Sequence record: NC_019517.1
Reading direction: 5' to 3' (one strand)
DNA: 64,000 nt
Origin: Escherichia phage FV3
Shown here: one piece after another, positions 1 through 64,000 of the stretch
Layout: each line of letters opens with the position of its first letter
Position numbering within the stretch: the first letter of the stretch is position 1
Made by a program: the position numbers and the translations under genes
The notes under the pieces: generated by a model
Seen by the model: the letters and a program-made list of their open reading frames with translations, nothing else
Told to the model about the DNA's origin: nothing
Database searches by the model: none

Positions 1-1983
1 TTATTTGATGTTATTCTTTGTATCGATCAGTTCACGGTATTCAATCATAGCAGGGGTGTCCCAATATTTCAAGCCTACATGCTTTAAAAGTGGATATTTC
101 TTTTCCAATCTTGCAATATAGGCCTTCCCGCACTTAACTCGGTTGGCGATTAAGACTTTGGCACGATGATTCAGCTCACCGTACTTCCACGTGGTGCTAC
201 CTTCCCACTTGTGGAAATGTGGCCGATAATTTCCAAAATCCTGCATGGGTATAATTTTACCTAACTGTCTATACAGGCTGTCATATGAAGTTTCATTTGC
301 TGCGCGAGTCAGTAAGAATTTCCAAGCATCCTCTTTCAACAAATGTTCCACATTCTTCTCTGTAACATATTGGCAATTAGGATCAGTCCAAAGCAGACGA
401 GATTCCGATACCAGGTACAGATCTTCCCCTTCAGGGATCTGAAGTGCTGCACGCACACGGTCATAATCTTGCTGGTAGATGTTACTCATCTGACCTAGCC
501 AACAACTTCCACGTTGGATATCCCCCTCATACGGTATGCAGTGCTTAATCTTCCTGAACTCTGCCTTGGTAATACGCTCACGACGGAAGTAACCATCCTT
601 CTCAAGTTTTTTAACCCAATAACCGGGCTCATAACGAGTTTTTGTTTCACCTTTCTTCACAGGTCGGCGAGGGAGCTCTGATAACAATTTGACCGTATCT
701 GCAAAGAACGGATGGTGTGCCGCCTCTTTAAACTCTTTTACCAGATCCGCATTCCGGCAATAGAAAACGTTGCGTCCGGTGATCTCGCTTAAGTAGTTAC
801 ACTTATTTCGGTTATATTTACCGTCTCCGTCGTTAAATACTAAATAGACTCCTCGTAAGAATTCTACCTTTCCGTAACAAGCGTAGCCTATGCGGCCTTT
901 ATTTAAGCCACCTGCGAAGATCTCGCAGTCCCCCAAACTACCTAACCCTGCTTCTTCCCAACGGCTATACATAAAATTCTTACCGAAAATGTGCCCGAAC
1001 ACTCCACTGTTCTTCATCATCTCGCGTGCTTCTGAGGATGTTTTTGCTGTCTCCAGTTCTGCAACAACTTCTGCTCCACGAAGGCGAATACCTTCTTTGA
1101 CAAAAGCTTCCAAACGCTCTTGGAATCCACCATCATCGTGACCTTCTATGGTCCATTCACGCCCTGGGTTAATATTGCAGTCTCCGATAGGGATCTCTAC
1201 ACAAATTGCAGGATAATCTGTTAGTGTTTCCAGGAACTTAGAACGGTAAGGTTGGTGACCCATTACCACACGACTCTCGTCAGAGCTGGTATATCCCTTC
1301 AGGATGGTCATCTTCCAACCATCTTTTTCATAATAATACTGCGCCTCTACCTTATCCCCCTCCAGCATTTTGCTCGTCATTGGATCGGTGACGGTGAACG
1401 GGAATTTTGCATAGCGCAGACATGATGCAATAGCAGTGCGATATTTCAGAACATGCTCTTTCTTAACATGAAACTGAACTTTTACCCCGTTGTGCTCTTC
1501 AGTCTTCCGCTCACGGATCTTGGTGACATTTGGGATACCCTGATCCAAGAACAATAGATATGTGCTTTCCACACCATTGTGCACACTGATTACATCGAAA
1601 GTGTCCACCATGCTGAACGGGGCCTTTGAACCAACACCTTTATTGCCTACCAGAGCGTTGCTGTTGCGCTTGGTTGACTCACCGAGGTTCATGAAAGTGT
1701 TGCGGACCATCTCTTCTGACATACCGAGGCCAACGTCCTGCACAAAGAAGTATGGTTCAAGATCTGTAGGAGAGTGAATGATGATCGGAACATCACCACG
1801 TCCAGACTCAACATGGGAGTCCACAGCATTGAAGATTGGCTCACGGCAGCTTGCCAGCACCTTATCTTCATAAATCCCTTTAATGATTAACCCAAAAGTC
1901 TCTTTGTTCAGAGAAATTGATCCCCTTGTGACCTCCAAATTCCCAGTTAGCACTGCTTTAGTTTCATTACTGTTTACAATCAT
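1..1983 (-). CDS. rIIA: rIIA-like protein with N-terminal GHKL (histidine-kinase-like) ATPase fold; complete ORF, stop codon at 1-3
   Basis: N-box EPIFNAVDSH, G1 box DVGLGMS and G2 box GNKGVGSKAPF align by eye with T4 rIIA RELITNMIDAH / RDFGPGMS / GGFGLGSKSPF; 660 aa against T4 rIIA 725 aa. rIIB would lie beyond the left window edge. Confidence 0.65.
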   Translation of the reverse strand: MIVNSNETKAVLTGNLEVTRGSISLNKETFGLIIKGIYEDKVLASCREPIFNAVDSHVESGRGDVPIIIHSPTDLEPYFFVQDVGLGMSEEMVRNTFMNLGESTKRNSNALVGNKGVGSKAPFSMVDTFDVISVHNGVESTYLLFLDQGIPNVTKIRERKTEEHNGVKVQFHVKKEHVLKYRTAIASCLRYAKFPFTVTDPMTSKMLEGDKVEAQYYYEKDGWKMTILKGYTSSDESRVVMGHQPYRSKFLETLTDYPAICVEIPIGDCNINPGREWTIEGHDDGGFQERLEAFVKEGIRLRGAEVVAELETAKTSSEAREMMKNSGVFGHIFGKNFMYSRWEEAGLGSLGDCEIFAGGLNKGRIGYACYGKVEFLRGVYLVFNDGDGKYNRNKCNYLSEITGRNVFYCRNADLVKEFKEAAHHPFFADTVKLLSELPRRPVKKGETKTRYEPGYWVKKLEKDGYFRRERITKAEFRKIKHCIPYEGDIQRGSCWLGQMSNIYQQDYDRVRAALQIPEGEDLYLVSESRLLWTDPNCQYVTEKNVEHLLKEDAWKFLLTRAANETSYDSLYRQLGKIIPMQDFGNYRPHFHKWEGSTTWKYGELNHRAKVLIANRVKCGKAYIARLEKKYPLLKHVGLKYWDTPAMIEYRELIDTKNNIK

Positions 1984-2480
1984 TTATTGCGCTCCTTGTA
2001 GTAGATATGACTCCCGAATTGAGCTGTCCTCTGCATCTTTTTTGCCCATTCCGGTCGTACTTTTGTTGTATGATAGTGTGTTGCTCCACCTGTTATATCC
2101 ATAGCCATGTATGCAACATGGTTGTTATTATAGACCTTTAGAAGCATCTTTGCAAGACTTTTAGCGTGATCCCATGAATCTTTTTCTGTCACCTTAAAAG
2201 TTTTGCCGTGGTTTGTCCACGAAAACTGGTTAGGTTGGTAGACAATCTTTCTTATAGTGTCTGGGTATTTAGGGTGAGATTTCCTGTTCAGTGTGGCAAA
2301 CCCAGATGCCAACATACCCATCGTGCCATCTCCTCTGGCTTCCCTGTAGATATTGCATGCCAGAATGTTCTCCTTAGTATCCGATGGCTTGCAGGTGTGA
2401 TATACTTTTTGTTTTGGTGCTGCAACAACAGGCAGCGATAAAAATGCGCTCAAAATAATAGCAAAGATTTTAATTTTCAC
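1980..2480 (-). CDS. Secreted SleB/CwlJ-family cell wall hydrolase (candidate endolysin)
   Basis: N-terminal signal peptide MKIKIFAIILSAFLSLPVVAAP; NIYREARGDG and QFSW motifs typical of Hydrolase_2; GTG start with GGAG RBS; stop overlaps rIIA start by 4 nt. Confidence 0.55.
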   Translation of the reverse strand: MKIKIFAIILSAFLSLPVVAAPKQKVYHTCKPSDTKENILACNIYREARGDGTMGMLASGFATLNRKSHPKYPDTIRKIVYQPNQFSWTNHGKTFKVTEKDSWDHAKSLAKMLLKVYNNNHVAYMAMDITGGATHYHTTKVRPEWAKKMQRTAQFGSHIYYKERNK

Positions 2481-2490
2481 AATAACTCCA

Positions 2491-2517
2491 AATAGAAAAT
2501 CCCCGCCGAAGCGGGGG
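2491..2517 (-). terminator. Rho-independent terminator (minus strand), CCCCGC-UUCG-GCGGGG hairpin plus U-tract
   Basis: Perfect 6-bp GC stem with UUCG tetraloop on the minus-strand transcript followed by ATTTTCTATTT; lies between the 126-aa gene and the SleB-like gene. Confidence 0.5.
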
Positions 2518-2529
2518 TGGTCTTAGAAA

Positions 2530-2910
2530 TTAGTCGTAGTGTGCCAGAATCTCTCCTTCGTTGCAAGTTCCCTCTACGAAGTTGTGAAGATTCCTGCATT
2601 CGTCTTGGTAGAAGAACTTACCACTTTTCAGCCGTAGACCAAACAACTCCGCATCTCCACGATGGCAAGCCTCTACAAGTTCATAGATTTCATACGGTAA
2701 CTCTCCATCGTCATGGAAGAACCCCGCTTTATCGTTGACATAGATGAAGAAATAGTCACTGCTGTCGCAAGCGTCCAATATTTTAAACCAGATTTCATCT
2801 ACATCTTTTTCTCGGATATCGATCACGCAAGTGGAGCTGCATTCGTACTCCTTCTCCGGCTCCTCGGTCAATACCACCAAGTAGTTTCCCCGCTTACCTA
2901 CTTTAGCCAT
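2530..2910 (-). CDS. Hypothetical acidic protein (126 aa)
   Basis: ORF in operon context; acidic composition; no recognisable motif. Confidence 0.4.
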   Translation of the reverse strand: MAKVGKRGNYLVVLTEEPEKEYECSSTCVIDIREKDVDEIWFKILDACDSSDYFFIYVNDKAGFFHDDGELPYEIYELVEACHRGDAELFGLRLKSGKFFYQDECRNLHNFVEGTCNEGEILAHYD

Positions 2911-2919
2911 ACAACCTCC

Positions 2920-4104
2920 TCAAGCTTTAGCTAAAATGGCGCTAAACTCTTCGCCAAACTCTTTTACAATCTTCATCAGGTTCGGGTATGCTTTGATCAG
3001 CTGAGCAACGATCTTGTCCCGGCCTTTACCAATAAGTAAGGCATTTCCTAGGGCGTTGGGTTTCATCATCGCCATAAAGACTGAGAATACAAAGTCTCGG
3101 TTCTCATCCTTGAAATTTTCCCAAAGGAAATCAAGGAAGTTTGCCACACAGCTGACAAGATCTTCGTCGGAGATACTTGCATTTTCCATCATGTTACGAA
3201 TAGCGATACACCCTTCAGACCCCAGAATCCACAAGATGTCTGGCTGCTTAGGCCCTACATACTCTTTGCAACCCCCTGCCATAATCCGACCGATTTCTGG
3301 CAAGTTTCGTTTCTTGGTGTGGTAGGTCCAGATTTCTACCGCTGCAGTGTGACCGATAGCACCTTGCAGAAGAACACGAGCCATAGCGTCAGAAATAATA
3401 CCGCTGTCAAAATCGTGCAGGATGTCAGATGCAGCAACCCAAGATCGCGGTGTAGCAAAAGCTGGACAATTAATCTCAGCCATGGCCTCATAATTATCGA
3501 TGGCTGATGGGACTCTTTTCAGATATCCAATTACCGAGGAGTGCACCCCATTAAGGAATGCATAGTCCTCAATAAACACCTCTGCATTGCTTGTAACTTC
3601 TACAATGATAAAGCGGTTAGCTAGAGGAGCTTCGAGCGCCGAAAGAACAGCACCGTCTGTAGCACGGTTACCTGCAGCTACAAAAACAGAGCCCTTAGGA
3701 AATGCATAGGTGCCGCACTTGTGGTCGAGCATAATTTGCATTGCAACCTTCTGCAGGTAGTTATCTGCATGAGTAAGCTCATCCAGAAAGATAATTCCGC
3801 TCCAGTTCGAGTCTGCAGGCCAAAATTCTGGAATTGCAAACACTGTGCGTGTAGTTCCATCTGCCTCTACAGGGATAGGTAGTCCAGATAAGTCAGCAGG
3901 ATCTTTATCTGACAGCCGCACGTCAACCAGGTTGTCATCTCGCTCACCGAACATATTATCAGCAATCTGCTTCATCACCTGACTCTTCCCCACACCCATC
4001 GGTCCTAAAATAAGAACAGATCGGTTATGACGCTGGGCAAATTGAATAATAGCTGGCAACTCGCGGACAGTGATTTGACCACTTTCGAATACGTTTCTTG
4101 ACAT
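2920..4104 (-). CDS. MoxR-like AAA+ ATPase (CobS/MoxR family, AAA_5-type)
   Basis: Walker A GPMGVGKS, Walker B IIFLDELTHAD, sensor AAGNRA; 394 aa with C-terminal extension. Confidence 0.7.
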   Translation of the reverse strand: MSRNVFESGQITVRELPAIIQFAQRHNRSVLILGPMGVGKSQVMKQIADNMFGERDDNLVDVRLSDKDPADLSGLPIPVEADGTTRTVFAIPEFWPADSNWSGIIFLDELTHADNYLQKVAMQIMLDHKCGTYAFPKGSVFVAAGNRATDGAVLSALEAPLANRFIIVEVTSNAEVFIEDYAFLNGVHSSVIGYLKRVPSAIDNYEAMAEINCPAFATPRSWVAASDILHDFDSGIISDAMARVLLQGAIGHTAAVEIWTYHTKKRNLPEIGRIMAGGCKEYVGPKQPDILWILGSEGCIAIRNMMENASISDEDLVSCVANFLDFLWENFKDENRDFVFSVFMAMMKPNALGNALLIGKGRDKIVAQLIKAYPNLMKIVKEFGEEFSAILAKA

Positions 4105-4373
4105 TAGTAAAAGTCCTCTACTTGTGTGTAAGTGTTTTCAAAGTTTTCCAAAACAGACATCACATCGGATCTGTCAATATCATACGCAACTCTCCAGCCA
4201 TATGCAACCCTTTCTGCTGTTGCCTCTTCTGGAGCTAGTCGTCTGCTGGCATAAAAGAGTGTTGGAGTACACTTTCTTGCTTGCCCTCTAACTTTCCCAT
4301 AATAATATCTGTGAATATCTTTGTCAAAATTTAATTCTTTTTCTGCACGAAGTTCGTACTGCTGGTATAACAT
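4104..4373 (-). CDS. Hypothetical protein (89 aa)
   Basis: ORF tightly packed in leftward early operon; 1-nt overlap with downstream gene. Confidence 0.4.
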   Translation of the reverse strand: MLYQQYELRAEKELNFDKDIHRYYYGKVRGQARKCTPTLFYASRRLAPEEATAERVAYGWRVAYDIDRSDVMSVLENFENTYTQVEDFY

Positions 4374-4417
4374 CTCTACTACTCCTTAAGCAGCATCCTT
4401 GCCGCCATCCCTACCCA

Positions 4418-4798
4418 CTAAAATGCAGTCCGAATCCAGACAAGGTTCTTATCTGCCCAATCATAGAGGCAAGTCATTGCACTATTGAATTGCTCACACG
4501 GAGGATAATCTTCTTCCATCTGGCGCATAGCAGAGCCTTGTGGGTAAAGCTCCCGTGCTGCAAACCACGCGTCGTAGTCATCAACGGTATCGAAGTAGTA
4601 TACAACATCCTCCAACTCAGGATCGAACTTTGAGCTATCAGGATTCAGTTGTTCAGGGAACTTGGAGCGTAACTTGCCAGCCACAATACTTGCCAACTCG
4701 CTAACATGCTTGTTGTCCCACTCTACCAGTTTCCCGTCTTCAGCTATGCGTCCTAACCACTGATCATGAAGGTCAACTGTTGTCTTCCACTGGGCCAT
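4418..4798 (-). CDS. Hypothetical protein (126 aa)
   Basis: ORF in operon context. Confidence 0.4.
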   Translation of the reverse strand: MAQWKTTVDLHDQWLGRIAEDGKLVEWDNKHVSELASIVAGKLRSKFPEQLNPDSSKFDPELEDVVYYFDTVDDYDAWFAARELYPQGSAMRQMEEDYPPCEQFNSAMTCLYDWADKNLVWIRTAF

Positions 4799-4800
4799 TA

Positions 4801-5058
4801 TCAGTTCACCTCTTCTTCTCGTTGCAGTTCAAGATACCCATAGGTCTGGATATCTTCAAGGGTGTGGAACTCTCCATCTGCTGCTAAGGCACGGACAACC
4901 TGGCATAGAGTTTTATAAGGTACTTTCTCCAAACCCAGATTCAGCGCAGGAAAAACCTTATCTAAGTCAACAAAATATACAAACTGTAGCTCACCAGTTT
5001 CAAAAGGCGTATCTTCGATAAACATCTTCTCGGCATTAGTCAAGATCTGCACTTTCAT
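4801..5058 (-). CDS. Hypothetical protein (85 aa)
   Basis: ORF in operon context. Confidence 0.4.
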   Translation of the reverse strand: MKVQILTNAEKMFIEDTPFETGELQFVYFVDLDKVFPALNLGLEKVPYKTLCQVVRALAADGEFHTLEDIQTYGYLELQREEEVN

Positions 5059-5435
5059 TATTCTACCCCCTCTTCTTTTTCTTCAGTATTAGTCTCAGTG
5101 CTACCCCACTCTGGAGTTTCCACCTCGATAGTAAACTCACGCACTACACGGTAATTGCCCATGAAGCGCTCCACTTCTTCAAGGCTTATGGAGAGGCCAT
5201 TGGCAACCAAGTCTGCAGCACCCTTCTCTACCAGGTAGTCCAGATTGGCTTCCAAGGCTTCAGGCTCAAACCCTGTCAATGCAATCATATAACCTTCCCC
5301 TTCATCAAGGAGGGCAATACAGCCCAACTGATTTTCTTTAAAAAAGCAGTGACCGTCATTATTGATTGGTTGTTCATTGCAGTAAATGGCTGCACGATAA
5401 GTGACTTTGGACATCGGTAAGGCCTCCTTAGGCAA
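5058..5435 (-). CDS. Hypothetical protein (125 aa; start may be at internal Met 8)
   Basis: ORF in operon context; overlapping stop/start junctions. Confidence 0.4.
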   Translation of the reverse strand: MPKEALPMSKVTYRAAIYCNEQPINNDGHCFFKENQLGCIALLDEGEGYMIALTGFEPEALEANLDYLVEKGAADLVANGLSISLEEVERFMGNYRVVREFTIEVETPEWGSTETNTEEKEEGVE

Positions 5436-5706
5436 CTGTCATTTTACATTCTTGAAATTTTAACACAAGACGGTGATTGTGTCTAGTGTCTAAAAAGATT
5501 TTTTCGACCATCAGGCACACGGTATAACCGTCCGTCTTGTTGACAACAAAATCCCCAGGGTGAGGGAGAATGTCTCCTGGATTGGGGAAACATAACCCGC
5601 TCAAGAAGGCATCGTCGGTGGTGGACTTAATGGATTTCCACACACTATCTGCCTGAACATTCTCACCAACATAATATACACTACCACATGACTTCATCAT
5701 AGTCAA
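5428..5706 (-). CDS. Hypothetical protein (92 aa)
   Basis: ORF overlapping neighbours by 8 and 4 nt (translational coupling). Confidence 0.4.
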   Translation of the reverse strand: MTMMKSCGSVYYVGENVQADSVWKSIKSTTDDAFLSGLCFPNPGDILPHPGDFVVNKTDGYTVCLMVEKIFLDTRHNHRLVLKFQECKMTVA

Positions 5707-6602
5707 ATCTCCGCGTAAATTAAACTGGAATCAGTATACTTCTTTAACGGGTAAATATCCTGTCCGTAGATGCCGTCATTAAACACCTCATCTACCCAAA
5801 GACTGCACTTATATCCCATCATTTCTAAAACACCCAGCTCTTCTTCGGTAAACTTATCACCGCTCTTGCAAGATGTCAACACCTCATTCTGTACTCTTGC
5901 TACCTCGAAGCGATTATTGGCAATATCGCTATTGGCGATCAAATACTCACCTAAAGGGTGTGCGGCATTAAAGATGCACAGTGGACGGTTGACGTAATAG
6001 TCTCCAGGCGTATAAAAATTGTTGAGGTCTTTTACCAGAACATTCTTATCAGTCACTTCATTTATAACATCATGCATATCGCACATCTTTATATGTTTGA
6101 GGATTCCATCCCCCATCACAAAATAAAAACTTGCTGAGACACTTTCGGCATAGATCTTACTAGATCCATTGTAGTTGTATTTTACTCGGATGCTTACAGG
6201 GGTTTTGCCTGTCGCGTTAGCCATCATCCAAAGGAACGGAAGTTCAAACTTCTGCTCTGAGGAAACAAAAGGTGAAGTTGCCAGAGATCGGAAACCACCA
6301 GAGAAGTTGAAAGTTACAGAGCCGCTCCGGCGATATGATACCGCATATTCTACTTTTATATCGACATAGCCGTTGGAGTAAGTGTGGCCTCCATTATCCA
6401 GATATGTCCACTTATCAGATCCGGATACCAACCTACGCTCAATCACCTTCATTACTACAGGAATTAGCGGGTTGGTACAAACCGATTTTGAAGTAGCTTT
6501 ATCATCCAAAGCCTCGTAAATTGCAGAAAGGATATCGCCTGCTGAGAGATTGGTTGTGATATCTTGTTTCCACCGAGTGCTAAAGCTGTTAAGATTTGCC
6601 AT
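5703..6602 (-). CDS. Hypothetical protein (300 aa), first gene of leftward early operon
   Basis: Start trimmed to the ATG (MANLNS...) preceded by AGGAG RBS; the track ORF extended to 6644 would overlap the promoter. Confidence 0.45.
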   Translation of the reverse strand: MANLNSFSTRWKQDITTNLSAGDILSAIYEALDDKATSKSVCTNPLIPVVMKVIERRLVSGSDKWTYLDNGGHTYSNGYVDIKVEYAVSYRRSGSVTFNFSGGFRSLATSPFVSSEQKFELPFLWMMANATGKTPVSIRVKYNYNGSSKIYAESVSASFYFVMGDGILKHIKMCDMHDVINEVTDKNVLVKDLNNFYTPGDYYVNRPLCIFNAAHPLGEYLIANSDIANNRFEVARVQNEVLTSCKSGDKFTEEELGVLEMMGYKCSLWVDEVFNDGIYGQDIYPLKKYTDSSLIYAEI

Positions 6603-6642
6603 GATTAAGTGCTCCTGTGTTCGTTTTCTTTCGAATGGGTGC

Positions 6643-6671
6643 ACTATATCGTGGATTTAGAGTAAAGTCAA
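6643..6671 (-). promoter_or_regulatory. Sigma70-like promoter for leftward early operon (-35 TTGACT, 17-nt spacer, -10 TATAGT)
   Basis: Minus-strand reading TTGACT-N17-TATAGT about 40 nt upstream of AGGAG RBS and the ATG at 6602. Confidence 0.45.
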
Positions 6672-6684
6672 CACGTTTTTGAGG

Positions 6685-6713
6685 TTGACATCTGTTGAGG
6701 CACTTGATAAGAT
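6685..6713 (+). promoter_or_regulatory. Sigma70-like promoter for rightward early operon (-35 TTGACA, 17-nt spacer, -10 TAAGAT)
   Basis: TTGACA at 6685-6690 and TAAGAT at 6708-6713; back-to-back with the leftward promoter. Confidence 0.4.
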
Positions 6714-6744
6714 TTCTTCACCTACAGAGCACAAGAGACAACTC

Positions 6745-7734
6745 ATGAATCTTGAAAAATATTATACACCAGAAGAGTTAGAGCGCCTGCTCAAAAAATA
6801 TAGACGCAAACAAAATAATGCACGGAAACGAGATATAGAGTTCAACCTGTCATGGGAAGAATACCTCCTATTTGGTAAAAAACTTTTAGGAGAGGGGGTG
6901 TGCGACTATACCCTTATACCTTTTGACATGCACACAGATGAAAACGGGTTGGGGAATCCTTTCTATCCATCCTTAGAGCGGATAGATGATGAAGGTCCTT
7001 ATGCGGTTGATAATTGTTGTGTGGTGGGATTGAGATGCAACTCTCTAAAGGACTGTCTGGTAGATAAAAAGACCGCAGTCTTGATTAAAGACAAAACTGA
7101 TCGAAAAATTGTCCAGCAGATGATGCTCCACCTGAGCGAAGAGCGCATGGAGAAATTGAAAGGTGATTACACTTTTGAAGATTTCATCTTGCAATACGGA
7201 ACGGAAGAGGATAAACTAGCACTCTTTGACGAAGAATGGGAGGAAGATATGTCACCAATGCAGGATTTTAAAAACTTCATGGCTAATCGTGGAGCCAACA
7301 AGCACATTTCTGACATTGTAAACGAGACTGTAGCAGAGGAGAATGAAGAAATGGCGCAACAGGCTTACGAAGAGGAAAAAGAGCCTCAGGGGGTCGAAGA
7401 AGGGCTTACAGAAGAGGTTCCTGCACTGCCTGACGATGTTGAGATTGCCAAAGCTTACACTTTCTATTGCCAGACGTTCTACGATGCAGGTATGAAAGTT
7501 GATCTGTCATTCAGTCAGTTTAAGAGCACGTATATTCGAAAATGTTGTGCTTTAACTGGTGAGCGTCTCGGGACCGGACTTAAACCACTATTAGTGACCG
7601 ATTGGAATAAAGGTTTCACCAAAGGTAACTTTATGGTAGTATCTCCAATTATGGAAAAGGCTATGACAGACCTTATGAAGACCACCCGCATGACAATGAC
7701 CGAGTTGGCTGGTATTTTCAAGCACGTTAAATAA
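6745..7734 (+). CDS. Hypothetical protein with endonuclease VII / HNH-like Zn-finger nuclease-fold motif
   Basis: Start set at ATG 6745 downstream of the promoter. Motif CDYT...HTDEN...ERIDDEGPY...NCCVVGLRCNSLK resembles T4 EndoVII HLDHDHELNGP...VRGLLCNLCN, but the catalytic His positions are not conserved; acidic middle region. Confidence 0.4.
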   Translation: MNLEKYYTPEELERLLKKYRRKQNNARKRDIEFNLSWEEYLLFGKKLLGEGVCDYTLIPFDMHTDENGLGNPFYPSLERIDDEGPYAVDNCCVVGLRCNSLKDCLVDKKTAVLIKDKTDRKIVQQMMLHLSEERMEKLKGDYTFEDFILQYGTEEDKLALFDEEWEEDMSPMQDFKNFMANRGANKHISDIVNETVAEENEEMAQQAYEEEKEPQGVEEGLTEEVPALPDDVEIAKAYTFYCQTFYDAGMKVDLSFSQFKSTYIRKCCALTGERLGTGLKPLLVTDWNKGFTKGNFMVVSPIMEKAMTDLMKTTRMTMTELAGIFKHVK

Positions 7735-7766
7735 TGACAGGGGCCAAGGCCCCTTCTGGAGTTTTA

Positions 7767-9227
7767 ATGGATAGCAGAAGTTCAGAAATCATTGCCGCAC
7801 AAAAAGATGACGCCTTGCGAATGCTGCAGGCAGCACGTATGTATCTTCTTGAAAAACTGCCGTTTTATGGCACACTGTTGTCAGGGTTGCAGTTCGTAGA
7901 AAACCACACATGGTGCTCCACCATGGCAACAGACCATAAACGCATTTATTACAGCCCTGAGTTCATTATGGGATTGGCGGATGAGCGCAAAACCATTCTT
8001 AAAGCATCTTTGACTGACAAGCAGTTTGAGATGGCTGAGGTTTTCTATTCCCCAAAATCTGTGAAAGAGGTGGCATTTCTTCTATCGCATGAGGTGGGGC
8101 ATATTATCTGTGATCATCTGGTCCGTGGCAAAAGTTTTGAGCCGGAGCTGTTCAATATTGCCTGTGATCATGTTATCAACACAGGTCTTGTGGTTGACTT
8201 TAGCAAGCCCCCTTGTGTTTTCTTCCCGAAGGGGAAAAGCACTACGTTTGTAAAAGGTAAGCCTTTTGGCTTCTTAGCTAGTTGCTACTGTGACATGAGG
8301 TTCCATGGATGGATTGCTGAGAACGTCTATGCGGTTCTTGATAAGCAAAGAGATCAGAATAGCGGTAAAAGTAAGAACGGTAAAGGCGAGAACTCTCAAG
8401 GAGATAAACGACAAACCGACGATCACATGAGTGGTAACGGTGGCACTAGTGATGATCTTGGAAAGGCGATGGGGTATGATCAGCCACAACCAGTGATCAG
8501 CCAATCTGATAAGGATCAAGCCATGCAGGACTCTGGTGACATGTTGGAAGCAGCAATGCAGGCTTCCGGAGGTCGTTGCCCTGAGGCTGTGCGTGAGTTT
8601 GTCAAGAACAGAGGTAAGCCTGTAATCAATTATATAGACATCATTAAACAACGTATGCTGTCTAAACGAAAGGCTGAACTAACCTATAGAAAACCCGGTC
8701 GCCGATCTGGGTCTTTGACCAGCACAATGCGAAAAGTTGGAGCTATAAACAAGAATCAGCACGTTGTTGTTCCTGGTCGTAATCCGGAAAACACTATAGA
8801 TATTGTGGTGGCTTTAGACGTTTCTGGATCGATCTCACAAAGAACTTTAAAGAAAATGTTCAATGAGATCACTGGGTTGTGCAATCTGTATAAAGAGTTC
8901 AAGGTTACGATGTTCTGTTGGTCAACTGAGGTTGGAGAGGTTAAAGTATACACTCGCGGGAACATCGACGAGATGATCAACTACGAGGTCCACTCAACAT
9001 GGGGCACAACAGCCGCTTGCGTGTTCGAGTATCTGGACGCTAACATACCAAATGCAAAAGATGTCATCGTCCTGACCGACCTCTACTTTGAGCACAACTT
9101 TGAACAAAAGGTTGTTGACAACAAGTGGAAAAAGTACGATACTTTATGGGTTCTCACCGAAGGGTATAATAAAAATTATATCCCAAGCTTTGGGAAAACT
9201 GTAGAATTGATCGAGTACGCTAAATAA
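7767..9227 (+). CDS. Putative metallopeptidase (HExxH) domain + von Willebrand factor A domain protein (DUF2201/CobT-like MoxR partner)
   Basis: HEVGHIICDH zinc-peptidase-like motif in N-terminal half; MIDAS motif DVSGSIS in C-terminal half; start set at ATG 7767 with GGAG RBS (alternative ATG at 7734). Confidence 0.65.
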   Translation: MDSRSSEIIAAQKDDALRMLQAARMYLLEKLPFYGTLLSGLQFVENHTWCSTMATDHKRIYYSPEFIMGLADERKTILKASLTDKQFEMAEVFYSPKSVKEVAFLLSHEVGHIICDHLVRGKSFEPELFNIACDHVINTGLVVDFSKPPCVFFPKGKSTTFVKGKPFGFLASCYCDMRFHGWIAENVYAVLDKQRDQNSGKSKNGKGENSQGDKRQTDDHMSGNGGTSDDLGKAMGYDQPQPVISQSDKDQAMQDSGDMLEAAMQASGGRCPEAVREFVKNRGKPVINYIDIIKQRMLSKRKAELTYRKPGRRSGSLTSTMRKVGAINKNQHVVVPGRNPENTIDIVVALDVSGSISQRTLKKMFNEITGLCNLYKEFKVTMFCWSTEVGEVKVYTRGNIDEMINYEVHSTWGTTAACVFEYLDANIPNAKDVIVLTDLYFEHNFEQKVVDNKWKKYDTLWVLTEGYNKNYIPSFGKTVELIEYAK

Positions 9228-9242
9228 GAGAGGATGTTATTT

Positions 9243-9503
9243 ATGGCAACAGAAGTAGTAATTAAAGCTGAACGCCCAGTTAAAAAAGCTATCAACACGT
9301 TCCCTGTAGGAACCATTGTGAGCATGATTACAGAGTCAGGTCGTGTATCTACACTGCTAATCGTGAAATCTGCATGCTCATCTTGTGTGTGGGCATATGA
9401 TCTTGACGAGAAAGAACTGAAAGATTTTGTTGGAGAACTGAAAGCAACAGAGCTTGACGCTCGTATTGAAGTATTTGGTGAAACCATGGAGGAAGAGCAA
9501 TGA
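9243..9503 (+). CDS. Small hypothetical protein, paralog 1 of tandem triplet
   Basis: GAGAGGA RBS; shares pattern F-x-x-G-x-(I/V)-V ... C ... D ... EI with the next two genes. Confidence 0.45.
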   Translation: MATEVVIKAERPVKKAINTFPVGTIVSMITESGRVSTLLIVKSACSSCVWAYDLDEKELKDFVGELKATELDARIEVFGETMEEEQ

Positions 9504-9763
9504 CCACAAAAATCACCATTGCAGAGCCGAAAGCTAACACGCAGCCTATCGAAAAGTTTAAATGCGGTGAGGTAGTAACATTCACACCGGACAATGAAGA
9601 TGCTAAGATTTTCGCCATGGTCACAGCCGAGTGGATGTGTGACAACACCACACAGGTTCTGCGTTTTGACACCTATCTTACAGATGAAATAAGGAACGAC
9701 AAGATCGTGACTGGTGTAGATACTGAGATTGTTTTCTACAAGAGCTTCGTAGAGGGTTTCTAA
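9500..9763 (+). CDS. Small hypothetical protein, paralog 2 of tandem triplet
   Basis: ATGA overlap with upstream gene; similar size and motif pattern. Confidence 0.45.
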   Translation: MTTKITIAEPKANTQPIEKFKCGEVVTFTPDNEDAKIFAMVTAEWMCDNTTQVLRFDTYLTDEIRNDKIVTGVDTEIVFYKSFVEGF

Positions 9764-9764
9764 T

Positions 9765-10001
9765 ATGGCAAGAATTCGTAAGTTGTCCAACAATCAAACT
9801 GTGAAAGATTTTGAACCCGGAGAGATTCTGTATGTTCATGATGCAGATGACGAAGGAGAAGATCTTGTTATGCTACTAGGGCATGCTGCTGAGGACGGAT
9901 GCATCCAGGCTGTTTTTCTTGAAACAGCTATGGTGCACTGGATAGAGCTGGACCTGAAAGCACGAAAACCTAAAGCAGAGATCTTGATTTACGAAGATTA
10001 A
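9765..10001 (+). CDS. Small hypothetical protein, paralog 3 of tandem triplet
   Basis: 1-nt spacer to upstream gene; similar size and motif pattern. Confidence 0.45.
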   Translation: MARIRKLSNNQTVKDFEPGEILYVHDADDEGEDLVMLLGHAAEDGCIQAVFLETAMVHWIELDLKARKPKAEILIYED

Positions 10002-10069
10002 CAAAAGGAGAGAGCTGTGTTGAGCAAACGTGAATGCGACAGCATTAGCCTGAATTCTTATAAGAAACA

Positions 10070-10465
10070 ATGGTTTGGGGTAGAAGTTTGCCGACTACGG
10101 CTCGGCTCCTACCTGAACTTCGTTTATACGAGAGCGATAGTCGTATCGTTTCTTATGAAGTGTTTTACACTAAGAACACCTTCGAGCTGCGACGTAAGGT
10201 GGATGGCGGGAGAGCTACCACCCAGAATAATTGGGAAACTATTCTGCCTCCAGATGTTATAGGAAGCCCCTTGAATGTATCTGAAGATGAAAATCTTATG
10301 GTTCATGCTATGATGGGACTTGACAGCTTAGAGCTGGCGATCTATGATATGTCTATCGAAGCAGTTAAACTGGACTACATAGAAAACACCTTAGAGGAAG
10401 GTATCAAGAAGTTTCTCGGTGAGAAATTGAAAGCCCACTTTCATAAGGAGCTATACCTGTTATGA
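10070..10465 (+). CDS. Hypothetical protein (131 aa); start uncertain
   Basis: Protein-like composition and ATGA coupling to the next gene; weak RBS, and a strong RBS+GTG at 10017 lies in another frame. Confidence 0.4.
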   Translation: MVWGRSLPTTARLLPELRLYESDSRIVSYEVFYTKNTFELRRKVDGGRATTQNNWETILPPDVIGSPLNVSEDENLMVHAMMGLDSLELAIYDMSIEAVKLDYIENTLEEGIKKFLGEKLKAHFHKELYLL

Positions 10466-10707
10466 AGACCCGTAAAGAACGTAACAAGATTTTACCTGGC
10501 GCTCTCGAACACATGATGAAGTGCAGATCTATCTGGCACTCTGCCAAGGAGGGGCAGCATGTGGTTGTAGTTAGTGATAATGCCAACCCATTCGGTGATT
10601 ATGTCACCATGATGACTCCATATATCAGCGACGGTGTTGTGGAAGTGGTTCCTTATAGCGGTCTGCATGAGAGGCATTTTGAAAGCACTTTGTTAGTGGA
10701 GCTATAA
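10462..10707 (+). CDS. Hypothetical protein (81 aa)
   Basis: ORF with ATGA overlap to upstream gene. Confidence 0.4.
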   Translation: MKTRKERNKILPGALEHMMKCRSIWHSAKEGQHVVVVSDNANPFGDYVTMMTPYISDGVVEVVPYSGLHERHFESTLLVEL

Positions 10708-10709
10708 TC

Positions 10710-11276
10710 ATGGCGGTCAATGTGGCTTACAACACAGGAAAGCTCGACAGAGATATTGGGTGTCTTGTCCTTTCAGATACAGAAGAGTATTGGGGTTATG
10801 GGTTGCTGTCAGACCCACACCCTAGCAACCTTGTATCAACAGTGCTATATCGCTACGACCCTGTACCAACGGTGCACGACAAAGATATTCACGACCTTCG
10901 GGTCAAGTGTCTGGAAGATCTTCTGAACAATGGCTGCAACGATCTGCGGGTAGCCAAGGAGAAGCTTACAAACATCCACAAGGAGGAAGTGATGAGCACC
11001 CTCAGTAAGAGGTCAGTGCACAAAAAGATGATGCTGAACTTTGCAATGGGTATCTACATGGATGGGTATAAGGGCGGGGATCCGATCCTCAAGCTTCGCT
11101 GCCCAACACTGTGGGAAAGAGTGGTTGACAGTAAGGACGGTACTGCTCTTCTTGAGCTCCACACTTCGGGTTGGATATGGAAGTATGTGGACGGATACCC
11201 TCTGTGGGCATGTGGACCGGGTGAGTTTGTTGACAGACCCAGCGCAGTGGTGGACTTGCTATTGCAGTTTGAATAA
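10710..11276 (+). CDS. Hypothetical protein (188 aa)
   Basis: ORF in operon context. Confidence 0.45.
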   Translation: MAVNVAYNTGKLDRDIGCLVLSDTEEYWGYGLLSDPHPSNLVSTVLYRYDPVPTVHDKDIHDLRVKCLEDLLNNGCNDLRVAKEKLTNIHKEEVMSTLSKRSVHKKMMLNFAMGIYMDGYKGGDPILKLRCPTLWERVVDSKDGTALLELHTSGWIWKYVDGYPLWACGPGEFVDRPSAVVDLLLQFE

Positions 11277-11332
11277 AAGGTGAGTTATAAGGTATTTATA
11301 CGCCCATCAACAATACAGCAGGAGAGACTGAG

Positions 11333-11608
11333 ATGACTAAAGAAGAGGCAGATGTATTAGACTTTGCACTAGAGGCCACGCAGGAGGCTTTGGTGTTAGC
11401 GTGGAAGATGAACCAGCGTGCTGCAGAATGCAATCGTCGCATAAATGAGATTCTTGGCATGCCCATGTATGATTTCACCATGCATGCCGGAGAGATTCCT
11501 GAGCTTACTGCGGAAATGGCTGATCTTGACAACAAGATCGATATTATCCTGAAGACAGCGGAAACAACTCACCAAACCGCCCGTAAATTTATCAACGAGA
11601 AGGTGTGA
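11333..11608 (+). CDS. Hypothetical protein (91 aa)
   Basis: GGAGAGA RBS upstream of ATG. Confidence 0.4.
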   Translation: MTKEEADVLDFALEATQEALVLAWKMNQRAAECNRRINEILGMPMYDFTMHAGEIPELTAEMADLDNKIDIILKTAETTHQTARKFINEKV

Positions 11609-12084
11609 ATATGGACTACAGCTACTGCGGGGAAGAAGTACCTTTTAACTACAGCAATCTTACCACGAGCAATCCATATGAGACTCGCCACGGCACACAT
11701 ATCATTGCCATTGACTTTGATGGAACGTTTAATGCGAGTCCTTTCATCTTCTCCCGCTTGATTAAGGACCTGAAGAAGGAAGGGTGGACAGTCTACCTTG
11801 TGACTTTTCGGTTCATCACTCAAGACAATGTGGACATTGAATATTGGCGTAAGGAGCTCGATGTTGGGGTGTTTTATACTGGAGGTGTTCAGAAGGCCGC
11901 TTATCTGGCTCAGTTTGATATCTACCCAGACATCTGGGTTGATGATTCTCCGGCTTGCATTCCAGCCAAGAATCAGCTAGAGTTTGCAATGAAGGAGATC
12001 AAGTATAAGTCTGACGCTAAACGTAACGGATGGCCCTTTATTATTGAAGATTACCCAGATCCTGAACCGGAGAAAGAGCCATGA
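11605..12084 (+). CDS. HAD-superfamily phosphatase (possibly 5'(3')-deoxyribonucleotidase-like)
   Basis: HAD motif I IIAIDFDGTF and C-terminal WVDD motif; 159 aa. Confidence 0.5.
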   Translation: MNMDYSYCGEEVPFNYSNLTTSNPYETRHGTHIIAIDFDGTFNASPFIFSRLIKDLKKEGWTVYLVTFRFITQDNVDIEYWRKELDVGVFYTGGVQKAAYLAQFDIYPDIWVDDSPACIPAKNQLEFAMKEIKYKSDAKRNGWPFIIEDYPDPEPEKEP

Positions 12085-12251
12085 AACGAAGATACCATTA
12101 CTTGATGTGGAAGTTATATCAGGGTGCTGCTAAAACTTATCGCACCGTGTTTGGTAATGACAATCACTATATTGTGTTACACCTTGCCGCCATTAAGCAT
12201 CACAATGAGTGGATTCGTGCAATCGTAATAGGTGACAAAGACTTTAAGTAA
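12081..12251 (+). CDS. Small ORF (56 aa) below the ORF-track threshold, translationally coupled to the HAD gene
   Basis: ATG overlaps the upstream stop (ATGA); reads MKRRYHYLMWKLYQ...; fills an otherwise unexplained 218-nt gap. Confidence 0.3.
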   Translation: MKRRYHYLMWKLYQGAAKTYRTVFGNDNHYIVLHLAAIKHHNEWIRAIVIGDKDFK

Positions 12252-12302
12252 GGTATGCCTTAAAAACGTAATAGTGTGGATTTCTAAATGGAGACTGATT
12301 AA

Positions 12303-12683
12303 ATGTGCAAGTGTAAATCCTATAATTGGAAAGTGAAAGGTGCCAAGCATCAAAATGTTATCGTTGATGTGCCTAAAAAGCTCCGTGACGGCAAAAAACG
12401 TGTGTGCCTTGATAAGTGCATGGCTAAACCTATCATGAGCTTGTGGGCAGCAGGATTGAAGACTCTAAACTGCTGCTGTGGTCATAACAAAGATGTTCCA
12501 AGCATCATTATCCCAGAGGATGCAGACCCTAAAGCTTATGCCAAAATACTGACTCGCTACCCCAGCACCTTTCTGATCGGAAAATGGTGTCACGATGAAC
12601 TTCAATGGTGGGTAGCATACGGCAGCATAGGTACTGCTTTTGGCTTTCCAGCTTTGTCAGAGCGCTACGTCAAAGTGTCATAA
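12303..12683 (+). CDS. Cys-rich hypothetical protein (126 aa)
   Basis: CKCK...CLDKC...CCCGH cysteine clusters suggest metal binding. Confidence 0.4.
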   Translation: MCKCKSYNWKVKGAKHQNVIVDVPKKLRDGKKRVCLDKCMAKPIMSLWAAGLKTLNCCCGHNKDVPSIIIPEDADPKAYAKILTRYPSTFLIGKWCHDELQWWVAYGSIGTAFGFPALSERYVKVS

Positions 12684-12787
12684 TCGATTTTAAGGCCTCT
12701 TTTGAGGCCTGTGCCTTCAATAGTTCCACCATCCCTTGTGATTACACCCACCTTTCCAAAAACTTCCCTAAAACGCTTAAAAATGTT

Positions 12788-12817
12788 GTTGACAGCGCAT
12801 ACCTTGGTTTGCTATTC
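12788..12817 (+). promoter_or_regulatory. Candidate internal sigma70-like promoter (TTGACA-N18-TATTCT)
   Basis: TTGACA at 12788-12793, TATTCT at 12812-12817, upstream of GGAG RBS and the ATG at 12851. Confidence 0.35.
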
Positions 12818-12850
12818 TCATTATCACAGATACAGAACGGAGTAACAAAA

Positions 12851-13108
12851 ATGTCACTACGAAAGTTAACAGATAATTGTAAAGCTGTACAAGTATCTCC
12901 TTGTGGTTGGGACGTGATTGCAAACGATGAAAAAATCGGTGAGGTTATTGATCACACATACTCATCATTGGCAGACCACACTGATCAGTTGTGGGAAGGC
13001 GTAAACTGTAAAAATAATACTAAACGGTTCAAGACTATGGACGAAGCCATTTGTTTTGTCTACACCCACGCTTCTAATATTCAGGGAAACGGAAAATGGC
13101 ACATGTAA
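12851..13108 (+). CDS. Hypothetical protein (85 aa)
   Basis: Start trimmed from the track ORF 12605-13108 to the ATG with GGAG RBS downstream of the candidate promoter. Confidence 0.4.
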   Translation: MSLRKLTDNCKAVQVSPCGWDVIANDEKIGEVIDHTYSSLADHTDQLWEGVNCKNNTKRFKTMDEAICFVYTHASNIQGNGKWHM

Positions 13109-13425
13109 ATATTAAACTACATTATCATGGTAGAAAACCAAAATATCCAATGCATAAAGTATTTTGGGGGTTGCATATCCAAGAAAAAGAAGGTATTGGT
13201 TATTGGTTTTGTGACCACGATCAACAGTGGCATACCCATGAAGAAGTAAGCACTATGATGGAGCAGGGTATTAAATTTAATTACTCAAACTATGATCATG
13301 GTGTTAATTGCATTCGAAAATTGAAACGATTTCTTAGAAAGAATCCTAAACTTAAAGGGCTTACATTCTTTATGTCTCATAACTACATGGGGTATAGTGC
13401 TACTGTAACTGCAAGGATTAAGTAA
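13096..13425 (+). CDS. Hypothetical protein (109 aa)
   Basis: ORF overlapping upstream gene end. Confidence 0.4.
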   Translation: MAHVNIKLHYHGRKPKYPMHKVFWGLHIQEKEGIGYWFCDHDQQWHTHEEVSTMMEQGIKFNYSNYDHGVNCIRKLKRFLRKNPKLKGLTFFMSHNYMGYSATVTARIK

Positions 13426-13426
13426 T

Positions 13427-13804
13427 ATGAGCAAAGTAAAATTTGTTAGATTTAAAAATCCTAACGGAATAACAGCCCTTATGATGGGTGTACACTTTAC
13501 ACCAGGAAAAGAGTATGAGGCAGATGTATACAATGGGATAGATGGTAAAGTTGGGGTAGGTGTGTGGACAAACCTCGGAGAAAGATATTTCCTCAAAGAT
13601 ATCACAGATCACTTGTGGGGTATGTGGGAATTGGTGGGAGAAGAGAATAAATCCCTTCCCAAAGAGATTTGGGTGCACACCTTCCACACAGGAAAGTTTG
13701 GTGGAACGGAGCATAAATCTATCCACTATGATGAAGGAAGTGCCATCAAACAACAAGCTGTGCTTGGTGGATCTATAGAAAAATTTGTTAAATGCGAGGA
13801 CTGA
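13427..13804 (+). CDS. Hypothetical protein (125 aa)
   Basis: ORF in operon context. Confidence 0.4.
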   Translation: MSKVKFVRFKNPNGITALMMGVHFTPGKEYEADVYNGIDGKVGVGVWTNLGERYFLKDITDHLWGMWELVGEENKSLPKEIWVHTFHTGKFGGTEHKSIHYDEGSAIKQQAVLGGSIEKFVKCED

Positions 13805-13807
13805 GAA

Positions 13808-14008
13808 ATGGCTGATTTTTGTAAAGATTGCTCTGAAGAGTTGTTTGGCTTTGACTGCAAAGATTTGGAAGGTCTGATCACTGAGGATCAGTGGAATGAA
13901 GGCTATGCAGCACCTGTTATTTGTGAAGGTTGTGGCTATACCTATGTTGACCATAAAGGTAAGCGCGTCAAGCCGTCTGAAGATGGGTCGTGTTGGGAAT
14001 ACTACTAA
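13808..14008 (+). CDS. Small zinc-ribbon-like protein (66 aa)
   Basis: CKDC...C and CEGC cysteine pairs. Confidence 0.4.
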   Translation: MADFCKDCSEELFGFDCKDLEGLITEDQWNEGYAAPVICEGCGYTYVDHKGKRVKPSEDGSCWEYY

Positions 14009-14038
14009 TTATAAAAAGAAAGGGGCCAAACGGCCCCT
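14005..14038. terminator. Bidirectional rho-independent terminator between convergent early and late operons
   Basis: GGGGCC-AAAC-GGCCCC hairpin flanked by an A-tract upstream and a T-tract downstream. Confidence 0.6.
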
Positions 14039-14054
14039 TTTTATTTACCCCTTG

Positions 14055-17000
14055 TTAACGAGAAAAGGTTGCGTAGGCTTCTAGACGATACTGCTGGTCA
14101 CCAGGGAACATAACACCTATAGAGGCTGTCCCTAGAATCCTGCCTTCCTTTCCAGACTCCATTCTGAACCCTACCCATCCTGAACTCCTTGCAGCCTCGA
14201 TGTTGTCGCTATACCCGAAAGTGGCAAGATCGTCAACACCAGCTCCAAACAGCAACTGAAGCTGACTTCTCGGAAGCCCTATAATTTCAGGAATATATGC
14301 ACCAAAGTACACCATCTGCCCTACCTTAGGACCGCTGCCGTACTCCATCGGCTTGCTTGTAGAGAAAGTCTTCATACCAGAAGTCCCTGCCGGATTAGGG
14401 TATGCCCCGTTTGTTGCTGTACCTATCCACATTCTCCACTGTGGTGTCATCTGTTTGACAGTAAAAGATGTTGAAGACGTTTTGCGCCCTGCATCATCAG
14501 TAGCTACAAACGTTATAGTGACATTACCAGGAGCTTTAAATGTTACCAGTCCTGTGGTAGCATCCACTGTTGCAATGTTGGTATTACTACTTTCCCAAGT
14601 CTTTCTGATTCCTGGCACATTGGAAGGGGTAATAGAGGGTTCCTGCATCTGCAGTTTACCACCTACAATCCCTATCCCGTTACCTGGATTATACAACGCA
14701 CCAACCTCGTCTACAATGTTACCTGCCTTGAGGCTGTACTTTTTAGAGAAGTTGTAAGTGCCGTTATATGTGTGTGTCCCTGAGAAGGTTACATCTGCCT
14801 TACCGTTGGAGATGCAAACCAAAGCATACTTCCTGTCAGGCAACTGTGCCCCAGTTTCTGGGTGAGTTTTACCAACCTGGAACACACTCGGGTCAGTGGA
14901 GTCATGGCTATCACTAATGGAGTTTGGGCCACCCATCAGCTGTGACAAACAATTCCTTACCCATGTCCAGTTATTATCACTGGAGAAGTCCACAGTCAAA
15001 TCGAATACAACCCACTCATTTGGCTTCCATACAGGAGTTGTAATCAACTTACCAACACCTCCACCCTGAAGGGTTGGAGACTGTTCAGTGATCAGGGCAG
15101 AGTATGCCAGAGTGCCTAACTGCATGGTCTGGCTTGCTGTCCTCACTACCTTAGAATCAACATCTGTGAAGTTGTTGATGATTTGGAATGTACCATAAGT
15201 GTTTTTACAGGTAATTCTGGCGTTCAGTGTGTCAATCTTCCTCACATCTGCCATAGCAGTGTTAGACACAGAGAAGTCAGAAGCTCTAGCCGAGTTTGCT
15301 GCAACAGCTGGATCAACGTTGAGAGTTGCGTTGAACTGGCAGGCAGGAGTAACCAGTAGCTTGTTATCACCTATTTGCTTCCATGAAACACTTTGAACAG
15401 GGAGATTCCATTTAATACCTGAGAAAACTTTAGCAACCCTTGGTCCCAGAGCTCCAGTCCTGTTGTCTTTACAGCTCATGGACATGGTGATCGTTGACGG
15501 AGTGGCCTGACCAAACAATTGCTGTGCTTTTGCAGAGGACATGGTGTAGAAATTGTCCTTAACAAACTCATCAGCCGCTAACGATCCGTCAGATCTCCAC
15601 CATTGCACCTGGTAGCCTGTCTTATCCCAGCCACCAACCTGCTTCAAGTCCTCCCAAGAGATTTCCAGATCCCCAGTGGTAGGGTTGATCGCCGCAGTTC
15701 CCGGTGTTCCAGATGACCATATTGGGATATCGAACCACGCTGGTTTAACAGACTGCACTGCGTTAGGTCCTATTGCAGCAGCAAGTTGTTGACCCATCAA
15801 TACGCGAGTATCTTTCACATAACCCCACTCGATCATAGACCCAGAGTAACCCTCTTTCTTGTAGGCAGGGGATCCGTTCAAATGGATAAGTCGGCTTGTG
15901 CCAAAGTTATATGCCCCGCCACCATTATCATCTGCAAAATTGTATATGATTCTATCCCTAATATCTTTCCATGCCCTACCGCCAATCTCATAGTCATGGT
16001 CATAGCATCTTTGCAGCGTTGTCCAGCAGATGATTGCCATCCTTCTACCGTTACTGAAGCCGAAAGCTTGATCGTTAAGTTCTCTCCACAAGTAGCAGTT
16101 GGTGGTCCACATGGCTCTGTGAATGTTGTACCAGTTTATAGATTTGGCAGAGTTGTTCCACTGAGTTCCGGGTAATTCAGGCCATACTGCATTAACCAGC
16201 ATGTCCTCTGTCCCTGCATCTATCAAGAATCCTCTCACCTTCTTACCCATACCTACTCTGTCTTTAGCAATCCATGAGCCAAACAATCTCAGTTTTGGAC
16301 CATAAACATCCTCTTCGCGATGCTCAAGAGAAACATACTTTAGATATACCGTAGGGTCACCGTAGGTACCATCACAAACACTCTTATGCATGTTCTCACC
16401 AAGGTCCAGACGGATACCTGTGAGAGTTTTGGTATCATCTGTGAACTTATCTGTCAAATCAAACTCGTACCACCACCACCCGGCTCCAAGTAAAACTTTC
16501 TTACAGCGCTTAGAGTCTGTGTCGGATATTCTTTTATCCCCTGCATATGGTGAGTCTGCAAACTGGTAGTGCAGAGCAACTTCAAAAGGATGTGTGGATG
16601 TTCCGTTTTCTGCAAGAACTTGCTTCCCGATCAGATCGCATTTAATAATCATCACGACACGTTTGTACCCCCAGGTTAACGGAACAACAAACGGATATCT
16701 CCCTCCATCCATATTAGCATGTATAGCTGCGAAATTTATGTACGGGTCAACAGCATTACCTAGAGTTTCAGGTCCAGGAATCATCTTGTACTTCTTGACC
16801 TGACCCATAATATAGTCACTGCCATAGGTTGCAGCCTCGAAGCAAGAACCACTATCAGGCAGTTCACCAGGTCCCCAGAATATTGCTCCGGAACAGTTGT
16901 AGAACCACTTGTTAGGATCATAGTTGTTCTTGAAGGTCTGAACCTCGTTTGCCTGCTTCAACAAGAAAACATGAGTATCTGTGAAGATTGCAGGATTCAC

Positions 17001-19688
17001 TCTTGCCTGTCGATCAGCATATCCCGGTTGGTTAAACCACTGATTGCAAGAATAGTCCCGCATATAGTCATAATCAGAGTATTTGTTTGCATCCTCGTTC
17101 CAACACAAGTTCAGGTTGGTGCCGCCCATGCACACAATATATTCTTCAACGTATTTATCACTTCTGGTGGGAATACCTACGAACCATCTATTAACAGGTT
17201 CGTTCCAAGCAGTACGCTCATCCTTAACGCAGATTGCAATCCAGTCATGTGTCCCTGTTTTCTTGCACACATCGCGCTTCATACCGTAGTAGAATTCTTT
17301 AGTATTTGGCTCAGGTGCACTTATCAGGTAACTCCACGCCTGGTCTGCATATGTTCCGTTGGTGCGAGGGTCATGATCAAAGGCATACATGATGATTCTT
17401 TCCCCACCAAGATGTTCACCAAGGGTGACTTTGATGTTCACATCTCCGTAACCGTTGCGAACAACATCCATATTATCAATAGAAATGCCTCTAGGAGTGT
17501 AGGCAATTTTCAGTGAGTTATCCTCACTAGTGCCACCAAGGGTGATCCCAATATTGTTTGTCGTCCCGTCAGCATATCTTACTGTGGCTTCCCAGCGTAT
17601 TCCGAAATATCCTACGTCATGGCTGACAATTTTTAATGTACGAGCACCAGAGTTAGGTTTTCCAGGATCAGGCCAAGGGTTTGGGTGTTCGTGAACAGTC
17701 AACGATGTCCCGTTTTGTTCGTTGACCTGCAACATTTTACCACCCCTTCCGTTTGGGTTGAACTCCCATAGGGCCTGTGTCTGCACCAAGTTATCATAGG
17801 TATTCCGTCGCTGATTATAAATCTCTTGGGTAACATCATAAGTTACTGATCCAGCATCCATTCTATGGAGTCTGACCATATACGATGTATCCCCTTCTAC
17901 TGCAGGCTGGGCCGCATTTAGTCCAAAGTATACAGTGTCATTAACATGGAACTGTTTGTTTCTACCGACAGTATGCCATTTACCATCAGACGGATACGCC
18001 GGAACAATAGTGTTCCAGTTCAAAGTCCTTGTTGTGTGGGTCCTGCCTGTGCCATGTTTGTCATGATAGGTTATTTTTACAGAGTACAGGCCACGTCTGT
18101 TAACATTCCTGTTATACTGGGTAACAATAACTTCGTTGGCCCCACCGTGGTTCCAGTTAGTAGAGAATTGGTAATTTGCATCTGTAACAACCGTACCTGC
18201 AGCATTTACCAGTTCAATCTTGTCAATAATGAACGTAGCACCCTCTGGCTGAGGCTTTAATTTCATCTTGACCGTATCACCAATGTAAATATTGCTAACG
18301 CTGCTAACACCGTTAACGTCGAAAATATCATCAACACCCCAACTGTCTACTGGGACATTTTTATACCAATTCTCAGGGACCTCCGTGAACCCTTGGCTAT
18401 TAAGTCTGCCGCCAAACAGGTTATTAGATCCTGCAAAACTTCCCCTCGGGATGCCTGACCACCAAAGTTTGCCATTAACAACAGTAAAGGTTCCTAAAAA
18501 ACCTTCTCTGTGAATGCCTTGGAAATAAACACTTTCTGTCCAGCTAACTGGGAGGCGTTGCTCAACGTATTTGGCTGTGGCAAGAGCTTGATAGTGGATA
18601 AAATTGGCCCTAGGGCTATTGTTTGCAGATTGTGCGCCAATATCATTGCAAAGGTTGCGAGAGAATCCACGGTACTGCTTAGTACCATTGTTGAAGAAAA
18701 TGCCACTTGTGCCGTACCCACGAGCCATTATTACCTCATGGGTGTAGGTGATATTCAAGGCACGCCATGTATCATCTCCCCAAACATCTTGCCCGTAGAA
18801 TACGTTAACAAGTTGCTGGTCATCAGGTCTGTGCATTCTTTGTGTTACAACCACTGCCCCGTTCGGACCGCACATGAACCCTTTCCACTCCTCATCTGTA
18901 GGAATGCCCCTCAAATCGTCACGGGTAATCTGAGCAGGGGGCCAAACGAGAGTGTTTCTACTATTGTTTCTCAGAAAGTCATATCCAGCAATCCAGAAAC
19001 CTCTAGGACCACCGAAAATAACAGAGTTATCATGCACCTCACAGTTAATGCTTGGGTTTTTCCAAGGACCTGTTTCAGGATTTTCCGATGTTTCACCAAT
19101 CTTTACAGGGGTTGCATGCTGGTTTTTATCCACATGCAAAGATCCGTAGGTGTTGTTACCAGATCCGTACAGGTGTAAAATGCCAGTGCCTTCTGCCTCT
19201 GCCATAACCCAGACGGTGTTGTTAATACCACCCATCACCTCAACAAGGCGCTCTGGGTGGGTGTCAAGGTGCAATCCTTTAACGATTTGTTCAGGAAGAG
19301 GTGTCCACTCCCTTACACAAACATCATTACCGCCTGCAGCATCAGACCCAATAAGCCCTGCAGTACAGCCGATGTAGAAAAACTGATTATCAAAAGTTCG
19401 GATCACAAACGCACGGTCTGCTCTCCACACATGATCAACGTTCCAGGCAGCCTCATTAGGGTAGTTTATCGTGTCAAGATCCCCAGTCCTACACTCCCCG
19501 AACCTGTTGTACCCTGTGATATTAAGCTGACCATTGTCAAAAAGTATAGCTAAGCTATTTACATAGGCTACTGTAGTGCTTGTACCGTCACTGTTGTCTA
19601 TTGGGTATGACAGAACAGCAAGTTCCTTAACTCCACCCCTCTTATCGAGGAAATGACGACCAAGTTTTAGCAAAGGGATTGGAAGCAT
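14055..19688 (-). CDS. Giant tail-associated protein (1877 aa) with RCC1-like repeats and a Big_2 Ig-like domain; putative receptor-binding protein or depolymerase
   Basis: N-terminal YGSGNNTYGSLH-type repeats; C-terminal Big_2-like segment SSNTNIATVDATTGLVTFKAPGNVTITFVATDDAGRK; distal gene of the late operon. Confidence 0.55.
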   Translation of the reverse strand: MLPIPLLKLGRHFLDKRGGVKELAVLSYPIDNSDGTSTTVAYVNSLAILFDNGQLNITGYNRFGECRTGDLDTINYPNEAAWNVDHVWRADRAFVIRTFDNQFFYIGCTAGLIGSDAAGGNDVCVREWTPLPEQIVKGLHLDTHPERLVEVMGGINNTVWVMAEAEGTGILHLYGSGNNTYGSLHVDKNQHATPVKIGETSENPETGPWKNPSINCEVHDNSVIFGGPRGFWIAGYDFLRNNSRNTLVWPPAQITRDDLRGIPTDEEWKGFMCGPNGAVVVTQRMHRPDDQQLVNVFYGQDVWGDDTWRALNITYTHEVIMARGYGTSGIFFNNGTKQYRGFSRNLCNDIGAQSANNSPRANFIHYQALATAKYVEQRLPVSWTESVYFQGIHREGFLGTFTVVNGKLWWSGIPRGSFAGSNNLFGGRLNSQGFTEVPENWYKNVPVDSWGVDDIFDVNGVSSVSNIYIGDTVKMKLKPQPEGATFIIDKIELVNAAGTVVTDANYQFSTNWNHGGANEVIVTQYNRNVNRRGLYSVKITYHDKHGTGRTHTTRTLNWNTIVPAYPSDGKWHTVGRNKQFHVNDTVYFGLNAAQPAVEGDTSYMVRLHRMDAGSVTYDVTQEIYNQRRNTYDNLVQTQALWEFNPNGRGGKMLQVNEQNGTSLTVHEHPNPWPDPGKPNSGARTLKIVSHDVGYFGIRWEATVRYADGTTNNIGITLGGTSEDNSLKIAYTPRGISIDNMDVVRNGYGDVNIKVTLGEHLGGERIIMYAFDHDPRTNGTYADQAWSYLISAPEPNTKEFYYGMKRDVCKKTGTHDWIAICVKDERTAWNEPVNRWFVGIPTRSDKYVEEYIVCMGGTNLNLCWNEDANKYSDYDYMRDYSCNQWFNQPGYADRQARVNPAIFTDTHVFLLKQANEVQTFKNNYDPNKWFYNCSGAIFWGPGELPDSGSCFEAATYGSDYIMGQVKKYKMIPGPETLGNAVDPYINFAAIHANMDGGRYPFVVPLTWGYKRVVMIIKCDLIGKQVLAENGTSTHPFEVALHYQFADSPYAGDKRISDTDSKRCKKVLLGAGWWWYEFDLTDKFTDDTKTLTGIRLDLGENMHKSVCDGTYGDPTVYLKYVSLEHREEDVYGPKLRLFGSWIAKDRVGMGKKVRGFLIDAGTEDMLVNAVWPELPGTQWNNSAKSINWYNIHRAMWTTNCYLWRELNDQAFGFSNGRRMAIICWTTLQRCYDHDYEIGGRAWKDIRDRIIYNFADDNGGGAYNFGTSRLIHLNGSPAYKKEGYSGSMIEWGYVKDTRVLMGQQLAAAIGPNAVQSVKPAWFDIPIWSSGTPGTAAINPTTGDLEISWEDLKQVGGWDKTGYQVQWWRSDGSLAADEFVKDNFYTMSSAKAQQLFGQATPSTITMSMSCKDNRTGALGPRVAKVFSGIKWNLPVQSVSWKQIGDNKLLVTPACQFNATLNVDPAVAANSARASDFSVSNTAMADVRKIDTLNARITCKNTYGTFQIINNFTDVDSKVVRTASQTMQLGTLAYSALITEQSPTLQGGGVGKLITTPVWKPNEWVVFDLTVDFSSDNNWTWVRNCLSQLMGGPNSISDSHDSTDPSVFQVGKTHPETGAQLPDRKYALVCISNGKADVTFSGTHTYNGTYNFSKKYSLKAGNIVDEVGALYNPGNGIGIVGGKLQMQEPSITPSNVPGIRKTWESSNTNIATVDATTGLVTFKAPGNVTITFVATDDAGRKTSSTSFTVKQMTPQWRMWIGTATNGAYPNPAGTSGMKTFSTSKPMEYGSGPKVGQMVYFGAYIPEIIGLPRSQLQLLFGAGVDDLATFGYSDNIEAARSSGWVGFRMESGKEGRILGTASIGVMFPGDQQYRLEAYATFSR

Positions 19689-19736
19689 TGTGTTCTCCAG
19701 ATAAGAAAACCGCCCCGTCAGGAGCGGTCAGATATA

Positions 19737-21482
19737 TTAACGTTGTGCAATAACCACATCCACAATATCACCAACACCACAATATGTCAATTGTAGCAAG
19801 GTAACGCTGTTGGCTTTGTTGTTAATGACAGGGGTAGCCGACAGTATGGCATATTTATCGTGCAAAGTCACGTTGTGGCCTACAGCATCTTGAATGACAT
19901 AGATGATTGCAGTAAACGGGTAAGGTTTATCTTCAGCCGATGTTCCAGGCCATTGGCCTATTGTAAAATCCCCTTTCGCGTGGACAACATACATACTGGC
20001 CTGCCCGTTAGGTGTCCATGTCCCACTCGATGCGTCAACCTCCTCTAAATCAAAATCTACCTTCCCTGCGTGGAAAGTAGGGGCAGTAATAGTTTTACCA
20101 GCCTCAATTTCTTGAGAGGTGGTTATCTTACCACTAGAGTTAATGCCATTGCAGACAAAGTTGACATTAGAGAAGTCTGGCAGCCACCCAGTCACCGTGC
20201 CGGATATTTCAAGGTTGTGAAGATAAGTGGTTCCCGTACCTGCTGCGTTTAAACTAACATCTCCATTTACCTGCAAGTTGCGGGTAACGTTGCAGTTTTC
20301 AGAGTTTGCAGTTGTTGCAGTTAGAGTAGTGGTTGTCAGCTCGGTAATCGTACCTTTGTTGGCGGTAAGCCCTTCCCCTTCAAAAGTGGCACGCTCATTC
20401 ACCCTCAGAGTATTTAAAGATATGTTCTGGACAGATGCTGTGCCACGAATGACTATAGATCCGCCAACCTCTAAATCTCCATTGATCAGTGCATCTCCCG
20501 TGCTTTCAATATAGCTAGGGTAGATCATGGTGCCATCTACAGAGTAGGTTATCCCTGTAACGGTGCCTGTCACCTCAAGGTTCTTAACCCTGGTGGTCCC
20601 ATCAACCTGCAATGTCGGTTCGGTTGCTGCCTTCATGGAGTTACCACGAATGTACACGTAGTCAAAAAAGTTATTACCTAGACCATCAAAATGCACATCG
20701 TTGTTATTAGCCACTGGTTTCCCAGAAGTTATAGTGTCAGCTATAACTCTGTGGGTGACCACTTCATGAGGTTGCAGCTCTGTGCTTCTCCAGTCTGCAT
20801 GCTTAGGATCGCTCCACGCAAAAGTTAGTGTAGAAGTATTTGCAGTAAGGATTAGGTTCCTGAAGCGTGCAGTAGAATCCGCTCCATTAACAGGCCCGTG
20901 TAAGGTAAGGGTGCCACCAACTATAGTGTTAGCAAGTTCTGTAAGACCTTTTACCACCAAAGACCCTACAGTAACTTTCATCCCCTCCATGGCTTTAAAT
21001 ATGCTATCCACATAGTCAACAACAAACTCTGTGTTTGCTATAGACTCGGACTTATCGTCCATTGGAGGTGTAGGTACTCGCGGGTCACCTTCGAATCTTG
21101 GGCTGTTAAGTTTTGCGTAGTATTTTGCCATTACTGCAGAATCGGTATATAATCTCCAGTTCGGAGATTGTGAAGGATCTGCTGGCATCCTAACCGGGTT
21201 AGATTTTGATGCTGCTGGGGCGTACCACCACTGAGGGCCTGTATCCCCTTTAAACTCATACAACTGGTTAAAAACTGTTGTGGATGCACCATACGCCCAA
21301 GGGATTGGTGGCGTTTTAAAATAAAGGGTGTCAAGCATGGCTTTTCGTACCGTAGGGATGGTGGTCCCATCCTCTACGACAACTTCATCCACAGCGTTAC
21401 CGTTGACAATCAAGTGCAAACGTTCAGAATCAACAATTACTTGATCTACCGCCTGCTCGAAGCTTGTCATGTCTTGCGCCAT
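19737..21482 (-). CDS. Tail fibre / tailspike protein (581 aa)
   Basis: Repetitive beta-helix-like segments (NLEVTGTVTG, NLQVNGDVSL, NLEISGTVTG); position in fibre module. Confidence 0.5.
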   Translation of the reverse strand: MAQDMTSFEQAVDQVIVDSERLHLIVNGNAVDEVVVEDGTTIPTVRKAMLDTLYFKTPPIPWAYGASTTVFNQLYEFKGDTGPQWWYAPAASKSNPVRMPADPSQSPNWRLYTDSAVMAKYYAKLNSPRFEGDPRVPTPPMDDKSESIANTEFVVDYVDSIFKAMEGMKVTVGSLVVKGLTELANTIVGGTLTLHGPVNGADSTARFRNLILTANTSTLTFAWSDPKHADWRSTELQPHEVVTHRVIADTITSGKPVANNNDVHFDGLGNNFFDYVYIRGNSMKAATEPTLQVDGTTRVKNLEVTGTVTGITYSVDGTMIYPSYIESTGDALINGDLEVGGSIVIRGTASVQNISLNTLRVNERATFEGEGLTANKGTITELTTTTLTATTANSENCNVTRNLQVNGDVSLNAAGTGTTYLHNLEISGTVTGWLPDFSNVNFVCNGINSSGKITTSQEIEAGKTITAPTFHAGKVDFDLEEVDASSGTWTPNGQASMYVVHAKGDFTIGQWPGTSAEDKPYPFTAIIYVIQDAVGHNVTLHDKYAILSATPVINNKANSVTLLQLTYCGVGDIVDVVIAQR

Positions 21483-21491
21483 GATTTCTCC

Positions 21492-21758
21492 TTAAGCTTT
21501 TTGCTCTTCGTTTTTAACGTGGTCAGGGTGCTGGCAACCCCACCGGAGCGAGATGAATTTGCTAATAAGCTGGGGGCAGGCTACTGAAGGTGCGTATATC
21601 CACGCATACCATTCAGGAAGCGTATCATTGTACCCCATATGAATAAAAACCCCAGTCATCACTGCCATGCCTATGTTTGACCATAGCTTAGATTGGGACA
21701 CTTTTGTAGGGTCATCAGATGCTGCAACCAGTCCCCATAAAAACTGAGTTAATTTCAT
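21492..21758 (-). CDS. Small membrane protein (88 aa), holin candidate
   Basis: Two to three hydrophobic segments and a charged C-terminus (DHVKNEEQKA). Confidence 0.35.
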   Translation of the reverse strand: MKLTQFLWGLVAASDDPTKVSQSKLWSNIGMAVMTGVFIHMGYNDTLPEWYAWIYAPSVACPQLISKFISLRWGCQHPDHVKNEEQKA

Positions 21759-21767
21759 TTACCCTCT

Positions 21768-22814
21768 TTAAGCATAAGATATGGTGATCCATTGACCGTT
21801 TACAAATTTTTGAATAGCTCCAGTCCAATAGTCGCCCTGATACGGGTGTTTATAGGCGTAATTGCCGGAGCACATTACATGCCCAGGGTATACTCTTGAT
21901 TCTCTGTAGGTGGTTCTGAAACGGTTTGCTATCCTTACATCTTCAACACCCCTACTAGGCATAGGAATAGTAAGGTTACCACTACTGTCTGCGCTACTAC
22001 CATTTACCCTGCGGACCACGTTTCTTCCACCAACTGTTGCATATTGACCCCTGGCGGTTTTATCGTTACAATCTACTCTTCCGCCTATTTGAGCGCTGCC
22101 GCAGGATTGTTGTCCATTAACAGTGGCTCTAGGTATCGTTACCGCATTAGCATTTGCAGAGGAGCTTTTTGCATCATTGCATTCAAGATTTCCTTGGATA
22201 GCCAGTCTTGCACGGTTGGCAGTTATAGCATTGAGCTTCATAGCCGAAAACACAGGCTGCCCACCAGAAGGTTGAAATCTCCAACGGAAACCGTCTATTT
22301 GGTGAGAAGGATCATCAAGGTCTGTGCCGTCAGCGCCACCGATGTTGTCCATAATCCAGAAATCCATCATCGTCTTGTCTGGAGTTATGGTGGTGTATAT
22401 AGCCGCATTGTCTGTTGACGAAGATGCAAACTCGATCCTTTGAAGACCTAAAGTTTGAGTCTGGATCATTGTGTCTCCAGCCTTGTCAACATAAAGGTCA
22501 TCCATTTCTTCAGGTGAGTATACATTGAGAACTTGACGTGCAGCAGCTTTGTCTGGAACGTCTGCCAGATTATTAGTGACCCTTAAGAATCTATTATCCC
22601 ATCCAGGGACAACATCTTCTGTTAAATGCTTTAGCCACGCAGAGAGCATGTGGAGTTCAAAGTTAACAACTTCACATGCTATCCTTTGTGTCATATCCCA
22701 ACCTTTCAATCTCTCTTCTTTGTTCGGTTGAGATTTGTTCAACTCTCCTGTATTTTCAAGCACAACATCCTGGTTGGCCCAAATATCAAGAGGGATAACT
22801 GGTTTAGTCATCAC
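21768..22814 (-). CDS. Tail fibre protein, paralog B (P2 gpH-like C-terminus)
   Basis: GDTMIQ segment; C-terminal KFVNGQWITISYA resembles P2 gpH KYINGTWYNVAQV; roughly 35-40 percent identical by eye to 23827-24867. Confidence 0.6.
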   Translation of the reverse strand: MMTKPVIPLDIWANQDVVLENTGELNKSQPNKEERLKGWDMTQRIACEVVNFELHMLSAWLKHLTEDVVPGWDNRFLRVTNNLADVPDKAAARQVLNVYSPEEMDDLYVDKAGDTMIQTQTLGLQRIEFASSSTDNAAIYTTITPDKTMMDFWIMDNIGGADGTDLDDPSHQIDGFRWRFQPSGGQPVFSAMKLNAITANRARLAIQGNLECNDAKSSSANANAVTIPRATVNGQQSCGSAQIGGRVDCNDKTARGQYATVGGRNVVRRVNGSSADSSGNLTIPMPSRGVEDVRIANRFRTTYRESRVYPGHVMCSGNYAYKHPYQGDYWTGAIQKFVNGQWITISYA

Positions 22815-22901
22815 GTTCTCCTGAGAAAATTCCTTAAGGACTATTTTAACACTTTAGAGAACAAAATGCAAGAACGGCATCCTTGCCGTTCTGACCTTTG
22901 T

Positions 22902-23216
22902 TTACCTTTTACTATGCTCTACAAGCATGTGTAAAATCTTTTGCACATCGGCTCTGATACCGGAGACATCTGTCCTGACATCTTGCTTAAGGTCGTTAAT
23001 ATCGGCCTCTAGCTTACTTAACCGGGTCTCGATAATGGAATCAAGTCTATCTTTTGTAACCATGCTATTTTTCACTAAAATGAGGTCTTTCTCCAGCTCA
23101 TCCAGCCTCTTGGAAATGCCTTTCCATTTGGTGTGCCACTGGTTGAAAGCCCATACACAGATCGGGACAACGGTACCCATGCAGATACCGTACAATGCCG
23201 CCAAATCCAACTCCAC
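22902..23216 (-). CDS. Small N-terminal-TM, coiled-coil protein (104 aa)
   Basis: Hydrophobic N-terminus LAALYGICMGTVVPICVWAF followed by a charged heptad-rich region. Confidence 0.4.
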   Translation of the reverse strand: MELDLAALYGICMGTVVPICVWAFNQWHTKWKGISKRLDELEKDLILVKNSMVTKDRLDSIIETRLSKLEADINDLKQDVRTDVSGIRADVQKILHMLVEHSKR

Positions 23217-23227
23217 AACACCTCCTC

Positions 23228-23812
23228 TTAGAGGGTAGGTCGTTCCGGGAAGAAAATGTCAGGGGCTTTAGATGTATCTATTTCAAGAAGTTTTACCCTG
23301 TACATTTTCAAATCTCTGATGTTGCGTTTTTGGTCATCAGTAAGATCGTATTCAAGGTCAATCATGTCTTGATAGGCACCAATTCTAGCAGTAGCCCAAG
23401 CAAGTTCTGTCTCTATGACACCCTCTGCCTGTTGAACAAAGAATTCATTGTCTGTGACAAATTCATCACCAACTAAACGCAAAGCGTCGTGGTGGAGCAT
23501 AATGTTTTCTGGTACCTCTTCTTTTTTGGCGATAACCACACGAAGACCTGGAGCAGGCCACAAGGCATCAGGTTCTTCTGTAGATGTCTTAAGAATACCC
23601 TTCTCGTCAACAAGTAGGAAGATACAGCCTGGATTTTCTTGTCGCAGTGTTCGTGATTGCACATACCAATCGCCATCATCATTACGTAAAAAATATCCAG
23701 TGTATGCTGTGTAATCCTCAACCTCCTGAGGAGTCAGCTCCTTGGTCTCCTTGTTGGTGTAGTATTCGCCAGATCCCGGCTGGTAAAGCTTAAACTCTTG
23801 AAGTATTTTCAT
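23228..23812 (-). CDS. Putative tail fibre assembly protein (chaperone)
   Basis: 194 aa, directly downstream of a gpH-like fibre gene as for P2 gpG; assignment mainly by synteny. Confidence 0.4.
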   Translation of the reverse strand: MKILQEFKLYQPGSGEYYTNKETKELTPQEVEDYTAYTGYFLRNDDGDWYVQSRTLRQENPGCIFLLVDEKGILKTSTEEPDALWPAPGLRVVIAKKEEVPENIMLHHDALRLVGDEFVTDNEFFVQQAEGVIETELAWATARIGAYQDMIDLEYDLTDDQKRNIRDLKMYRVKLLEIDTSKAPDIFFPERPTL

Positions 23813-23826
23813 GCTAGTCCTCCGAT

Positions 23827-24867
23827 CTACGCATAATTAACAGTGATCCATTGACCGTTTACAAGTTTCTGTAAAGGCCCTGCCCAGTAGGTTGAACCAC
23901 GCATCTCTTTTTTATCACCAAAATGCCAACCTGTGACAACATAGCCGTTGCGAACTGGAGATTCAGAAACACCATCAACAAGTCTTGCGCCGATTCTGAT
24001 ATCCTGTACACCTGTCTGTGGGATGGTGATCGTTACATCTCCGTTGCCGTTAGCCGTAACTCCATTCACAGAGCGAACCACATTTCTGTTACCGACAACA
24101 CAATGCTGGCTTCTTACAACCATACTGTCACAACTTGCACCGCCATTGACATATACTGACCCAGCCGTCAGCTGACTGGCTACATTGCAGTTGGTGAATG
24201 TTGCTGTGCTGCTAATGGTGAGGTTATTACACCGCATGTTATCAACAACTTCAACATTGCCCACCACTTTCAACAACGCACGATTAGCCGTGATTGCGTT
24301 CAGATACATCAGAGTGAACTCTGGATTAATGTCCGGCTGAGTTGGCTGGAATCTCCAACGGAACGCATCTACTGTAGATGTGCCACCATCATCGAACGCC
24401 CCAATATTATCACTTAACCCAAAGTCAAGGGTTGTCTTATCTGGGCCGATAGTTGTCTCTATCCAAGCCTTATCTGTCTCGGCAGCTTTAAAGTTGATAC
24501 GTTGCAAACCCAACGGGCCTGTCATTGTATCACCTGTAACTTTTACATACCTGGCGTCTGCCTCTTCCTTAGTAATAATCCCAAGGTTTCTACGGGCAAC
24601 AGGGATGTTCAAAAGATCGCTCAGGTTATTATCACGTACCAGATAACGGCCTTCTTGAGCGGGGATCTGCTCGTCAGCAATGTATTTTGCCCAAGTCCCG
24701 AGCATATTGAAAATATAGTTAAGTTCTTCACAGGATGGCTTTTGACCAAGATCCCAACCTTTTCTCCACAAATCATCAATCGGGCGTAGCCTGTTCTGTC
24801 TGTGGGTGTTAGGCAGAACCTGATCCTCCTCTGCCCAAATCTCTAATGGAAAACTAGGTTTTGACAT
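23827..24867 (-). CDS. Tail fibre protein, paralog A (P2 gpH-like C-terminus)
   Basis: GDTMTGPL motif; C-terminal KLVNGQWITVNYA. Confidence 0.6.
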   Translation of the reverse strand: MSKPSFPLEIWAEEDQVLPNTHRQNRLRPIDDLWRKGWDLGQKPSCEELNYIFNMLGTWAKYIADEQIPAQEGRYLVRDNNLSDLLNIPVARRNLGIITKEEADARYVKVTGDTMTGPLGLQRINFKAAETDKAWIETTIGPDKTTLDFGLSDNIGAFDDGGTSTVDAFRWRFQPTQPDINPEFTLMYLNAITANRALLKVVGNVEVVDNMRCNNLTISSTATFTNCNVASQLTAGSVYVNGGASCDSMVVRSQHCVVGNRNVVRSVNGVTANGNGDVTITIPQTGVQDIRIGARLVDGVSESPVRNGYVVTGWHFGDKKEMRGSTYWAGPLQKLVNGQWITVNYA

Positions 24868-24879
24868 TTTATCTCCTGA

Positions 24880-26952
24880 TTATGAGAAGTCTGGCGGGAC
24901 AACATCTTCTACATACCCTTTCAGAGCAACCTGCCCCATATGAAGCACGGTAGAATCTCTGGCGGTAACAGTGATGCTGTCAGACATTACTTGCGGGTAT
25001 GCCCACACATACTGTTTTACCTCAGGGTATCTATACTCTATGGTTGCCATGTTTCCGCAGATACATCTCCATAAAAATTCTTGGTAATTCCTGGTTGGGT
25101 CGTAGCCATATACCGGAGCAAGCTCTTTGCTAGGAACGAACCCTGCAAGGTATTGTATTTCAGACGGTTGCCAACCTAACTTAACGATAGGTATGTTTAC
25201 AGACTCTTTTGCCTTTTCAATACCCCCCTGCATCACCCAATCGTAGCACTCAGTGCAGAAGAAATCAAGAGCACCTGCTTCCTTTTTATATTGGTCAGCA
25301 AGGTTCAGCTTTTGCGTAAGCTCGGTTTCCATAATGGTCGGAAAAAACAGCAAAGCTGTCATCTGAGCCGATGCAGCGTGTGCTTTTATTGCCTTTGAAA
25401 TAGCTGCAATACGAGCTCCAAGCTTACCACGACAAAATGCTACATACTTGTCATAAACACCGCCAGTCTTAGGATCGTCAATAGTCCCAATGTCTAGTGC
25501 ATATTCACCAGTCTCATCATAAAACGCCTGTTTTGTAGGGTAGTCATAAATACAAGGCCTACGAGTATCGGTATTGAACCACCACCACGGTTCACCAATC
25601 TGCATAATTACTGGCAGGTTGTTTCTCATAGCGGCTGATGCAAAATTCTTAAATACTGCAGTAAGGAAATTCATACCCTCTTCAATGGTCGGAGACAAGA
25701 GGTAACTACAAGGCGTATAGCCTGTTTTAGCATAGTTATCGTTCCAATCTCTCTGGGTCCATTCCAACGGACAGGCATCGCTATAAAGCTCAAAGCTTAC
25801 AGACTGCATAACGTCGAAGTCGTGTCGCTTGGCATTATACATAAAGTCATCGTGCCATTTATAAGCTGCAGCGTTTAGAGCCCCTGTCCTGTTTATAGAC
25901 CATTGGGTTCCGGACCATGTGTAATCATAATAATGGCTCATACCAACATAATGGTTTATGGTTCCGGTATAGCCTAGACGCTTGATATTGCTCAACACCC
26001 TTAAAGGAGATACGTTCCACATATCGTCATATGCTGTGCAGATCCCAACGTCGTGCTCTTTCACCTGGATATTGTTAAGTTGCATCATCTTCCAGCCTGT
26101 GTCCGGCTGAAGCAGATCTAGACGCAACTCGCACTCTACATTTTCCGTTCTTGGGTCTGTGCTATTACTTACCCAATCTTTAGGCATGAGTGGTATTAAA
26201 ATCCTTCTCACCTGCCGAGGATCAACACCCATCATGTTGTTGTTCTGGTCCATCCCGACGCAGTCCTCGAAATCAATATGAATTTCTGCAACATTCTTAT
26301 CCTCTGAGATGCTGACAGCATATTGAGCTAAAGGAACATAGATGATTGTGCCGTCAACAAGGTCTACAGTCATAATCATCTTTTCAGGGGTGGAGAAGTT
26401 GCTGGCATTGGTTATTGACATTCTGAACCAAAGCTTGGTGTTTCTCATCTCGTAGTGATCATCAAATCCAATGCCGAAATGGTCATATTTGTCAACTGTT
26501 TCCCAAATGCACCCAGCCATGCCTCCATATGTTCTTGACACTAAACGGTTAATACAGCAGTTATTATCCGCAACAATACAGGTGCTTTCAGTCTGCTGTG
26601 TGGTTGTAACCCAATATCTTGGGTGAAACATTCTCTCCTCAACGGTATCCCAAGATATTCTGTCAAGATTCTCATCTGAAACTATTGTACATTTCGCTCT
26701 TTGTGTTCCAATCATAACCCCTTGGGAGTTTGATGAAAACTCCATAAAGAAGCTTCTTGGCAACCTGTTTGGCAATTTGTCAACAATTTCTACAGGAATC
26801 TCAATACTGGTTGCCCCAACCGGGATAGTTACATCGCCCTCAACATGATCATAATCCCTACCTGGAACGGCAGTATCTTGAACTGTGCGGTAATGAAACC
26901 GTGCAGCCATTGTAGAGTAATCACGGTAAGGTTTAAAAACAGCTGTTGCCAT
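24880..26952 (-). CDS. Large tail-associated protein (690 aa), possible enzymatic (depolymerase-like) domain
   Basis: N-terminal Calx-beta/Ig-like segment (GDVTIPVGATSIEIPVEIVD); Trp/Tyr-rich C-terminal region; immediately upstream of fibre paralog A. Confidence 0.4.
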   Translation of the reverse strand: MATAVFKPYRDYSTMAARFHYRTVQDTAVPGRDYDHVEGDVTIPVGATSIEIPVEIVDKLPNRLPRSFFMEFSSNSQGVMIGTQRAKCTIVSDENLDRISWDTVEERMFHPRYWVTTTQQTESTCIVADNNCCINRLVSRTYGGMAGCIWETVDKYDHFGIGFDDHYEMRNTKLWFRMSITNASNFSTPEKMIMTVDLVDGTIIYVPLAQYAVSISEDKNVAEIHIDFEDCVGMDQNNNMMGVDPRQVRRILIPLMPKDWVSNSTDPRTENVECELRLDLLQPDTGWKMMQLNNIQVKEHDVGICTAYDDMWNVSPLRVLSNIKRLGYTGTINHYVGMSHYYDYTWSGTQWSINRTGALNAAAYKWHDDFMYNAKRHDFDVMQSVSFELYSDACPLEWTQRDWNDNYAKTGYTPCSYLLSPTIEEGMNFLTAVFKNFASAAMRNNLPVIMQIGEPWWWFNTDTRRPCIYDYPTKQAFYDETGEYALDIGTIDDPKTGGVYDKYVAFCRGKLGARIAAISKAIKAHAASAQMTALLFFPTIMETELTQKLNLADQYKKEAGALDFFCTECYDWVMQGGIEKAKESVNIPIVKLGWQPSEIQYLAGFVPSKELAPVYGYDPTRNYQEFLWRCICGNMATIEYRYPEVKQYVWAYPQVMSDSITVTARDSTVLHMGQVALKGYVEDVVPPDFS

Positions 26953-27638
26953 TAACCCTCCTGTCTAGTTGCGTTCACTGTAATACTTTCACAATAAATA
27001 GTTGTGGTGTCCCAATCAGGTCTTACGTCAGGAACATATAGCAAAGTAGCCAACCCGCCAACACCGAACTGGTTTTCTTCCCACACCGACCCGAAGCCGA
27101 GAGCTGTAGAGTCTCCTTCAAAACCAAAAGCTTGCCCTTGCGACTCTGTAAGGCGCAAATGGCAAGGTAATGGCAGCATATCTAAGATCTGGTCGATAGA
27201 CTGCAGTATGTCAAAGCAGGTTTTTCTAATGTTTATGTCAAACCTGAAGTTGTCTCCTTTCCACGTATCGAAATTGTCTCTTCCGAACAATTGTCGCAAG
27301 GTGGAGATGACATCTTCACGAGTCCCACCCCTTGATGCTGCTGCTTGCTGAATAACCAGAGTAGCACGAAAATCAGCATCTGAAAGCCCATTCCGAAGAA
27401 TACCGAGTTGATTACCAACTTCGTCAAGGTATCTTCCGCTGGCATTGTTAAGCAGTCTTCCTTCAGCCAAACCTACCAGCATCTTATCAACATTCTCCAA
27501 CCTTTTAAGGTACACAGTTAAGAATGTGACTAAATTAACCTTCTCAGCCAGAAAATCTCCAGGCAGGTAGTCAAGACCTCCCTGAACAAAATCTGGCAGA
27601 GTGTGGATGTGGTTGACATCCGACTTAATCTCTGCCAT
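26952..27638 (-). CDS. Putative baseplate/tail protein (228 aa; gpI-like by position)
   Basis: Synteny downstream of the J-like gene; no strong motif. Confidence 0.35.
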   Translation of the reverse strand: MAEIKSDVNHIHTLPDFVQGGLDYLPGDFLAEKVNLVTFLTVYLKRLENVDKMLVGLAEGRLLNNASGRYLDEVGNQLGILRNGLSDADFRATLVIQQAAASRGGTREDVISTLRQLFGRDNFDTWKGDNFRFDINIRKTCFDILQSIDQILDMLPLPCHLRLTESQGQAFGFEGDSTALGFGSVWEENQFGVGGLATLLYVPDVRPDWDTTTIYCESITVNATRQEG

Positions 27639-27649
27639 ATCTCACCGCC

Positions 27650-29140
27650 TTAAATAGTTTGTTGGAAAGTTATATTACTTTCGTCGAGGTCAAACACCTC
27701 GGTCATGTTTGCAACAATATCGTTTGTAGTGTAAGCTTCATCAGAGGCTCCCACAGGTTTAACTTGAATTACCAGTCTGTTAAATCTGCCTATTGACACA
27801 GCAGCTGATGCAGCACCTACCAATTGGATGTTGTACAGCGTATCGGCAACATCCAGGCCGTTAACAACCTGCAAAAGAGCCTCTGTAATGGCATCTTTTT
27901 CGGTAGTAGAAAGCGCAGCACCTGAGTAGGTAATTCTCATATCCAGGCGGTAAGTGTTTGCCTTAGAATAATAAATCCTTTCAGTCTGACCGTCTGATGT
28001 GGTAATATCGTAGAAGATATTCCCATAAGTTCTGTTTGTGCAAGCTATGGTTTGATACAGCGCCTGGCAGATATCCTCTGTTGCACCACCAAACACCACC
28101 ACTTGAAACTTATAAGGTGGTATGCCTTTCGCATCCGTTTTATCGGTGTTGTTAGAGAACACTCTTACTTTCTCAACACCTTTCACCTCGCTTACAGCGC
28201 TAAGGATTGCAGGACGGGTAGCTTTAGATGCTAACTGTTTAGTGCTGGAAGCTCTTAAGCGATACTCTGAGTCCTTCTCAACATCCCTGCCCTCATTGAA
28301 TCTTTCTCTGTTGGTAAGCTTGATAAATCCGCTGGGAGTAGGCGACATTGTTGTCACGGTTTCTGCCTCTCTTGACAGCTCACCAGCCTCGTTAGCTATA
28401 ACATCTAAGGTGATAGTTCTTTCACCTACAATCGGAGATACTCTGAAATCTACTCTGCTATTAAGACCAACTTGATCAAGATTCGAATTGTATCCTATCC
28501 ACAACGTTCCTGTCAACATATCTATCTGAATTAGATCGTCGTTCAACAAGGTTGTATTATCGACAATGAATTGCTTAATCTCGCCGTAAAAGCTTGGCAA
28601 ATCAGAAGAGTCCAGAGACTTATCGGTTAGAACCAGACTTTTTGTTTTGATACTTCCATCCGTCTGGTTGGTAATTTGAAAGTTGTATTTACCGATTCTT
28701 AGATCTGGAGCGTTTATTCTGTGAGCAATAAGATTTCCCGCCACCTGCACGTCGCTGCTAAGAACAAAGTTGCCACTATCCAGCGTGTAGGTTTTGGAAT
28801 CATAAATCATATTGTACGGCACAGTTGTGTTAATTGTCAACTGGCAAGTACCTGATGATTTAGAACGGCCTCTCCGGTAAATACCTTGCCTTCCAAGAAG
28901 TTCATCAAGGTAAATACCTTCTGCCCCGTACAGCGTCTGCGATGCGTATACAGATGCTGCCATAAGAATAAGTTGATATTCTCGCTCGTTGAAGATAGTG
29001 GTCAGCTTATCTGCAACTGAGTTACTTTGTACGTTGAAGTTTTCGCCAAAAGCACGGATCAGGCTTTGCTTAGTTTCAACGATTAGGTCATTTAGGGTTG
29101 GTATAACGAAACCAGCCTCTGTCAATCCATACTTAGCCAC
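27650..29140 (-). CDS. Putative baseplate J-like protein (496 aa)
   Basis: Size, position and N-terminal region loosely resembling P2 gpJ. Confidence 0.4.
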   Translation of the reverse strand: MAKYGLTEAGFVIPTLNDLIVETKQSLIRAFGENFNVQSNSVADKLTTIFNEREYQLILMAASVYASQTLYGAEGIYLDELLGRQGIYRRGRSKSSGTCQLTINTTVPYNMIYDSKTYTLDSGNFVLSSDVQVAGNLIAHRINAPDLRIGKYNFQITNQTDGSIKTKSLVLTDKSLDSSDLPSFYGEIKQFIVDNTTLLNDDLIQIDMLTGTLWIGYNSNLDQVGLNSRVDFRVSPIVGERTITLDVIANEAGELSREAETVTTMSPTPSGFIKLTNRERFNEGRDVEKDSEYRLRASSTKQLASKATRPAILSAVSEVKGVEKVRVFSNNTDKTDAKGIPPYKFQVVVFGGATEDICQALYQTIACTNRTYGNIFYDITTSDGQTERIYYSKANTYRLDMRITYSGAALSTTEKDAITEALLQVVNGLDVADTLYNIQLVGAASAAVSIGRFNRLVIQVKPVGASDEAYTTNDIVANMTEVFDLDESNITFQQTI

Positions 29141-29207
29141 GTCACTCCTCCGGTATGAAAATCTCTACAAGGTATTTTACCAAATTTTGTAACAATAGTC
29201 AATCTGA

Positions 29208-29238
29208 GCATAAAAATAAACCCCGCCGAAGCGGGGCT
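29208..29238 (-). terminator. Rho-independent terminator (minus strand), CCCCGC-UUCG-GCGGGG hairpin plus U-tract
   Basis: Same hairpin core as at 2501-2516; followed on the minus strand by TTTATTTTTAT; just downstream of the 1279-aa gene. Confidence 0.55.
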
Positions 29239-29245
29239 TTAAAGG

Positions 29246-32200
29246 TTAGTCGTGAGACTCGTTCCAAGGTCCCTGGAAGCTAGAGTTTGAACGACTAACT
29301 ATTACGGTTGGACAAGATATTGTAACTCCTGTCACGCTTGACGTTGACCATGGTGTGTATATCTCGACGATAATGTCTATGGTTTGTTCACCAAGACCTG
29401 TTATCCCTACCGCACACATGCCGTTGTTGTCGTTTCCGTACTTCTTACCTGCAAGGATTTGATGCCCGGCTATCCAAACGTTAAGCTGGGAGCCAGACAA
29501 GGTTCCGTTCAGTTTAAAGAAGAATGTTACGTTCTTACCTTGTCCTGAAACGTTGTCCACATATCTCCACCTCCAACGGCAAACCCTCTGCTGCGAGTTA
29601 TATACCGGAGGGCAGTCACCATAGGTCCTATGTGCAACGATTGCACCTTCGAACTGGTTAGCACGGATAACGGAAGCTTCTACACGTCCACGGAATGTAC
29701 CTCCTGTTGCATCTATGGTGCCTCTAAAGCTACCATTATTGGCATAAACATCTCCACGGAAGGTACCACTGGTGGCGTTAACTGCCCCTGTGAAGTTACC
29801 TGCACTAGCGTTGATATTACCTTTCACCCACACATCCATAAACTGGGCGTGCCCGTTCTTGTTAATATACCAACCGTATTTGTGGTACCCGTTGCCATCG
29901 TAGTTGTTAGACGAAATTTCTTGTGCAATCTTGGCAGAAGAGATCGTCCCGTTCTCTATAAAGGCATCTTTCAAGAACGCTTGGTTGTTCTTAATTGCGA
30001 AAGCAAGGGTTGCTGTTCCATTCCCAGGGTTGTATACCGCAAAGTTGTTTGCACTAACCATGAAGTATGATTGAACTTGGCCTCCAGAACCTTCCATGCC
30101 CAATTGGATACCTGCCACATACTTATTCCCTGCGGAGTCTACCTGTATTTTTGTGCCCCATTGAGCATTTACTTTGCCCTCTAAGTCGGTCACAGCCTTA
30201 GATGTTGTAGCCACTGCAGCTCTTAGCTCTGATACATCCCCAACATCATCAATGATCTCCTGCTTAGCAACAGCAAGTTCTTGACGAATAGCTGACGCTG
30301 TGCCGTTAATAAGATCCACAGTCGCTTTGTTGGTATCGGAGATTGTAGCGTCCAGTGCTGTTTTTGTGGAGGTCAGCTTACCATCCAAATCCGCAATCGC
30401 CTGTTTGTTGGTAGAAATCTCCCCACGTGCAGAAGTTATCTGCTCCGACAGTGCAGAGGTTTTCTGATTCAACAAATCTGTGGTGGCCTTGTTGGTATTG
30501 GCAATCAAGGTATTGAGATCAGTTTTTGCGGTAGTTATCTTACCATCAAGGGTGGTATAGTTCTTAGATACTGTCGCGTTTGTCTGACTGATCTTTTGAT
30601 CCAGAGTTTCAGAGGTCCTGTTGAGAAGATCCACTGTCGCCTGGTTGGTGCTTAAGATGCTTGCATCAAGTTCCGTTCTCTGGGTATTGATCTTGCCATC
30701 TAGAGTTTTATCTCCGGCAAGGTATCCGCTCTCCACACCACCTATTTGTTCTACCAACTCCCCTTTGGCTGCAACCAATTTCTCGTCCAAAGCCTCTGTC
30801 TTTTTGTTCAGAAGATCAGTGGTTGCTTTATTGGTTGTCTCAATCAGGGATGCCAGTCTTCCACTTTCGGTGTTCAGATCGTTGGTGAACTTGTTCTGTG
30901 CAGCAACAAGTTTCTTATCCAGCGCTGTGATATTGCCATTGACATCCTCAAACTTCTGAGTTGTATCTGTAACTACCGCGCCTATCCTATCCCCAAGTTG
31001 TTGGAATGCCTCATCTACCCTTCCGTCCATGTACTTGTTAAGTTCTGTGACACGATTTTCAACATCTTCAATAGAGGAATCTAAAGTGCTCATCAACTCT
31101 TTATAAGTCTCTGTCTTTTTAAATTCCGCATCTATTTGAGGCATCAAATCTTCAATAGAGGTGTAGCAGCGTGCAGCGCATTCTACAAACTGGGAGCTTC
31201 CAAAAGCGTTTGTGGTTCGAATATACCAATAATAAATCTTATCGTTCTGCAGACCTTCAGATGTCCAAGTTGAACCAACACCCATGCGGGTGGCTTTTGA
31301 AGTGACGGTTGCATCACTTGTGTCAGGCAACCTTGTCATACCAGATGTCCAAAAGTCATACTGGGTGCTTACACTTGCTAAGTCCCTGCTGTGTGGAATC
31401 AGGGTGATAGCAAAGTACCCCTGCTTAACTTCTACAGAAACCGGAGCTTCAGGTGCCTGAATGTTAAACTCGCAGTACGCTTCTGGAGATACACCACCTT
31501 TATAAGATGTTGCAACCACGGTTGCTGTGTATGACCCTTTGGTCAATCCCTCTACGCGGACAAACTGCTCGACTGTTTGTGCTGTCCAAATAATCTCTCC
31601 GTTCTTTCTTACCTGCACAATGTTTTGAGCATAAGTCCCAACGTTGTCCCAAGCCAAAACACCGTGAGTTACTTCCCCAGCTTGAAGAACAGAGTATCTA
31701 AAGTTTTGCGGTTGAGCTACACCGGATGGAGATACCGGGATATCTACATCCCCAGAGTCTGGAAGTTGCCCTGTGGCATCATTCCACTCTTTAGCATCTT
31801 GACGGAGTTTTACCTTGACACCACCCTTTTTGGTGAACTCCCATTCAAGAACCCTCATCTCTTGACCCACTATACCAATACTTGGAAGGTCCATCGTAAC
31901 GTAACGCCCAGGCTTAAATTTAAAACCACGCATATTGCAGGTTACTTCAATAATCCTGCCAGCTCTGGCACGTCTTAAGAATATTGCGGAAACACGCTGA
32001 GCCTGATAAGGACTGGTAACAAAGCGATAATCTATATCAATTATCTTTCTTTCTCCGTCCTTCTCCACCCACTCAGGCACGAACACTGATGGGAAGTCTG
32101 TTTCAGAATACCCTTTGGTTGGACTAGTGAATCTACCAGTTATTGTGTTCGATCTTTTGTCGAAGGAGGCTTCCGGATAGATCTTAACCTCACCGCAAAC

Positions 32201-33085
32201 ACAGTCCTCACTCAGTGTCATTGTTGCTGGGCCATAGTATGCACCTACCAGCAGACCATACTTACCAGCTACATAGCTAAGATCTGCACCACAAGCTTTC
32301 AGCATTTCTGCCATAATACTTGCTGGTGCTTCATCCGTGTCGAACTCACCATTAATGGTGTAACGACTCTCACTGGTTCCGTCTGCGTTTCTTACAGCCT
32401 CGTCGCATATGTTGGCAGCCTCCTTGAAGGACTCCCAGTTGATGGTTTCGTCAGGACATTTAAGGTATGTTCTTAAATAGTCCAGAATCACCAAGGCAGC
32501 GTTATTGGTATACACCTCTTTACTGGTGCGAGGATCATAGCATTTTTTACCAACCTTGATGAGTGTAACGTTTGGCAACCCAAAAGGGAACTTGTTAGGG
32601 TCAAACCTGAAGCTAACACGCAGCCAGCTGATCCCTCTACCTATCATGTCCGGTGACCACGATGGGCAGTGTGTACCCATGAAAGGATCAGAGGTTTTTC
32701 TGTCGTTATGTAGCTCCCACGATACCAAATCCCCATACGAGGAAATAGGATTACCGTCGATAAGTATATCTTCTATACCTTCCAGAGAGTGATTGGCAAG
32801 AACAATAGCACAATGAAGGGTTCTGTCTCTATCCTGCTCCAAAAACGCAAGCAATCCAGATGTGCGTGTCTTACCATACACTACAGAACAAGGTGCAGCA
32901 GAAGATCTAAGAAGCTTTTGCCTATCTTGCTGACTTCTGTAAGATTTGTTACCCTCGAAAATCTTATCCAGAGTTCTGGTGGTAACAGTGTTCAGGCTGT
33001 CAGCCAGAGCTGCCTTGGATGCGTTCCAGTCATAGCTTGAAGATCTTGCAGAAGCAACGATGTTATCAATCATTGCAATTGGCAT
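29246..33085 (-). CDS. Large tail fibre protein (1279 aa) with internal coiled-coil repeats and C-terminal beta-helix-like repeats
   Basis: Four degenerate TNKATTDLLN repeats; C-terminal G-x-F-(R/T)-G repeats. Confidence 0.5.
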   Translation of the reverse strand: MPIAMIDNIVASARSSSYDWNASKAALADSLNTVTTRTLDKIFEGNKSYRSQQDRQKLLRSSAAPCSVVYGKTRTSGLLAFLEQDRDRTLHCAIVLANHSLEGIEDILIDGNPISSYGDLVSWELHNDRKTSDPFMGTHCPSWSPDMIGRGISWLRVSFRFDPNKFPFGLPNVTLIKVGKKCYDPRTSKEVYTNNAALVILDYLRTYLKCPDETINWESFKEAANICDEAVRNADGTSESRYTINGEFDTDEAPASIMAEMLKACGADLSYVAGKYGLLVGAYYGPATMTLSEDCVCGEVKIYPEASFDKRSNTITGRFTSPTKGYSETDFPSVFVPEWVEKDGERKIIDIDYRFVTSPYQAQRVSAIFLRRARAGRIIEVTCNMRGFKFKPGRYVTMDLPSIGIVGQEMRVLEWEFTKKGGVKVKLRQDAKEWNDATGQLPDSGDVDIPVSPSGVAQPQNFRYSVLQAGEVTHGVLAWDNVGTYAQNIVQVRKNGEIIWTAQTVEQFVRVEGLTKGSYTATVVATSYKGGVSPEAYCEFNIQAPEAPVSVEVKQGYFAITLIPHSRDLASVSTQYDFWTSGMTRLPDTSDATVTSKATRMGVGSTWTSEGLQNDKIYYWYIRTTNAFGSSQFVECAARCYTSIEDLMPQIDAEFKKTETYKELMSTLDSSIEDVENRVTELNKYMDGRVDEAFQQLGDRIGAVVTDTTQKFEDVNGNITALDKKLVAAQNKFTNDLNTESGRLASLIETTNKATTDLLNKKTEALDEKLVAAKGELVEQIGGVESGYLAGDKTLDGKINTQRTELDASILSTNQATVDLLNRTSETLDQKISQTNATVSKNYTTLDGKITTAKTDLNTLIANTNKATTDLLNQKTSALSEQITSARGEISTNKQAIADLDGKLTSTKTALDATISDTNKATVDLINGTASAIRQELAVAKQEIIDDVGDVSELRAAVATTSKAVTDLEGKVNAQWGTKIQVDSAGNKYVAGIQLGMEGSGGQVQSYFMVSANNFAVYNPGNGTATLAFAIKNNQAFLKDAFIENGTISSAKIAQEISSNNYDGNGYHKYGWYINKNGHAQFMDVWVKGNINASAGNFTGAVNATSGTFRGDVYANNGSFRGTIDATGGTFRGRVEASVIRANQFEGAIVAHRTYGDCPPVYNSQQRVCRWRWRYVDNVSGQGKNVTFFFKLNGTLSGSQLNVWIAGHQILAGKKYGNDNNGMCAVGITGLGEQTIDIIVEIYTPWSTSSVTGVTISCPTVIVSRSNSSFQGPWNESHD
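30300..30860 (-). repeat. Four degenerate tandem DNA repeats (135-185 nt spacing) inside the 1279-aa fibre gene
   Basis: Core GATC(C/A)AC(A/T)GT(C/T)GC(C/T)T(T/G)(G/A)TTGGT recurs at about 30313, 30494, 30628 and 30814 on the plus strand, encoding TNKATTDLLN-type segments. Confidence 0.5.
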
Positions 33086-33522
33086 TAATACCTCCAGACA
33101 TCAACAACGATAGAATCTTTCATATCGAACGTAAAGATCCCTTTATCACCTTTCGCCCAAATCTGGTTGTTCCAGAACACACCAGCGGTGAGGCCGTTCA
33201 GACCTTCGAAAATAACAATATCACCACGCTGAACCTGTTTAGGAGTATCCAGTCGAGTCAAAAAGAGATCAAAAACAGTAGGCAGGTGTGTGGTTTTGAA
33301 ACGGAGCATGCACCATCTCTTGCTTTCCAACTCTGTTTTATACGTTCCTTCAAAGTTAGAAAGAAAATCTGTCCCGTATTGGGCATCAACACACTTAGCC
33401 GCAAAAGTGCAACAATCGTGGAATCCCCATTCAAACGGGACGGTGGCTTCTTCGTCAAATACTTTCCACAATTTTTCTTGCCAGTCTACTAAACGAGGGT
33501 GTGTGCTCATTAAACCTCCCAA
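33085..33522 (-). CDS. Hypothetical tail/baseplate-associated protein (145 aa)
   Basis: ORF in structural operon; overlapping junctions. Confidence 0.4.
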   Translation of the reverse strand: MGGLMSTHPRLVDWQEKLWKVFDEEATVPFEWGFHDCCTFAAKCVDAQYGTDFLSNFEGTYKTELESKRWCMLRFKTTHLPTVFDLFLTRLDTPKQVQRGDIVIFEGLNGLTAGVFWNNQIWAKGDKGIFTFDMKDSIVVDVWRY

Positions 33523-34076
33523 ATGATCGGGCGGCTCGCCACCTGATCCACATATTTAAAAAATCTGTCATTATCGTTTCTTGAGCTATGGCTTTCCTCT
33601 GTGTATCGGTAAGGAAAACCTCTTAACCAGCTGTTGAAGATGGAAGAGATGGATATGGACAAAGCACTATTCTCCCCTGTCTGAATAGCCATGTCCGTTA
33701 TAAGGCCGTCAAACAAGCCATTAGTTGTAACAGGCAAACCATTCTCCATAGCGGTGATATACAACGTGGCACGGCAACCAGAATACTCAGTCTTCAGAAG
33801 ATCACCTACATACTTGGGATCAAACCCGTTCAATGTTGCTACCACAGATCCGAAGTTGGTGGCATCTTTCTCAGACACAGCAGTCAATGTTGCTGATCCA
33901 CCTATCCCTATGAAATGTTGACCCTCAATCACTACAACACCAGTTCCTGAGCACACCCTGACAGTACCTGTTGGCAGCTCTAGCTTTGCAGCAATTAAGA
34001 TCTCAACACCATCAAGCTCTAGCTTTTCAAGAAATAAATTATCTAATGGCGCTCTTATCATCTTAGAAATCCTCAA
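33510..34076 (-). CDS. Hypothetical tail/baseplate-associated protein (188 aa)
   Basis: ORF in structural operon. Confidence 0.4.
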   Translation of the reverse strand: MRISKMIRAPLDNLFLEKLELDGVEILIAAKLELPTGTVRVCSGTGVVVIEGQHFIGIGGSATLTAVSEKDATNFGSVVATLNGFDPKYVGDLLKTEYSGCRATLYITAMENGLPVTTNGLFDGLITDMAIQTGENSALSISISSIFNSWLRGFPYRYTEESHSSRNDNDRFFKYVDQVASRPIIWEV

Positions 34077-34653
34077 AGAAGTTGATAACTATATTGTCAC
34101 CTTTCTGCATAGCATCAACCTTTTGCTTAATTTTATAAAGATCTCTGATATGAAATCTACCCTTCGGAGATTGAGTTATTATCTTCATGGTATCCCCTGC
34201 GGCAATAGGTTTCCTAAGTCTTGGAGATATGTTTATAACAGCAGCCCCAACACCATCGCTTCGTACTGAGGCTGTCACCACTTTCAACTCATCATTGACA
34301 GATATTTTATCCCCAGCTCTGGCTATATCCCTGTTAGGCTCCCAACCAACCGTCTTCAAAAAATCGTCGTTACCAGTCGGTCCGAGAGCGATTGGCTCGT
34401 TGGAGGTAACTGAATGCCCATAAGCCTTGATAAGAAAAATGTTCCCATCTTTGTAAACCTGATCAACAAAGCTTTTGAGCTCCAACAACTGAGACTCGCT
34501 GATATTGGAAACCGTCAAAGTGCCTTTCCAGTTAGGAGTGGCATAGGTGACTTTTTGCGTCTTACCTGTAAACGGGCTTTTAAATGTAACGATGTCTGCC
34601 AGTAACTCCAATCTAATATCTGGGAGGTATCTAGGCCTTTCCCATAAAAACAT
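34063..34653 (-). CDS. Hypothetical tail/baseplate-associated protein (196 aa)
   Basis: ORF in structural operon. Confidence 0.4.
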   Translation of the reverse strand: MFLWERPRYLPDIRLELLADIVTFKSPFTGKTQKVTYATPNWKGTLTVSNISESQLLELKSFVDQVYKDGNIFLIKAYGHSVTSNEPIALGPTGNDDFLKTVGWEPNRDIARAGDKISVNDELKVVTASVRSDGVGAAVINISPRLRKPIAAGDTMKIITQSPKGRFHIRDLYKIKQKVDAMQKGDNIVINFFEDF

Positions 34654-34711
34654 TGTGCCTCCAGGTTAAACAAATATGATAGTTATTTTACCAGATTTTA
34701 AGTTAATACGC

Positions 34712-34746
34712 AATACAAACAAAAAGCCCCCGCCGAAGCGAGGGCA
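34712..34746 (-). terminator. Rho-independent terminator (minus strand), GCCCUCGC-UUCG-GCGGGGGC hairpin plus U-tract
   Basis: Pairing is complete only on the minus-strand transcript (a U-G wobble where the plus strand has C-A); followed by TTTTTGTTTG. Confidence 0.5.
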
Positions 34747-34752
34747 AAACAG

Positions 34753-37700
34753 TTACTTCAATTTTCCTTGTAACTCGGTAACAACCTCTGTTAGTTTTTT
34801 AACCTGTTCCTCAAGGGAGGTTATTCTATCATCTTGTTCTCTGCAAACCTGAACAAGCAATCCTGTTACAGCCGCATAGTCAACATTATAGAATCTTTCC
34901 TCGGTCATCAGAGGAATACCATCTTGAGTAGGACCAGGAACCTCTTTCCTTTTCACGAAAGAACCAACAGCTTCAGGTAATGCTTCCATGACCTCTTGAG
35001 CAATTACCCCCGCGTGAGGCATACCATTCTCTTTTAGAGTGTAGGTATAGCCCTTCATCTTACGGATAGCTTCCAGCGCGTTAGGAATAACCTCTATGTT
35101 ATCCTTCAGGTCACGGTCAGAGCTCTGGCTGACAGCGGTGCACTCTACTACGCCGTTGACAGCAAGGTACCTTGACTTGGCCTCATCTGTCTTAGCACCA
35201 CAATGCCATACCCAACTGGCAGATGTAGCGTTGTCGTTTATCTGGAACTCAAGCACGTTCTTCCTGTCTGCGCCATTACCCCAGTAGTACATTCTGCCTG
35301 TATTAGAAGGCATGTTGGAAGTGTTGGTAACATCAGTCCCGCCACCTGTATGTATCATGAACTCCGGGTCAAGATTGGAGCCTGCGGTTTTAAGAGTAAT
35401 TCCCTTACCACCAAGCTGCTGCCAAGGTCCCCATGTGAAAACACTACCTATTGTTGTTCCATAACGCAGGAATTTTTCCCCAAGATATGATATATACTCC
35501 TGTACGCAACTCTCTGGAACATTGGCGTAGTTCCTATACACTATAAGCGTACCTGCTCGGGAGCATGGGTAGTTTCTATCAGGTGTGGCTTGAGCATTGG
35601 CCTCCTGATGATAAAAACCTTCCCTATCCCCTTTGTAGTCGTTAAGGTCATTAATCCCTAGACCTTGCCCTCTGTGTTGTATGACCTTGTTCCACGCTCT
35701 ATGGTTACCACCCTCGATAGATCTGGTGTATAACTGATCAAGGCGGCCAGCCATTTGGAAAGCATAGTTTCCAGAGAACGCCACAGACAGTCCACCAACA
35801 ACCATCGAGCCCTCTGGTCCGTTAACATTACCCGCCATTATTTTTGACGGGTTATTAGACCCAAACTGGTTGTTCCAGTCTCCACCAGTATGACATACAA
35901 AACCACCAGGGGCCGAGAAAGTACCGTCTTTGTTGAAATTGTAGAATCTGTGAGCTGTGCCCACAACATCGCGAACAATAACTTGACCAGCTTCTGGGGT
36001 AGATCTGAACTCTGCCTGACCTTTGAGGCCAGCACCATTACCGCATTTAGAGGTAAACGTACCGTTAGTTAGATCCTCTGTTCCATCTGATGCACACTGG
36101 AATCCTGCATTAGAGAATAACGCCTTTCTAGGGCTGCCATAGCACAAATAGTCAATACCGTCAGCCCATAGTTCGACTTTAGGCATGTTCATTTTGCTCA
36201 TCACCGCATAGCGTTCAGCAGTGCCTATATAGTGCCACTGTGTGCCGCCGCCAGTGTAGAACCCAGAGGTACCTTTGAAGTCAACAACAGGTCTGGTGTT
36301 GGTATTGTCATCTCCAAGAACAGCAAGATTCAAATCTGCTGACTGGAGAGGCGCAACAAACTTAACACCGTCCTGATTGTCTGTTACAGCTCCGACCTGG
36401 TAATCTTGCTCTCTGGTAAACACTTCTACAACATTTCTACTTGCGTATACGCTGATAGGGAAAGCACGAGCCTCTGCATAGAAAGCAACATACTCTTGTT
36501 TACCCCTTGTTGGAGCAACCATTCCAAGAAGTGCTTTTTCATTTTGATAGAAATTTACTACCCCGTAGAAAGAATCTCCTCTATCTGTCCAACCACCAGT
36601 TCTATAGTGACACTGCAAGGTGGCGCAGTTCATAGGGTCACCGCCGGATGACGATCTGGTAACTAGGGTAATATCAGTGCCAGTTGTTGGAGCATAGTAC
36701 GGATCTGTTCTAACGATGATTGGGTAGTATTTCCCATCTTCCATCCCTGCAGTTCTTGGCAGTGTTAAGAAATCTTTGACACCCGCAGCTATAGGAACTT
36801 TGAACAGATTCTGAGCATCTGCCAGGGTTGTAGCCCCAGTGCCACCTGCGGCTTGAGGTAAAGGTTCCCACTTGGCCTTCCGGTTGTTATAAACACCCCA
36901 TTCTAGAGTACCATTACCGGATTCATCCATACCGCCATCCCAGACGACCATCTTAGCGGCTTTCTTGGAACCCCAGAACCCTCTTTCTGCCCCTGAACTA
37001 CGAATCCATTCCCCAAGTCCCCAGTTTGTCAGCTGACCCGTGAGATCCCCGACCTGCATGTACTTAGGACAATCTAATACACCATCTTCACGGAATCCTA
37101 AATACCGATGAGTTTCAGATCCTTTTGCGCCTTTGTGCAGGTGGACTGTTAACCAAGTCTTATTGTCGTTTCTTACCTCGGAGTAGATCCTATACCCATG
37201 CTCAAGGACACCGTCAGCACTGTATTTGTCCCCGTTAACAATACCTGATGCCGACTTAACATCAGCAGAGCTTTGAGACAGGTAAAGGTGCCCGAAGGTA
37301 GGGGAATTTCTAGACCCAAGACCGATGTGCGATCTAAAAGTATCATCGTTACGAGGTCTGACCATTGGCTGCCATGCAGTCCACTGGTTTGTGTTGGCCT
37401 GATAGGTTCTTAAATACCAAACATCTACGTTAGAGAATGGATAGTATTCCTGACGACAGCCAGTGCCACCGTTAGCATTGTTCTGCCAAACAATCAAGTG
37501 ACCAGCACCAGAACCTGCAGGATAACCATTTGCCTCAGTTGCATTAGCTGTCATCGGCTGGTAGTATATGCCGTCCTGATTACCAGTCAAGTTATTGATA
37601 TTGAAATTTGCCTCAAGGGCTGCACGTTGCTTATAGAAAGCACCGATATTGATACGGACTCCAGCGGCATCTCTGGCTCCTGTACCGCCTTGCTCTATAG

Positions 37701-38553
37701 CAAGAGGTTGCCACGAGGCTGTTTGCTGGTTCCACATACCCCAACGGCCTGTTGCATCAAGCTGCAAGTACCCTGCCGTGTTTAAATCATCTCCAGCACG
37801 GATAACTGTTCTTGTTGGGTTGTTTGCCTCCAGGCGTTTAAATTCATCACGAAGTGCTATTCTTTTTGTTGTTGCTACACCGTTGGTTACTGCAATGGTA
37901 TACATGGCTCCAGAGGTAGCGCCACGGAAAATACCATCAACAGTCGTAGTATCACGACGAGATACCACACCGTTCAAAAATTTTTCACCAGCTGCTTCAG
38001 AAGGGTAGTTAGTAGTTCTTCCCTCTTCAATAACTGCAGGACCAACAAAGTTGACAAGGTGAATAACATCGCCTACAGTATGCACTGTACCAAAATCTAC
38101 CCGCTGTGCAAGTGCTTTAGCATCGTTGGCTGTCTGAACCGTAACATCCATTACATCCTGGACAGACTGCCCTTCGGCTGTCATGATCATAGATGCGCCA
38201 ATGGTAGACTCCAACTCCTCCCTTAAGGACGGGTCTGTATATACCATCCATGCAGCATCAGTAATCCCACCATCAGAGTACGGTGAAGACAGTGCAGGCA
38301 CAGTGTGTGGAAATTCGCCTTTCCAACGCAGGTAGAGGTCTTCCTCTTCGAAGTAGGCAAAATCCATTGGGCCGTTTAACTTACCACCTTCCTTAAAGGA
38401 GATTACATGAGAAACAGTCCCATCCACATGGACAACATCGCCAATTTTTACACGACGGGTCAGGTCTGGTTGTTGAACAACCAGGTAATCATCCTCTGTC
38501 ACTGCGGTAGTGGCAGGAAGAGATTCAATTCTGACAACTTTAATATCAGCCAT
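34753..38553 (-). CDS. Long tail fibre (1266 aa) with phage-fibre repeats and C-terminal intramolecular chaperone (peptidase S74-like) domain
   Basis: Repeated W-x-P-L...GGTGA motifs; C-terminal DLKDNIEVIPNALEAIRKMKGYTYTLKENGMPHAGVIAQEV typical of the auto-cleaving chaperone domain; conserved N-terminal anchor region. Confidence 0.65.
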   Translation of the reverse strand: MADIKVVRIESLPATTAVTEDDYLVVQQPDLTRRVKIGDVVHVDGTVSHVISFKEGGKLNGPMDFAYFEEEDLYLRWKGEFPHTVPALSSPYSDGGITDAAWMVYTDPSLREELESTIGASMIMTAEGQSVQDVMDVTVQTANDAKALAQRVDFGTVHTVGDVIHLVNFVGPAVIEEGRTTNYPSEAAGEKFLNGVVSRRDTTTVDGIFRGATSGAMYTIAVTNGVATTKRIALRDEFKRLEANNPTRTVIRAGDDLNTAGYLQLDATGRWGMWNQQTASWQPLAIEQGGTGARDAAGVRINIGAFYKQRAALEANFNINNLTGNQDGIYYQPMTANATEANGYPAGSGAGHLIVWQNNANGGTGCRQEYYPFSNVDVWYLRTYQANTNQWTAWQPMVRPRNDDTFRSHIGLGSRNSPTFGHLYLSQSSADVKSASGIVNGDKYSADGVLEHGYRIYSEVRNDNKTWLTVHLHKGAKGSETHRYLGFREDGVLDCPKYMQVGDLTGQLTNWGLGEWIRSSGAERGFWGSKKAAKMVVWDGGMDESGNGTLEWGVYNNRKAKWEPLPQAAGGTGATTLADAQNLFKVPIAAGVKDFLTLPRTAGMEDGKYYPIIVRTDPYYAPTTGTDITLVTRSSSGGDPMNCATLQCHYRTGGWTDRGDSFYGVVNFYQNEKALLGMVAPTRGKQEYVAFYAEARAFPISVYASRNVVEVFTREQDYQVGAVTDNQDGVKFVAPLQSADLNLAVLGDDNTNTRPVVDFKGTSGFYTGGGTQWHYIGTAERYAVMSKMNMPKVELWADGIDYLCYGSPRKALFSNAGFQCASDGTEDLTNGTFTSKCGNGAGLKGQAEFRSTPEAGQVIVRDVVGTAHRFYNFNKDGTFSAPGGFVCHTGGDWNNQFGSNNPSKIMAGNVNGPEGSMVVGGLSVAFSGNYAFQMAGRLDQLYTRSIEGGNHRAWNKVIQHRGQGLGINDLNDYKGDREGFYHQEANAQATPDRNYPCSRAGTLIVYRNYANVPESCVQEYISYLGEKFLRYGTTIGSVFTWGPWQQLGGKGITLKTAGSNLDPEFMIHTGGGTDVTNTSNMPSNTGRMYYWGNGADRKNVLEFQINDNATSASWVWHCGAKTDEAKSRYLAVNGVVECTAVSQSSDRDLKDNIEVIPNALEAIRKMKGYTYTLKENGMPHAGVIAQEVMEALPEAVGSFVKRKEVPGPTQDGIPLMTEERFYNVDYAAVTGLLVQVCREQDDRITSLEEQVKKLTEVVTELQGKLK

Positions 38554-38588
38554 TCTTTCTCCTGAAAGGGGGCAAACAGCCCCCTATG

Positions 38589-41186
38589 TTAAAGGTACAA
38601 TCCACGGTATTGAGCATAAAGTCCCAGACCGCGAAGGATTTCGCCAGAGTGATAGCCTACCGGATCAGAAACTGCCCAGCAGCCGTTTAAAACATTATCC
38701 CCGTTAATGAAGTGGTGCTTTTGCAGTAACTTCACACAGGCTTCTACAACAATATCTATTTGAGGTATTGTCTCTGAATACCCGCAAAGACCTAGCCAGC
38801 AGCAACCTGCAAGCCATTCACCTACCACCCACATCCTGTCACCTCTGTCTTGATAAGAATATCCTCCTGAGGTGTTAAAGTCTGTAGGGAGATTTCCGGA
38901 ATGAGATGACTGGAATCTGTTGAGGAACCATGCCCATTTCTGGCAGAACAGGAACAGTCTTTCGTCAACAGGTTCTTTATGTTTCTTAAGCTCATATAGT
39001 GTGCGGCACGCAGCAACAAAGGCTCTTGATTGGAGTTTAGAGTTATCTACCATCTCCCACCAACCAGTCAACCCTTCATTACCCCTCTGCCATACGTAGC
39101 GGGATGCAACTGGTCCTTCTGTTTTAAATGTGTTATTATACCAAACTTGGGAGTCGTACATAAATCCAATTGTATTTGCCAATCTTTGACGATCTATGTT
39201 TTCCGCACCCATACAGTAGACTACCGGATATTGCATTCCGGGATAGGGCCAATTTGGCCTTTCCTCTAGAAGATAATTTTCCTTATCTATCACCTTTCCG
39301 GCAGGGAACACACCTGGAGTGTGTCTGTATGCGCCTTGCTTGTAGTTTCTGACATAGCAATCACCAACCTTGGCGGTTGATTCTGTCTTGCTTGCCATCC
39401 ATACACTAAACCAGATCAGATAAGCATCTCTATCTGCAACATAAAATTGCGGCAGCGTGTTGACGCAATACAGATCGAACAAGCCATTGCCTATCTGCCT
39501 GTCGCTCAGACTGAAATCTACAGAGGTAATTCCTTTAGGGTTGGCAAAGAAAGGTTTAATCTCATCTTCTGTGTGATGAGGTTGTGTTGGATCTAGTTTA
39601 AAATCCCCTAGGGTAAGAGTTTCTGTTATCCATTGTCCGTTAGTGGCATATAGATCAGCATACCATAACCAACGGTCTTTGTCAAGAAATTTGACCCTTA
39701 CCATCTCATCATCTGATCGATAAGTTACTGAGTTTAAAGAAATCTCTCTTCCAAAATTGAAAGTTACTTTGCCTCTTACTATGTTGCAACGGGTGAAGTT
39801 GTCGGAGTGGTTGTAAATGTCGGTATCATACTGCATACTAACACTAGCGCCACCGCTTACGGCAATGTTTTCCTCTTTTGGCAAGAGATACGGGTTACCG
39901 TCTTTACCAACCACCTCTACGAAATCAGTAACTTTGGCAACTGTCTCTGTTACTTCTGACCCTCCAAAAGGGACCCCTATCCTATACTGTTTTTTGTTAT
40001 TGTTGCCATCATTAAGGATGAAATGTGGCTGGAACAGAACCCCCTCTCCTCCGAAATTCATAACAATTTCAGCATCTCTGCCTATCTTGTATGTAGTCCC
40101 TTTTTGGATTATTTCGCAAGGCTGGCGTGCGTTCATTCTAAAATTGATATACCCGTCGCTGTCCCTACTCATGACAGGAACTGTTCCTGCAACGAGACAA
40201 GTACCATCTGTGAACGGTGCCTTAATCAACGTGGTCTTTCTAAACAACTTGTCGTAGGCATTTATATCACTGAAATTAAGCAACTTGTTGTAAGACTGTT
40301 TAAACGCTGTGTAATACTTTTCCTCGCCTGTCAAAGTGTAGAGTTGATAACAAGCGTCACACCACATTTCTTCCCCGTCCAACTCTGGGGCTTGATTGTC
40401 TGCAACCACATTTATAGGGTTTACAATTACAGGGGATCCAGCAGGTATCACCGATCCACCCTGCTCTTGTGGCAATCTCACACAGTAGGTTACTTTGTGG
40501 CTGCCTGTAACACCCTTATCCTGCAGTTGGATTGTGCCGAACTCTGCAGACGTATGACCACTGTCGGCTATGCTACCGTTGGCCCAATAGCGGTTACCAT
40601 CCCATGCTATATACCACTCAACCCACCAACTCAATCCAGATGTTGTCCAATTTGGGTTAGCATCTGTGCCGCCGTAAACATCAGAGTCTACAGTGTTTCT
40701 TCCTAGCACACCGTTATACGCTTGGAATGCCTTGTCTAGGTATTCACCCCATGTCGGAGATCCAGCTGGGATTTTTCCTCTACCGTTGGTAAAAGACACC
40801 ACTACATCTTTAAACCCACCATGTGATGGAACCCCGTCTGTGGATAATGGGTAGTGGGACAATCTTTGCATTTTACTTTCTACTGCATATGCACCCAGAA
40901 GGTGACTGTTGTAGGCTTCCCAAGCTTCTTTGGCCCTATCTAGATAAAAATCGCTTTTCGATGCCCTGTATGCTTCAATGTATCCCAGAATCAACACAGC
41001 TTGAGCTTCATGCATTGCCCAATCATTATTTATCTTACTCCCTGACCAACCTGACGCTATAAGTCCATCCTGGTTTACCAGTTTGTTCTGCGTGGGGAGA
41101 TTGGTAATGCCTGTGTTATTATCGAGGCACTTCCTGTGCCCCTCAATCATCTGAAATACGTTATCAATATTGTGTTGAATACGCAT
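38589..41186 (-). CDS. Large tail-associated protein (865 aa), possible glycan-degrading tailspike body
   Basis: Trp/Tyr-rich enzyme-like composition; starts 1 nt after the stop of the anchor-domain gene. Confidence 0.4.
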   Translation of the reverse strand: MRIQHNIDNVFQMIEGHRKCLDNNTGITNLPTQNKLVNQDGLIASGWSGSKINNDWAMHEAQAVLILGYIEAYRASKSDFYLDRAKEAWEAYNSHLLGAYAVESKMQRLSHYPLSTDGVPSHGGFKDVVVSFTNGRGKIPAGSPTWGEYLDKAFQAYNGVLGRNTVDSDVYGGTDANPNWTTSGLSWWVEWYIAWDGNRYWANGSIADSGHTSAEFGTIQLQDKGVTGSHKVTYCVRLPQEQGGSVIPAGSPVIVNPINVVADNQAPELDGEEMWCDACYQLYTLTGEEKYYTAFKQSYNKLLNFSDINAYDKLFRKTTLIKAPFTDGTCLVAGTVPVMSRDSDGYINFRMNARQPCEIIQKGTTYKIGRDAEIVMNFGGEGVLFQPHFILNDGNNNKKQYRIGVPFGGSEVTETVAKVTDFVEVVGKDGNPYLLPKEENIAVSGGASVSMQYDTDIYNHSDNFTRCNIVRGKVTFNFGREISLNSVTYRSDDEMVRVKFLDKDRWLWYADLYATNGQWITETLTLGDFKLDPTQPHHTEDEIKPFFANPKGITSVDFSLSDRQIGNGLFDLYCVNTLPQFYVADRDAYLIWFSVWMASKTESTAKVGDCYVRNYKQGAYRHTPGVFPAGKVIDKENYLLEERPNWPYPGMQYPVVYCMGAENIDRQRLANTIGFMYDSQVWYNNTFKTEGPVASRYVWQRGNEGLTGWWEMVDNSKLQSRAFVAACRTLYELKKHKEPVDERLFLFCQKWAWFLNRFQSSHSGNLPTDFNTSGGYSYQDRGDRMWVVGEWLAGCCWLGLCGYSETIPQIDIVVEACVKLLQKHHFINGDNVLNGCWAVSDPVGYHSGEILRGLGLYAQYRGLYL

Positions 41187-41187
41187 C

Positions 41188-41856
41188 TTAGATAGCTCCT
41201 GCGATAATCAGTGCCCCGTACCAAGTTAACCCGTTGTCGTAGGTTTCTAACTTGAAAATATCTGTTGCACCAGCTGTAAATGTTAGGATAGGATCTCTTC
41301 CGTATGCCCATTTAACATTATCAGGCCAATAGACTTTGTTGCCGCCAGATGTCTGAGTAATGCATACGGTTATAGTTCTCGCCACCCCTTCAAGACCTTC
41401 TGTTTGATTCTCAAAAGAGATCGTGGTATTTGAAGTTAGTCGAACTTTAAAAGTGTCAGCAACTTCAAGATCCATATCAAGCTGACCACCAATAGACCCG
41501 TAATCAACTATTCTACCAGAAGAAGTTGCAGCAAGCTCTCCAAAAACAGACCAGGCTTTTGCAGACACACCCCCAGCACCCTCTACAGTAGAGTCTGGGA
41601 GGATTATTTTAGGATAATCCCCGTTCCACGTGTAGTAGCGCTTGGTCTCTGGGTCATAAGCAAAGTCCTTCTTGCTCTTAAGATAACCACCCTCTGTGAA
41701 ATAGACTATTTTAGTAATGCTGAGATCGTTGACAACATCGTCAATCTTAGCCTTTCTTGTCCCATCAGTCTGATTGACAACCAAGAAGTCATCACTCAGG
41801 ACTGTTTCTGCATCTTCAAGATCTGGAATTGGTATTGTAGGATAAGCTACAGCCAT
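41188..41856 (-). CDS. Tail fibre anchor/adaptor-domain protein (222 aa)
   Basis: N-terminus IPDLEDAETVLSDDFLVVNQTDGTRKAKIDDVV...FTEGGYLKSKKDFAY parallels the N-terminus of the 1266-aa fibre. Confidence 0.5.
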   Translation of the reverse strand: MAVAYPTIPIPDLEDAETVLSDDFLVVNQTDGTRKAKIDDVVNDLSITKIVYFTEGGYLKSKKDFAYDPETKRYYTWNGDYPKIILPDSTVEGAGGVSAKAWSVFGELAATSSGRIVDYGSIGGQLDMDLEVADTFKVRLTSNTTISFENQTEGLEGVARTITVCITQTSGGNKVYWPDNVKWAYGRDPILTFTAGATDIFKLETYDNGLTWYGALIIAGAI

Positions 41857-41865
41857 GATTTCTCC

Positions 41866-42582
41866 TTAGTTAACATCAATAGCACGACCAGACTGGTTGG
41901 CAATAGCCTCATCATTAGAGGTGGCAATAACACCAGAGTATTCGCGCTCATCTGGAGCAAGCGTCCAGGTATTGCGGTTAATGGTTTGTTCTGCCTCGGT
42001 CATCAGCAGATCTTTATCCTGAGTCAACAGAGAGCCTACAGGGATCGGGTTTTCCATCTCAGGACCAGCATACTGGTTCCACCATGTGGCATCCCCGGTT
42101 CTAGGTAATCTAAAGTTGATCAGGTAGTACAGTTTATTAGCCCACTTAATCCAACCTTCATCATCACAGAGAGAGGTTGTCCCGGCATCAGGCTGTGGAT
42201 AGGTAAACTGATCAAGACCTACGAAAGCAAGTCTTACAATCTCGTTCTCCTTGGTAACAACCTCAAAGAACGCTTGATATGTTCTCGATCTTCGATCCAT
42301 AGTAGATTGGAAGTTTATGATGTTTAGCACATCCGGCTCTTGTCTTGCCACTTCCATAATCTTGTTATCAAGAACAGTCTTCATGACCTTCTTGCTAAGA
42401 AAGTCCATATAAGGGAAGCCAAACAACTCATCAAAGTACCAGCTCCCTTTCCAGGTATTAAACCTCATCCACAGGCGCTGGCGCAGACTTACTTGGTTTG
42501 AGTCTATCAACTTAAGACCTTTGTCTATCGCCAAATCACCTGTCTGTGGGTCCATCAATATATCACTATAAAGCGTAGCCAT
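41866..42582 (-). CDS. Putative baseplate protein (238 aa)
   Basis: Position between spike and fibre genes. Confidence 0.35.
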   Translation of the reverse strand: MATLYSDILMDPQTGDLAIDKGLKLIDSNQVSLRQRLWMRFNTWKGSWYFDELFGFPYMDFLSKKVMKTVLDNKIMEVARQEPDVLNIINFQSTMDRRSRTYQAFFEVVTKENEIVRLAFVGLDQFTYPQPDAGTTSLCDDEGWIKWANKLYYLINFRLPRTGDATWWNQYAGPEMENPIPVGSLLTQDKDLLMTEAEQTINRNTWTLAPDEREYSGVIATSNDEAIANQSGRAIDVN

Positions 42583-42594
42583 GCAAGCCCTCTA

Positions 42595-43272
42595 TTAGTG
42601 CGGTCCACTTGTCTCACCATCAGGGCAAGAGTGGGTATGACCTTTATATTCTGCATAGAATGAGTCCAAATCCACACCAGCAGCAGTTATGATTCTACCC
42701 GATGGGTCTATTGTGGCACCATTCATTCTAATATTTCCGTCCACAGCAGCTCGTAAATTGGCAGCTCCGTTGGTGAAAGAAAACTCCCCGCTACTGTCGC
42801 ACCGTAATGTCCCACCAGGTGTTTGAAGCTCAAAATCACCAGAAGGTGTCAGCTTAAAATAAACCTTATCATTCCATAGCTCTACATTGTCAGGATCGAT
42901 CTGCAAAGCGTTAGAGTCTGAATGAACAGAGGTTATTGCCCACCCCGGAAACAGGCCGTGAGTTTGTTGATCATCATTATTGTTTTCATTTCTCTCTGAA
43001 AACTGCAATCCTACAACATCACCAGCCTTAATAGGAAGTGTTAACCTTGCCTTCCCACTGTTTGCAGACATCACCTGTATTGGCACATCATAGATAAGAG
43101 GGTATCTCTCAACATCCCCGTCATCAAACGTTGTTTCAGCTATTGGCTGCACTGCTGCGGAGGGGATACTGTAATCTACACTGACAACTCTGGCCCTGAT
43201 ACTGGTGTGGTAGTCCCTCATTATTTTTTCTATAAAGGATCTTACGGCAGCATCTTTCCTATTTATTGCCAT
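42595..43272 (-). CDS. Baseplate central spike protein (P2 gpV-like)
   Basis: C-terminal GHTHSCPDGETSGPH matches the P2 gpV apex HTHKHPGDSGGTTGSPL (metal-binding His motif); 225 aa. Confidence 0.65.
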   Translation of the reverse strand: MAINRKDAAVRSFIEKIMRDYHTSIRARVVSVDYSIPSAAVQPIAETTFDDGDVERYPLIYDVPIQVMSANSGKARLTLPIKAGDVVGLQFSERNENNNDDQQTHGLFPGWAITSVHSDSNALQIDPDNVELWNDKVYFKLTPSGDFELQTPGGTLRCDSSGEFSFTNGAANLRAAVDGNIRMNGATIDPSGRIITAAGVDLDSFYAEYKGHTHSCPDGETSGPH

Positions 43273-44270
43273 TATACCTCCTCAGTTTTGTCAACAACTC
43301 CACCTATTGTTTCCCCAAGGCCAAGCTCTGTAATGTAATCACCGCCTTCTATGGTGCCCTTATGGTGCACTGTGATCACCTTATAGAAGCCTGTGTATTG
43401 CCTGCTTTTAAGATAAATGGTGGACTCTGGGAGGATAGCTCCGTTAAGACATGTGGTTACAGTAAGACCAACATCCTCTCTCGGGTTTTTCTTTTTCTTA
43501 CTTGTGCCACCTTTCGCAGCAGCTTTAGCTTTTCGTTTTTTAGCGGGTTCTGGGTTTTTAGGGGTAGGTGATCCGTGCATCCCAGACTCTGCACTTATTT
43601 CAAACACAGAATCCTTGAACCTTTTTCCAACCTTGGTCCAATACAAAGCCCCATCCTGAACGCTAAACGTCGAGTTGGTCAGCCTTGCAAACCTGCGGAG
43701 GTTCTCTGCAGTGTTTCCAGAGAAAGCCATAGAGTATTGCAAAGTCTGGTTTCCAAAACCAACAACCCTGCCTTTTGGCAAGTTCATATCCTTCAGTAGG
43801 TCATTAAGCACAGAGTTCAGAGGTGTACCTTTCTGATAAGATCTTGTGCTTTGGCACTTAATGATGTTCTCAGTGCCATCCCCAAAGATGAACTTAGTTT
43901 TTCTGGTCGGGCCTTCCCATCTGTCCTCAACAAACTCTACAGTTCCAGAGAATATCAACTGGTTTTCATTATCATAGCCAGCCTCAAACATAACTGCAAG
44001 AGCATCAGCTTGATGCATATCTAGATAGTTAACTGTATCGTCAGACAGGTTGTAAACTGTCACATAGCCTTTGTTTGGCTCTTTGGTGTTGTCCTTTTGT
44101 ATGTCAAACTCTATATTGGCAGCACCAGTGTCCGAGCTAATCTCATAAACTCCGGAATCACTCTCTCCTTTCTTTTCAACAGATTTTGGGATATTGGTTT
44201 TTGATTTACCGCCATGCTCTACAGGACGACCAAACAACAGTCGCCATGTTCTACGTCTGTACTCTGCCAT
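43272..44270 (-). CDS. Putative baseplate hub/tail protein (332 aa)
   Basis: Position between tape measure and spike; Lys-rich segment. Confidence 0.4.
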   Translation of the reverse strand: MAEYRRRTWRLLFGRPVEHGGKSKTNIPKSVEKKGESDSGVYEISSDTGAANIEFDIQKDNTKEPNKGYVTVYNLSDDTVNYLDMHQADALAVMFEAGYDNENQLIFSGTVEFVEDRWEGPTRKTKFIFGDGTENIIKCQSTRSYQKGTPLNSVLNDLLKDMNLPKGRVVGFGNQTLQYSMAFSGNTAENLRRFARLTNSTFSVQDGALYWTKVGKRFKDSVFEISAESGMHGSPTPKNPEPAKKRKAKAAAKGGTSKKKKNPREDVGLTVTTCLNGAILPESTIYLKSRQYTGFYKVITVHHKGTIEGGDYITELGLGETIGGVVDKTEEV

Positions 44271-44650
44271 TATTCTAACCCTTGCTGTTCCTTGTAAAGA
44301 TCAACTGGGGTACCGTATACAAGTTGCAGCTCAGATCTTGCTCCAAGGTTGTATCTTCCAACCCGTCCCCAATATTGATCGTCTTTAAACGACAGCACCA
44401 TCAATCTACCTTTCGGTAAATCGTCTCTGTAATGCAGTCCGTCTAAAATATCTTGACAAGCTGTTACTTTTCTGGTTACTAAAGGACTGTCACCTACCGG
44501 ACCAAGAGATAACCACCAGGACTCATCCCTCTCATTCCATTGCATACGCATTTCATACGTCTCATTGTCTAAAACAACACGCATGGTTTGATCAGGAAAG
44601 CCGTCAATGTCCCACACAAAGGTGATTATGCACCAATCTTTAAGCTCCAT
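44270..44650 (-). CDS. Hypothetical tail protein (126 aa)
   Basis: ORF in structural operon. Confidence 0.4.
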   Translation of the reverse strand: MELKDWCIITFVWDIDGFPDQTMRVVLDNETYEMRMQWNERDESWWLSLGPVGDSPLVTRKVTACQDILDGLHYRDDLPKGRLMVLSFKDDQYWGRVGRYNLGARSELQLVYGTPVDLYKEQQGLE

Positions 44651-44662
44651 TACACGCTCCCC

Positions 44663-45574
44663 TTATTTTCCGTTAACTTTGTTGTAGTTTCCCTGCTCAG
44701 ATGGGACTATGGTAGAAGGTCTTCCATATTCCTGATAATACCAATCCGCAGCAGATTGGGTAACACCGTTTTCATCCGTCCACATCATAGATTTGTATGG
44801 CTGCCACTCTTCTGCAGCATTTGTGGATGCAGTGTCTGCAAATGCCCCTGTGTCCCTCTTGTTACCTACGTTACTGCCATTCTTACAATCGTTGACAGCA
44901 CCTTTTTGCTGGGTCTTGCCTACTTTCTTAGGGTTGCTGTATACAGTTGCATTAACAACCTTGTTCAAGTAGAATGTGCGGAACTCTGTAAGTTCTACAT
45001 CAAACACCATCGCAGCGCCTTCACCAACAGACTTGTTGGCAGAAAGACTGGTTATGATGTAGTTCTCAAGGAGTCTCTCCTCGGTAACCAAAGAAACCAA
45101 TTGGCGCTTATTAATGATCTCAGTCAAAGCCTCCAGTGCAGCGCCCGGTCGCATAGATGCTGCAGGGTTTTTAGAGTCAGTATTCCTGTCAATGTAGTTT
45201 TGCTCATAGATTATATGTGGTGATGTATTTACCCTACCAGTAAAAGAAAATACACCATCTTTAATTACAGCGTGGTCTGACAGGGTAGATTTATCTTCCA
45301 CCGCAAAATCAGTCTTATCAACAGAATGTTTGAAAGAGTAATTCTCAACCTGATCGAAGATAATGGCAAGATCGTTAGTAAAGTTTTTACCCTTCATCTC
45401 CGTATTGCGACCACCATAGTTAAGACCGCTGACAAACATAGTGTATTTTACATCGCTTTCAGTTTGCTGCTCTGCCTTTTCAGCCTTTGGAGATTTAACC
45501 TCTTGAGGCTTGTACAGGTCTTTTTCATCAACTATATTGCTTGGCATAACCTCTCCAGGACACTCCGATACCAT
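44663..45574 (-). CDS. Putative tail/baseplate protein (303 aa; start may be at internal Met 10)
   Basis: First gene downstream of tape measure. Confidence 0.4.
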   Translation of the reverse strand: MVSECPGEVMPSNIVDEKDLYKPQEVKSPKAEKAEQQTESDVKYTMFVSGLNYGGRNTEMKGKNFTNDLAIIFDQVENYSFKHSVDKTDFAVEDKSTLSDHAVIKDGVFSFTGRVNTSPHIIYEQNYIDRNTDSKNPAASMRPGAALEALTEIINKRQLVSLVTEERLLENYIITSLSANKSVGEGAAMVFDVELTEFRTFYLNKVVNATVYSNPKKVGKTQQKGAVNDCKNGSNVGNKRDTGAFADTASTNAAEEWQPYKSMMWTDENGVTQSAADWYYQEYGRPSTIVPSEQGNYNKVNGK

Positions 45575-45611
45575 CTAAATATTGTATCATAAAATAGCCG
45601 TTTTTACAACA

Positions 45612-45641
45612 CCGATAAAATAAAGGGGGCCAGAGCCCCCT
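45612..45641 (-). terminator. Candidate terminator/attenuator hairpin downstream of the tape measure gene
   Basis: GGGGGC-N4-GCCCCC hairpin followed on the minus strand by TTTATTTTATC. Confidence 0.4.
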
Positions 45642-45653
45642 GTGTGCTGTTTA

Positions 45654-47993
45654 TTACCAAAGATCTGTTGACATAAAGTTAATATCTTTGTTATTCTCCC
45701 ACTCAAGTTTTGCATCGAGTATTTTGCTAAACTCACCCTCATCTATTGAAATCGTGATTTTGCCATCACTGATCTCTAAAGGTAGCATTTCCATAGTTCT
45801 TAATTGAGAAGCAAAACCAGGGCCACCTGGCAACGGAAGAGTACCGCCCGGTAAGGTATCCAAAGGATCAACAAACCCGTTACCTCCCGATATGATATCT
45901 TTGCGAATCATATCGCTGATAGTATCCAGTTGCTGATTTCTCTCACTCAGTGGGTTGAAACGGTCATTAAATAACTCCCCGGCACTTAATATTGTACCGA
46001 TAATACCAAGCTTACCAAGCAGGCCAACTTTACCACCAGGTGTCTTGAGGCCACCTCCCCCTTTTCCTGCTGCACCCCCACCAGATCCTTCTGTGGTAGC
46101 TGCACCCGCTGCTGCTGCTCCAGCTGCACCTCTTAGAGAGCTAAGGAATTTGAAGGTTTTTACAAGCATAGATGCCATGACAAAACCTTTTGTCAGGGCG
46201 TTCACTACCAGCATGATGGCAGCAGCAAACCCTGCCCATTTAGCATAGCTAAAGGTGTCATGAAGCTCTTCAGAATATTCCTTCGTCTTAGCTGTTATGA
46301 ATCCCCATTTAATCCCCCATTCAAGGAAAAACATGCGGATCTTGACTATGGTATTGTTTAGTTCACCAATTACCCAGTTGAGACCTCTCACAAACCCACT
46401 AACAAAATCACCAGAGGCATCCCACACAAATTGCAAAGTCTCACCAGTGCGAATCAGTGTATAATAGAACTCTGTTAGTTCATCAGCCCAACGGGTGAAT
46501 AGTTTCTGACGAGACAGTTCGATGAAGGTTTTCAGTCGGTTTTCTGCCAGTACGTTAGACTTCTGCATTCTTTCATAACCAGCTGCAGATGCCTCGTTCA
46601 TGTACTTAGCCACATACTTCATGATCTTGGCTGTCTTAACCTCACCTTTCTTCATCATGTCCATGAACTGATCCATGGATAGTTCAGAAAGACCAAAAGC
46701 CTCTTTGGTGGCCTTGATAAAAGGTTCGTATGCACCGGGCAATGCTTCAGCAAGTTGTTGCTTCAGTTCTTCGGACATTACCTGTCCTTTACCGAGCATT
46801 TGCTGGATTGCCATAATGCCGCGCTGGTATTTTACCTCATCGGCACCATAAGCAGCAGCATACTGTGAGTATGCAGAGAATAGCTCATGCACCTCTTGAT
46901 TTGTCATCTGGTTTTTGGCGTTTACCGCCATCTGGGCGTAACCTTGAAGACCAGATTTGAGATCAAAACCAAGACGCATAGCCTCTTGCTGGACAAACGC
47001 AACCTCACTGTTGGCCTTGTTTGGATCTCCAGTAACAGCAGTAAGAGCAGCACTTGCCCCCTCCATCATGTGACCAGATCTGTTCACAGCAGTAAATCCA
47101 GAGAAAGCCGTATACGCAGCTGTTGCATTAATAACAGATCTACGTAAGTCTCTCATGGCATCGCCTAGTGTAAGCGTTTGGCTTGTAGCGCTTTTAAATC
47201 CAGACTGCAGAGCTGACAGGTGGGCGTTAAAGGTTGACTTTTTCATCTCCCCGCGAGCAAACCTGGACTCTAACTCTGAGTATCCTGGCAAGCTTCCACG
47301 GAATCCGGCCCCATACTTGGCAGAAAGTCTTATCGCAGAGTTGTATAGGTGGGTTCTCCTTGCCTCACGATCAGACATAAGCTTATTATCCATACCAGCT
47401 TTACTGTCTCTTCTTAGCTGTCTATGATAACGATTCATAGCAGCTGTCTGAGCTTTCACAAGGTTAGGGTCGGAAGCCACACCACCCATATTAGAGTTAC
47501 CAGGGATATACTTGAAAGATTTGGCATTAGCCAAAACTCTTGCCTTAGGTGCCTTATAACCGCCGTAAGACACTGGTGCAGATTTGGTAGCCTTTTTGGC
47601 CTCTTTAGCTTGCTGCTGGTAGAACTTACGCATCCTAGCCATTTCTGGATTTTTAGCGGTAAGATTACCCACAGCTTGTTTACGTCTCGCGTTCTCCCTA
47701 CGTTCTATTGCAGCCCTTACTGCAGCCTCTTTCTTGGCCTGTGCTACGCTCTCCCTGTGCAGTTTAGCATTTGCCTGAGATTGCTGTCTGGCAACCCGCT
47801 GCATTGTTTGCTGGGTTTTAACAGCCACTGCCTGCCATCTACTCATTGGGTTGGCTGAGTTAAAATCCTCGCCCAGTTTCCTGAACTCCCTCCCAATACT
47901 GCGAATTTTCTCTACAGCTTTTTTGTAGGAGGAGTTCTCTATCTCAAAGCCAATCTTGTTGACTGTTGTGGCAACTATTTTGTTTGTAGCCAT
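45654..47993 (-). CDS. Tail tape measure protein (779 aa)
   Basis: Long helical protein with hydrophobic segment and Gly-rich stretch; preceded by frameshifted chaperone genes. Confidence 0.7.
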   Translation of the reverse strand: MATNKIVATTVNKIGFEIENSSYKKAVEKIRSIGREFRKLGEDFNSANPMSRWQAVAVKTQQTMQRVARQQSQANAKLHRESVAQAKKEAAVRAAIERRENARRKQAVGNLTAKNPEMARMRKFYQQQAKEAKKATKSAPVSYGGYKAPKARVLANAKSFKYIPGNSNMGGVASDPNLVKAQTAAMNRYHRQLRRDSKAGMDNKLMSDREARRTHLYNSAIRLSAKYGAGFRGSLPGYSELESRFARGEMKKSTFNAHLSALQSGFKSATSQTLTLGDAMRDLRRSVINATAAYTAFSGFTAVNRSGHMMEGASAALTAVTGDPNKANSEVAFVQQEAMRLGFDLKSGLQGYAQMAVNAKNQMTNQEVHELFSAYSQYAAAYGADEVKYQRGIMAIQQMLGKGQVMSEELKQQLAEALPGAYEPFIKATKEAFGLSELSMDQFMDMMKKGEVKTAKIMKYVAKYMNEASAAGYERMQKSNVLAENRLKTFIELSRQKLFTRWADELTEFYYTLIRTGETLQFVWDASGDFVSGFVRGLNWVIGELNNTIVKIRMFFLEWGIKWGFITAKTKEYSEELHDTFSYAKWAGFAAAIMLVVNALTKGFVMASMLVKTFKFLSSLRGAAGAAAAGAATTEGSGGGAAGKGGGGLKTPGGKVGLLGKLGIIGTILSAGELFNDRFNPLSERNQQLDTISDMIRKDIISGGNGFVDPLDTLPGGTLPLPGGPGFASQLRTMEMLPLEISDGKITISIDEGEFSKILDAKLEWENNKDINFMSTDLW

Positions 47994-48000
47994 GCTTTCC

Positions 48001-48043
48001 TCATAATAAAAAGGGCCAGATCCCAGAAAAGGAATCCGGCCCT
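48001..48043 (-). terminator. Terminator-like 10-bp hairpin plus U-tract between chaperone and tape measure genes
   Basis: AGGGCCGGAU...AUCUGGCCCU stem on the minus-strand transcript followed by TTTTTATTATGA. Confidence 0.35.
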
Positions 48044-48047
48044 TAGA

Positions 48048-48296
48048 TTATCCTCTCCTGCGCTTAGCTTTCGCAGCAGCTGCGGCAGCCTTCTGCTCCC
48101 GCTCCATTTCCCTGTTTTGGACGGTATCTAGGAATTCTTCGATATCAAGATACTCACAGAGCTTCAGGAAATACGCCATATCTGCAAGATTTAGCGATTC
48201 AAAATTTTCCCCTTTGAAATTCTTGAGCACCCTGCACCAAAGAAAGTCGAACCAGTTGAGTGAACTGTTCTTGGCTGCCCACTCACTGGCCCTCAC
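48048..48296 (-). CDS. Tail assembly chaperone -1 frameshift extension (GT-like product, C-terminal part)
   Basis: ORF in the -1 frame relative to 48308-48781; that frame opens 3 codons upstream of a UUUUUUC slippery heptamer. Confidence 0.45.
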   Translation of the reverse strand: MRASEWAAKNSSLNWFDFLWCRVLKNFKGENFESLNLADMAYFLKLCEYLDIEEFLDTVQNREMEREQKAAAAAAKAKRRRG

Positions 48297-48307
48297 AACA
48301 ACCTTGC

Positions 48308-48781
48308 TTATTCCTGCTCTTCCGGAGTCTGATCCAGATTGTTCACCTGCTGAATCATACCCATCTGCTGTAACATCTCCAGAAGGCTTCCTAAACCGTC
48401 TTGTGTGAAAAAACAGCCGTAGTTAACCTCCAGAACCTTACCTGCCAGCTTAATCATCTCCAGCAGATGCCCTGCAAACACAACATCAGGGTTAAGCTTA
48501 TCCACACCATCCACGGTAATATCTTCGAACAAGATTTTAAATAACTCTTCGATAGAGTTATCATCAAGTTCTTGGAACAGGTAAGCCAGGGCTGTAGGAA
48601 GGACCTCTGCCATATTCTGACCGCCTGAGAGAATAGATCCACCGATAGCACCTAGCGGGACAGCTACAATCTTACCGATTTTAGGCATGTTTTTCATTGC
48701 TTTCATCGGTCCCCAGTGGGTGATCACAAAGTTGTGCCCTGCTAAATCAATCTCTGTTGTAGGTCTAAAGTTTATAGCCAT
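48308..48781 (-). CDS. Tail assembly chaperone (G-like, 157 aa)
   Basis: Position between tail tube and tape measure; contains a slippery site near the 3-prime end. Confidence 0.5.
   Translation of the reverse strand: MAINFRPTTEIDLAGHNFVITHWGPMKAMKNMPKIGKIVAVPLGAIGGSILSGGQNMAEVLPTALAYLFQELDDNSIEELFKILFEDITVDGVDKLNPDVVFAGHLLEMIKLAGKVLEVNYGCFFTQDGLGSLLEMLQQMGMIQQVNNLDQTPEEQE
48407..48413 (-). other. Candidate programmed -1 ribosomal frameshift slippery heptamer U_UUU_UUC
   Basis: Minus-strand TGT TTT TTC at codons 123-125 of the chaperone; -1 frame open from here to the stop at 48048. Confidence 0.45.
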
Positions 48782-48892
48782 TTTATAGCATCCTTATTAG
48801 TCATGTTGTGCACCATATTTGTGTATTTTACCATGATTATGGTGCATTGTCAATTTAACCTTTCAAGCAATTCAAGAACGTGTGTCAAAACC

Positions 48893-48929
48893 ATAAAAGC
48901 AAAAAGCCCCACCCGAAGGTGAGGCCTAT
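48893..48929 (-). terminator. Rho-independent terminator downstream of the tail tube gene
   Basis: GCCUCACC-UUCG-GGUGGGGC hairpin followed by TTTTTGCTTTTAT on the minus strand. Confidence 0.5.
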
Positions 48930-48943
48930 GCTAAAGTGTGCCC

Positions 48944-49417
48944 TTAGATAATACCTGCAAGACCTGCGAGGCCAGTGAGAGCACCAGTGATGTTGTCACG
49001 GTTGAGCCATGCATCCAGAATACCAATATCCCAGTCCAGTTGACCTACTTCGGTTCCGTAAGTCAGGTCAGGCTGCTTCTGAATCCAACCGATTGTGGAA
49101 ATACCAGGACCCTGGCTGCCCTCCAGCAGAACTGGGAAGAATACCAGACCAGTAATCGATGCCTGTTTCTGCCAGTCAGAGAGGTAAGCGTTCCATACAG
49201 AAGTGTTCTGCAAAGACACAGTCATAACACCTGATTGGTTACGAGACAGTGCCGCAGACATTTCGCCATCCACACCAACATGAGGGTAGATGTTGTCTTC
49301 GTTTCTTGAAACAACGATCTTGGTGTCAGCAGCGAAGCCAGTGACACGCTGCTGCATCAGATACAGTTTGACCTTTTTAGGGTCATACGCATAAGGAGTT
49401 AAAATTTGAGTTTCCAT
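48944..49417 (-). CDS. Putative tail tube protein (157 aa)
   Basis: Size and position immediately downstream of the sheath gene and upstream of the chaperones. Confidence 0.5.
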   Translation of the reverse strand: METQILTPYAYDPKKVKLYLMQQRVTGFAADTKIVVSRNEDNIYPHVGVDGEMSAALSRNQSGVMTVSLQNTSVWNAYLSDWQKQASITGLVFFPVLLEGSQGPGISTIGWIQKQPDLTYGTEVGQLDWDIGILDAWLNRDNITGALTGLAGLAGII

Positions 49418-49427
49418 CTAGTCTTCC

Positions 49428-50804
49428 TTATTCAGTCATTGCAACAGCATTGGTGGATTTAGAACCAACTTTGTCCAGAAGGACGTTGATCCGGATACGA
49501 ACGAAGTGCAGGGCGTTGTTATACACCAGTTCCACTTTCACACCTTCCAGAACACGAGCAGCCAACTGATTGGTTGGGATCTCTGCACGTTTAGGAACTG
49601 TGATGATCGGGTCGTAGAACACATTGTTGTCTTCGTCAAAACCTGTCAGGATCGCGCCATTCTTAATGCCAGTATTGATCGGGTTGTTCATCAGAACAGA
49701 CTTGATAACCGGAAGATCATCATCAGACATCTTCATGCTTAAACCCATATTGGAGCGGCGATGCATGTACCCGAACATGGATTCTTCAGATCTGAACTTG
49801 ATCCAGTGTGCAAAACGAATAGCGTCTGCATACTGACCTGAAGCACACTTACCTTCCCAGAAAGCGCCAACACCGTTAATCATTCTGTAGAAGTTAACGT
49901 GGTTTTCCCAAATCGCCATACGCTGAGTCAAAGTCAGAGATGGTGCAATCACACCAGGCATCTGTTTTAAGTGCAAACTGTCACCGTAAGACGGGTCGTT
50001 GGATGCCATAGCACCTATGATACCACCCTCCGGAAAATCTTTATCCGCACGAGGATCGTACATGCCGACGCTATCATATTGTGCAGCCATCAGTTTGGTG
50101 GCGATGTTACTATCTTTGCCAGTCACATCTTCTGCCGTAGAGTAGACGTGCAGCTTGTAGTTGGCCTGAGCCCACTTAGCACATGCTTCAATGTCGGTGT
50201 GGTCTTCATGGCACAGGAAGTACCAATTGTCACGCTCAGCATTGATCTTATCAACTACTGTAGAAGGTTTTTCAGCATTGGCGATATTTTTGATTGTATA
50301 GTTACCAGTATGATAACCAACAGTACAGTCACCCGTGATGGTGAGAACACCGTCTTCAGCCGCTACAGTGATATCGTTCAAGCTATCATCTGCTTCAATT
50401 TTAGTCTTCATTGACTCTGCAATCTGAGTTGCACCTGTTCCACCAGAGATAGGCACTATCAGAGAAGTATTGTAGCTACCTTTTGCAATAGTCATTACGA
50501 CATCAGTATCAGCTGCGGCAGCAATACCTTTAAAATCTACAGTGGTTTTTTCTTTTGCCTGTCTGCCGATCATAACATACTGCGGAGGGAATACACCGCC
50601 GAAAGCTTTTGCTGCAAACTCATAAGCTGCAGAGCCTTGTGCGAAACCGTCTTCCACCATCTGATCCAGCTCCGCATATACGCGAGCTCGCTCAGTGAAG
50701 TTGTTGTGGATAGCGATGAACAGCGGAGTTTCGAAACCTACAGTGTCAATAGGCTGGGTTCCGAGGTTAACTGTAACATCTACCACTTTATCTAAATATG
50801 GCAT
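49428..50804 (-). CDS. Tail sheath protein (458 aa)
   Basis: Size and synteny (neck, sheath, tube, chaperones, tape measure); C-terminal region resembles sheath conserved motifs (GAFWEGK against P2 FI GFRFWGNRT). Confidence 0.6.
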   Translation of the reverse strand: MPYLDKVVDVTVNLGTQPIDTVGFETPLFIAIHNNFTERARVYAELDQMVEDGFAQGSAAYEFAAKAFGGVFPPQYVMIGRQAKEKTTVDFKGIAAAADTDVVMTIAKGSYNTSLIVPISGGTGATQIAESMKTKIEADDSLNDITVAAEDGVLTITGDCTVGYHTGNYTIKNIANAEKPSTVVDKINAERDNWYFLCHEDHTDIEACAKWAQANYKLHVYSTAEDVTGKDSNIATKLMAAQYDSVGMYDPRADKDFPEGGIIGAMASNDPSYGDSLHLKQMPGVIAPSLTLTQRMAIWENHVNFYRMINGVGAFWEGKCASGQYADAIRFAHWIKFRSEESMFGYMHRRSNMGLSMKMSDDDLPVIKSVLMNNPINTGIKNGAILTGFDEDNNVFYDPIITVPKRAEIPTNQLAARVLEGVKVELVYNNALHFVRIRINVLLDKVGSKSTNAVAMTE

Positions 50805-50844
50805 TTGTTTCCTCTTAATATCTGTGCACGGATATCAAACACGC

Positions 50845-50871
50845 AGTGTAATCATTACACTACACAATTAT
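50845..50871 (-). promoter_or_regulatory. Candidate promoter -10 (TATAAT) with adjacent 15-nt palindrome GTGTAATCATTACAC upstream of the sheath gene
   Basis: Perfect TATAAT on the minus strand at 50866-50871; weak -35 TTACAG; palindrome at 50845-50859 between -10 and RBS. Confidence 0.3.
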
Positions 50872-50876
50872 AACGA

Positions 50877-51428
50877 TTACTGACCACTGTCTGTAACCGA
50901 TTTATCAGAATTGGGTGAAGGGAAGTGTGTGGTTATTTCAGCCTTAATTCCCTGAAGATCCTCAAAAGCCCCAATGTCTGTCTCAACAAACCTTACGTTA
51001 AATGTCAGCATTACCGTGGCCCTATTTTCATACGTCTGCTTATTCAACGGCACTCTTTGAGGTGAGATTGTTGAATTGTTAGAGTAAGCAAAGCACGATC
51101 CCAGAGGGAAATACTTGTCATAAAACATTGGAAGATTTATTGCTTGCAATACTCTGCTAAGTGCAGCATGTGCCCTGCCACGATAAGCTGTTAACAGATA
51201 GGTAACAGTGTAACTGTGTGTTACGTAAGCATTACCCTCCGCATCTTGAAACTCATTATCTTCCCAAGTGGTGGGATTGATCGCCAAGGTTTGTAAAAGT
51301 ACAAACTCACCTTCCGGCTTCGGTATGGTAGAGCTTTCTGCCAGAACTACAGTTCTTCCTGTGGCAACCTTGACAAGCTTAGCAATGGTTGTTTCAAGAT
51401 CAGAAAAAACTTTTTCGAAAGCTTCCAT
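50877..51428 (-). CDS. Putative neck/tail completion protein (183 aa)
   Basis: Position between head and tail modules. Confidence 0.4.
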   Translation of the reverse strand: MEAFEKVFSDLETTIAKLVKVATGRTVVLAESSTIPKPEGEFVLLQTLAINPTTWEDNEFQDAEGNAYVTHSYTVTYLLTAYRGRAHAALSRVLQAINLPMFYDKYFPLGSCFAYSNNSTISPQRVPLNKQTYENRATVMLTFNVRFVETDIGAFEDLQGIKAEITTHFPSPNSDKSVTDSGQ

Positions 51429-51853
51429 TAGTTTTCTCCTTCAGGCTCTTCCACCACAAAAAATCTATATCTTCCACCGCCAGATGTGACATATGCATCG
51501 CATTTTAAAACGGTAAACCATTTCAAGTCACCACGGATGTCAGGCAGCTGAATTTGATCAGCCATTGCATATGTTCCTTCATCTGGACTGTACAACTTGG
51601 TTGAGGAGTAAACTGTAAAAGCCTCGTACTGTCTGTCACCTTCAGGATTTATTTGAGAGGAGTAATCTTTAGCTGCCCTTCCTGTCAACGGTTGCACAAC
51701 ACACTCTAAGACATCAAACTCTTCATACTCAAGTTCTAACCCCTCGTTAGCAAAAGGACCACCAACTGTTTTGTTATACACTCTGTGGCGACCTTTGAAT
51801 GTTTTACGAGGTATTAGCCTGTTCTTTCCTATCAGCCTATAACCTGCTGCCAC
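51428..51853 (-). CDS. Putative head-tail joining protein (141 aa)
   Basis: Position; 1-nt overlap with neighbour. Confidence 0.4.
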   Translation of the reverse strand: MAAGYRLIGKNRLIPRKTFKGRHRVYNKTVGGPFANEGLELEYEEFDVLECVVQPLTGRAAKDYSSQINPEGDRQYEAFTVYSSTKLYSPDEGTYAMADQIQLPDIRGDLKWFTVLKCDAYVTSGGGRYRFFVVEEPEGEN

Positions 51854-51862
51854 TCAACCCCC

Positions 51863-52339
51863 TTATTTTTGCTGTCCAATTTTAAAGGTTGCAGATTCCA
51901 GCAGCACATCGTAATGCCGCATAGCCTCGTTGAAGCCCTTCTCTTGTGCCCACTGCTCACTAACAGTAGGGTTACTAAACTGACCAGCCTCAATAACAAA
52001 CTGGATGGCTTTGGCCCCTGTGTCCCCCATCTGCCTAAGAACAGCCTCTGCACTTGATCCTCTAGCCATAGCTCTCAACAATTTTTCTGTCAAGGTTTGC
52101 AGTTGCGTGCTGTGAAATGCAAAGGCCGTCTCCATGAAATTGCGAACAGGCAGCCCGTTCCAACCGAAGTTGTGAATAGCTGCCAATGTTGCCATATTTA
52201 AGCCTGACGGGTGAGGTTCATCATAAAAGCCGTAGGTTATTGTTTTGCTTTCAAGTTTCACAAGGTCTTTATAAAGGCGATCTAAACGCTTTAAGTTGAA
52301 CCTTGTTTGACATTTAACCTTTAGCATTATATTCCTCAC
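51863..52339 (-). CDS. Putative head-tail connector protein (158 aa)
   Basis: Position in head-tail module. Confidence 0.4.
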   Translation of the reverse strand: MRNIMLKVKCQTRFNLKRLDRLYKDLVKLESKTITYGFYDEPHPSGLNMATLAAIHNFGWNGLPVRNFMETAFAFHSTQLQTLTEKLLRAMARGSSAEAVLRQMGDTGAKAIQFVIEAGQFSNPTVSEQWAQEKGFNEAMRHYDVLLESATFKIGQQK

Positions 52340-52380
52340 TAATGTATTTTACCACAAAGATACATCAAAAGCAACAATTT

Positions 52381-53001
52381 TTAAAAACTGAGTTTGCGTC
52401 TTGGGTGGCGAGGAGGTTGATTATTTAGACCACTGATAGGTGTAATCCCCTGAACATCGAACGGGCCGTTACTGTTTTCATTAAATTTAACCCGAATTCC
52501 TTCGTCTACACGAACACCACCAATGATAATCATTCTGCTGTAAGCATCTAGCTCAGAGTCTACATAGTCTGGGTGTGCCAGCAGCCAATCAAGGAAATCT
52601 TTCCACTGGGCGTAGGAAGATCCACCACGAATCTCTATGGTCTCATCACCTATCTTTTCCAGACGAGAAGTTATACTTGCGTTACCACTGGACACTTCCT
52701 GCATCATCAGCCACCGCACAAGTTGCACAAGCACATTGTACTTAAGCAGAGGTAGCTTATCAGGATCTGCCGGATAATTTAGTTTCAGCTTCTCCATGTC
52801 AAGGAATGTTTTAATTACTCCGTCAGGGAGCGTTTCCTCATCAATATTGCCAAGCAATAACCTCATAATATCAATAAGAGGTTGGTCTGGATCAGGTTCC
52901 GGAGGTACAGGATCTTCTTTTGGTGGTTCTTCTGGGGTATCGACTACACCATCATGGTTAGGCGGGGACGGGATAACCTCTTCATCTTCATACCATGCCA
53001 T
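52381..53001 (-). CDS. Putative head completion protein (207 aa) with Pro/Glu-rich linker
   Basis: Start trimmed to the ATG (MAWYEDEE) with GAGG RBS; the track start at 53058 would overlap a terminator-like hairpin at about 53005-53045. Confidence 0.4.
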   Translation of the reverse strand: MAWYEDEEVIPSPPNHDGVVDTPEEPPKEDPVPPEPDPDQPLIDIMRLLLGNIDEETLPDGVIKTFLDMEKLKLNYPADPDKLPLLKYNVLVQLVRWLMMQEVSSGNASITSRLEKIGDETIEIRGGSSYAQWKDFLDWLLAHPDYVDSELDAYSRMIIIGGVRVDEGIRVKFNENSNGPFDVQGITPISGLNNQPPRHPRRKLSF

Positions 53002-53060
53002 TTGAAAATACCTCGTAAAAATAAAGCCCCATTCCTGATTTGGAAGGGGCCTTAACAAAA

Positions 53061-53876
53061 TTATGCCAGTGCAGCCTCAAAATCTTTCATCATATTTTGG
53101 AAAGTTTTTGCCTTACTTAAGGTAACACCGTACTCTTTAGCAAAGGTTTGGAGTGCATCTTTTGAACCACTTTTGTCATCTTCGTTGTTAAGAGCTGCGG
53201 CCTGTTTAAGGATTTCATCCTTATTCTCAACAGCTGCAGATGCGAAAGAGGCTACAGCCACATCTTGTGGATCTGCTACAGGACCTTCACTGTCACCCTC
53301 AAGAGGTGGTTCCGGAACTTCAGGTTCAGGCTCTGGGGCCACTGTAGAGGTCAGCCCAAGATTTACAACCTGAGAGCGTTTCTTAGGCCATTCAATGGTG
53401 AAAGTTTGGGTATCTTCTTCATAAACAATGCTGCATTGCTCATCGTTTATGGTCACTTTTTTAGGCATCCCTACAGGGTCCCACAGATGTCCCTCTGCCA
53501 CGGAAACTTTGAAAGCAGCATCTACCTCTTTAAACACTGACGGAGTGAGTGTGATATTGACATCCCCGCTTTGCAGTGTTAAAGTGCTTTCATCAAGGTT
53601 CTCTGTGAAGAACAGAAGAATAACACCCATACGGATAGTTGAAATACCAGTATCAATTGGCAGGCCTGTATGTTTTGCAATCTTCTCGAAGAAGTCTACA
53701 ATAGTTCTGCATGGATAGTGAACACTGCCAATAACGAATTCTGTTGGTGGCAGCAAGGCTGATAAACCAACATTGATTTCTGGGTTATATTGTGCTAAAA
53801 ATTGATAGAAACTTAACTGATTGTTGAAAACTCTTAATAGAGGATCATACTCAACTGGATATACGGCTCTCTTCAC
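53061..53876 (-). CDS. Hypothetical head-associated protein (271 aa) with PEPEPEVPEPP linker
   Basis: Downstream of the capsid gene and terminator. Confidence 0.4.
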   Translation of the reverse strand: MKRAVYPVEYDPLLRVFNNQLSFYQFLAQYNPEINVGLSALLPPTEFVIGSVHYPCRTIVDFFEKIAKHTGLPIDTGISTIRMGVILLFFTENLDESTLTLQSGDVNITLTPSVFKEVDAAFKVSVAEGHLWDPVGMPKKVTINDEQCSIVYEEDTQTFTIEWPKKRSQVVNLGLTSTVAPEPEPEVPEPPLEGDSEGPVADPQDVAVASFASAAVENKDEILKQAAALNNEDDKSGSKDALQTFAKEYGVTLSKAKTFQNMMKDFEAALA

Positions 53877-53898
53877 GGGACACTCCTGTTAAACCCTA

Positions 53899-53933
53899 AT
53901 AAATAAAAAAGGGGAGGGGAGAACCCCCTCCCC
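53899..53933 (-). terminator. Strong rho-independent terminator downstream of the major capsid gene
   Basis: 9-bp GGGGAGGGG/CCCCTCCCC stem with 5-nt loop followed by TTTTTTATTTAT on the minus strand. Confidence 0.6.
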
Positions 53934-53957
53934 ATATGGGATGAATCACCTTAGTGA

Positions 53958-54968
53958 TTAGCCACCGTTTTTCAGAGTTACTTTAACAACCAACTCTGGA
54001 CGGGTGTTAACTGCCAACATGGAAGTTTCAGATTCAATCTTCTCTTCACGCAGGTATGCAGAGTGTTTGTACCACATGTACAGTTCCTGTGCTGGAGTGT
54101 TTGCTTCGTTAACATCATCTGCCGGAGCAAAGTGCAGCTGGAACATCTGATCAATACCCATCGGCAGAATGCGAGCTTCTTTCTTAGGAATATTGCCAGA
54201 GATATCTTCGATAAAGGTGATACCTTTATGTTCAAACACACGGTATACGCTGTCTTGACCGCCAGCACCCAGACGGCGACGCAGAGGTTCCTGAGCAGAG
54301 CCGTAGTAGGTGTATGCCAGTTCTACCAGCGGGTGATGAGTAACAGCGCTGAAGAACTCCGGTGAGCACAGAGCTACAATGCGATAGCCAGCTGCGTTGT
54401 CACCAGCTTGCAGTGCGATGTGCAGACGAGCTTCTTCCAGAACCTCCATAGGATCCTGATCTGCTTTTGCAGGGTCAATCTCAACAGACTTCTGAGACAC
54501 ACCCCACAGAGTGTAGTAATCATACTGGCAGGTAGCGTCACCCGGTGCATAGGATTTACCCAGAATAGCCTGGAACAGCGCTTTCTCACGCAGTGCTTCA
54601 TGGGAAACACGGATACGGCGAACAACGCGGGTTACTACGTCCTGAACAGTTTTCGGAGCATCAGGAGTGAAGTAACGACGGAAGTTCTGGACATCTGCAG
54701 CAGTGATGCCTTTATCCAGAGGGAAGAACGGGATGTTCAGGTTTTTAACCTGAGCACGTTCATTACCAACGTAGTTACGCTCACCACCACGACGGCGTGC
54801 CGGAATGTCGGTTACAACTTCATCAACACGCTCAATCTGAGCAATTGTTGAGGTGCCAAGACGAGTTTCGAACAGATCCATGCCGGTAATCAGGCGAAAT
54901 TGACGCGGAACAAGGTCCAGAGTAGCACCTAAATCGACAATGCCAAATTCATCTTTACGAGTAATCAT
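53958..54968 (-). CDS. Major capsid protein (putative, 336 aa)
   Basis: Position after scaffold and decoration-like genes; strong GGAGAAATAA RBS; followed by a strong terminator. Confidence 0.55.
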   Translation of the reverse strand: MITRKDEFGIVDLGATLDLVPRQFRLITGMDLFETRLGTSTIAQIERVDEVVTDIPARRRGGERNYVGNERAQVKNLNIPFFPLDKGITAADVQNFRRYFTPDAPKTVQDVVTRVVRRIRVSHEALREKALFQAILGKSYAPGDATCQYDYYTLWGVSQKSVEIDPAKADQDPMEVLEEARLHIALQAGDNAAGYRIVALCSPEFFSAVTHHPLVELAYTYYGSAQEPLRRRLGAGGQDSVYRVFEHKGITFIEDISGNIPKKEARILPMGIDQMFQLHFAPADDVNEANTPAQELYMWYKHSAYLREEKIESETSMLAVNTRPELVVKVTLKNGG

Positions 54969-55019
54969 TTATTTCTCCAAAGTAAAACTTAAATATTTTC
55001 CCGAACAATTTAGGGCTTA

Positions 55020-55406
55020 TTATTCACCAAGAGTCTGGACGTGAACTTTGTTACCTAAAGCTTCCAACTTATCCAGAATTCTTTGGTCTGCTTTAGCTCC
55101 ATCTGCACCTAACAGCATGTCTTTTGCAAAGGTAACACCATGGACGGCAACAACCAGGTTATAGGATTGTCCTACTTCTAACGGTTTTGCAAGATGGACC
55201 GTACCAGCATCTTTGACAAGAGCACGGTCAACAAGAACGCCGTACACATCAGAACCGTCTGCGTTAGCGATGGTACCAGTTTTTGTTACAACAGTGCCAG
55301 CGTGGTGATGCTCTGTCAGTGTTACCTTAATCTCTTTAAAATTGTAGCCAGCATCGCTAGAATCAACTTTGCCGAGCACGATATCAGAATATTGAGCGGT
55401 AATCAT
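55020..55406 (-). CDS. Putative head decoration/auxiliary protein (128 aa)
   Basis: Small gene between scaffold and capsid genes. Confidence 0.35.
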   Translation of the reverse strand: MITAQYSDIVLGKVDSSDAGYNFKEIKVTLTEHHHAGTVVTKTGTIANADGSDVYGVLVDRALVKDAGTVHLAKPLEVGQSYNLVVAVHGVTFAKDMLLGADGAKADQRILDKLEALGNKVHVQTLGE

Positions 55407-55426
55407 TTATTTCCCCCGTTAATGTC

Positions 55427-56404
55427 TTATTTGGTAGATTCTGCACGTGCACGAGCAAGTGCTTTTGCAACGTTTTCAGCAAGAATTTCTTCTGCGGATT
55501 TCGCAATATCATCCACAACAGGTTCGCCATCATTACCATGTTCAGTGGTGGCAAACTCTTCTTTGGTTTTATGCACCTCTGCTTCCAGCTCTTCAATTTT
55601 GGCTTGAGCTTTCTCCAGCATAGCTACGATAGGTTCGTTAGCTTTTTCCAGCATGAAGTCAACCAGGGTTGCGTGATCTTCTTCACCAACAAAGCTTAAA
55701 GCTTGAGCCTTAGTCAGCATTTTAGCTTTTTCAACTTCAACCTGGGCCTTGATGATTTCTTCAGCTTTACTCTGGGTTGCTTTCAGCTCTTCTACTTGCT
55801 TCAGCAGATCCAGATACTCTTTAGTTTTGGTTACGTCCACCGGATTCTCCTCGGTATTTGCGGATTTTGCAACATCATCCACCTCGGTAGTTTTATCCAC
55901 CTCAGCAGGTTCCTGTACCGCCTTGATCAGGTTCCCTTCTTTATCGAAGAGATCAGCGGTTACTTGTTCAAAAATCTGTTGTGTTTTTAACAGGCTGTAC
56001 TGATCTGCCACACTAAGCTGCTTGCCTTCTTTTGCAGCTTTATGAATGGTCACGTTATCACAACGCTCTTCCAGCCATGCAATACAAGACTCTGCGTCAG
56101 CTTGCGCCCATTCCCAATCAGGATGCTCTTTAGCCCAAGCCTCCTCTTCAATCTCAAAACCAAGCATGTGTGCAAGTGCTTTAGCATCATCATACCACAT
56201 ATCGAAGAAACGACGCAGGTATTCTTCAAAACTAAGCTCCACAGTAACTTGGCGAAGTGCCTTAACAATATCGTCTGTTAACTGCTCAGGCTTAAGATCA
56301 CTCTTCATCAAAAGAGATACAGGCCTGTTGTTAGCGCTATAGCCTTGCGCCTTATGGCACAGGGCAATCCCCTTCTCTTTAATAGTAATCGTTTTTTCAG
56401 ACAT
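55427..56404 (-). CDS. Putative scaffolding protein (325 aa)
   Basis: Acidic, coiled-coil-rich (many EELK/AKAE heptads); between portal and capsid. Confidence 0.5.
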   Translation of the reverse strand: MSEKTITIKEKGIALCHKAQGYSANNRPVSLLMKSDLKPEQLTDDIVKALRQVTVELSFEEYLRRFFDMWYDDAKALAHMLGFEIEEEAWAKEHPDWEWAQADAESCIAWLEERCDNVTIHKAAKEGKQLSVADQYSLLKTQQIFEQVTADLFDKEGNLIKAVQEPAEVDKTTEVDDVAKSANTEENPVDVTKTKEYLDLLKQVEELKATQSKAEEIIKAQVEVEKAKMLTKAQALSFVGEEDHATLVDFMLEKANEPIVAMLEKAQAKIEELEAEVHKTKEEFATTEHGNDGEPVVDDIAKSAEEILAENVAKALARARAESTK

Positions 56405-56823
56405 TATTCATTGCCCTCTTCTACAACACTGATCCCGAAGTTTACGTTGGTAATTTCACCAGTTTCTTCATCAACATTACCTGTTGCCTGAATGCTTAGG
56501 CCACCAACAATGCCAGCCTTCTTAGCTTCCCATAATTCAGGATTATTGTATTTAACTTTAGCAACCCAAGAGCCAGCCTTGATGACCTGCTCAGTGCCAA
56601 TTACTACAACATCAAACTCTTCTTGAATCCACGTCTTTTCAATAGTGAAAGCATCTGTAGAGGTCAAGTGAAAAAGGTTTTCAGAAACTAGGCCTGCGGC
56701 GTATGCTGCGTCCCAGTTATCTTTAGCCTTTTTGATGGTGTCTTTACTCATCCACTCGCCGTGAGCATCTTTAGTGTCAGGTTCGTAGATGATTTCGTAG
56801 GAAATCATTTCTTCCTGTGGCAT
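56404..56823 (-). CDS. Hypothetical head morphogenesis protein (about 139 aa; start uncertain)
   Basis: The track ORF overlaps the portal 3-prime end; an internal ATG with GGGGA RBS is proposed. Confidence 0.3.
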   Translation of the reverse strand: MPQEEMISYEIIYEPDTKDAHGEWMSKDTIKKAKDNWDAAYAAGLVSENLFHLTSTDAFTIEKTWIQEEFDVVVIGTEQVIKAGSWVAKVKYNNPELWEAKKAGIVGGLSIQATGNVDEETGEITNVNFGISVVEEGNE

Positions 56824-56890
56824 CTTATTCCCCATGTGGATTATTTTATCACGCCAAAGGAGGTTTTGCAACCCCCTGTGTTGATAATTT

Positions 56891-58447
56891 TTAATTTTCC
56901 ATGTTGGATATGGAATTATCTCTGGTTGATGACATCTTAGAAGTGCCGTTGCCAGTGGATCCTGCAGCCATTCCATCACCAGCCCTACTAATGTCCTGGC
57001 CCAAGAGCTTCATCAGCTCTTCCTGATCCATGTCCTCGTCAAATCTTTCATCAAACCCGCCTACTTCAAGAATCTTATTAATTACTGCAGGAGTTTTTGG
57101 CAAGTAACCTACAGCACCGATCCTCTGGACAAACTTGGAGAAGCTCTCCATATCCACTTCTTCAATCAGACCAGGTTTCAGTTTAGGCATATCATCATCT
57201 TCAAGGATGATACCATTCAATGCCAGAAGCTGCGGAATAAGATCTTTATTGAAGGCCTCAGTGATAATATCTATATCACGCTGAACAAAATGACCATGGA
57301 TAGACTGTTTTGACTCAGACAGAGAGAAGGATCCAACGTTATCGTTACCGAGGTTAATAAAGCCAGCACCGAAACGGTCAAGAATCGCCTTCTTACGGGC
57401 ATCAATCAAATCTTTAGTGGAATACTGCTTACCAATACCGTCAACCCCCTTCAGGGTCATGGAGTAAAGCTCTTTACCAGACTTATCTCTATCAGACGGA
57501 AGTATAAAGAAACTTTGCTCACCACTATGGGCGTTTGCTGCGTCAAGCATAAGGTCTGCAACCATTCTCCCTTCCATTGAATTAGGGTCAATGCTGGCCT
57601 TGTTTAAAATATTGGAAGGAATTTTCAGCTCAAGCACACCACCAAGGTCTTTAGAACAGCCAACAACCTCAAGGTTTTCAATCAGAACTTTCTCACGGAA
57701 AGATCTGTAGCAACCTATCATCGGTGACACACCTGCAGGGTTAGATTCTGTTCCTGACAGGGTCATGAGCATAAGCTTTTTAGCAGGGATGAAAATTTCA
57801 GGCTCATTAAAGCCTTTTGAAGGCATTGCAGCAAGAGGTCCAGCCCAGCGTGCATTCTGAGTGTTTAGAAATGCATTAGGTGATTGATAAATACCTGTCA
57901 GTGTTCTACTATTCTTGTCAAAGACAAACGGCTCTGATCTGGACAAACTGGCCTGAGGTCGGAATGCAATTTTATCAATAAGAAGCATCCCGGCATATTT
58001 ACCTTCTTTCTCTCTGCGGTATACTTTCTCAAACAGTGAAAAACCATACTCGTTAAAGGTAGCTGCGCTTCTTGCAATATCTCGAAGAGTTTGTTGGTTT
58101 GCCAAATTACGCAAAGAATACTCTATAAGCTCGGCAGCTTTCTTAGAGTCTTCACTTTTAACATTATAGAGGATCTTAAAATCATTGAATGCTTTCGTGA
58201 TGAAAACATATTTTGTATCTAAGGCAGTAGCAACTGTGGAATCACATTTCATAGTCTCCACGGTGGCAATCAGCTGAGGCCAACGCAATTCCTCAACCAT
58301 CATAGATTGCGATTCTGCCATAATTTGGGAAAGTGCGCCAGAACCGATCTCACTCATACGAACATTATGAGTTGGTGCGCCTGCGTTCCCAGATTTATTC
58401 ACAGTTTTGGCTGTGGCGTTGTGTTTCCTGCGGTTCTTTTTGGACAC
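56891..58447 (-). CDS. Portal protein (putative, 518 aa)
   Basis: Size and position immediately downstream of the large terminase. Confidence 0.55.
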   Translation of the reverse strand: MSKKNRRKHNATAKTVNKSGNAGAPTHNVRMSEIGSGALSQIMAESQSMMVEELRWPQLIATVETMKCDSTVATALDTKYVFITKAFNDFKILYNVKSEDSKKAAELIEYSLRNLANQQTLRDIARSAATFNEYGFSLFEKVYRREKEGKYAGMLLIDKIAFRPQASLSRSEPFVFDKNSRTLTGIYQSPNAFLNTQNARWAGPLAAMPSKGFNEPEIFIPAKKLMLMTLSGTESNPAGVSPMIGCYRSFREKVLIENLEVVGCSKDLGGVLELKIPSNILNKASIDPNSMEGRMVADLMLDAANAHSGEQSFFILPSDRDKSGKELYSMTLKGVDGIGKQYSTKDLIDARKKAILDRFGAGFINLGNDNVGSFSLSESKQSIHGHFVQRDIDIITEAFNKDLIPQLLALNGIILEDDDMPKLKPGLIEEVDMESFSKFVQRIGAVGYLPKTPAVINKILEVGGFDERFDEDMDQEELMKLLGQDISRAGDGMAAGSTGNGTSKMSSTRDNSISNMEN

Positions 58448-58460
58448 AAGCTTTACCCCT

Positions 58461-58500
58461 CAAAACAGTATAACAAAATAGCCCTCGTGTTAGAGGGCTA
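58461..58500 (-). terminator. Candidate terminator/attenuator between terminase and portal genes
   Basis: 8-bp TAGCCCTC/GAGGGCTA hairpin followed on the minus strand by TTTTGTTATACTGTTTTG. Confidence 0.35.
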
Positions 58501-58549
58501 GTATCTCCGATTACTCTATTCTACCACATCTAATTAAGATTGGCAACAC

Positions 58550-60097
58550 TTAGATAAAACGCTTGAACATAGAAGGTGATGAGATTGATGGAATCACACA
58601 AGGAAGTGCTACCTCCTCTTTCTCCAGGAAATTAATCGCAGAAGCTACACAGTCGGCCCAATCGTCTTTTCTGTTAAATGTTGATCTTTCCCCGTTGAAT
58701 TTTTCAAGTTCAGTCAGAAATGCTTCCAGAGTATCAGGATGGAAACTGGATTTTACAATCCTCACCATTCCTTGTTGGGCAAGATTGGCAAAAGGTGAGA
58801 ACCTTGTCAGTTTAGATTTGTTGGAAGGCATTGGGTCTTCTTCAACCCTAAACCCTTCGGCAAGCAAGGATCTGGAGGAGGTTAAGAACTCACTCTTACC
58901 TGCCTGACCGGGGTCCACAGAGAATACGATTATACAATCATCACCATCAAACTGCGCCTGTTTCCTGATGATCACATCTCGTTCACCAGCCTTTTTACAG
59001 AACTTGCCTTCCAGACCTGTGGAATACCTCCCGTCATCCACGTTCTCAGGACAATAATCCCCGGACAGGTAATAAAAGCCGTCGCTATCTTTACTTACCT
59101 TAACACTGGCGGTAAAGTCAGGAAATTTATTACCGGAAGTTCTCTCGGTTCCTGCTTTATCCCATGCCCTGCAAGACACTGATCCAAGGGGCACTCTATC
59201 GGCATCACGAAGGAAAGATCTTTGAAAATAGTTTGCACCCTCAGGCTTTGCAAACCAGTTACCATGGAGAAGCTGAGCTTTTTCAAGCTCGGGCAGACCT
59301 TCAAGGAAAGCAAGGTATTCTGGGTTGTCTCTTAAGCAGACAGGATTATCGAAGATTGTTGCGCCTATAAACGAGAATGACAACGGTCTCGGCTTGATCT
59401 CTACACCCAGTCCGTTAACCGTGGTGTATTTCTCTATCAACTCTTCTTTAGAGTCTCCCCAGATAAATTCACCGTCGCGTCGGATAAAATATCTTTTCTT
59501 ACCGCATTTCTCCGGATCTGGATACCCTTCATCGTCCAACCACCACCTAACCAGTTTGGCAAGCATGTGTTCTGAATCGGGGTTACAGCTGATAACCATT
59601 CTTGATGGATACTTTGACTGAGATCTCAGACGAGACATCAGATAGTCTATCTGCTCCCATTCGAACTGCGTGCCCTCATCGAAGCAAACCATGGTATACT
59701 CAAGCCCTTGATGGTTAAGCTTATCTTGTACATACTCCATGTGGCAGTATTTTACAACAGCTCCCTTTTTGCTTCTATCCCACTTGCCAGTGTTCGGATC
59801 AAACCGTGGAAAAATGAACTTATGATCCTTCTCTCTGAACTTTGGCTTAATGTTTTCAGGCAGATCACTATAAATAGCTACTGCTTTAGGCCATAGTCCA
59901 CCCTCACCTTCCAACTGTGGGGTTGTTCTTCGGAACATAACCACAGAGCTGTGGGGGTCATCAATAATTTTAAGTGGCATCAGCTGCAAGAGGAACGACT
60001 TGCCAGACCCTGCGGCACCGCCGATTACCAAAATATCTGCATCGTTTTCGAGGATCATCTTCTGCTTTTCAGAACACGGTCCGTAAATCTTAGACAT
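58550..60097 (-). CDS. terL: Terminase large subunit
   Basis: Walker A VIGGAAGSGKS near the N-terminus; 515 aa; followed by portal. Confidence 0.75.
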   Translation of the reverse strand: MSKIYGPCSEKQKMILENDADILVIGGAAGSGKSFLLQLMPLKIIDDPHSSVVMFRRTTPQLEGEGGLWPKAVAIYSDLPENIKPKFREKDHKFIFPRFDPNTGKWDRSKKGAVVKYCHMEYVQDKLNHQGLEYTMVCFDEGTQFEWEQIDYLMSRLRSQSKYPSRMVISCNPDSEHMLAKLVRWWLDDEGYPDPEKCGKKRYFIRRDGEFIWGDSKEELIEKYTTVNGLGVEIKPRPLSFSFIGATIFDNPVCLRDNPEYLAFLEGLPELEKAQLLHGNWFAKPEGANYFQRSFLRDADRVPLGSVSCRAWDKAGTERTSGNKFPDFTASVKVSKDSDGFYYLSGDYCPENVDDGRYSTGLEGKFCKKAGERDVIIRKQAQFDGDDCIIVFSVDPGQAGKSEFLTSSRSLLAEGFRVEEDPMPSNKSKLTRFSPFANLAQQGMVRIVKSSFHPDTLEAFLTELEKFNGERSTFNRKDDWADCVASAINFLEKEEVALPCVIPSISSPSMFKRFI

Positions 60098-60384
60098 TAA
60101 CCTCTCTCCTTTGGAAACAGTGTTCTAATATAGTCTTGCAAAATGATCAATTTAGCTCTATCATTGCTACAAGACAGATTATTATCCCTCATAATGCCAG
60201 AATTCACTGCATCTGGCGCACCTTTCTTCAAAGGCATAGCTTTAGCAGGTGGTTTCATGGCACCTTCTGGGGGTTTAACAATCAACCTTCCTACATCAGG
60301 AGGGTCAATCTTGTATTCTCTCTCAACGCTGGTTGCACACCCACATAATAACAAGCACACAATAAACAGTGTAGCAACTCTCAT
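60097..60384 (-). CDS. o-spanin-like outer-membrane lipoprotein (Rz1-like)
   Basis: Signal peptide with LLCGC lipobox-like motif; Pro-rich mature region; stop overlaps the terL start (TAATG). Confidence 0.5.
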   Translation of the reverse strand: MRVATLFIVCLLLCGCATSVEREYKIDPPDVGRLIVKPPEGAMKPPAKAMPLKKGAPDAVNSGIMRDNNLSCSNDRAKLIILQDYIRTLFPKERG

Positions 60385-60779
60385 TGATCCTCCTGATTGA
60401 TACTCTCATTATAAATATCTATAAGCTGATCAGGAAGTGTTGACTTCTTGCCTTCAGGTGACTGGAGGTAGATAATCTGCTTTTCTTTACCTGCCTTCTC
60501 AGCCATATTTAATTTATCCTGCAGATCAGAAAGGGATTTTTCAAGGTTTTTAACCTCCTCTGCGTGGCCCATTTTAATTTTGTCGGCCTGCTTTTGTTGC
60601 TGATCAAGGATCCGTTCCCACTTTAACTCTGTTGCTGACACACCTTCTTGGTAGGCATCATTAAGCTTAGAGTTAAACCAATACACGGCCCCAAGATAAG
60701 CTGTACCTAGCGCAGCTGCAAAAACTAAACCTTTTATGATCCCTCTATACCTGCTCAGCCATGTTAAAACTGAAATCAT
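60381..60779 (-). CDS. i-spanin-like protein (Rz-like)
   Basis: N-terminal TM segment GLVFAAALGTAYLGAVYWF then charged coiled-coil periplasmic domain; 4-nt overlap with the o-spanin start. Confidence 0.55.
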   Translation of the reverse strand: MISVLTWLSRYRGIIKGLVFAAALGTAYLGAVYWFNSKLNDAYQEGVSATELKWERILDQQQKQADKIKMGHAEEVKNLEKSLSDLQDKLNMAEKAGKEKQIIYLQSPEGKKSTLPDQLIDIYNESINQEDQ

Positions 60780-60790
60780 TTTAAGGCTCC

Positions 60791-60832
60791 AGAAACGAAA
60801 AAACCCCGCAGCTATACAGCTAACGGGGCGGG
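60791..60832 (-). terminator. Candidate terminator hairpin plus U6 tract
   Basis: CCCCG...CGGGG stem with long loop followed by TTTTTTCGTTTCT on the minus strand. Confidence 0.4.
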
Positions 60833-60884
60833 TTAAAATTGAGTAACCTAAATAGATCGAAACTAACTAAAAGGAGACTAATAC

Positions 60885-61154
60885 TTATCGAGGCACTCGG
60901 TGGATGATTCTAACAGTAACTGCATTTTCATTCATCAAGTATGCATCTACATCTCTGTAAATATAAAACTTCTGCTCACTATCAACAACACAAGCTACCG
61001 CCCCTTCAGAGTTGTCTTCAAAAAAGACCACCACTGCATCGCAGCTGAGTTCATGATATGACTCTCGAAGATTTACAGCCAGAGGATTGAAATCGTCACG
61101 AAAATCTACGGTATGGGTTGGATTTACACGCTCTACAATTTTAAGTGTATACAT
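60885..61154 (-). CDS. Hypothetical protein (89 aa)
   Basis: ORF between tRNA array and spanins. Confidence 0.4.
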   Translation of the reverse strand: MYTLKIVERVNPTHTVDFRDDFNPLAVNLRESYHELSCDAVVVFFEDNSEGAVACVVDSEQKFYIYRDVDAYLMNENAVTVRIIHRVPR

Positions 61155-61200
61155 TTTAAAGGTTCCTTTTGTTTGTATATGTTTAAAGTATAACTAAAGG

Positions 61201-61277
61201 TGGTCTCCACGGAGTGATTCGAACACTCGACCTCCTGATCCCAAATCAGGCGCTCTACCAAGCTGAGCTACGCGGAG
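61201..61277 (-). tRNA. tRNA-Pro (anticodon TGG)
   Basis: Manual cloverleaf: acceptor CTCCGCG/CGTGGAG, D-stem GCTC/GAGC, anticodon loop TTTGGGA, T-loop TTCGAAT, encoded CCA. Confidence 0.7.
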
Positions 61278-61287
61278 TATTTATAAT

Positions 61288-61362
61288 TTGGTGGCCCTGG
61301 GTGGAATTGAACCACCGTCTGGCGATTATGAGTCGCTTGCTTGAACCTTCCAGCTACAGGGC
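61288..61362 (-). tRNA. tRNA-Met (anticodon CAT)
   Basis: Acceptor GGCCCTG/CAGGGCC, anticodon loop CTCATAA, T-arm GGTGG-TTCAATT-CCACC, encoded CCA. Confidence 0.6.
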
Positions 61363-61363
61363 C

Positions 61364-61440
61364 ATGGTGCTGATAGCAGGACTCGAACCTGCAACCTATT
61401 GATTACAAATCAATTGCACTACCAATTGTGCTACATCAGC
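61364..61440 (-). tRNA. tRNA-Thr (anticodon TGT)
   Basis: Acceptor GCTGATG/TATCAGC, D-stem GCAC/GTGC, anticodon arm ATTGA-TTTGTAA-TCAAT, T-loop TTCGAGT, encoded CCA. Confidence 0.7.
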
Positions 61441-61443
61441 AAA

Positions 61444-61544
61444 AAGGTGCTAGGTGATGGAATCGAACCACCTATGTATTCAACGACTACCTCGTCTATT
61501 TTCAGGATTAAAAATCCTCGCCCTTGCCAAAGGGCTTACCTAGC
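61444..61544 (-). tRNA. Atypical tRNA-like gene (about 100 nt); anticodon loop reads TTT (Lys-like) with an about 30-nt variable-region insertion
   Basis: Perfect 7-bp acceptor pairing GCTAGGT/ACCTAGC about 100 nt apart, D-arm GCCC-TTTGGCAA-GGGC, anticodon arm AGGA-TTTTTAA-TCCT, T-arm GGTGG-TTCGATT-CCATC; CCA not fully encoded. Confidence 0.4.
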
Positions 61545-61642
61545 TCAGTATGTTGACCATGTTGCTAGTCGGCGATGACGACTGTAACATTTGATAATCC
61601 GGTTCTGCTTCCGGCTTTCGCTTAATTACAAGGTCAACAATA

Positions 61643-61733
61643 TGGCTGAGGGTAATGGAATCGAACCATCATCGAGTCATCCTCAACGGGACGGTTTTCA
61701 AGACCGCTTGAGCACCATTGCTCCCTACCCTCA
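61643..61733 (-). tRNA. tRNA-Ser (anticodon TGA), type II with long variable arm
   Basis: Acceptor TGAGGGT/ACCCTCA, anticodon region GCGGTCTTGAAAACCGT similar to E. coli tRNA-Ser(UGA), T-loop TTCGATT, encoded GCCA. Confidence 0.65.
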
Positions 61734-61847
61734 TTTATAAACAATACTGATAATGACACTGATTTTCGAGCAGTTAGTGACTAGTATAAACGACGATAAA
61801 TATCAATGCCATTATCTGTATGATTTATGCATTTAAAAATATAAATT

Positions 61848-61934
61848 TGGTGGGGAGTGGTGGAGTCGAACCACCCGAGTCGCAATGACAATAGATTTAC
61901 AGTCTACACCGCTACCTCTACGGGATAACTCCCC
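61848..61934 (-). tRNA. tRNA-Tyr (anticodon GTA), type II
   Basis: Acceptor GGGGAGT/ACTCCCC, anticodon arm AGACTGTAAATCT as in E. coli tRNA-Tyr, long variable arm, T-loop TTCGACT, encoded CCA. Confidence 0.7.
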
Positions 61935-61938
61935 AATT

Positions 61939-62013
61939 TGGCACCCCGTACTGGACTCGAACCAGTGTCAACGGCTTAGAAGGCCGCTGCTTTATCCACT
62001 AAGCTAACAGGGC
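61939..62013 (-). tRNA. tRNA-Arg (anticodon TCT)
   Basis: Acceptor GCCCTGT/ACGGGGT (with G-U pairs), D-stem GCTT/AAGC, anticodon arm GCGGC-CTTCTAA-GCCGT, T-arm ACTGG-TTCGAGT-CCAGT, encoded CCA. Confidence 0.65.
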
Positions 62014-62109
62014 ACTGGGTGGCTTTCTTTTACACCTTAGCCGCCAGAAAAGGTGGGAGACCATGTTTACAATATTACACTGTTAAGCAAAGTTTGTCAA
62101 GAAAATATT

Positions 62110-62451
62110 TTAACTATTGCCAACAGGTTGTATTTCTGTGGTAAACGGCATAAAAGGTGCTGGTTTTTCAGCCTCTTCCACTACCACCTCTTCTTCCTCT
62201 TCACCAAACATCTCATCATATTCTTCCTGCATTCGGTCTGCCTTATCAAGAACATACTCTGCAATGCTTTGACGAATATTTTGTTTGGTTTTCGGATCCA
62301 ACATCAGCTCTCTTAAAACTTTGTGAGCTTCTGGAACCATCGCTATAAAAGATTCCTTCATGTCAAGAATGTTCTTCTCTAGCTGAATGGCGTTGGACTC
62401 CTCTTTCAGAGGTCTGCCTCTACGGCGACGCTTTTTGGTTGTATCCGCCAT
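62110..62451 (-). CDS. Small DNA-binding-like protein (113 aa) with basic AT-hook-like N-terminus and acidic C-terminus
   Basis: Start trimmed to the ATG (MADTTKKRRRRGRPLKE) with GGAGGA RBS; C-terminal EEEEEVVVEE tract. Confidence 0.45.
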   Translation of the reverse strand: MADTTKKRRRRGRPLKEESNAIQLEKNILDMKESFIAMVPEAHKVLRELMLDPKTKQNIRQSIAEYVLDKADRMQEEYDEMFGEEEEEVVVEEAEKPAPFMPFTTEIQPVGNS

Positions 62452-62479
62452 GTTTCCTCCATTATCACGTGATAGGTGG

Positions 62480-62508
62480 ATTTTATCACGGCAAATACTG
62501 ATTGTCAA
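62480..62508 (-). promoter_or_regulatory. Sigma70-like promoter (-35 TTGACA, 17-nt spacer, -10 TAAAAT) upstream of the 113-aa gene and tRNA array
   Basis: Minus-strand TTGACA-N17-TAAAAT about 25 nt upstream of GGAGGA RBS. Confidence 0.45.
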
Positions 62509-62796
62509 GTTCGCCGCAGGGTGGTATTCCCTGCGACTTGCCTAGCGTCCTAGACCAACAAGACCCAACAAGTGGGTTACCAGAGACCCATTACCGCGCT
62601 TTGGCTCGACCTTATTACAGGTTGGCTGGGGTCACATCGTCATGTGCTGGCTGCCCCTACCATTTTAAGTGTGGTGCACTATCAAGCCCTCTAAGGGGAA
62701 CTCAGACTTCTCCGAACCCTGTTTCAAAGCATCCGGAGATAAAGCCATCAAACTCATCTTTAAATTGGATATTCATCATGATACACGAAAACAACC

Positions 62797-63039
62797 TCAT
62801 TGTAAAGCACAAATAAATAAAACATACTTAATTTGTTTGTTATCGGGCTCAGGGTAGAAGTAGAAGATCTTGCTATCACCAATCTGAACACCACCATCCC
62901 AACAACATAAACCATAACCCGTATTCATACAAGCTAAGTCGTTGGCAAAATCTATTGCATCATCTAGTGCACGAAATTCACCTTCATCTTCTAAATAATC
63001 CTCATTCATGGAACGGAAAACGAGCTTAACCTTAAACAT
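62797..63039 (-). CDS. Hypothetical protein (80 aa)
   Basis: ORF; acidic protein. Confidence 0.4.
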   Translation of the reverse strand: MFKVKLVFRSMNEDYLEDEGEFRALDDAIDFANDLACMNTGYGLCCWDGGVQIGDSKIFYFYPEPDNKQIKYVLFICALQ

Positions 63040-63115
63040 AGCATTACCTGTAGACCTCGTAAGTTAAAATTGTATCACATCATATTGCAGATCTTATCAG
63101 GTAACATTATTTTTG

Positions 63116-63304
63116 TCAACAGATTCCGGCCTTATCCCTCCTGTCTGCGTATTCTTTAATCGCAACCTCACCTGCATTGGTAACCAGATCTTCAAAGTAA
63201 TTCTCAAGCTCCTCGTCAATGTCCGGTGACCAGCTCTTTTTCCTGTCAGTGTGAATTGCAGACTTGTTGAACTTATTACAGTTCTTTGCTACCGGATTGT
63301 TCAT
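63116..63304 (-). CDS. Hypothetical small protein (62 aa)
   Basis: Short ORF in gene-dense region. Confidence 0.3.
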   Translation of the reverse strand: MNNPVAKNCNKFNKSAIHTDRKKSWSPDIDEELENYFEDLVTNAGEVAIKEYADRRDKAGIC

Positions 63305-63314
63305 TAAGCTCTCC

Positions 63315-63893
63315 TCAACGTTCGTAGTAAATCTTATTCAACATTACCTCATCGTTTGCAGAAAGGATATCAAGATATGCATCACCAAATCTGCCTGCAA
63401 CAACCTCTGCATGATACATCACTTCGTCAACATCGTCAAGAGTGATAACCGGATGACCATATCTTTCTGAATATTGCCTCAGGGTGCGATGTAACGAGTC
63501 GTCATCATATGCAGACTTTTTAATATCACAAACACGACGAATGGCCTTGATGTCGAAAAAGCCTGTGCGATACCATCCAAGAAAAAAGTTCCGTGTGGTG
63601 TCAACATCTACATCAATACCATCAAGAACCTTATCTACAAGATAGCTGTCATCCTTTGGACCAGCGTCCTTAGTGCGAATGTAGTTGCCATCTTTTCCAG
63701 GCGATAGCTCCTTCTCATCACCAACCTGCATGCCATCATTTGGCGGTGTTAGCCACTTATCCGGATGCTTACGATCACGAGCGTTAGAATGATTACGCTG
63801 GAAACCTGGCTTCCACTTGAAAGTTTTCTCCATCTGTTCTTCATTCTGATAACGTTTTGCAATCTTTTCGCGGTCATCTTTGCGTGAACTCAT
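63315..63893 (-). CDS. Hypothetical protein (192 aa)
   Basis: ORF with GGAGG-like RBS upstream. Confidence 0.45.
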   Translation of the reverse strand: MSSRKDDREKIAKRYQNEEQMEKTFKWKPGFQRNHSNARDRKHPDKWLTPPNDGMQVGDEKELSPGKDGNYIRTKDAGPKDDSYLVDKVLDGIDVDVDTTRNFFLGWYRTGFFDIKAIRRVCDIKKSAYDDDSLHRTLRQYSERYGHPVITLDDVDEVMYHAEVVAGRFGDAYLDILSANDEVMLNKIYYER

Positions 63894-64000
63894 AGCTGCC
63901 TCCTCTTCAAGTTATAGAAAAACTCACTGTATCGCTTTGTAACGAGCTTTTCTATCAAACTGGTGCGATTGCCTTACTTGGTAGAGTTTACACAGCTGTG

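Follow-up and report, generated by a model that had tools for sequence, protein, structure and literature searches.

Two long-annotated neighbours at the start of an rV5-like phage record: rIIA and a small cell-wall hydrolase with a predicted signal peptide

The first 2480 nucleotides of the window (the whole stretch of DNA analysed, 64,000 nucleotides) very probably carry a pair of ordinary genes that had been annotated before and belong to the leftward early/replication transcription unit of a Vequintavirus, an rV5-like myovirus. A probability of roughly 0.82 is assigned to this reading as a whole, comprising the gene identities, their roles, attenuated expression, tight packing and a lineage-specific neighbourhood. 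Within it, the analysis shows which genes these are, how they overlap, the terminator, the synteny and the distribution among phages, whereas export with cleavage, the disulfide, the attenuation and the biological roles are inferred. The pair is already known as genes 1 and 2 of rV5-like Escherichia coli phage, which encode rIIA and a small cell-wall hydrolase with predicted export. Both genes are listed at identical coordinates in the rV5 tables of Kropinski et al. 2013 (PMC3606486, Table S3), and about 110 GenBank records, all Vequintavirus, are collinear with the region over at least 80% of the query. The best nucleotide match in the collection is Vequintavirus SYGMH1, with 97.8% identity over 6 kb. 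The arrangement had been described as unusual in the first-pass annotation, a description that the published rV5 genes and the collinear records do not sustain. The features of the region are as follows.

1..1983, minus strand: rIIA gene, 660 aa, ATG start (open reading frame; PHROG 612; similarity to T4 rIIA; rV5 gene 1)
1..3, minus strand: rIIA stop codon
1543..1836, minus strand: GHKL/Bergerat ATPase-like region of rIIA, residues 50-147 (HATPase_c_3 match)
1980..1983, minus strand: ATGA overlap of the rIIA start codon and the hydrolase stop codon, 4 nt (open reading frames and junction sequence)
1980..2480, minus strand: SleB/CwlJ-family (Hydrolase_2) cell-wall hydrolase gene, 166 aa, GTG start (PF07486; PHROG 938; rV5 gene 2)
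1992..1997, minus strand: AAGGAG Shine-Dalgarno sequence for rIIA, 8 nt before the ATG, within the 3' end of the hydrolase reading frame
2127..2155, minus strand: sigma-70-like TTGCAA-17-TATAAT in the hydrolase reading frame, roughly 145 nt ahead of the rIIA ATG (consensus matched at 10 of 12 positions)
2340..2342, minus strand: codon of Glu47, the predicted catalytic glutamate, in a Y-x-E-x-R motif (homologue alignment)
2421..2480, minus strand: coding region of the predicted Sec signal peptide, residues 1-20, MKIKIFAIILSAFLSLPVVA, with cleavage between VVA and AP (sequence rules and comparison)
2486..2489, minus strand: GGAG Shine-Dalgarno sequence for the hydrolase, 5 nt before the GTG (sequence)
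2490..2516, minus strand: intrinsic terminator, CCCCGC-TTCG-GCGGGG and then ATTTTCTATTT, separating gene 3 from the hydrolase gene (equals rV5 t003)
6643..6671, minus strand: nearest strong upstream sigma-70 promoter of the leftward unit, TTGACT-17-TATAGT (equals rV5 P010)

Genomes of rV5-like phages are opened at rIIA by convention (PMC4591320), so the window edge falls at the rIIA stop codon and rIIB becomes the last gene of the record. In relatives of 97% identity, rIIB was found 10 nt past rIIA, outside the window and just where the first-pass annotation had expected it, with a helicase gene next after it. Judged from these relatives, rIIA is paired with an immediately downstream rIIB; both members of the Henunavirus pair were checked by PHROG profiles (rIIB: PHROG 609, E 3e-64). 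The genes, their overlap, the terminator and the absent rIIB are all explained by the published rV5 annotation together with the convention of opening genomes at rIIA. The locus therefore adds little: what had been observed was correct, ordinary and long annotated.

The 660-aa protein matched the PHROG 612 profile, 'RIIA lysis inhibitor', over its full length (E 8.9e-124, residues 1-658 against profile positions 1-724 of 725). The profile search thus confirmed rIIA, and it gave no assignment to another GHKL family lacking rIIA similarity. The GHKL-type N-terminus like that of T4 rIIA, proposed earlier from motifs, was recovered by a Pfam HATPase_c_3 match (34.9 bits, cut-off 25, residues 50-147) and by BLASTP against T4 rIIA (28% identity over 198 aa, residues 1-190, E 4e-21). 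The BLASTP alignment begins at residue 1; therefore, the ATG start codon is also supported. In the translation, aligned with T4 rIIA, the ATPase-like region carries an N-box-like FNAVDS and the motifs DVGLGMS and GNKGVGSK. The protein has a nucleotide-binding N-terminus of GHKL type, followed by a C-terminal part that is specific to its family. No solved rIIA relative was found in a PDB search, in which the best results were weak GHKL matches to Hsp90/TRAP1 (E ~0.1); for this reason the protein was rejected as a MutL or Hsp90 orthologue.

By analogy, rIIA and rIIB most likely act much as they do in T4. They would form a membrane-associated pair that is made early and preserves envelope and energetic integrity, and they would guard the phage from Rex-type abortive infection encoded by prophages. 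The searchable literature gave no experiment on the rII genes of a Vequintavirus.

The upstream gene encodes what is, by sequence, a single-domain muralytic enzyme of the SleB/CwlJ family (Hydrolase_2). The family assignment of the first-pass annotation held, with a match to Pfam Hydrolase_2 PF07486 (70.1 bits, cut-off 27, profile positions 2-100 of 100) and phmmer matches to the SleB catalytic domains of Bacillus cereus and Bacillus anthracis (4f55, 4fet). Hydrolase_2 was the sole domain found in the Pfam search, in which a PG_binding domain was absent. A catalytic domain only, behind a predicted signal peptide, sets the protein apart from Bacillus SleB sensu stricto. Glu47 is invariant in all nine aligned phage homologues. 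In the SleB structures 4f55 (B. cereus) and 4fet its counterpart is the GESRGE-motif Glu, the catalytic residue of SleB; the phage enzyme would cut glycan strands by means of Glu47. E. coli peptidoglycan lacks muramic-delta-lactam, which is recognised by SleB and CwlJ, so the substrate determinants of the phage enzyme must differ from theirs. The searchable literature yielded no experiment on the window hydrolase or its Vequintavirus orthologues.

The hydrolase N-terminus reads MKIK-IFAIILSAFLSLPVVA, with AP directly after the predicted cleavage point. Its layout has three parts (MKIK, IFAIILSAFLSL, and PVVA before AP) and agrees with the rule-based criteria for signal peptides: two Lys in the n-region, a hydrophobic h-region with a maximum KD12 of 2.71, and Pro at -5, Val at -3 and Ala at -1. 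A hydrophobic N-terminal stretch is also present in the eight homologues of the alignment, which come from eight phage groups, and a small-x-small (AxA-type) site follows it in seven of the nine aligned proteins, the exceptions being PAK_P2 and Cr30. For the Certrevirus (CB7) homologue, a signal peptide has been reported (PMC7344957). From sequence rules and homologue comparison, a signal peptide of typical Sec type is thus predicted, in agreement with the earlier call. Since the predicted signal peptide is cleavable, the hydrolase would be exported to the periplasm without a holin. There it probably folds with one disulfide, Cys30-Cys42; paired Cys residues are kept in divergent homologues. 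The mature protein, starting at Ala21 or Pro22, was computed at about 16.9 kDa. A lipoprotein reading was rejected, as there is no lipobox and the first Cys is residue 30.

The single N-terminal hydrophobic helix would also be compatible with an uncleaved signal-anchor/SAR domain, by which the enzyme would be tethered, inactive, in the inner membrane until depolarisation, and such a form would explain why an early-made muralytic enzyme is tolerated. SAR domains, however, are rich in Gly, Ala and Ser, whereas this h-region, with the KD12 given above, is strongly hydrophobic and rich in Ile, Phe and Leu. Moreover, the Pro at -5 and the V-x-A at -3/-1 suit cleavage by signal peptidase I, and the AxA-type sites recur through most of the alignment despite sequence divergence. 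A signal anchor is accordingly held to be improbable, and a cleaved Sec signal peptide is preferred.

Equally little weight is given to the SleB-like protein being the phage's real endolysin, holin-independent and exported by its signal peptide. Several GenBank records carry the label 'endolysin', which is also the description of PHROG 938; the signal peptide resembles those of exported endolysins of some phages; and the Certrevirus homologue was toxic when expressed (PMC7344957). However, rV5-like phages have a separate lysozyme of the lambda-R/T4 type, namely rV5 Gp89, a PF00959 protein (PMC3606486), and LysECP26, of 156 aa and 62% identity to lambda lysozyme, for which lytic activity has been demonstrated (PMC9728275). 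In T5-like phages with a homologue, the early-gene region also contains genes for a lysozyme and a holin (PMC3326045), and the gene of the window, preceded by a terminator, belongs to the early/replication block and is not grouped with late or lysis genes. The lysis endolysin of the genus is the separate lysozyme, and the SleB-like hydrolase is an accessory enzyme beside it. The 5' sequence of LysECP26, sought with up to three mismatches, was absent from the window, which places the canonical endolysin outside it. The spanins were confirmed to be far from the hydrolase, as the first-pass annotation had stated, within 60097..60779 of the minus strand.

60097..60384, minus strand: o-spanin with lipobox LLLCGC (Rz-like; spanin PHROGs 1267 and 4297)
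60381..60779, minus strand: i-spanin (Rz-like; spanin PHROGs 1267 and 4297)

They adjoin the large terminase gene (TerL), 58 kb from the hydrolase gene. With its signal peptide, its place in the early block behind t003 and the distant spanins, the hydrolase does not have the features of a holin-dependent endolysin in a lysis cassette. Many large virulent phages of Gram-negative bacteria have a small Sec-exported SleB-family hydrolase among their early/replication genes besides a canonical endolysin; the searchable literature offered no experimentally shown role for this early hydrolase.

When and how strongly the genes are expressed is read from predicted signals only. The terminator directly behind which the hydrolase gene lies is identical in sequence and position (2490..2516) to rV5 t003, which is listed at -16 kcal/mol (PMC3606486, Table S4). 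No sigma-70 promoter was found between t003 and the hydrolase start, a gap of only about 20 nt. Because the gene stands directly behind a terminator and has no promoter of its own in this gap, the toxic hydrolase, and rIIA and rIIB behind it, would be made at a reduced level by read-through from the upstream promoter. Terminator-like hairpins of unrelated sequence were also found directly upstream of the homologous hydrolase gene in Seunavirus, Certrevirus, Justusliebigvirus, Phapecoctavirus and Pakpunavirus. Both hexamers of the promoter-like match inside the hydrolase reading frame are kept in two relatives. Promoter-like matches across the region barely exceed those in shuffled sequences (18 versus 12.7 +/- 3.6), so this internal match is treated as a possible promoter that may be a chance match.

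At the junction of the two genes, the first-pass annotation had noted a 4-nt overlap, and the shared ATGA was read as such: the rIIA ATG occupies 1983..1981 and the hydrolase TGA 1982..1980, in the minus-strand sequence ...TACAAGGAGCGCAATAAATGATTG... The strong AAGGAG is nevertheless present 8 nt upstream of the rIIA ATG, and it is identical in two relatives. In the relative ECP26, 16 junctions of the leftward gene block were tabulated, and 5 of them are overlaps of 1 or 4 nt. The 4-nt overlap is a common junction type in the genome, and the genes themselves are real, not chance reading frames. Since rIIA has its own Shine-Dalgarno sequence, such overlaps are frequent, and the two genes are separated or unpaired in other lineages, the direct coupling emphasised earlier is not supported as something special. 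The overlap would reflect tight gene packing.

The conservation of gene order raises a further reading, in which the exported hydrolase would work together with rIIA/rIIB as a lysis-control module, with translational coupling setting their ratio. In its variants, rII would stabilise the envelope against the phage's own periplasmic hydrolase, or the genes would derive from a cassette of secreted lysin, 2-TM pinholin and rII. The hydrolase gene is followed by rIIA and rIIB in three genera of Vequintavirinae (Vequintavirus, Seunavirus and Henunavirus), an order that could reflect function as well as shared ancestry. In three sister genera the next gene after that of the hydrolase encodes a protein of 60-76 aa with two hydrophobic segments, which in Certrevirus has been proposed as a class II holin (PMC7344957), and the 4-nt overlap of the window fits the same idea. 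On the other hand, Certrevirus has the hydrolase together with the small membrane protein yet no rIIA/rIIB (PMC7344957), and the hydrolase genes of phi92-like, phAPEC8-like, T5-like, Sugarlandvirus, Pakpunavirus and Cr30 phages likewise have no adjoining rII, nor is such a hydrolase found next to T4 rIIA. The hydrolase gene abuts rIIA directly only in Vequintavirus; in sister genera, a small 2-TM reading frame and/or an HNH endonuclease gene lies between them, so that even an endonuclease gene is tolerated there. The junction type differs among genera, and rIIA has a ribosome-binding site of its own. A tblastn search of the window for the 2-TM reading frames of the sister genera gave nothing credible (best E 0.02). 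These small reading frames are not detectably similar to one another.

A module is thus considered slightly less probable still than a signal anchor or a true endolysin. The same low standing applies to its broadest form, in which the SleB-like transglycosylase, the 2-TM protein (lost in Vequintavirus) and rIIA/rIIB of Vequintavirinae would come from one envelope-control module and early SleB-like hydrolases would have a pre-lysis function. If this were true, rII would act as a membrane buffer against muralytic activity that the phage itself brings to the periplasm early, and the early Sec-exported SleB-like hydrolases, widespread in large virulent phages of Gram-negative hosts, would have an unrecognised role before lysis, such as sacculus remodelling. 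The neighbourhood of rIIA and hydrolase is instead lineage-specific and not a functional module. Phages often carry peptidoglycan hydrolases in the virion, but a virion-associated lysin for DNA injection was rejected as a very remote prospect, since the Sec signal peptide would send the hydrolase to the periplasm, away from cytoplasmic virion assembly, its gene lies in the early/replication block far from structural genes, and the subfamily's candidate virion lysin is a gp25-like baseplate protein (PMC7344957).

Among known systems, rV5 is the closest. Gene order, coordinates (1..1983 and 1980..2480), lengths (660 and 166 aa) and Pfam assignments are all identical, as is the terminator sequence, whereas the predicted masses lie slightly apart (rIIA 75,709 versus 75,811 Da). 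As the predicted masses are close and not identical, the window belongs to a close relative and not to rV5 itself. The likeness to T4 is more distant. The N-terminal GHKL-like domain can be aligned from residue 1, the family profile is matched over the full length, rIIB directly follows rIIA as in relatives of the window, and the genome records of T4 and of rV5-like phages both start at rIIA. However, T4 rIIA has 725 aa compared with 660 aa here, the C-terminal two-thirds of the window protein cannot be aligned pairwise with it, and rIIA.1/gp60, not a hydrolase, lies upstream of rIIA in T4.

The hydrolase shares the catalytic domain family and the conserved Glu motif with Bacillus SleB/CwlJ (4f55, 4fet), but it has no N-terminal PG_binding_1 domain and is predicted to be exported to a Gram-negative periplasm. 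Like Gp89 and LysECP26, it is a small peptidoglycan-degrading enzyme of the same phage genus; those are PF00959 lysozymes, whereas the window protein is a Hydrolase_2 enzyme of the early block with a predicted signal peptide. Further counterparts are the SleB-like proteins of Certrevirus (CB7_83/CR3_087), T5 (T5.083), Sugarlandvirus, Pakpunavirus (PAK_P2 gp154c) and phi92/phAPEC8-like phages, which, as in the window, are single-domain proteins of 150-190 aa that share a hydrophobic N-terminal stretch, paired Cys and an invariant Glu. Their genes lie among early/DNA-metabolism genes, outside any lysis cassette and often just after a hairpin terminator, and they differ from those of Vequintavirus in having no rII nearby.

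The left end of the window holds a locus that has been published and annotated since 2013. The first 6 kb show 97.8% identity to Vequintavirus SYGMH1 and match 123 phage records; for 110 of these the match is collinear across 80% or more of the query. The genes are annotated there as rIIA, cell wall hydrolase or SleB, and MoxR ATPase. In the published relative rV5, gene 1 is rIIA (1..1983, 660 aa), gene 2 is a cell wall hydrolase with PF07486 (1980..2480, 166 aa), gene 3 lies at 2530..2910 and MoxR at 2920..4104 (PMC3606486, Table S3). The coordinates in the window are identical to these; the predicted protein masses deviate slightly from the rV5 values, so the window represents a close relative and not rV5 itself. 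By convention, genomes of the rV5 type are linearised at rIIA (PMC4591320), which explains why the rIIA stop codon ends at base 1 and why rIIB is missing. The first-pass annotation expected rIIB just past the edge, and in relatives linearised elsewhere it does follow rIIA after 10 nt, succeeded by helicase, methyltransferase and primase/helicase genes. The features considered here are as follows.

1..1983, minus strand: rIIA open reading frame, 660 aa, ATG start
1980..2480, minus strand: SleB-like hydrolase open reading frame, 166 aa, GTG start
2127..2155, minus strand: sigma-70-like match TTGCAA-17-TATAAT, inside the hydrolase frame, some 145 nt 5' of the rIIA start codon
2490..2516, minus strand: intrinsic terminator, a perfect GC hairpin CCCCGC-TTCG-GCGGGG, then ATTTTCTATTT
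61446..61544, minus strand: tRNA-like gene, 99 nt, in the tRNA cluster 61201..62013

Several observations concern the neighbouring genes and the records. T5.083 appears in Table S3 of rV5 as the homologue of gene 3 (2530..2910, minus strand). Since T5.083 encodes T5's SleB-like hydrolase, the published table has probably slipped by one row here and gene 2 is the one meant. The MoxR-like AAA+ ATPase (394 aa, PHROG 1297, E 1.6e-110) starts with a 1-nt overlap on the stop of an 89-aa protein (PHROG 13164), the two occupying 2920..4373 on the minus strand, and no vWA partner was found among the neighbouring open reading frames scanned. Between 16 and 23 records are named "Campylobacter phage", with Campylobacter jejuni given as host, yet share 90% identity or more with this E. 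coli Vequintavirus DNA or contain hydrolase copies of the phi92-like kind; their host labels look doubtful.

The 660-aa protein had been proposed to be rIIA, and this identity holds. The PHROG 612 profile, "RIIA lysis inhibitor", matches it over its full length (E 8.9e-124, profile positions 1-724 of 725), HATPase_c_3 exceeds the curated Pfam cut-off at residues 50-147, and in a BLASTP comparison with T4 rIIA (from NC_000866) residues 1-190 align at 28% identity (E 4e-21). The PDB yields only marginal Hsp90/TRAP1 matches (E about 0.1), so the alternative raised in the first-pass annotation, a different GHKL family lacking rIIA similarity, does not hold. Because the T4 alignment begins with the first residue of each protein, it also confirms the start codon and hence the 4-nt overlap with the hydrolase gene. 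At this junction (minus strand, TACAAGGAGCGCAATAAATGATTG), the hydrolase TGA and the rIIA ATG share ATGA, a 4-nt overlap, and a Shine-Dalgarno sequence AAGGAG lies 8 nt 5' of the ATG. Judged by this homology, rIIA and rIIB would probably serve, like the T4 pair, as membrane-associated protection from Rex-like abortive infection and from premature failure of the envelope.

The identification of a SleB-like hydrolase with a predicted signal peptide was likewise upheld. The whole Hydrolase_2 model (PF07486) is matched, at 70.1 bits (cut-off 27); PHROG 938 also matches, and phmmer retrieves the SleB catalytic domains of B. cereus and B. anthracis (4f55, 4fet), with YREARGD aligned to the SleB motif YGESRGE. 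Glu47 is unchanged when the protein is aligned with eight homologues, each taken from a different further phage group. No peptidoglycan-binding domain was found in the 166 residues, making this a catalytic-domain-only member of the family. The N-terminus, MKIK / IFAIILSAFLSL / PVVA|AP, begins with a basic n-region, followed by an h-region of strong hydrophobicity (KD12 2.71) and by Pro -5, Val -3 and Ala -1; a lipobox is absent. An equivalent hydrophobic N-terminus is present in each of the eight homologues, and six of these (seven of nine with the query counted) continue into an AxA-type site, namely PVLA|K, SALA|K, PVVA|Q, PVVA|K, SQA|S and AQA|K in otherwise divergent sequences, and the site is absent from the PAK_P2 and Cr30 proteins. 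Sec export, as predicted from rules and comparison, is thus well supported. Paired cysteines in the mature parts, at a constant spacing of 12 residues in the rV5/phi92-like groups, would fit a periplasmic disulfide. Independently, the homologue in Certrevirus CB7 is reported to have a signal peptide and to be toxic when expressed, and homologues are stated to occur in all Vequintavirinae genera (PMC7344957); by tblastn, the family is present in 1,330 phage records.

The spanins had been placed apart from the hydrolase, and they were located at 60097..60779, adjoining the large terminase, as reported for this subfamily (PMC7344957). In rV5, Gp89 is a PF00959 lysozyme and gp129 the proposed holin (PMC3606486); the corresponding endolysin of the relative ECP26, LysECP26 (156 aa, 62% identity to lambda lysozyme), has been purified and is active (PMC9728275), and its 5' sequence is absent from the window. 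Because the canonical endolysin is a different protein, the SleB-like protein, labelled "endolysin" in several records, is predicted to be an extra muralytic enzyme that is exported, distinct from the endolysin of the lysis cassette. It would probably be Sec-exported, disulfide-stabilised and periplasmic, cleaving glycan strands via Glu47, and would work without a holin, assisting in lysis or in remodelling of the sacculus. The searchable literature yielded no experimental work on what a phage SleB-like enzyme does.

The tRNA-like gene was left without an assigned identity by ARAGORN ("atcc" anticodon) and scores slightly over the gathering threshold of the Rfam tRNA model (35.5 bits). Its cloverleaf fold (z = -3.7) includes a long extra arm and an atypical anticodon arm. 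In 93 rV5-like records the gene is conserved at 99% identity or more, labelled tRNA-OTHER, tRNA-Lys or not at all.

The terminator lies between gene 3 and the hydrolase gene, directly 5' of the GGAG that precedes the GTG by 5 nt, and is identical in sequence to rV5 t003 at 2490..2516, minus strand (PMC3606486, Table S4). The rV5 authors treated genes 10-1-238-164 as one leftward unit with promoter P010 at 6636..6681 (PMC3606486), whose TTGACT-17-TATAGT is also in the window at 6671..6643. No promoter fits in the 20 nt between t003 and the GTG. Six phage groups, Vequintavirus (the window) and the following five, have a GC-rich hairpin with a T-run, unrelated in sequence, directly before the SleB-like gene.

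Seunavirus (L003), about 4940..4960: hairpin
Certrevirus (L006), about 4958..4990: hairpin
Justusliebigvirus (L004), about 4918..4940: hairpin
Phapecoctavirus (L005), about 4902..4922: hairpin
Pakpunavirus (L009), about 2282..2310: hairpin

At the two phi92/phAPEC8-like loci, a TTGCAA-17-TACAAT or TATACT promoter follows the hairpin. This recurrence suggests that transcriptional insulation of the SleB-like gene is conserved. We infer that a toxic hydrolase, and rIIA/rIIB behind it, would be shielded from upstream early transcription and expressed at a reduced level through read-through. The match at 2127..2155, which is not in the rV5 promoter list and has both hexamers kept in two relatives, could give an independent rIIA transcript or may be a chance match.

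Other phages arrange these genes differently. A small open reading frame (60-76 aa) with two hydrophobic segments follows the SleB-like gene in three groups.

Henunavirus (L012), 4509..4739: small open reading frame
Seunavirus (L003), 6091..6273: small open reading frame
Certrevirus (L006), 5528..5725: small open reading frame

It precedes rIIA in the first two and has no counterpart in Vequintavirus (1980..1983 in the window); the three proteins show no detectable similarity among themselves or to anything in the window. In Henunavirus the order is hydrolase, the 76-aa protein, rIIA (660 aa, PHROG 612, E 3e-101) and rIIB; in Seunavirus KE23 it is hydrolase, HNH endonuclease, the 60-aa protein, rIIA and rIIB. 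In KE23, a Salmonella phage, the SleB-like gene is flanked by mobile elements at 3679..4923 and 5474..6103, namely an annotated transposase upstream and the HNH endonuclease before rIIA. In Certrevirus the hydrolase is followed by a 65-aa protein, proposed as a class II holin (PMC7344957), without rIIA or rIIB. In Justusliebigvirus and Phapecoctavirus (phi92-like and phAPEC8-like), as in T5-like phages (T5.083), Sugarlandvirus, Pakpunavirus and Caulobacter phage Cr30, the hydrolase lies among early/DNA-metabolism genes with no adjoining rII, and in T4 the genes ahead of rIIA are rIIA.1 and gene 60. These differing arrangements indicate that the hydrolase and rIIA genes are separable. Overlaps of 1 or 4 nt are also frequent (5 of the 16 junctions tabulated in the leftward block of ECP26), and rIIA has its own strong ribosome-binding site; the earlier view of an unusual, directly coupled arrangement is therefore not supported. 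That the hydrolase gene and rIIA abut directly is a trait of the genus Vequintavirus, for which inherited synteny together with close gene packing is the simplest explanation.

Follow-up and report, generated by a model that had tools for sequence, protein, structure and literature searches.

The window analysed here comprises the first 64 kb (64,000 nucleotides) of record NC_019517.1, the genome of Escherichia phage FV3, an rV5-like Vequintavirus of E. coli. Four hairpins with a C-UUCG-G loop were confirmed in this window, all on the minus strand and each behind a leftward gene (Table 1). Site 4 lies 16 nt past the stop codon of the tail tube gene, sites 3 and 2 lie 7 and 6 nt past those of the two giant lateral tail fibre genes (1266 aa, rV5 ORF41, and 1279 aa, rV5 ORF37, respectively), and site 1 lies 13 nt past that of ORF3, which encodes a hypothetical protein of 126 aa in a separate non-structural leftward unit. 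Site 1 precedes the SleB hydrolase and rIIA genes: the GTG start codon of the SleB-like gene is 20 nt further on, its RBS begins 9 nt from the end of the hairpin and no promoter lies between hairpin and gene. The first-pass annotation had located the hairpins after the tube gene and the giant fibre genes, which is right for sites 4, 3 and 2 but not for site 1. Its coordinates hold for sites 1–3, whereas the interval that it gave for site 4 (48907–48928) is 4 nt too wide for the core, CCUCACC-UUCG-GGUGGGG, which spans 48907–48924.

Table 1. Terminator-like hairpins and restart promoters in the 64-kb window (positions counted from its first base; stems given as RNA).
Feature	Coordinates	Strand	Sequence features	Context	rV5 counterpart
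Site 1	2501–2516	−	CCCCGC-UUCG-GCGGGG, 6 bp, all G-C; tract AUUUUCUAUUU at 2490–2500		t003
Bidirectional terminator	14019–14040	.		end of the leftward late region, facing converging rightward genes	
Non-UUCG terminator	19708–19729	−	loop UGAC	after ORF28; ORF27 start 19 nt on	t028
Non-UUCG hairpin	22871–22892	−	followed by TGTTAAAAT (rV5 P030)	after ORF31	
Promoter after site 2	29174–29202	−	TTGACT-17-TAAAAT with TGG; TGGTAAAAT at 29174–29182		P036
Site 2	29218–29239	−	AAGCCCCGC-UUCG-GCGGGGUUU, 9 bp; core CCCCGC-UUCG-GCGGGG at 29221–29236		
Promoter motif after site 3	34685–34693	−	TGGTAAAAT	32 nt on; upstream of ORF40	P040
Site 3	34726–34745	−	GCCCUCGC-UUCG-GCGGGGGC, 8 bp, one U.G; then UUUUUGUUUGU		t041
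Post-tape-measure terminator	45624–45641	−	AGGGGGC-UCUG-GCCCCCU		t049
Non-UUCG hairpin	48011–48044	−	14 bp	17 nt ahead of tape measure start; no promoter behind	t050
Promoter after site 4	48825–48853	−	TTGACA-17-TAAAAT with TGG	upstream of tail assembly chaperone gene	P051
Site 4	48904–48927	−	AGGCCUCACC-UUCG-GGUGGGGCUU, 10 bp, two wobbles		t052
Non-UUCG terminator	53911–53933	−		after major capsid gene; next start codon 34 nt on	t060
Non-UUCG hairpin	58479–58500	−	loop UAACAC	upstream of 518-aa ORF 56891–58447	t064ABC

The stems (6, 9, 8 and 10 bp for sites 1–4) and the 4-nt loops fall within the dimensions of intrinsic terminators (stems of 5–14 bp, loops of 3–8 nt), as does the placement of the hairpins shortly behind a co-oriented gene, and the energies of the hairpins alone range from −12.0 to −16.5 kcal/mol. 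As had been noticed at first reading, a U-tract follows each hairpin on the minus-strand transcript: at least five T are present within the 8 nt past the stem at all four sites, and the plus strand has no comparable T-tract. The tract reads (UUU)AUUUUUAU at site 2 and UUUUUGCUUUUAU at site 4 (UUUGCUUUUAU after the full 10-bp stem); the weakest is that of site 1, which is interrupted and begins with A. Two of the hairpins had also been said to contain wobbles that pair only in the minus-strand RNA, and we recovered one such U.G pair in site 3 and one in the core of site 4, both C.A on the plus strand; the second wobble of site 4 sits in the extended stem and is likewise C.A there. RNA folding of minus versus plus strand gave −16.5 and −12.9 kcal/mol for site 2, −16.9 and −12.4 for site 3, and −22.1 and −14.7 for site 4. 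Only site 1 folds better as plus-strand RNA (minus −14.0, plus −17.3 kcal/mol), because an extra U.G pair forms in the plus-strand RNA alone.

Recurrence of GC stems with UUCG loops, the central observation of the first-pass annotation, was borne out for all four hairpins. Hairpins that combine a TTCG loop and a T-tract with at least 6 bp of stem number four on the minus strand of the window and zero on the plus strand, and 300 dinucleotide shuffles gave a mean of 0.047 and a maximum of one for the same definition. That we are looking at functionless GC-rich palindromes coinciding by chance is a vanishingly improbable explanation. It could draw on the weak enrichment of the degenerate pattern SSSSTTCGSSSS (2 observed versus 0.36 expected), but this pattern caught only two sites because the stems of sites 3 and 4 contain A/U, and a stem-aware scan replaced it for enrichment and site calling. 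Every site lies on the coding-strand side, all four are intergenic and directly past stop codons, and the hairpins are kept across genomes; this conservation and the excess over the shuffles refute the chance reading. The four sites also rank among the top ones in a terminator scan of the window. A T-tract weighting modelled on that of d'Aubenton Carafa served for ranking only. At the gathering threshold, Rfam matched tRNAs only in the window and nothing at the four sites.

Within the genus, the hairpins of sites 1–4 vary at 0 of 16, 1 of 22 (among nine genomes), 0 of 20 and 2 of 25 columns, so that the comparison across related phages proposed with the initial observation came out in favour of conservation. 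The spacers between stop codon and hairpin vary at 3 of 13, 3 of 6, 0 of 7 and 7 of 16 columns, respectively. A natural variant of site 4 keeps the pairing (G.U to A-U), and the UCCG loop found at site 3 in one contig still belongs to the UNCG class. At site 2, one natural contig carries UUAG in place of UUCG, and the exact UUCG loop is therefore probably dispensable. Since scans of IMG/VR with the ORF36 and SleB proteins retrieved only three close relatives and only two, respectively, sites 1–3 were compared through annotated GenBank regions instead. In other genera, the same gene junctions carry terminators whose stems and loops differ (UUCG, UCCG, GAAA and others), and the spacer between the tube and chaperone genes of Seunavirus, Mydovirus and Certrevirus contains a conserved hairpin with a weak U-tract and no promoter. 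Taken together, the strand-specific wobbles, the U-tracts, the location 6–16 nt past stop codons and the conservation within the genus argue, as the first reading of the sequence had suggested, for a function in the minus-strand orientation.

These four hairpins are already known as predicted terminators in rV5-like phages and do not constitute a new kind of element. Sites 1, 3 and 4 correspond to t003, t041 and t052, predicted with ARNold and MFOLD in rV5 (Table S4 of Kropinski et al. 2013, Virol J 10:76; PMC3606486); t003 has the same coordinates in rV5 as here (2490–2516) and an identical sequence. The rV5 table omits site 2 (after ORF37), whereas the record of phage HdK5 (vB_EcoM_HdK5, MK373780) carries terminator features for the orthologues of sites 2–4. 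The elements in both sources are orthologous to ours, identical or nearly so, located at the same gene junctions and all predicted; neither the rV5 paper nor the HdK5 record comments on their UUCG loops collectively.

An exact copy of the extended −10 late-promoter motif TGGTAAAAT is present within 32–70 nt past each of sites 2–4, with an additional −35 box, TTGAC(A/T), at two of these three promoters and a second TTGACA behind site 4 at about 48883–48888. They are the published rV5 promoters P036, P040 and P051, which lie directly behind sites 2–4 (PMC3606486 Table S4); P036 is predicted to drive the baseplate gene ORF36 in rV5. Sigma70-like promoters occur genome-wide in rV5, and it was suggested that host holo-RNA polymerase might not undergo modification in this phage (PMC3606486). 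A literature search for Vequintavirus transcriptome or RNA 3′-end data found none. We infer from sequence the actual termination at the four sites, its efficiency and the activity of the promoters.

Our preferred reading, to which we give a probability of about 0.85, is that the four elements are canonical Rho-independent terminators that act on leftward transcripts of the host E. coli RNA polymerase. The GC stem with its very stable C(UUCG)G tetraloop would fold in the nascent RNA and pull the weak rU:dA hybrid of the U-tract, releasing the transcript, and the hairpin would then keep exonucleases off the 3′ end of the freed mRNA. Because promoters are found 32–70 nt past sites 2–4, the end of a unit followed by a restart is the simplest reading of these three sites. 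Sites 4, 3 and 2 would close successive late units ending in the tube gene and the fibre genes ORF41 and ORF37, respectively, and the late promoter TGGTAAAAT, accompanied or not by a −35 box, would restart the next block. This agrees with the unit layout proposed for rV5-like phages, in which terminator-promoter junctions follow the tube gene and two giant fibre genes. Site 1 would be a leaky terminator inside the rIIA-proximal unit, devoid of restart promoter. Since there is no room for a promoter before the next gene, the genes downstream of site 1 need read-through, and judging by its 6-bp stem, its interrupted U-tract and the essential-looking promoterless genes that follow, site 1 cannot be an efficient stop.

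The first-pass annotation had favoured graded attenuation or RNA stabilization over simple operon ends. Such elements, located inside long late operons, would be mostly read through, lower downstream expression stepwise and protect the upstream tube and fibre messages from 3′ exonucleases. This proposal is plausible for site 1, which is necessarily read through and stands promoterless 20 nt ahead of the next start, but is not supported for sites 2–4 on account of the promoters behind them, and as an account of the four sites together we regard it as rather unlikely. The conserved TGGTAAAAT promoters would be needless if read-through fed the downstream genes, the long stems and good U-tracts of sites 3 and 4 are typical of efficient terminators, and a step-down would suit the stoichiometry past the tube gene, whereas past the fibre genes it has no obvious rationale. 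In its favour, the tube-chaperone hairpin of Seunavirus, Mydovirus and Certrevirus is promoterless, so that it cannot be a full stop there, and other phages offer documented cases of partial termination and of attenuation (PMC10914365).

The other hairpins of the window bear on the same question. Eleven strong minus-strand terminator hairpins (ΔG ≤ −12) were found, four of which are of the UUCG type, and a restart promoter is lacking at five of them: site 1 and four non-UUCG hairpins, one near a portal-region ORF, one behind the capsid gene, one ahead of the tape measure gene and one behind ORF28. These five also speak for attenuation. Several promoterless non-UUCG hairpins imply that read-through must occur often here, and leakiness may extend to the UUCG sites. 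The late region could even work through programmed read-through, with a phage-controlled change in termination (for example antitermination) setting the ratios of virion proteins; the UUCG hairpins would then be regulated attenuators and not fixed stops, but we consider this improbable. For the reading as terminators, the present list separates those with a restart promoter from those needing read-through and could be of use for term-seq design or for fibre-module engineering in these therapeutic phages. Outside annotation, its significance is small.

The hairpins had also been presented as a special family sharing near-identical cores, a view that did not survive comparison. Beyond the hairpin and promoter motif, the four sites showed no similarity to one another, and their flanks are unrelated. 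The exact 16-mer CCCCGC-TTCG-GCGGGG is generic, occurring in at least 120 unrelated viral contigs of 33–67% GC, and among the matches listed, 99 of 122 copies have a T-tract behind the 16-mer in the UUCG orientation. The identity of sites 1 and 2 over this 16-mer had made them candidates for a duplicated element, which was rejected since the 16-mer is so widespread in the viral contig collection. On this comparison, the four hairpins are not a family by descent, and their common UUCG core would reflect convergence on the most stable of small hairpins.

Promoter-early stem-loop (PeSL) cassettes are said to recur in T4-type phages, and the sites resemble them in having a stem-loop adjoining a promoter motif that recurs between gene modules. 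By analogy, the four sites could derive from a single DNA cassette, repeated or mobile and made up of stem-loop and promoter, that spreads or mediates recombination of tail-fibre modules. Consistent with this, sites 1 and 2 share the 16-mer, sites 1–3 share CGCTTCGGCGGGG, AAAAT-N-TGGTAAAATA is found 32–35 nt past the hairpin at both sites 2 and 3, the neighbouring fibre-gene ends are less conserved than the spacers, and in JEP1 the spacer of site 4 contains, downstream of its hairpin, a 1.6-kb insertion. However, copies of PeSL have extended stretches of sequence in common and sit at the recombination junctions of hyperplastic early regions, whereas the sites described here have only functional motifs in common and lack the sequence shared beyond minimal motifs that defines REP- or PeSL-like cassettes. 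Furthermore, the 16-mer is a common terminator in unrelated viral contigs, at one and the same junction stems vary from genus to genus but the features that define function are retained, and the strand-specific wobbles point to selection on RNA and not on DNA. A cassette origin is thus very unlikely.

The terminator reading has close precedents. UUCG loops have been known in terminators since 1988–1990 and are classic for E. coli and T4, with C(UUCG)G hairpins reported from intercistronic regions of T4 and from intrinsic terminators of E. coli. The four hairpins resemble both in their C-G-closed UUCG, their GC stem, their U-tract and their setting in a coliphage relying on host polymerase; nothing material differs except the lineage, here Vequintavirus. 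In T7, the leaky terminator T-phi follows the major structural gene 10. Site 4 similarly lies right after a virion gene with very high expression, here the tube gene, with less abundant products encoded downstream, but T7 brings a polymerase of its own and depends on read-through, whereas here a restart promoter comes next and the polymerase is presumably that of the host. UUCG is over-represented among terminator tetraloops according to work cited in PMC3972237; a literature search for an openly readable paper quantifying it gave secondary citations only. In phiKZ, a conserved terminator motif with a particular stem and a TTAT tail is present in 61 copies mapped by ONT-cappable-seq (PMC10914365). 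Both cases involve an intrinsic-terminator hairpin recurring in one genome, with partial read-through shaping transcription units; however, the phiKZ motif is phage-specific and experimentally mapped, whereas the hairpins described here are generic and predicted from sequence. The post-tape-measure terminator belongs to the same series as the four sites; its loop, UCUG here, is UCCG (UNCG class) in four relatives and UUCG in Seunavirus, Mydovirus, Certrevirus and phi92.

Reading the minus strand confirmed all four UUCG hairpins placed there by the first-pass annotation, and this observation is correct and non-random. Every loop is UUCG with a closing C-G pair and every hairpin is followed by the expected U-rich tract on the minus-strand transcript; the sole slip in coordinates concerns the last site, whose quoted core spans 48907-48924 and not 48907-48928. 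The wobble pairs said to form only in minus-strand RNA are indeed U.G pairs at sites 3 and 4, where plus-strand RNA would have C.A mismatches. Minus-strand RNA folds more stably than plus-strand RNA at sites 2 (-16.5 vs -12.9 kcal/mol), 3 (-16.9 vs -12.4 kcal/mol) and 4 (-22.1 vs -14.7 kcal/mol). This order is reversed at site 1 (minus -14.0 vs plus -17.3 kcal/mol) because the plus-strand fold gains a U.G pair that minus-strand RNA lacks, a stability without obvious meaning since no U-tract lies on that side. A stem-aware scan of the window (TTCG loop, stem of at least 6 bp, T-tract) found four such hairpins, all of them on the minus strand, compared to a mean of 0.047 and a maximum of 1 in 300 dinucleotide shuffles; the recurrence is therefore real, and chance is excluded. 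The UUCG sites make up 4 of the 11 strong terminator hairpins of the minus strand.

These elements have already been described. The genome of Escherichia phage rV5 (DQ832317) is colinear with the window from base 1, and its published Table S4 lists as Rho-independent terminators, predicted with ARNold and MFOLD, t003 (CCCCGCTTCGGCGGGG, 2490-2516), t041 (GCCCTCGCTTCGGCGGGGGC) and t052 (GCCTCACCTTCGGGTGGGGC), besides two more UUCG terminators, t109 and t122, on the opposite strand elsewhere in that genome (PMC3606486). In GenBank, phage HdK5 has the orthologues of sites 2, 3 and 4 annotated as 'terminator' features, so that both sources jointly cover all four sites. The elements are thus already annotated, and the association of UUCG with terminators is textbook knowledge. 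An Rfam search at the four hairpin positions returned no family.

The virion genes, among them those for the major capsid, sheath and tube, the chaperones, the tape measure, the baseplate and several lateral tail fibres, occupy a long stretch of leftward genes between about 60 and 14 kb. The location claimed for the hairpins, after the tube and giant fibre genes, holds for sites 2-4 and not for site 1, which, with ORF3, lies in a separate leftward unit running into SleB and rIIA. The minus strand of the window holds five exact copies of the motif TGGTAAAAT. Three lie past a hairpin, at 35 nt (site 2), 32 nt (site 3) and 70 nt (site 4), and a TTGAC(T/A) box lies 17 nt upstream of two of these three. 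They correspond to the rV5 promoters P036, P040 and P051, and TggTAaAAtA was proposed as the late-promoter consensus of this phage (PMC3606486). Given this order of promoters and terminators, the late region can be read as a series of consecutive units. Sites 2-4 are predicted ends of units followed by restarts, the opposite of the earlier proposal of attenuation or RNA-stability elements "rather than simple operon ends".

Features of the region and of compared loci (coordinates of the window unless a locus is named)
Feature	Coordinates	Strand	Remarks
rIIA	1-1983		
SleB-like hydrolase	1980-2480		
Site 1	2501-2516	minus	13 nt past ORF3, small hypothetical gene
Bidirectional terminator	14019-14040		
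Site 2	29218-29239	minus	6 nt past ORF37 stop
ORF37	29246-33085	minus	lateral tail fibre, 1279 aa
Site 3	34726-34745	minus	7 nt past ORF41 stop
ORF41	34753-38553	minus	lateral tail fibre, 1266 aa
Post-tape-measure terminator	45624-45641		loop UCUG
Site 4 (full stem)	48904-48927	minus	16 nt past tube gene stop
Tube gene	48944-49417	minus	
Late unit from P051			chaperones, tape measure gene; to terminator
Late unit from P048			baseplate genes, ORF41; to site 3
Late unit from P040			ORF40-37; to site 2
Late unit from P036			ORF36-31; to terminator
Late unit from P030			ORF30-27; to bidirectional terminator at 14 kb
Nested post-tube hairpin, tube-chaperone spacer	L003 20478-20515; L004 20480-20520; L005 15594-15630; IMG/VR loci L015-L031		

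Among the explanations considered, ordinary intrinsic termination has the best support; host RNA polymerase would stop at the four hairpins and each hairpin may also cap the released mRNA, protecting its 3′ end. For other phages, there is good documentation of partial termination (PMC10914365). As a reading of the four sites together, attenuation or mRNA stabilization is rather improbable: the restart promoters speak against it at sites 2-4, and it is required at site 1 only. There, the distance from the hairpin end to the downstream start codon of SleB is 20 nt, and that to its GGAG ribosome-binding site 9 nt, so that any SleB message must cross the hairpin. Four hairpins without a UUCG loop likewise precede a start codon by 17-34 nt: one near 58.5 kb, one past the capsid gene, one ahead of the tape measure gene and one past ORF28. 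Such positions clearly point to read-through in the FV3 genome, for which the UUCG sites other than site 1 are not the best candidates. The hairpin before the tape measure gene (48011-48044; 14 bp, -25.6 kcal/mol, poor U-tract) must be read through because it lies 17 nt before the gene start; a hairpin is also kept at this junction in phages SSE121, KB57 and DU_PP_IV. Near 58.5 kb (58479-58546), a promoter-like TTGCCA-17-TAGAAT with TGG (rV5 P064) lies directly upstream of a terminator-like hairpin (58479-58500), and predicted transcripts would start about 10 nt ahead of it.

The 28000-36000 region shares 97.7% identity with phage EPFV3-03/2025 and 91-94% with about 110 further Vequintavirus genomes. 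In alignments of up to nine Vequintavirus genomes and contigs, variable columns at sites 1-4 amount to 0/16, 1/22, 0/20 and 2/25 in the hairpins and to 3/13, 3/6, 0/7 and 7/16 in the stop-to-hairpin spacers; upstream gene ends show 6/45, 9/48 and 5/37. The outer stem of site 4 switches from G.U to A-U, and one metagenomic contig carries both loop changes, UUCG to UCCG (site 3) and UUCG to UUAG (site 2). In a sister group (88% tube identity), the post-tube hairpin AGGCCACC-UUCG-GGUGGCCU has the same loop and a different stem; at this junction, Seunavirus, Mydovirus and Certrevirus have GCCAC-N6-GUGGC before a weak U-tract, and phi92 has a GAAA-loop terminator. The post-tape-measure terminator, with loop UCUG in the window, has a UUCG loop in SSE121, KB57, DU_PP_IV and phi92, which represent four other genera, and a UCCG loop (UNCG class) in the close relatives rV5, HdK5, JohannBauhin and YP-6; in a terminator ahead of the baseplate-wedge gene, the loop is UUCG in SSE121, UCCG in KB57 and UCU in DU_PP_IV. 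The conserved trait is therefore that a given junction holds a terminator, whose stem and loop turn over; these comparisons suggest that UNCG loops are strongly preferred during this turnover.

The four hairpins do not form a family by descent, their spacers sharing nothing beyond the hairpin and the promoter motif, and their spread as a mobile cassette is unlikely. Sites 1 and 2 share an exact 16-mer (CCCCGC-UUCG-GCGGGG) that at least 120 unrelated contigs of IMG/VR, of 33-67% GC, also carry, and a T-tract follows it in the UUCG orientation in 99 of 122 occurrences among the matches listed. It is probably a generic terminator hairpin, used convergently. This reading fits older knowledge on C(UUCG)G hairpins, which have long been described as being of exceptional stability and as frequent both in the intercistronic regions of T4 and in the terminators of E. 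coli, findings attributed to Tuerk (1988) and d'Aubenton Carafa (1990), as cited in PMC3972237.

Other features were noted. The GCCAC-N6-GUGGC hairpin of Seunavirus-, Mydovirus- and Certrevirus-like phages lies inside an outer helix with covariation (CGUGU..ACACG vs CGUGA..UCACG), and its inner stem is GUCAC..GUGAC in one contig; with a weak U-tract and no promoter after it, it is probably a conserved structured RNA, not a plain terminator. The bidirectional terminator has a 4-nt loop reading AAAC on the plus strand of the window vs GTTT in rV5, HdK5, JohannBauhin, YP-6 and JEP1, with identical 9-bp stems, a difference that amounts to an inversion (flip) of the loop. In JEP1 (MT740314), the stretch 40794-42594, orthologous to window ~48782-48943, contains an insertion of about 1.6 kb that encodes JEP1_014, a 540-aa hypothetical protein, and separates the tube terminator from the chaperone gene's TGGTAAAAT promoter. 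Finally, within the tRNA cluster, ARAGORN predicted at 61446-61544 a tRNA-like gene of 99 nt whose anticodon has four bases (atcc) and which scores as a weak tRNA in Rfam (35.5 bits).

Follow-up and report, generated by a model that had tools for sequence, protein, structure and literature searches.

A MoxR-class ATPase and a VWA protein with a putative metallopeptidase domain on divergent arms of Escherichia phage FV3: a rearranged N4 gp24/gp25-type module with a candidate role in counter-defence

Escherichia phage FV3, an rV5-like phage of the genus Vequintavirus, encodes on opposite strands a MoxR-type AAA+ ATPase and a protein that joins an HExxH motif to a VWA domain. The locus raises the question of whether the two products form one machine and, if so, what that machine is for. 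The window analysed here is a stretch of 64,000 nucleotides from record NC_019517.1. An earlier note on this DNA had proposed a single partnership with an open function (host takeover, anti-defence or virion maturation). Both reading frames proved to be real at the coordinates of that note, and they contain the Walker A, HExxH and MIDAS motifs that it named (Table 1). The mechanically called frame of the VWA gene opens at 7734; we prefer 7767, the start given in the note, because a GGAG Shine-Dalgarno lies 7 nt upstream, with none at 7734, and because the N-termini of homologues align to it.

Transitive homology, conserved motifs and fold together place the ATPase in the MoxR class. Homologues and fold are needed for this assignment because the direct scores fall below all curated Pfam AAA thresholds (AAA_5, 17.1 bits against 22; bpMoxR, 15.8 against 27). 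Membership in Pfam is thus only transitive, through homologues of 30-34% identity (E about 1e-42) that do match AAA_3, AAA_5 and bpMoxR. The protein matches phrog_1297 (E=1.6e-110), and G37xGK40S, D108-E109, N146-R147 and R164 are invariant among 22 ATPase sequences with identity down to 29%. Its AF2 model (pLDDT 85) has beta-hairpins at residues 75-90 and about 129-134, the sites expected for the helix-2 insert and the pre-sensor-1 hairpin, and a C-terminal helical extension of about 120 aa. Structure prediction, suggested by the earlier note as a check, bore out the class: the best 16 Foldseek matches of the model were NorQ or CbbQ2 (E about 1e-7, target TM 0.58-0.65), the MoxR protein CHU_0153 was also among the matches, and a profile of the ATPase found the AAA_5 modules of midasin as its best match among PDB sequences (E=9e-11). 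By analogy, a hexamer is predicted. In a comparison with PADLOC defence-system models, the VWA protein had no match and the ATPase only P-loop-level noise (E of at least 5.6e-4), all of it around Walker A.

For the second protein the profile evidence is direct. DUF2201_N (E=5e-28) and the VWA-like family DUF2201 (E=6.5e-11) both pass their curated cut-offs, so that of the assignments expected from profile searches these two stood while AAA_5 did not; motifs, homologues and fold together support the domain identities first read from this locus. The C-terminal domain has a VWA (Rossmann-like) fold and is modelled as compact (140 aa), with no long insertion and no obvious NorD-type finger; the NorD VWA domain aligns to the model over more columns than other VWA domains do. 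Across 154 diverse sequences (median identity 28%), the MIDAS residues D351, S353 and S355 are conserved at 100%, T414 at 97% and D438 at 99%. In the zinc motif, H108 reaches 100%, E109 93% (it is substituted in 7% of family members) and H112 99%, with H117 (94%) and D134 (100%) as candidate third ligands. All MIDAS and predicted zinc-site residues are intact in FV3. The N-domain is a putative zincin-like peptidase, judged from its motif, one Pfam family and sub-threshold matches to Peptidase_M48, SprT-like, DUF5700 and PhageMetallopep, all of which fall on the HExxH helix. No PDB sequence matched it, and VWA matches took up the fold-search lists, with no solved structure matching the N-domain. 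DUF2201_N is itself an uncharacterised Pfam family.

Table 1. Features of the locus (window coordinates; residues refer to the encoded protein)
Feature	Window position	Strand	Residues	Remarks
MoxR-class AAA+ ATPase gene	2920..4104	-		394 aa
ATPase Walker A	3982-4005		34-41	GPMGVGKS
ATPase Walker B	3778-3783		D108/E109	in FLDE
ATPase sensor-1/Arg			N146-R147	
ATPase PLANRF motif			ends at R164	
Intrinsic-terminator-like hairpin	2501..2516	-		6 G-C pairs and T run; one gene past the ATPase
89-aa ORF	4104..4373	-		stop overlaps ATPase start (TAATG); context, not a demonstrated component
Promoter-like match	4327..4299	-		best of region, 11 of 12; inside 89-aa ORF
Sigma70-like match, putative promoter	6643..6671	-		TTGACT-17-TATAGT; faces arm with ATPase gene
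Sigma70-like match, putative promoter	6685..6713	+		TTGACA-17-TAAGAT, TG upstream of -10; faces VWA-peptidase arm
Srd/anti-sigma-like gene (phrog_3118)	6745..7734	+		first in rightward arm, just upstream of VWA-peptidase gene; context, not a demonstrated component
Zincin-like/VWA-MIDAS protein gene (VWA-peptidase)	7767..9227	+		486 aa
N-domain			1-200	
HEVGH	8088-8102		108-112	in N-domain
Disordered stretch			200-229	acidic/Gly-rich
Basic linker			includes R312-R313	conserved; precedes VWA domain
VWA domain	8796-9224		about 344-486	
MIDAS DVSGSIS	8817-8837 (DVSGS 8817-8831)		351-357	T414 and D438 complete the site

A distance of 3.66 kb and seven annotated genes (orthologues of bas54_0056-0062) separate the two genes, which flank back-to-back promoter matches as had been described. 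The divergent gap measures 142 bp, between true starts at 6602 and 6745, and 13 bp separate the two -35 boxes inside it. Because promoter-like matches in the whole region do not exceed chance (16 against 12.7 ± 3.4 in shuffles), the putative divergent promoters are backed instead by their position and by conservation of the rightward one: in PVP-SE1-like relatives, with only 44-48% protein identity, the same gap holds its TTGACA equivalent (10-11 of 12 matches). We infer that the pair is expressed early in this phage. Judging from its letters, the hairpin beyond the ATPase probably marks the 3' end of the leftward transcription unit. Neighbours of the takeover type, the Srd-like anti-sigma gene and rIIA, are present.

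Comparison across genomes establishes the ATPase and the VWA-peptidase as two halves of one conserved module, as first proposed. Of 79 related loci, 75 have an ATPase homologue upstream of the VWA gene, 20 of them within 150 bp and on the same strand, and direct same-strand adjacency occurs in many distant phages, among them AR9 and phAPEC6, and in one 1.25-Mb cellular contig. Only the rV5/PVP-SE1 lineage has the ATPase inverted and the pair split onto divergent arms. In the single full-flank exception to linkage both genes are present, separated by at least 36 kb; every lineage examined retains both, and their genus profiles run parallel (667 and 811 phage records). No third gene is common across clades at the pair loci. 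Searches with tblastn gave many matches in Schitoviridae, among them genes that carry the label 'N4 gp25-like protein' (E about 1e-17), together with their ATPases; gp264c of phAPEC6 is likewise annotated as N4 gp25-like.

The closest described relatives are N4 gp24 (AAA ATPase)/gp25 (vWFA), AR9 g028/g029 and the pairs of RaK2/PBECO4-type jumbo phages (Iyer et al. 2021, Viruses 13:63), which belong to the same two families by detectable sequence similarity and likewise combine a MoxR ATPase with an N-terminal zincin-like domain fused to VWA. These pairs are non-structural and of early or middle expression: AR9 g028/g029 share an early TSS, with early transcript levels in parallel, and N4 gp24/25 are middle genes. 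Their genes are adjacent and co-directional, whereas in FV3 an inversion has put the ATPase gene on the other arm of a divergent promoter region, and identity is only 20-28%. The FV3 arrangement is a rearranged variant of the N4 gp24/gp25-type module, with the homology present and the adjacent co-directional order lost. Elsewhere, a 578-kb phage-like contig carries the pair among HSP20, ClpS and ClpP genes, and in N4-like phages and phAPEC6 it sits near thymidylate synthase and other nucleotide-metabolism genes.

Among solved structures, NorQ-NorD and CbbQ-CbbO offer the closest folds to the phage ATPase, and they too are two-gene modules whose VWA partner has a complete MIDAS. By this analogy, the phage pair probably acts as a 6:1 ring-plus-adaptor. 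The likeness has limits: the clients of the cellular pairs are metabolic metalloenzymes (NO reductase, Rubisco), the NorD and CbbO N-domains are unrelated to that of the phage protein and lack HExxH, the VWA domain of the phage protein is much smaller and without an evident finger, and the phage ATPase carries an additional helical domain at its C-terminus. Cellular MoxR-VWA pairs most commonly serve in metal-cofactor insertion or enzyme activation (CobS/CobT, BchI/BchD, NorQD, CbbQO), and the thymidylate synthase and nucleotide-metabolism neighbours would suit a pair that brings a metalloenzyme of phage or host to maturity, for example one of nucleotide metabolism. We nevertheless hold this quite improbable, given an N-domain that is zincin-like rather than of the chelatase or NorD/CbbO type, no match to the chelatase families, no conserved third gene as a possible client, and genes that are dispensable on K-12 yet needed on a defence-carrying host (see below).

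CobS/CobT shares the broad AAA+ (AAA_5-like) and VWA logic with the phage pair and differs in its N-terminal domain; the label has been used for some cyanophage genes. Identity with this cobaltochelatase was rejected, as neither protein matched a CobS/CobT/CobN or chelatase family in Pfam and NCBIfam scans and there is no conserved third gene. The absence of a cobalamin context noted earlier therefore holds, while the accompanying remark that homologues are often labelled CobS/CobT is not borne out by the records examined for this family, from which the label is absent.

Evidence on function comes from Escherichia phage MaxBurger/Bas54, another isolate of the same genus, whose pair bas54_0063 (MoxR ATPase)/bas54_0055 (putative metallopeptidase) differs in nothing material. 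The orthologues are direct, syntenic and 98.7% (ATPase) and 98.1% (VWA-peptidase) identical, so the Tn-seq and knockout phenotypes of Bas54 should transfer. Both genes are dispensable on K-12, with insertions at 94% of TA sites and no fitness cost reported (bioRxiv 10.1101/2025.11.20.689424). On CFE311, the host of the rare, plasmid-borne defence system DS-28, insertions were depleted in the ATPase (log2FC -7.23, q=0) and, in the supplement, in the VWA-peptidase (log2FC -2.20, q=0.009), whereas the seven genes between them were unchanged (bioRxiv 10.1101/2025.11.20.689424). Thus bas54_0062, the orthologue of the 89-aa ORF, showed no depletion, and the Srd-like orthologue bas54_0056 was non-essential and unaffected (same preprint). 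An ATPase knockout was sensitive to cloned DS-28, a phenotype that the authors call specific among that strain's cloned systems; within the pair, clean knockout validation covers the ATPase only, and the second validated gene, bas54_0140 (depletion -5.48), is unrelated to it (same preprint). Anti-defence, one of the functions originally listed as open, has in this way gained experimental support for the ATPase orthologue.

The same data bear on the published proposal that such pairs are virion-assembly chaperones with proteolytic processing of structural proteins (Iyer et al. 2021), made after the MoxR-VWA pair p618 (MoxR)/p892 (VWA) of Acidianus two-tailed virus. That pair, cited here via Iyer et al. 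2021, is also virus-encoded, but belongs to an archaeal virus, acts in extracellular tail development and has no peptidase domain, and the phage pair is dispensable for making virions. While head and tail genes of Bas54 take no insertions and a separate prohead protease, bas54_0006, exists (bioRxiv 10.1101/2025.11.20.689424), both genes of the pair are non-essential; the Tn-seq data already imply that phages lacking the pair have normal particles, protein processing and burst size. The homologues are expressed early in AR9 and as middle genes in N4, and AR9 virion proteins are products of other genes. In favour, virion preparations of phAPEC6 yielded the ATPase homologue gp265c (6 peptides, 19% coverage); since thymidylate synthase was also present, gp265c is likely carry-over, and the VWA partner was not detected. 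We regard a role in assembly as very improbable.

Taken together, we suggest, with a probability of roughly 0.6, that the two proteins are subunits of a single phage-encoded MoxR-VWA remodelling machine belonging to the N4 gp24/gp25 family, expressed early from host-type promoters and dispensable on a defence-poor laboratory host, that neutralises host immunity, DS-28 at least. The domain identities, the conservation of both predicted active sites, the genomic coupling, the early co-transcription in AR9 and the Bas54 phenotypes count for this reading; against it stand the origin of the anti-defence evidence in a single preprint, a VWA-peptidase effect about 30-fold weaker than that of the ATPase, the sub-threshold level of the zincin matches, the substitution of E109 in some family members and a VWA domain with no obvious NorD-type finger. 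Because of the weaker effect, and because the second validated gene is bas54_0140, the ATPase may not depend strictly on the VWA-peptidase for its action. In its full form this alternative holds that the Vequintavirus ATPase works without the VWA-peptidase, the split marking functional uncoupling, with bas54_0140 or nothing as its partner against DS-28. The depletion ranking and the separate transcription units fit it, as does the wide separation in one relative, but both genes persist in every lineage examined, the unlinked one included, the MIDAS and zinc sites are intact in this phage, and the VWA-peptidase is significantly depleted on the same host on which the intervening genes are not. 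Uncoupling seems to us unlikely.

DS-28 is rare, whereas the pair is core in N4-like phages and frequent in many lineages; this contrast suggests that its primary role is broader or different. The pair might remodel or degrade a host housekeeping complex early in infection (in transcription, proteostasis or the envelope, for example), with sensitivity to DS-28 arising indirectly from slower or altered takeover. Core status and very wide distribution suit such a general function better than one rare system, and early (AR9) or middle (N4) expression, the Srd-like and rIIA neighbours and the HSP20, ClpS and ClpP genes around the pair in the 578-kb contig agree with it. General takeover is rather unlikely all the same, as insertions on K-12 were tolerated without reported cost and the knockout phenotype was specific to DS-28.

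For the remodelling machine that we favour, a mechanism can be modelled on NorQ-NorD, CbbQ-CbbO and Rea1, with the structures and mutagenesis of NorQD as template. The ATPase would form a hexameric ring on which one VWA-peptidase docks through its VWA domain or conserved basic linker. The Mg-loaded MIDAS and the N-terminal domain would grip an acidic site on the target protein, ATP hydrolysis would strain or partly unfold the target, and the HExxH domain would then cut it. The physical complex, the hexamer, the identity of the target and any proteolysis, including the regulated proteolysis that the earlier note had called plausible, are predictions by analogy. A bolder version, which we consider rather unlikely, makes the pair a protease or unfoldase, powered by ATP and selective for its targets, by which host immune proteins (DS-28 and probably others) are physically destroyed or taken apart, with the MIDAS as clamp, the zincin as blade and MoxR as motor, and an anti-defence core module of N4-like, rV5-like and jumbo phages.

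Should the pair prove to remove host immune proteins at the expense of energy, counter-defence would gain a new class and MoxR-VWA systems a new task. Few phage gene modules are as widely conserved as the N4 gp24/gp25-type pair, which supplies 2 of the 14 N4-like core genes, occurs in hundreds of phage genomes and belongs to a family of thousands of 50%-identity clusters. Vequintavirus provides it with a tractable phenotype: with both genes dispensable on K-12 and the ATPase required against DS-28, genetic tests can address what the VWA-peptidase does, how MIDAS and HExxH are used and what the target is. The pair itself is already known, though the earlier note did not say so, as the N4 gp24/gp25 core pair, from the jumbo phages described by Iyer et al. 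2021 and under GenBank labels, and as a genome-scan finding it adds nothing beyond public annotation and literature. The labels in public records read 'MoxR ATPase', 'putative metallopeptidase', 'N4 gp25-like' or, wrongly, 'HNH endonuclease'.

Both open reading frames of the pair lie where the earlier note had placed them, and its interpretation of them as a MoxR ATPase with a VWA partner proved essentially right overall. The Pfam check gave a mixed outcome: the metallopeptidase and VWA domains expected of the partner passed threshold (DUF2201_N, 'putative metallopeptidase', E=5e-28; DUF2201, 'VWA-like', E=6.5e-11), whereas for the ATPase all AAA families, including the anticipated AAA_5, fell under the cut-off (AAA_5, 17.1 versus 22). 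NCBIfam and PDB sequence searches with the ATPase detected the P-loop alone. While this direct profile evidence is weak, three other lines, drawn from relatives and a predicted structure, settle the assignment of the protein as MoxR-type. First, the 5,772 homologues include proteins with ~34% identity across 85% of the length (E ~1e-42), which carry AAA_3, AAA_5 and sometimes bpMoxR domains; AAA_3 is the MoxR family. Second, the Walker A (here GPMGVGKS), Walker B, sensor-1/arginine and MoxR-typical PLxNRF motifs are invariant, and the family profile matched midasin AAA_5 modules (E=9e-11). Third, an AlphaFold model (pLDDT 85) has beta-hairpins at the positions expected for the helix-2 insert and the pre-sensor-1 hairpin, and its top 16 matches to solved structures are all NorQ or CbbQ2. 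Unlike NorQ and CbbQ, the phage protein has a ~120-residue helical C-terminal extension.

Features of the pair and its surroundings (positions in the window)
Feature	Position	Strand	Remark
rIIA	1-1983		same block as pair
ATPase gene	2920-4104	-	394 aa
89-aa ORF	4104-4373	-	phrog_13164
sigma70-like match within 89-aa ORF	4327..4299		11/12
'putative alpha 1-3 fucosyltransferase' ORF	5703-6602	-	phrog_12338, family of unknown function
divergent sigma70-like promoter matches	6643-6671 and 6685-6713		divergent gap; predicted
Srd-like gene	6745..7734	+	directly upstream of VWA-peptidase gene
G+C-rich palindrome	7741-7754		GGGGCCAAGGCCCC
VWA-peptidase gene	7767-9227	+	486 aa
seven clustered tRNA genes	61201-62013	-	Pro, Met, Thr, Ser, Tyr, Arg
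'tRNA-???'	61446-61544		99 nt, within tRNA cluster

For the VWA-peptidase the start at 7767 is preferred, an ATG with GGAG 7 nt upstream that also matches the N-termini of homologues; the alternative at 7734 lacks a ribosome-binding site. The N-terminal 200 residues are modelled with pLDDT >90, and this domain gave sub-threshold matches only to zincin families (M48, SprT-like, DUF5700 and PhageMetallopep), all at the HExxH helix. It matched no solved structure, both fold-search lists being filled by VWA matches. An alignment of 154 family representatives, whose median identity to the window protein is 28%, has ≥95% conservation at only 19 of 486 columns. The near-invariant columns include the full MIDAS (D351, S353, S355, T414 and D438) and the predicted zinc site (H108, H112, D134 and N138), with E109 conserved in 93% and H117 in 94% of sequences. 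The finding that both predicted active sites fall within this small near-invariant set across the family is an addition of this analysis and indicates strong selection on both. Residues 200-229, acidic and disordered, and a conserved basic linker (R312-R313, P336) lie between the domains. An 'HNH endonuclease' label (phrog_1314) was ruled out, as no HNH domain was detected and the protein comprises zincin-like and VWA domains. The mislabel is widespread in public records (e.g. NC_011041 rV5, NC_031039 AR9 and NC_027364 PBECO4), apparently inherited via phrog_1314 annotation.

The pairing of the two proteins was borne out by their genomic coupling. We fetched 78 viral loci with VWA-peptidase relatives (23-98% identity) and scanned these for the ATPase by means of an iterated profile. 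Of 79 loci, 75 contain an ATPase homologue, which invariably lies upstream of the VWA gene. The two genes lie on the same strand less than 150 bp apart in 20 loci, some overlapping or separated by 2 bp; the distance is 0.36-1.7 kb in 14 loci and 3.8-8.5 kb in 21, and in the 20 rV5-like and PVP-SE1-like loci the ATPase gene is on the opposite strand, 3.4-5.2 kb off. Three of the four exceptional loci end at a contig edge, and the fourth contig has the ATPase at least 36 kb away. Directly adjacent genes were found in a 1.25-Mb cellular contig (an AAA_3/AAA_5 gene 46 bp upstream), a 578-kb phage-like contig, a 143-kb contig, Bacillus phage AR9 and coliphage phAPEC6, and adjacent order is retained in W70 and CR3-like relatives. 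From this survey of gene order we conclude that the two genes formed an ancient operon, which was split by an inversion specific to this lineage. Two points are additions of this analysis: that the inversion is confined to a clade while the operon is otherwise adjacent, and that both genes are kept even where fully unlinked. A search of 50,697 phage records gave matches in 667 for the VWA protein and in 811 for the ATPase, and the genus profiles of the two are near-identical.

Clustering of all neighbours revealed no third gene common to the clades; an HD_4 gene (some marine clades) and the Srd-like gene (split lineages) recur in part of the loci only. The HD_4 gene, encoding a RelA/SpoT-type HD hydrolase, immediately precedes the VWA-peptidase gene in 25 marine viral loci of four clades (9255-9785 in the fetched locus L065, plus 24 others) and may represent an alarmone hydrolase of phages that is tied to the module. 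On the 578-kb phage-like contig (locus L081, 1592-8591) the pair sits among HSP20, ClpS and ClpP genes in a proteostasis-like cluster.

At the DNA level the region shares 97.5% identity with Escherichia phage vB_EcoM_SYGMH1 and 93-97% with ~120 rV5-like phages (Vequintavirus). The block around the pair also holds a cell-wall hydrolase gene, many small ORFs and the Srd/anti-sigma-like gene, and GC skew switches sign at ~6.6 kb, the point of transcription divergence. With the flanking ORF starts set to 6602 and 6745, following annotated relatives, the divergent gap is 142 bp and contains two sigma70-like matches, with 13 bp between their -35 boxes. Promoter-like sites are no more numerous in the region than chance would give, but PVP-SE1-like relatives, at no more than 44-48% protein identity, also have a TTGACA-type site in this gap. 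The palindrome between the Srd-like gene stop and the VWA-peptidase gene start might act in RNA stability or processing, because the plus strand has no T run.

The feature is already described and annotated in public records. N4 gp24 (AAA) and gp25 (vWFA) are the same pair, two of 14 N4-like core genes, carried on middle transcripts and of unknown function, and close relatives bear the GenBank labels 'MoxR ATPase' and 'putative metallopeptidase / VWA-like'. A CobS/CobT reading was rejected, with no family matches and no such labels in related records, and comparison with known defence-system proteins gave no kinship. The pair is of more interest as a subject for experiments than as a discovery, for which its interest is moderate to low.

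Knockout on a defence-carrying host, suggested in the earlier note, is already published for the ATPase in the near-identical Bas54 (Escherichia phage MaxBurger), where it confers sensitivity to DS-28. The syntenic orthologues of the ATPase and VWA-peptidase, bas54_0063 and bas54_0055, are 98.7% and 98.1% identical. Transposon sequencing on K-12 found both genes non-essential, with insertions at 60/64 and 81/86 TA sites, respectively (HIDEN-SEQ preprint, bioRxiv 10.1101/2025.11.20.689424). This dispensability bears on the proposal of Iyer et al. (2021, Viruses 13:63) that the pair acts in virion assembly. The ATPase was detected, once, in the phAPEC6 virion proteome, but that preparation contained thymidylate synthase too; moreover, structural genes take no insertions in the Tn-seq data, a separate prohead protease is present and the pair is expressed early in AR9 and middle in N4, such that an assembly role is disfavoured.

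On uropathogenic strain CFE311 the reads in the ATPase gene fall to zero (log2FC -7.23, q=0) and the VWA-peptidase gene is 4.6-fold down (log2FC -2.20, p=0.0009, q=0.009), while the seven intervening genes and flanking genes including rIIA and rIIB are unaltered (HIDEN-SEQ supplement). DS-28, predicted to be a defence system of two genes, was cloned from CFE311 and belongs to an uncharacterised, plasmid-associated family. The preprint authors confirmed two genes by clean knockout, the ATPase and the unrelated 99-aa bas54_0140, which is absent from the window, and reported both as 'specifically required to overcome DS-28'; the VWA-peptidase was neither deleted nor discussed. The published supplement nevertheless shows its depletion alongside that of the ATPase on the strain that carries DS-28, a further addition of this analysis. 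Since its phenotype is weaker and bas54_0140 is involved, there is room for an ATPase acting partly by itself. The very wide distribution of the pair argues that DS-28 is not the sole target, and perhaps not the primary one. The published CRISPRi-ART work and two phage Tn-seq papers include no phage carrying the pair.

For the two proteins working together, the best mechanistic template by analogy is NorQ-NorD, in which the VWA domain sits as a plug in the MoxR ring, the MIDAS contacts an acidic patch of the client and not of the ATPase, client specificity comes from the N-terminal domain and a linker is strained by ATP hydrolysis. Transposed to the phage, the ATPase would form the ring, the VWA-MIDAS and zincin-like domains would hold a target, and the held target might be cut at the HExxH site. 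All steps past domain identity, genomic coupling and genetic phenotypes are ones that we infer.

Several further observations concern these datasets and neighbouring genes. In HIDEN-SEQ supplementary file 9, the sheets Data S6 and S7, one titled 'K-12_vs_CFE303' and the other 'K-12_vs_CFE311', share the TRANSIT command and numbers, both being the CFE311 table, so the deposited file seems to lack the CFE303 control table. The 'DNA helicase' gene bas54_0068, next to rIIB and just outside the window start, is non-essential on K-12, yet on CFE311 its depletion (log2FC -6.32, q=0) is as strong as that of the ATPase, a result left undiscussed in the preprint text. The 89-aa ORF, whose stop overlaps the ATPase start (TAATG), is labelled 'ATPase' yet has no P-loop or Pfam match, and its counterpart in Bas54 shows no depletion on CFE311; within the ORF lies the region's best sigma70-like match, which could be an internal promoter of the ATPase gene. 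The fucosyltransferase label, used in relatives, is unsupported by Pfam and NCBIfam scans, as neither gave a match. In the tRNA cluster, ARAGORN assigns the 'tRNA-???' a four-base anticodon, 'atcc', and its Rfam tRNA score is only 35.5 bits. Finally, sixteen GenBank 'Campylobacter phage' records (MG0656xx, host C. jejuni) are ~93.5-93.7% identical to window positions 2500-9500; given this identity to an E. coli rV5-like region, their host assignment looks doubtful.

Follow-up and report, generated by a model that had tools for sequence, protein, structure and literature searches.

Introduction

The closest described system is found in phage rV5, for which Kropinski et al. 2013 (Virol J 10:76, Table S4; PMC3606486) list two neighboring promoters, P010 at 6636..6681 on the minus strand and P011 at 6685..6713 on the plus strand. 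They are given there as ...TTGACT TTACTCTAAATCTCCGA TATAGT... and TTGACATCTGTTGAGACAAT TGATACGAT, respectively, and come from a consensus search, made in silico only and without conservation or an experimental test (PMC3606486). The region is orthologous to the one described here in phage FV3, between gene 10 and gene 11 and at the same coordinates, and the divergent pair is thus already known as a published prediction. We use the rV5 names for the FV3 counterparts. The P010 hexamers are the same in both phages (TTGACT-N17-TATAGT), and P011 has the same TTGACA-N17-TGA leading into an extended -10. The differences are a P011 -10 hexamer of TACGAT in rV5 versus TAAGAT in FV3, both variants being present in the clade, and some spacer bases. 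The P011 sequence published for rV5 occurs unaltered in one metagenomic locus (L019).

Outside this group of phages, several divergent promoter systems invite comparison. In phage lambda, PR and PRM are likewise two back-to-back sigma-70 promoters in which the upstream contacts of each polymerase reach the other promoter, and their starts lie ~82 bp apart, as against ~84 bp predicted in FV3. However, the lambda pair is set among three repeated operators, to which CI and Cro bind, and has flanking regulator genes, whereas the FV3 region has no repeated operator-like sites. Unlike lambda, rV5-like phages are described in the literature as lytic. Bidirectional promoters of the symmetry type reportedly share overlapping -10 elements and have starts ~18 bp apart. 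The likeness lies in divergent transcription, predicted in FV3, from one short region bearing an inverted repeat, but the FV3 -10 hexamers, at 6643-6648 and 6708-6713, lie ~60 bp from each other and it is the -35 hexamers that form the symmetric pair, which places FV3 in a different class.

A nearer match in geometry is the class of back-to-back, non-overlapping divergent promoters (defined in PMC5175336). The dmp Po/Pr pair of Pseudomonas putida and the ilvY/ilvC and fepA/fes pairs, the latter two sigma-70 dependent, are also non-overlapping, arranged back-to-back and separated by a short intervening segment, and among these supercoiling-coupled pairs one promoter has the same TTGACT-N17 form as P010 (PMC5175336). 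Such pairs join a regulator gene to its target operon and respond to signals (PMC5175336), whereas the FV3 pair consists of strong, consensus-type promoters heading long operons. Within the same subfamily as FV3, Certrevirus phages have a sigma-70-like early promoter, AAAA(N3-4)TGTTGAC(N17-19)TATAAT, that clusters in parts of the genome presumed to be early (Buttimer et al. 2020; PMC7344957). It shares with the FV3 promoters a host-type logic and a G before TTGAC (GTTGACA in FV3), but it is described as a dispersed family and not as a divergent pair (PMC7344957), and has an A-rich upstream element where FV3 has a short shared T5/A5 tract.

Results

In the 64-kb window, the whole stretch of FV3 DNA that was analysed, both promoters and both leaders lie in a 142-bp divergent intergenic region at 6603..6744, the counterpart of the rV5 gene 10 / gene 11 intergenic region. 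Its bounds, taken from the sequence reading, are the leftward ATG at 6602-6600 and the rightward ATG at 6745-6747. From the ATG at 6602 to the ATG at 6745 the layout is GATTAAGTGCTCCTGTG...ACTATA-(17)-AGTCAA-CACGTTTTTGAGG-TTGACA-(17, ending TGA)-TAAGAT...ACAACTC. The original prediction had described a leftward TTGACT-N17-TATAGT promoter and a rightward TTGACA-N17-TAAGAT promoter with -35 elements 13 bp apart, and sequence reading and consensus scan agree exactly on this arrangement; the range it quotes, 6603-6745, takes in all of the intergenic DNA.

On the minus strand, P010 has its -35 hexamer TTGACT at 6666..6671, a 17-bp spacer at 6649..6665 and its -10 hexamer TATAGT at 6643..6648, a 10/12 match to consensus in the scan. 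Beyond the -10, positions 6623..6642 on the same strand hold the discriminator, the predicted start (~6636) and the first ~14 transcribed bases (GCACCCATTCGAAAGAAAAC), followed by a Shine-Dalgarno sequence, GGAG, at 6612..6615, 9 nt ahead of the ATG at 6602. On the plus strand, P011 has its -35 hexamer TTGACA at 6685..6690 and an extended -10, TGaTAAGAT, at 6705..6713, with the TG at 6705-6706 and the hexamer TAAGAT at 6708-6713. P011 also matches the consensus at 10/12 positions and has the TGn in addition. Its -10 hexamer taken alone is a 4/6 match, for which the TG of the extended -10, at -15/-14, compensates. The predicted P011 leader, placed from the hexamers, runs from ~6720 to 6744 (6720..6744, plus strand) and includes a weak Shine-Dalgarno sequence, AAGAGA, at 6733-6738 on the plus strand. 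Both promoters thus show what is expected of sigma-70 promoters, near-consensus hexamers, with A second and T sixth in the -10, at a spacing of 17 +/- 1 bp, and P011 is of the extended -10 (TGn) type as well.

With a customary 7-base interval from -10 to start, transcription is predicted to begin at ~6636 on the minus strand and ~6720 on the plus strand, ~84 bp apart, which gives predicted leaders of 34 nt for P010 and 25 nt for P011 from start to ATG. Each promoter faces the correct gene, 25-34 nt ahead of a start codon that bears a Shine-Dalgarno sequence. Neither the elements nor the predicted transcripts overlap, and the two -35 hexamers are separated by a 13-bp gap (6672..6684, CACG-TTTTT-GAGG in the sequence reading), which puts the pair in the back-to-back, non-overlapping class. 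At the center of this segment is a T5 tract, 6676-6680 (A5 on the other strand), which falls at -40..-44 of both promoters, equidistant from the two -35 hexamers. We take this tract to be a partial fit to the consensus of the proximal UP-element subsite. A distal subsite is impossible because the opposite promoter occupies that DNA. The alpha subunits of both polymerases could make their upstream contact at this one T5 tract.

Earlier start codons were also considered for both first genes. Neither a TTG start at 6679 for the rightward gene nor a GTG start at 6644 for the leftward gene has a ribosome-binding site, and either choice would place a -10 element inside a gene. Substitutions in 6603-6622 among the relatives alter the amino acid in the extended gene 10 frame, and both longer reading frames were rejected. 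In phage NHEP1 a 50-aa CDS is annotated across the region and is probably spurious.

The segment 5600-7800 shows 94-97% identity to 116 records of rV5-type (Vequintavirus) phages, and the FV3 sequence is colinear with rV5 variants from the first base. The first leftward gene (5703..6602, minus strand) is the rV5 gene 10 homologue, encoding 299 aa and assigned to phrog_12338; the label 'alpha 1-3 fucosyltransferase' that it bears in some records has no Pfam support. It opens a minus-strand block that continues with several small proteins, a MoxR-type AAA ATPase, SleB and rIIA. The first rightward gene (6745..7734, plus strand) is the rV5 gene 11 homologue, encoding a Srd-like protein of 329 aa, and is followed on the plus strand by a DUF2201 metallopeptidase/VWA protein, small proteins and a polynucleotide kinase (PNK). 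As the flanking blocks are oppositely oriented, the region marks where two operons diverge. GC skew flips at ~6.5 kb and flips back at ~14 kb, at a convergent junction. A replication origin at the divergence point was set aside, since the skew tracks gene orientation and adds no independent evidence for one.

Annotations of the Srd-like gene vary among records and include anti-sigma factor, anti-termination and HNH endonuclease, of which the 'anti-sigma factor' label is not established. The rV5 paper regards gp11 as a probable Srd homologue and postulates a decoy function (PMC3606486), and the account of Qi et al. 2015 given in PMC4980113 reports that T4 Srd activates RNase E against host mRNA. 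Either role, decoy or RNase E activator, would fit an early gene.

The alignment of 12 distinct rV5-clade sequences took in the intergenic region and 150 nt of the gene on either side. Only 1/24 columns vary in the four hexamers, compared with 20/34 columns in the two spacers (Fisher p = 1.5e-5) and 39/100 third codon positions in the flanking genes (p = 5e-4 versus the hexamers). Three hexamers are invariant in all 12 sequences, namely both elements of P010 and the -35 of P011, and the only variable column is the third base of the P011 -10, which is A or C. The spacers are free in sequence and fixed in length: both are 17 bp in 12/12 sequences, and in P010 the spacer varies at 12/17 columns, so its length alone is constrained. 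In the extended -10 of P011, the TG is invariant in 12/12 sequences, and the next base is A or G. The T5 tract is invariant as well, save for a change in length between T5 and T6. These relatives are close (90-97% identity), meaning that the columns of the footprint are not independent events, and comparing spacers and hexamers within the same sequences controls for kinship only in part. Read with that limit, conserved hexamers beside variable spacers are the pattern expected of working promoters, on both strands, and this footprint among relatives is new evidence for promoters that had previously been predicted. It also bears out the claim that the region feeds both operons, as two divergent sigma-70-type promoters head the oppositely transcribed blocks.

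P011 further resembles other promoters of the same phage. Its TGATAAGAT recurs unchanged as the extended -10 of a further intergenic promoter, at 63119, and -10 elements of the TGn-TAAAAT type are common among this phage's intergenic promoters.

Beyond the rV5 clade, a sister clade (L004-7 and L020-23) retains ~65% identity in the Srd-like protein, and its similarity in the intergenic region is nearly all gone. What it retains is AAAGTCAA-(12-14)-TTGACA, together with TATTCT 17 bp leftward and TGnTAnTGT 17 bp rightward. Both promoters are therefore present in recognizable form, as TTGACT-N17-TATTCT and TTGACA-N17-TGnTAnTGT, at the same positions as in the rV5 clade, with the P010 -35 hexamer TTGACT unchanged. 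Of the 33 loci examined, 29 have a TTGACA at a conserved position ahead of the Srd-like gene. Two loci (L031 and L047) have TTGACT there instead, and in one (L036) neither TTGACA nor TTGACT was found upstream of this gene. In phages ChuuTotoro and SSBI34 the TTGACA is found farther upstream, by one to four genes, at the divergent junction itself, and in PVP-SE1 a promoter is annotated at the homologous position.

For a comparison across the subfamily, every site in each divergent intergenic region was scored with a sigma-70 weight matrix, and the best leftward and best rightward sites were taken; intergenic bounds were set manually for three loci (L004, L009 and L024). In FV3, P011 scores 15.1 on the plus strand and P010 14.2 on the minus strand, and the next-best sites in the region reach at most 9.6 and 4.1, respectively. 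The best pair is back-to-back in Seunavirus (PVP-SE1, GAP31, L024 and NINP13076), Mydovirus (BIS47), Henunavirus (L048), Avunavirus (Av-05 and L032) and Certrevirus (CR9, POP17 and PcCB7V), as well as in the Serratia phages ChuuTotoro and Kashira, the Salmonella phage SSBI34 and the locus L031. Two loci have a competing leftward site. In the Henunavirus locus L011 the back-to-back site ties at 10.4 with an opposite-strand site overlapping the rightward promoter; in L034 the back-to-back site comes second (12.4 versus 13.0). The leftward promoter reaches only 8/12 in several genera. That the back-to-back layout is kept across the subfamily is a small new observation from these sequence comparisons.

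The distance between the two -35 hexamers falls into a few sizes. It is 3-4 bp in Seuna-, Mydo-, Henuna-, Avuna- and Certrevirus, in ChuuTotoro and Kashira and in three metagenomic lineages, being 4 bp in Henunavirus and L034 and 3 bp in most genera. In rV5 and the sister clade it is 12-14 bp (among 23 loci, 12 bp in one, 13 bp in 19 and 14 bp in three, the differences reflecting the length of the T tract), and in SSBI34 it is 23 bp. Read out, the sequences consist of GTCAA-CAC and TTGACA with 0, 10 or 20 extra A/T-rich bp between them. The series resembles increments of one helical turn, and increments of that size would leave the two promoters at an unchanged angle to each other.

One alternative builds on this spacing and holds that the angle between the two -35 elements is important, such that the twin promoters form a single architectural unit locked in phase, through cooperative or mutually exclusive binding of polymerases or through shared upstream DNA. 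If so, spacing should change only in steps of about one turn, and the gaps of 3-4, 12-14 and 23 bp, the 0, 10 or 20 extra A/T-rich bp between GTCAA-CAC and TTGACA, and the T5 tract equidistant from both -35 hexamers all agree with that expectation. However, the pattern reflects only about two independent derived changes, and the probability of such sizes arising by chance is ~0.02-0.09 at a tolerance of +/-1 bp, which is not significant; for this reason we treat the spacing as a lead and not as a result. The gap calls also hinge on the best-scoring site, with L011 and L034 having the competing leftward sites described above, and in another back-to-back pair insertions of a half or a full turn made little difference, the coupling there being topological (PMC5175336). 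We regard phase locking as unlikely, although it fares best among the alternatives to a plain pair of host promoters. An extended form is similarly doubtful: a conserved Vequintavirinae module of fixed helical phase, in which polymerases would share or compete for upstream DNA and the block around the P010 start would serve as an extra control point.

That block, 6623-6642, is unusually conserved. Lying over the P010 discriminator and start, it varies at 1/20 columns, compared with 39/100 third codon positions (p = 0.003), and Certrevirus CR9 carries a look-alike, TATAGT-nCACCCAT (TATAGT-TCACCCAT). Together with the conservation of the central T5 tract and of the bases adjoining both -35 hexamers, it would fit a site at which a phage or host regulator shuts off one or both promoters after the early phase. 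The original prediction had gone this way, proposing an early switch and a possible repressor or host-factor operator, and suggesting a search of related phages for conserved operator-like repeats. The sequence does not bear this out. Between 6500 and 6850 only trivial or chance repeats were found, and inside the region the only inverted repeat is GTCAAC/GTTGAC, which consists of the two -35 hexamers with the G preceding each. A direct repeat noted by eye, TTGAGG (6679-6684 and 6696-6701), is lost in three relatives (L016, L018 and L039), and both spacers vary freely. The 6623-6642 block itself has no second copy in the window and no counterpart in the sister clade; open-complex stability, promoter escape or demands on the 5' end of the mRNA may instead account for its conservation. 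Nor did the two flanking and four nearby genes match helix-turn-helix or repressor families in Pfam or PHROGs, a search that small or novel regulators would escape. Neither the repeated operator sites nor the adjacent regulator gene that mark the lambda OR-type switch were found here, and the word 'switch' overstates what can be read from it. An operator-controlled switch is in our judgment improbable, a shade more so than phase locking.

Leader structure gives no further signal. Rfam returned no match at E <= 1 across 6400-6950, and the predicted leaders fold no more stably than shuffled sequences, with z-scores of 0.30 and 0.25, the latter for P011. As a separate observation, inspection by eye for IHF/CRP-type sites gave, with two mismatches to WATCAANNNNTTR, a candidate in the window reading AGTCAACACGTTT, and a Seunavirus candidate reading AATCAAGTGTTGA with one mismatch.

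Consensus matches by themselves are weak evidence. A loose scan finds 45 promoter-like sites in 20 kb, compared with 35 +/- 5.7 in shuffled sequence. Stronger matches are in excess: 38 sites of at least 10/12 occur in the window versus 16.6 +/- 4.3 in first-order Markov simulations, and their density in intergenic DNA (11 in 5.5 kb) is ~4 times that in coding DNA (27 in 58.5 kb). The probability of a match of at least 10/12 on each strand of the 142-bp region is 2e-4 with the composition of the window and 4e-4 with that of the region itself. The frequency of loose matches, the 4/6 hexamer of P011 and the 8/12 leftward promoters of several genera might suggest that only one promoter works, the other being a fortuitous match and the opposite operon being transcribed from elsewhere, but this is very improbable, given that both hexamer pairs are near-invariant beside variable spacers, that the sister clade retains both promoters, that neither first gene has another upstream site of comparable score, and that the blocks diverge and so each needs its own promoter here.

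Discussion

The reading that we favor is that the region very probably contains two non-overlapping, back-to-back promoters of the host sigma-70 type and of the early class, P010 serving the leftward block and P011 the rightward block. What we observe directly are the hexamers, how they are spaced and conserved, and which way the genes on either side point. The start sites and the early timing are inferred, the former from the position of the hexamers and the latter from near-consensus, host-type promoters and from gene content. Our literature search on Vequintavirinae found no mapped transcription start sites, in vitro transcription, transcriptome or time course.

In the mechanism that we propose, host RNA polymerase carrying the housekeeping sigma-70 would read both promoters. 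P010, starting at ~6636 on the minus strand, would drive the leftward block from the gene 10 homologue through MoxR and SleB to rIIA, and P011, starting at ~6720 on the plus strand, would drive the Srd-like gene and then the VWA/metallopeptidase gene. Since P010 and P011 lie close to consensus and do not depend on a phage factor, they should fire on DNA entry, as expected of the early class. With predicted starts only ~84 bp apart, the upstream (alpha-CTD) zone of each polymerase would overlie the -35 region of the other promoter. The two polymerases might then interact, either by competing for the shared upstream DNA or by stimulating each other through transcription-driven supercoiling. By analogy with the supercoiling-coupled bacterial pairs, topological coupling of P010 and P011 is plausible.

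For the spacing, the steps of ~10 bp are a small new observation worth a systematic count. If the promoters do form a fixed-phase module, it would link the expression of both early operons, and the spacing series could then be a natural experiment on two polymerases sharing very short upstream DNA, although support for this is weak.

For annotation, the finding means that two early-type operons of rV5-like phages probably start from one compact region, and it gives evolutionary backing to a prediction formerly based on a consensus match alone. Phages of this type are widely used against E. coli O157, and the segment 6603-6744 would offer a ready-made, compact, bidirectional promoter of host type for phage engineering or reporter insertion.

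Spacing and conservation at the divergent promoters

To compare the distance between the divergent -35 hexamers, we set window positions 6666-6690 against homologous loci from related phages and metagenomes (L008 2923-2951, L012, L013, L014 2283-2363, L044, L049, L051 and L052). Across the Vequintavirinae the gaps fall into classes of 3-4, 12-14 and 23 bp, with a shared layout in which GTCAA-CAC is followed by 0, 10 or 20 bp and then TTGACA. The classes correspond to steps of about one helical turn, arising from only about two independent changes.

A 20-bp block on the minus strand at 6623-6642, GCACCCATTCGAAAGAAAAC, takes in the discriminator of the leftward promoter P010, its predicted start and the first bases transcribed from it. 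Among 12 distinct sequences of the rV5 clade, only one of its 20 columns is variable, a higher conservation than that of the flanking coding DNA, and the block occurs once in the window. Certrevirus CR9 (L049) carries TATAGT-TCACCCAT, which resembles the P010 -10 element together with this block.

In Henunavirus and one metagenomic lineage, an extra leftward promoter-like site of the form TTGAGA/TTGAGG-N16/17-nAAAAT/TATAAT lies on the strand opposite to the rightward promoter (L011 2916-2944; L048 1386-1414; L034 2409-2436). This site overlaps the rightward promoter and scores equally to the back-to-back site.

Possible hairpins around the Srd-like gene

The leader of the Srd-like gene in Seunavirus, Mydovirus and Henunavirus contains a conserved ACGGG-N6-CCCA directly 5' of the Shine-Dalgarno sequence (L008 ~2960-2976, with homologous positions in L009, L011, L012, L024 and L034), in which GGG and CCC would pair as a small hairpin around a variable loop. 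The motif is absent from the rV5-type Srd-like gene leader in the window. Downstream, the Srd-like gene ends with its stop codon at 7732-7734, and the VWA/metallopeptidase gene probably starts at ATG 7767, behind a GGAG. A GC-rich palindrome, GGGGCCAAGGCCCC, sits between the two at 7740-7753, with TTCTGGAGTTTT after it. The palindrome may act as a partial terminator, stabilise the RNA as a hairpin or mark a processing site between genes 11 and 12.

Annotation and gene arrangement

GenBank labels disagree among records for the three flanking genes. Gene 10 (5703-6602) is labelled 'alpha 1-3 fucosyltransferase', for which Pfam gives no support; gene 11 (6745-7734) appears as 'anti-sigma factor', 'anti-termination' or 'HNH endonuclease', and gene 12 (7734-9227) as 'anti-sigma factor', 'HNH endonuclease' or 'metal-dependent peptidase'. 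In phage NHEP1 (PQ511146), an annotated 50-aa minus-strand CDS (L041 990-1142) spans the whole divergent intergenic region, overlapping both promoters, and is probably a spurious gene call. Sixteen 'Campylobacter phage' records (MG0656xx), one of which (L038, MG065644) is marked UNVERIFIED and is without annotation, match E. coli rV5-like phages at 91-96% identity across the divergent region; Campylobacter as their host looks doubtful.

MoxR-type AAA ATPases and VWA-domain/DUF2201 metallopeptidase proteins are usually a functional pair and usually share an operon. In the window, the genes for the MoxR-type ATPase (2920-4104, minus strand) and the VWA/DUF2201 protein (7734/7767-9227, plus strand) are split between two opposite operons that start at the divergent promoter region.
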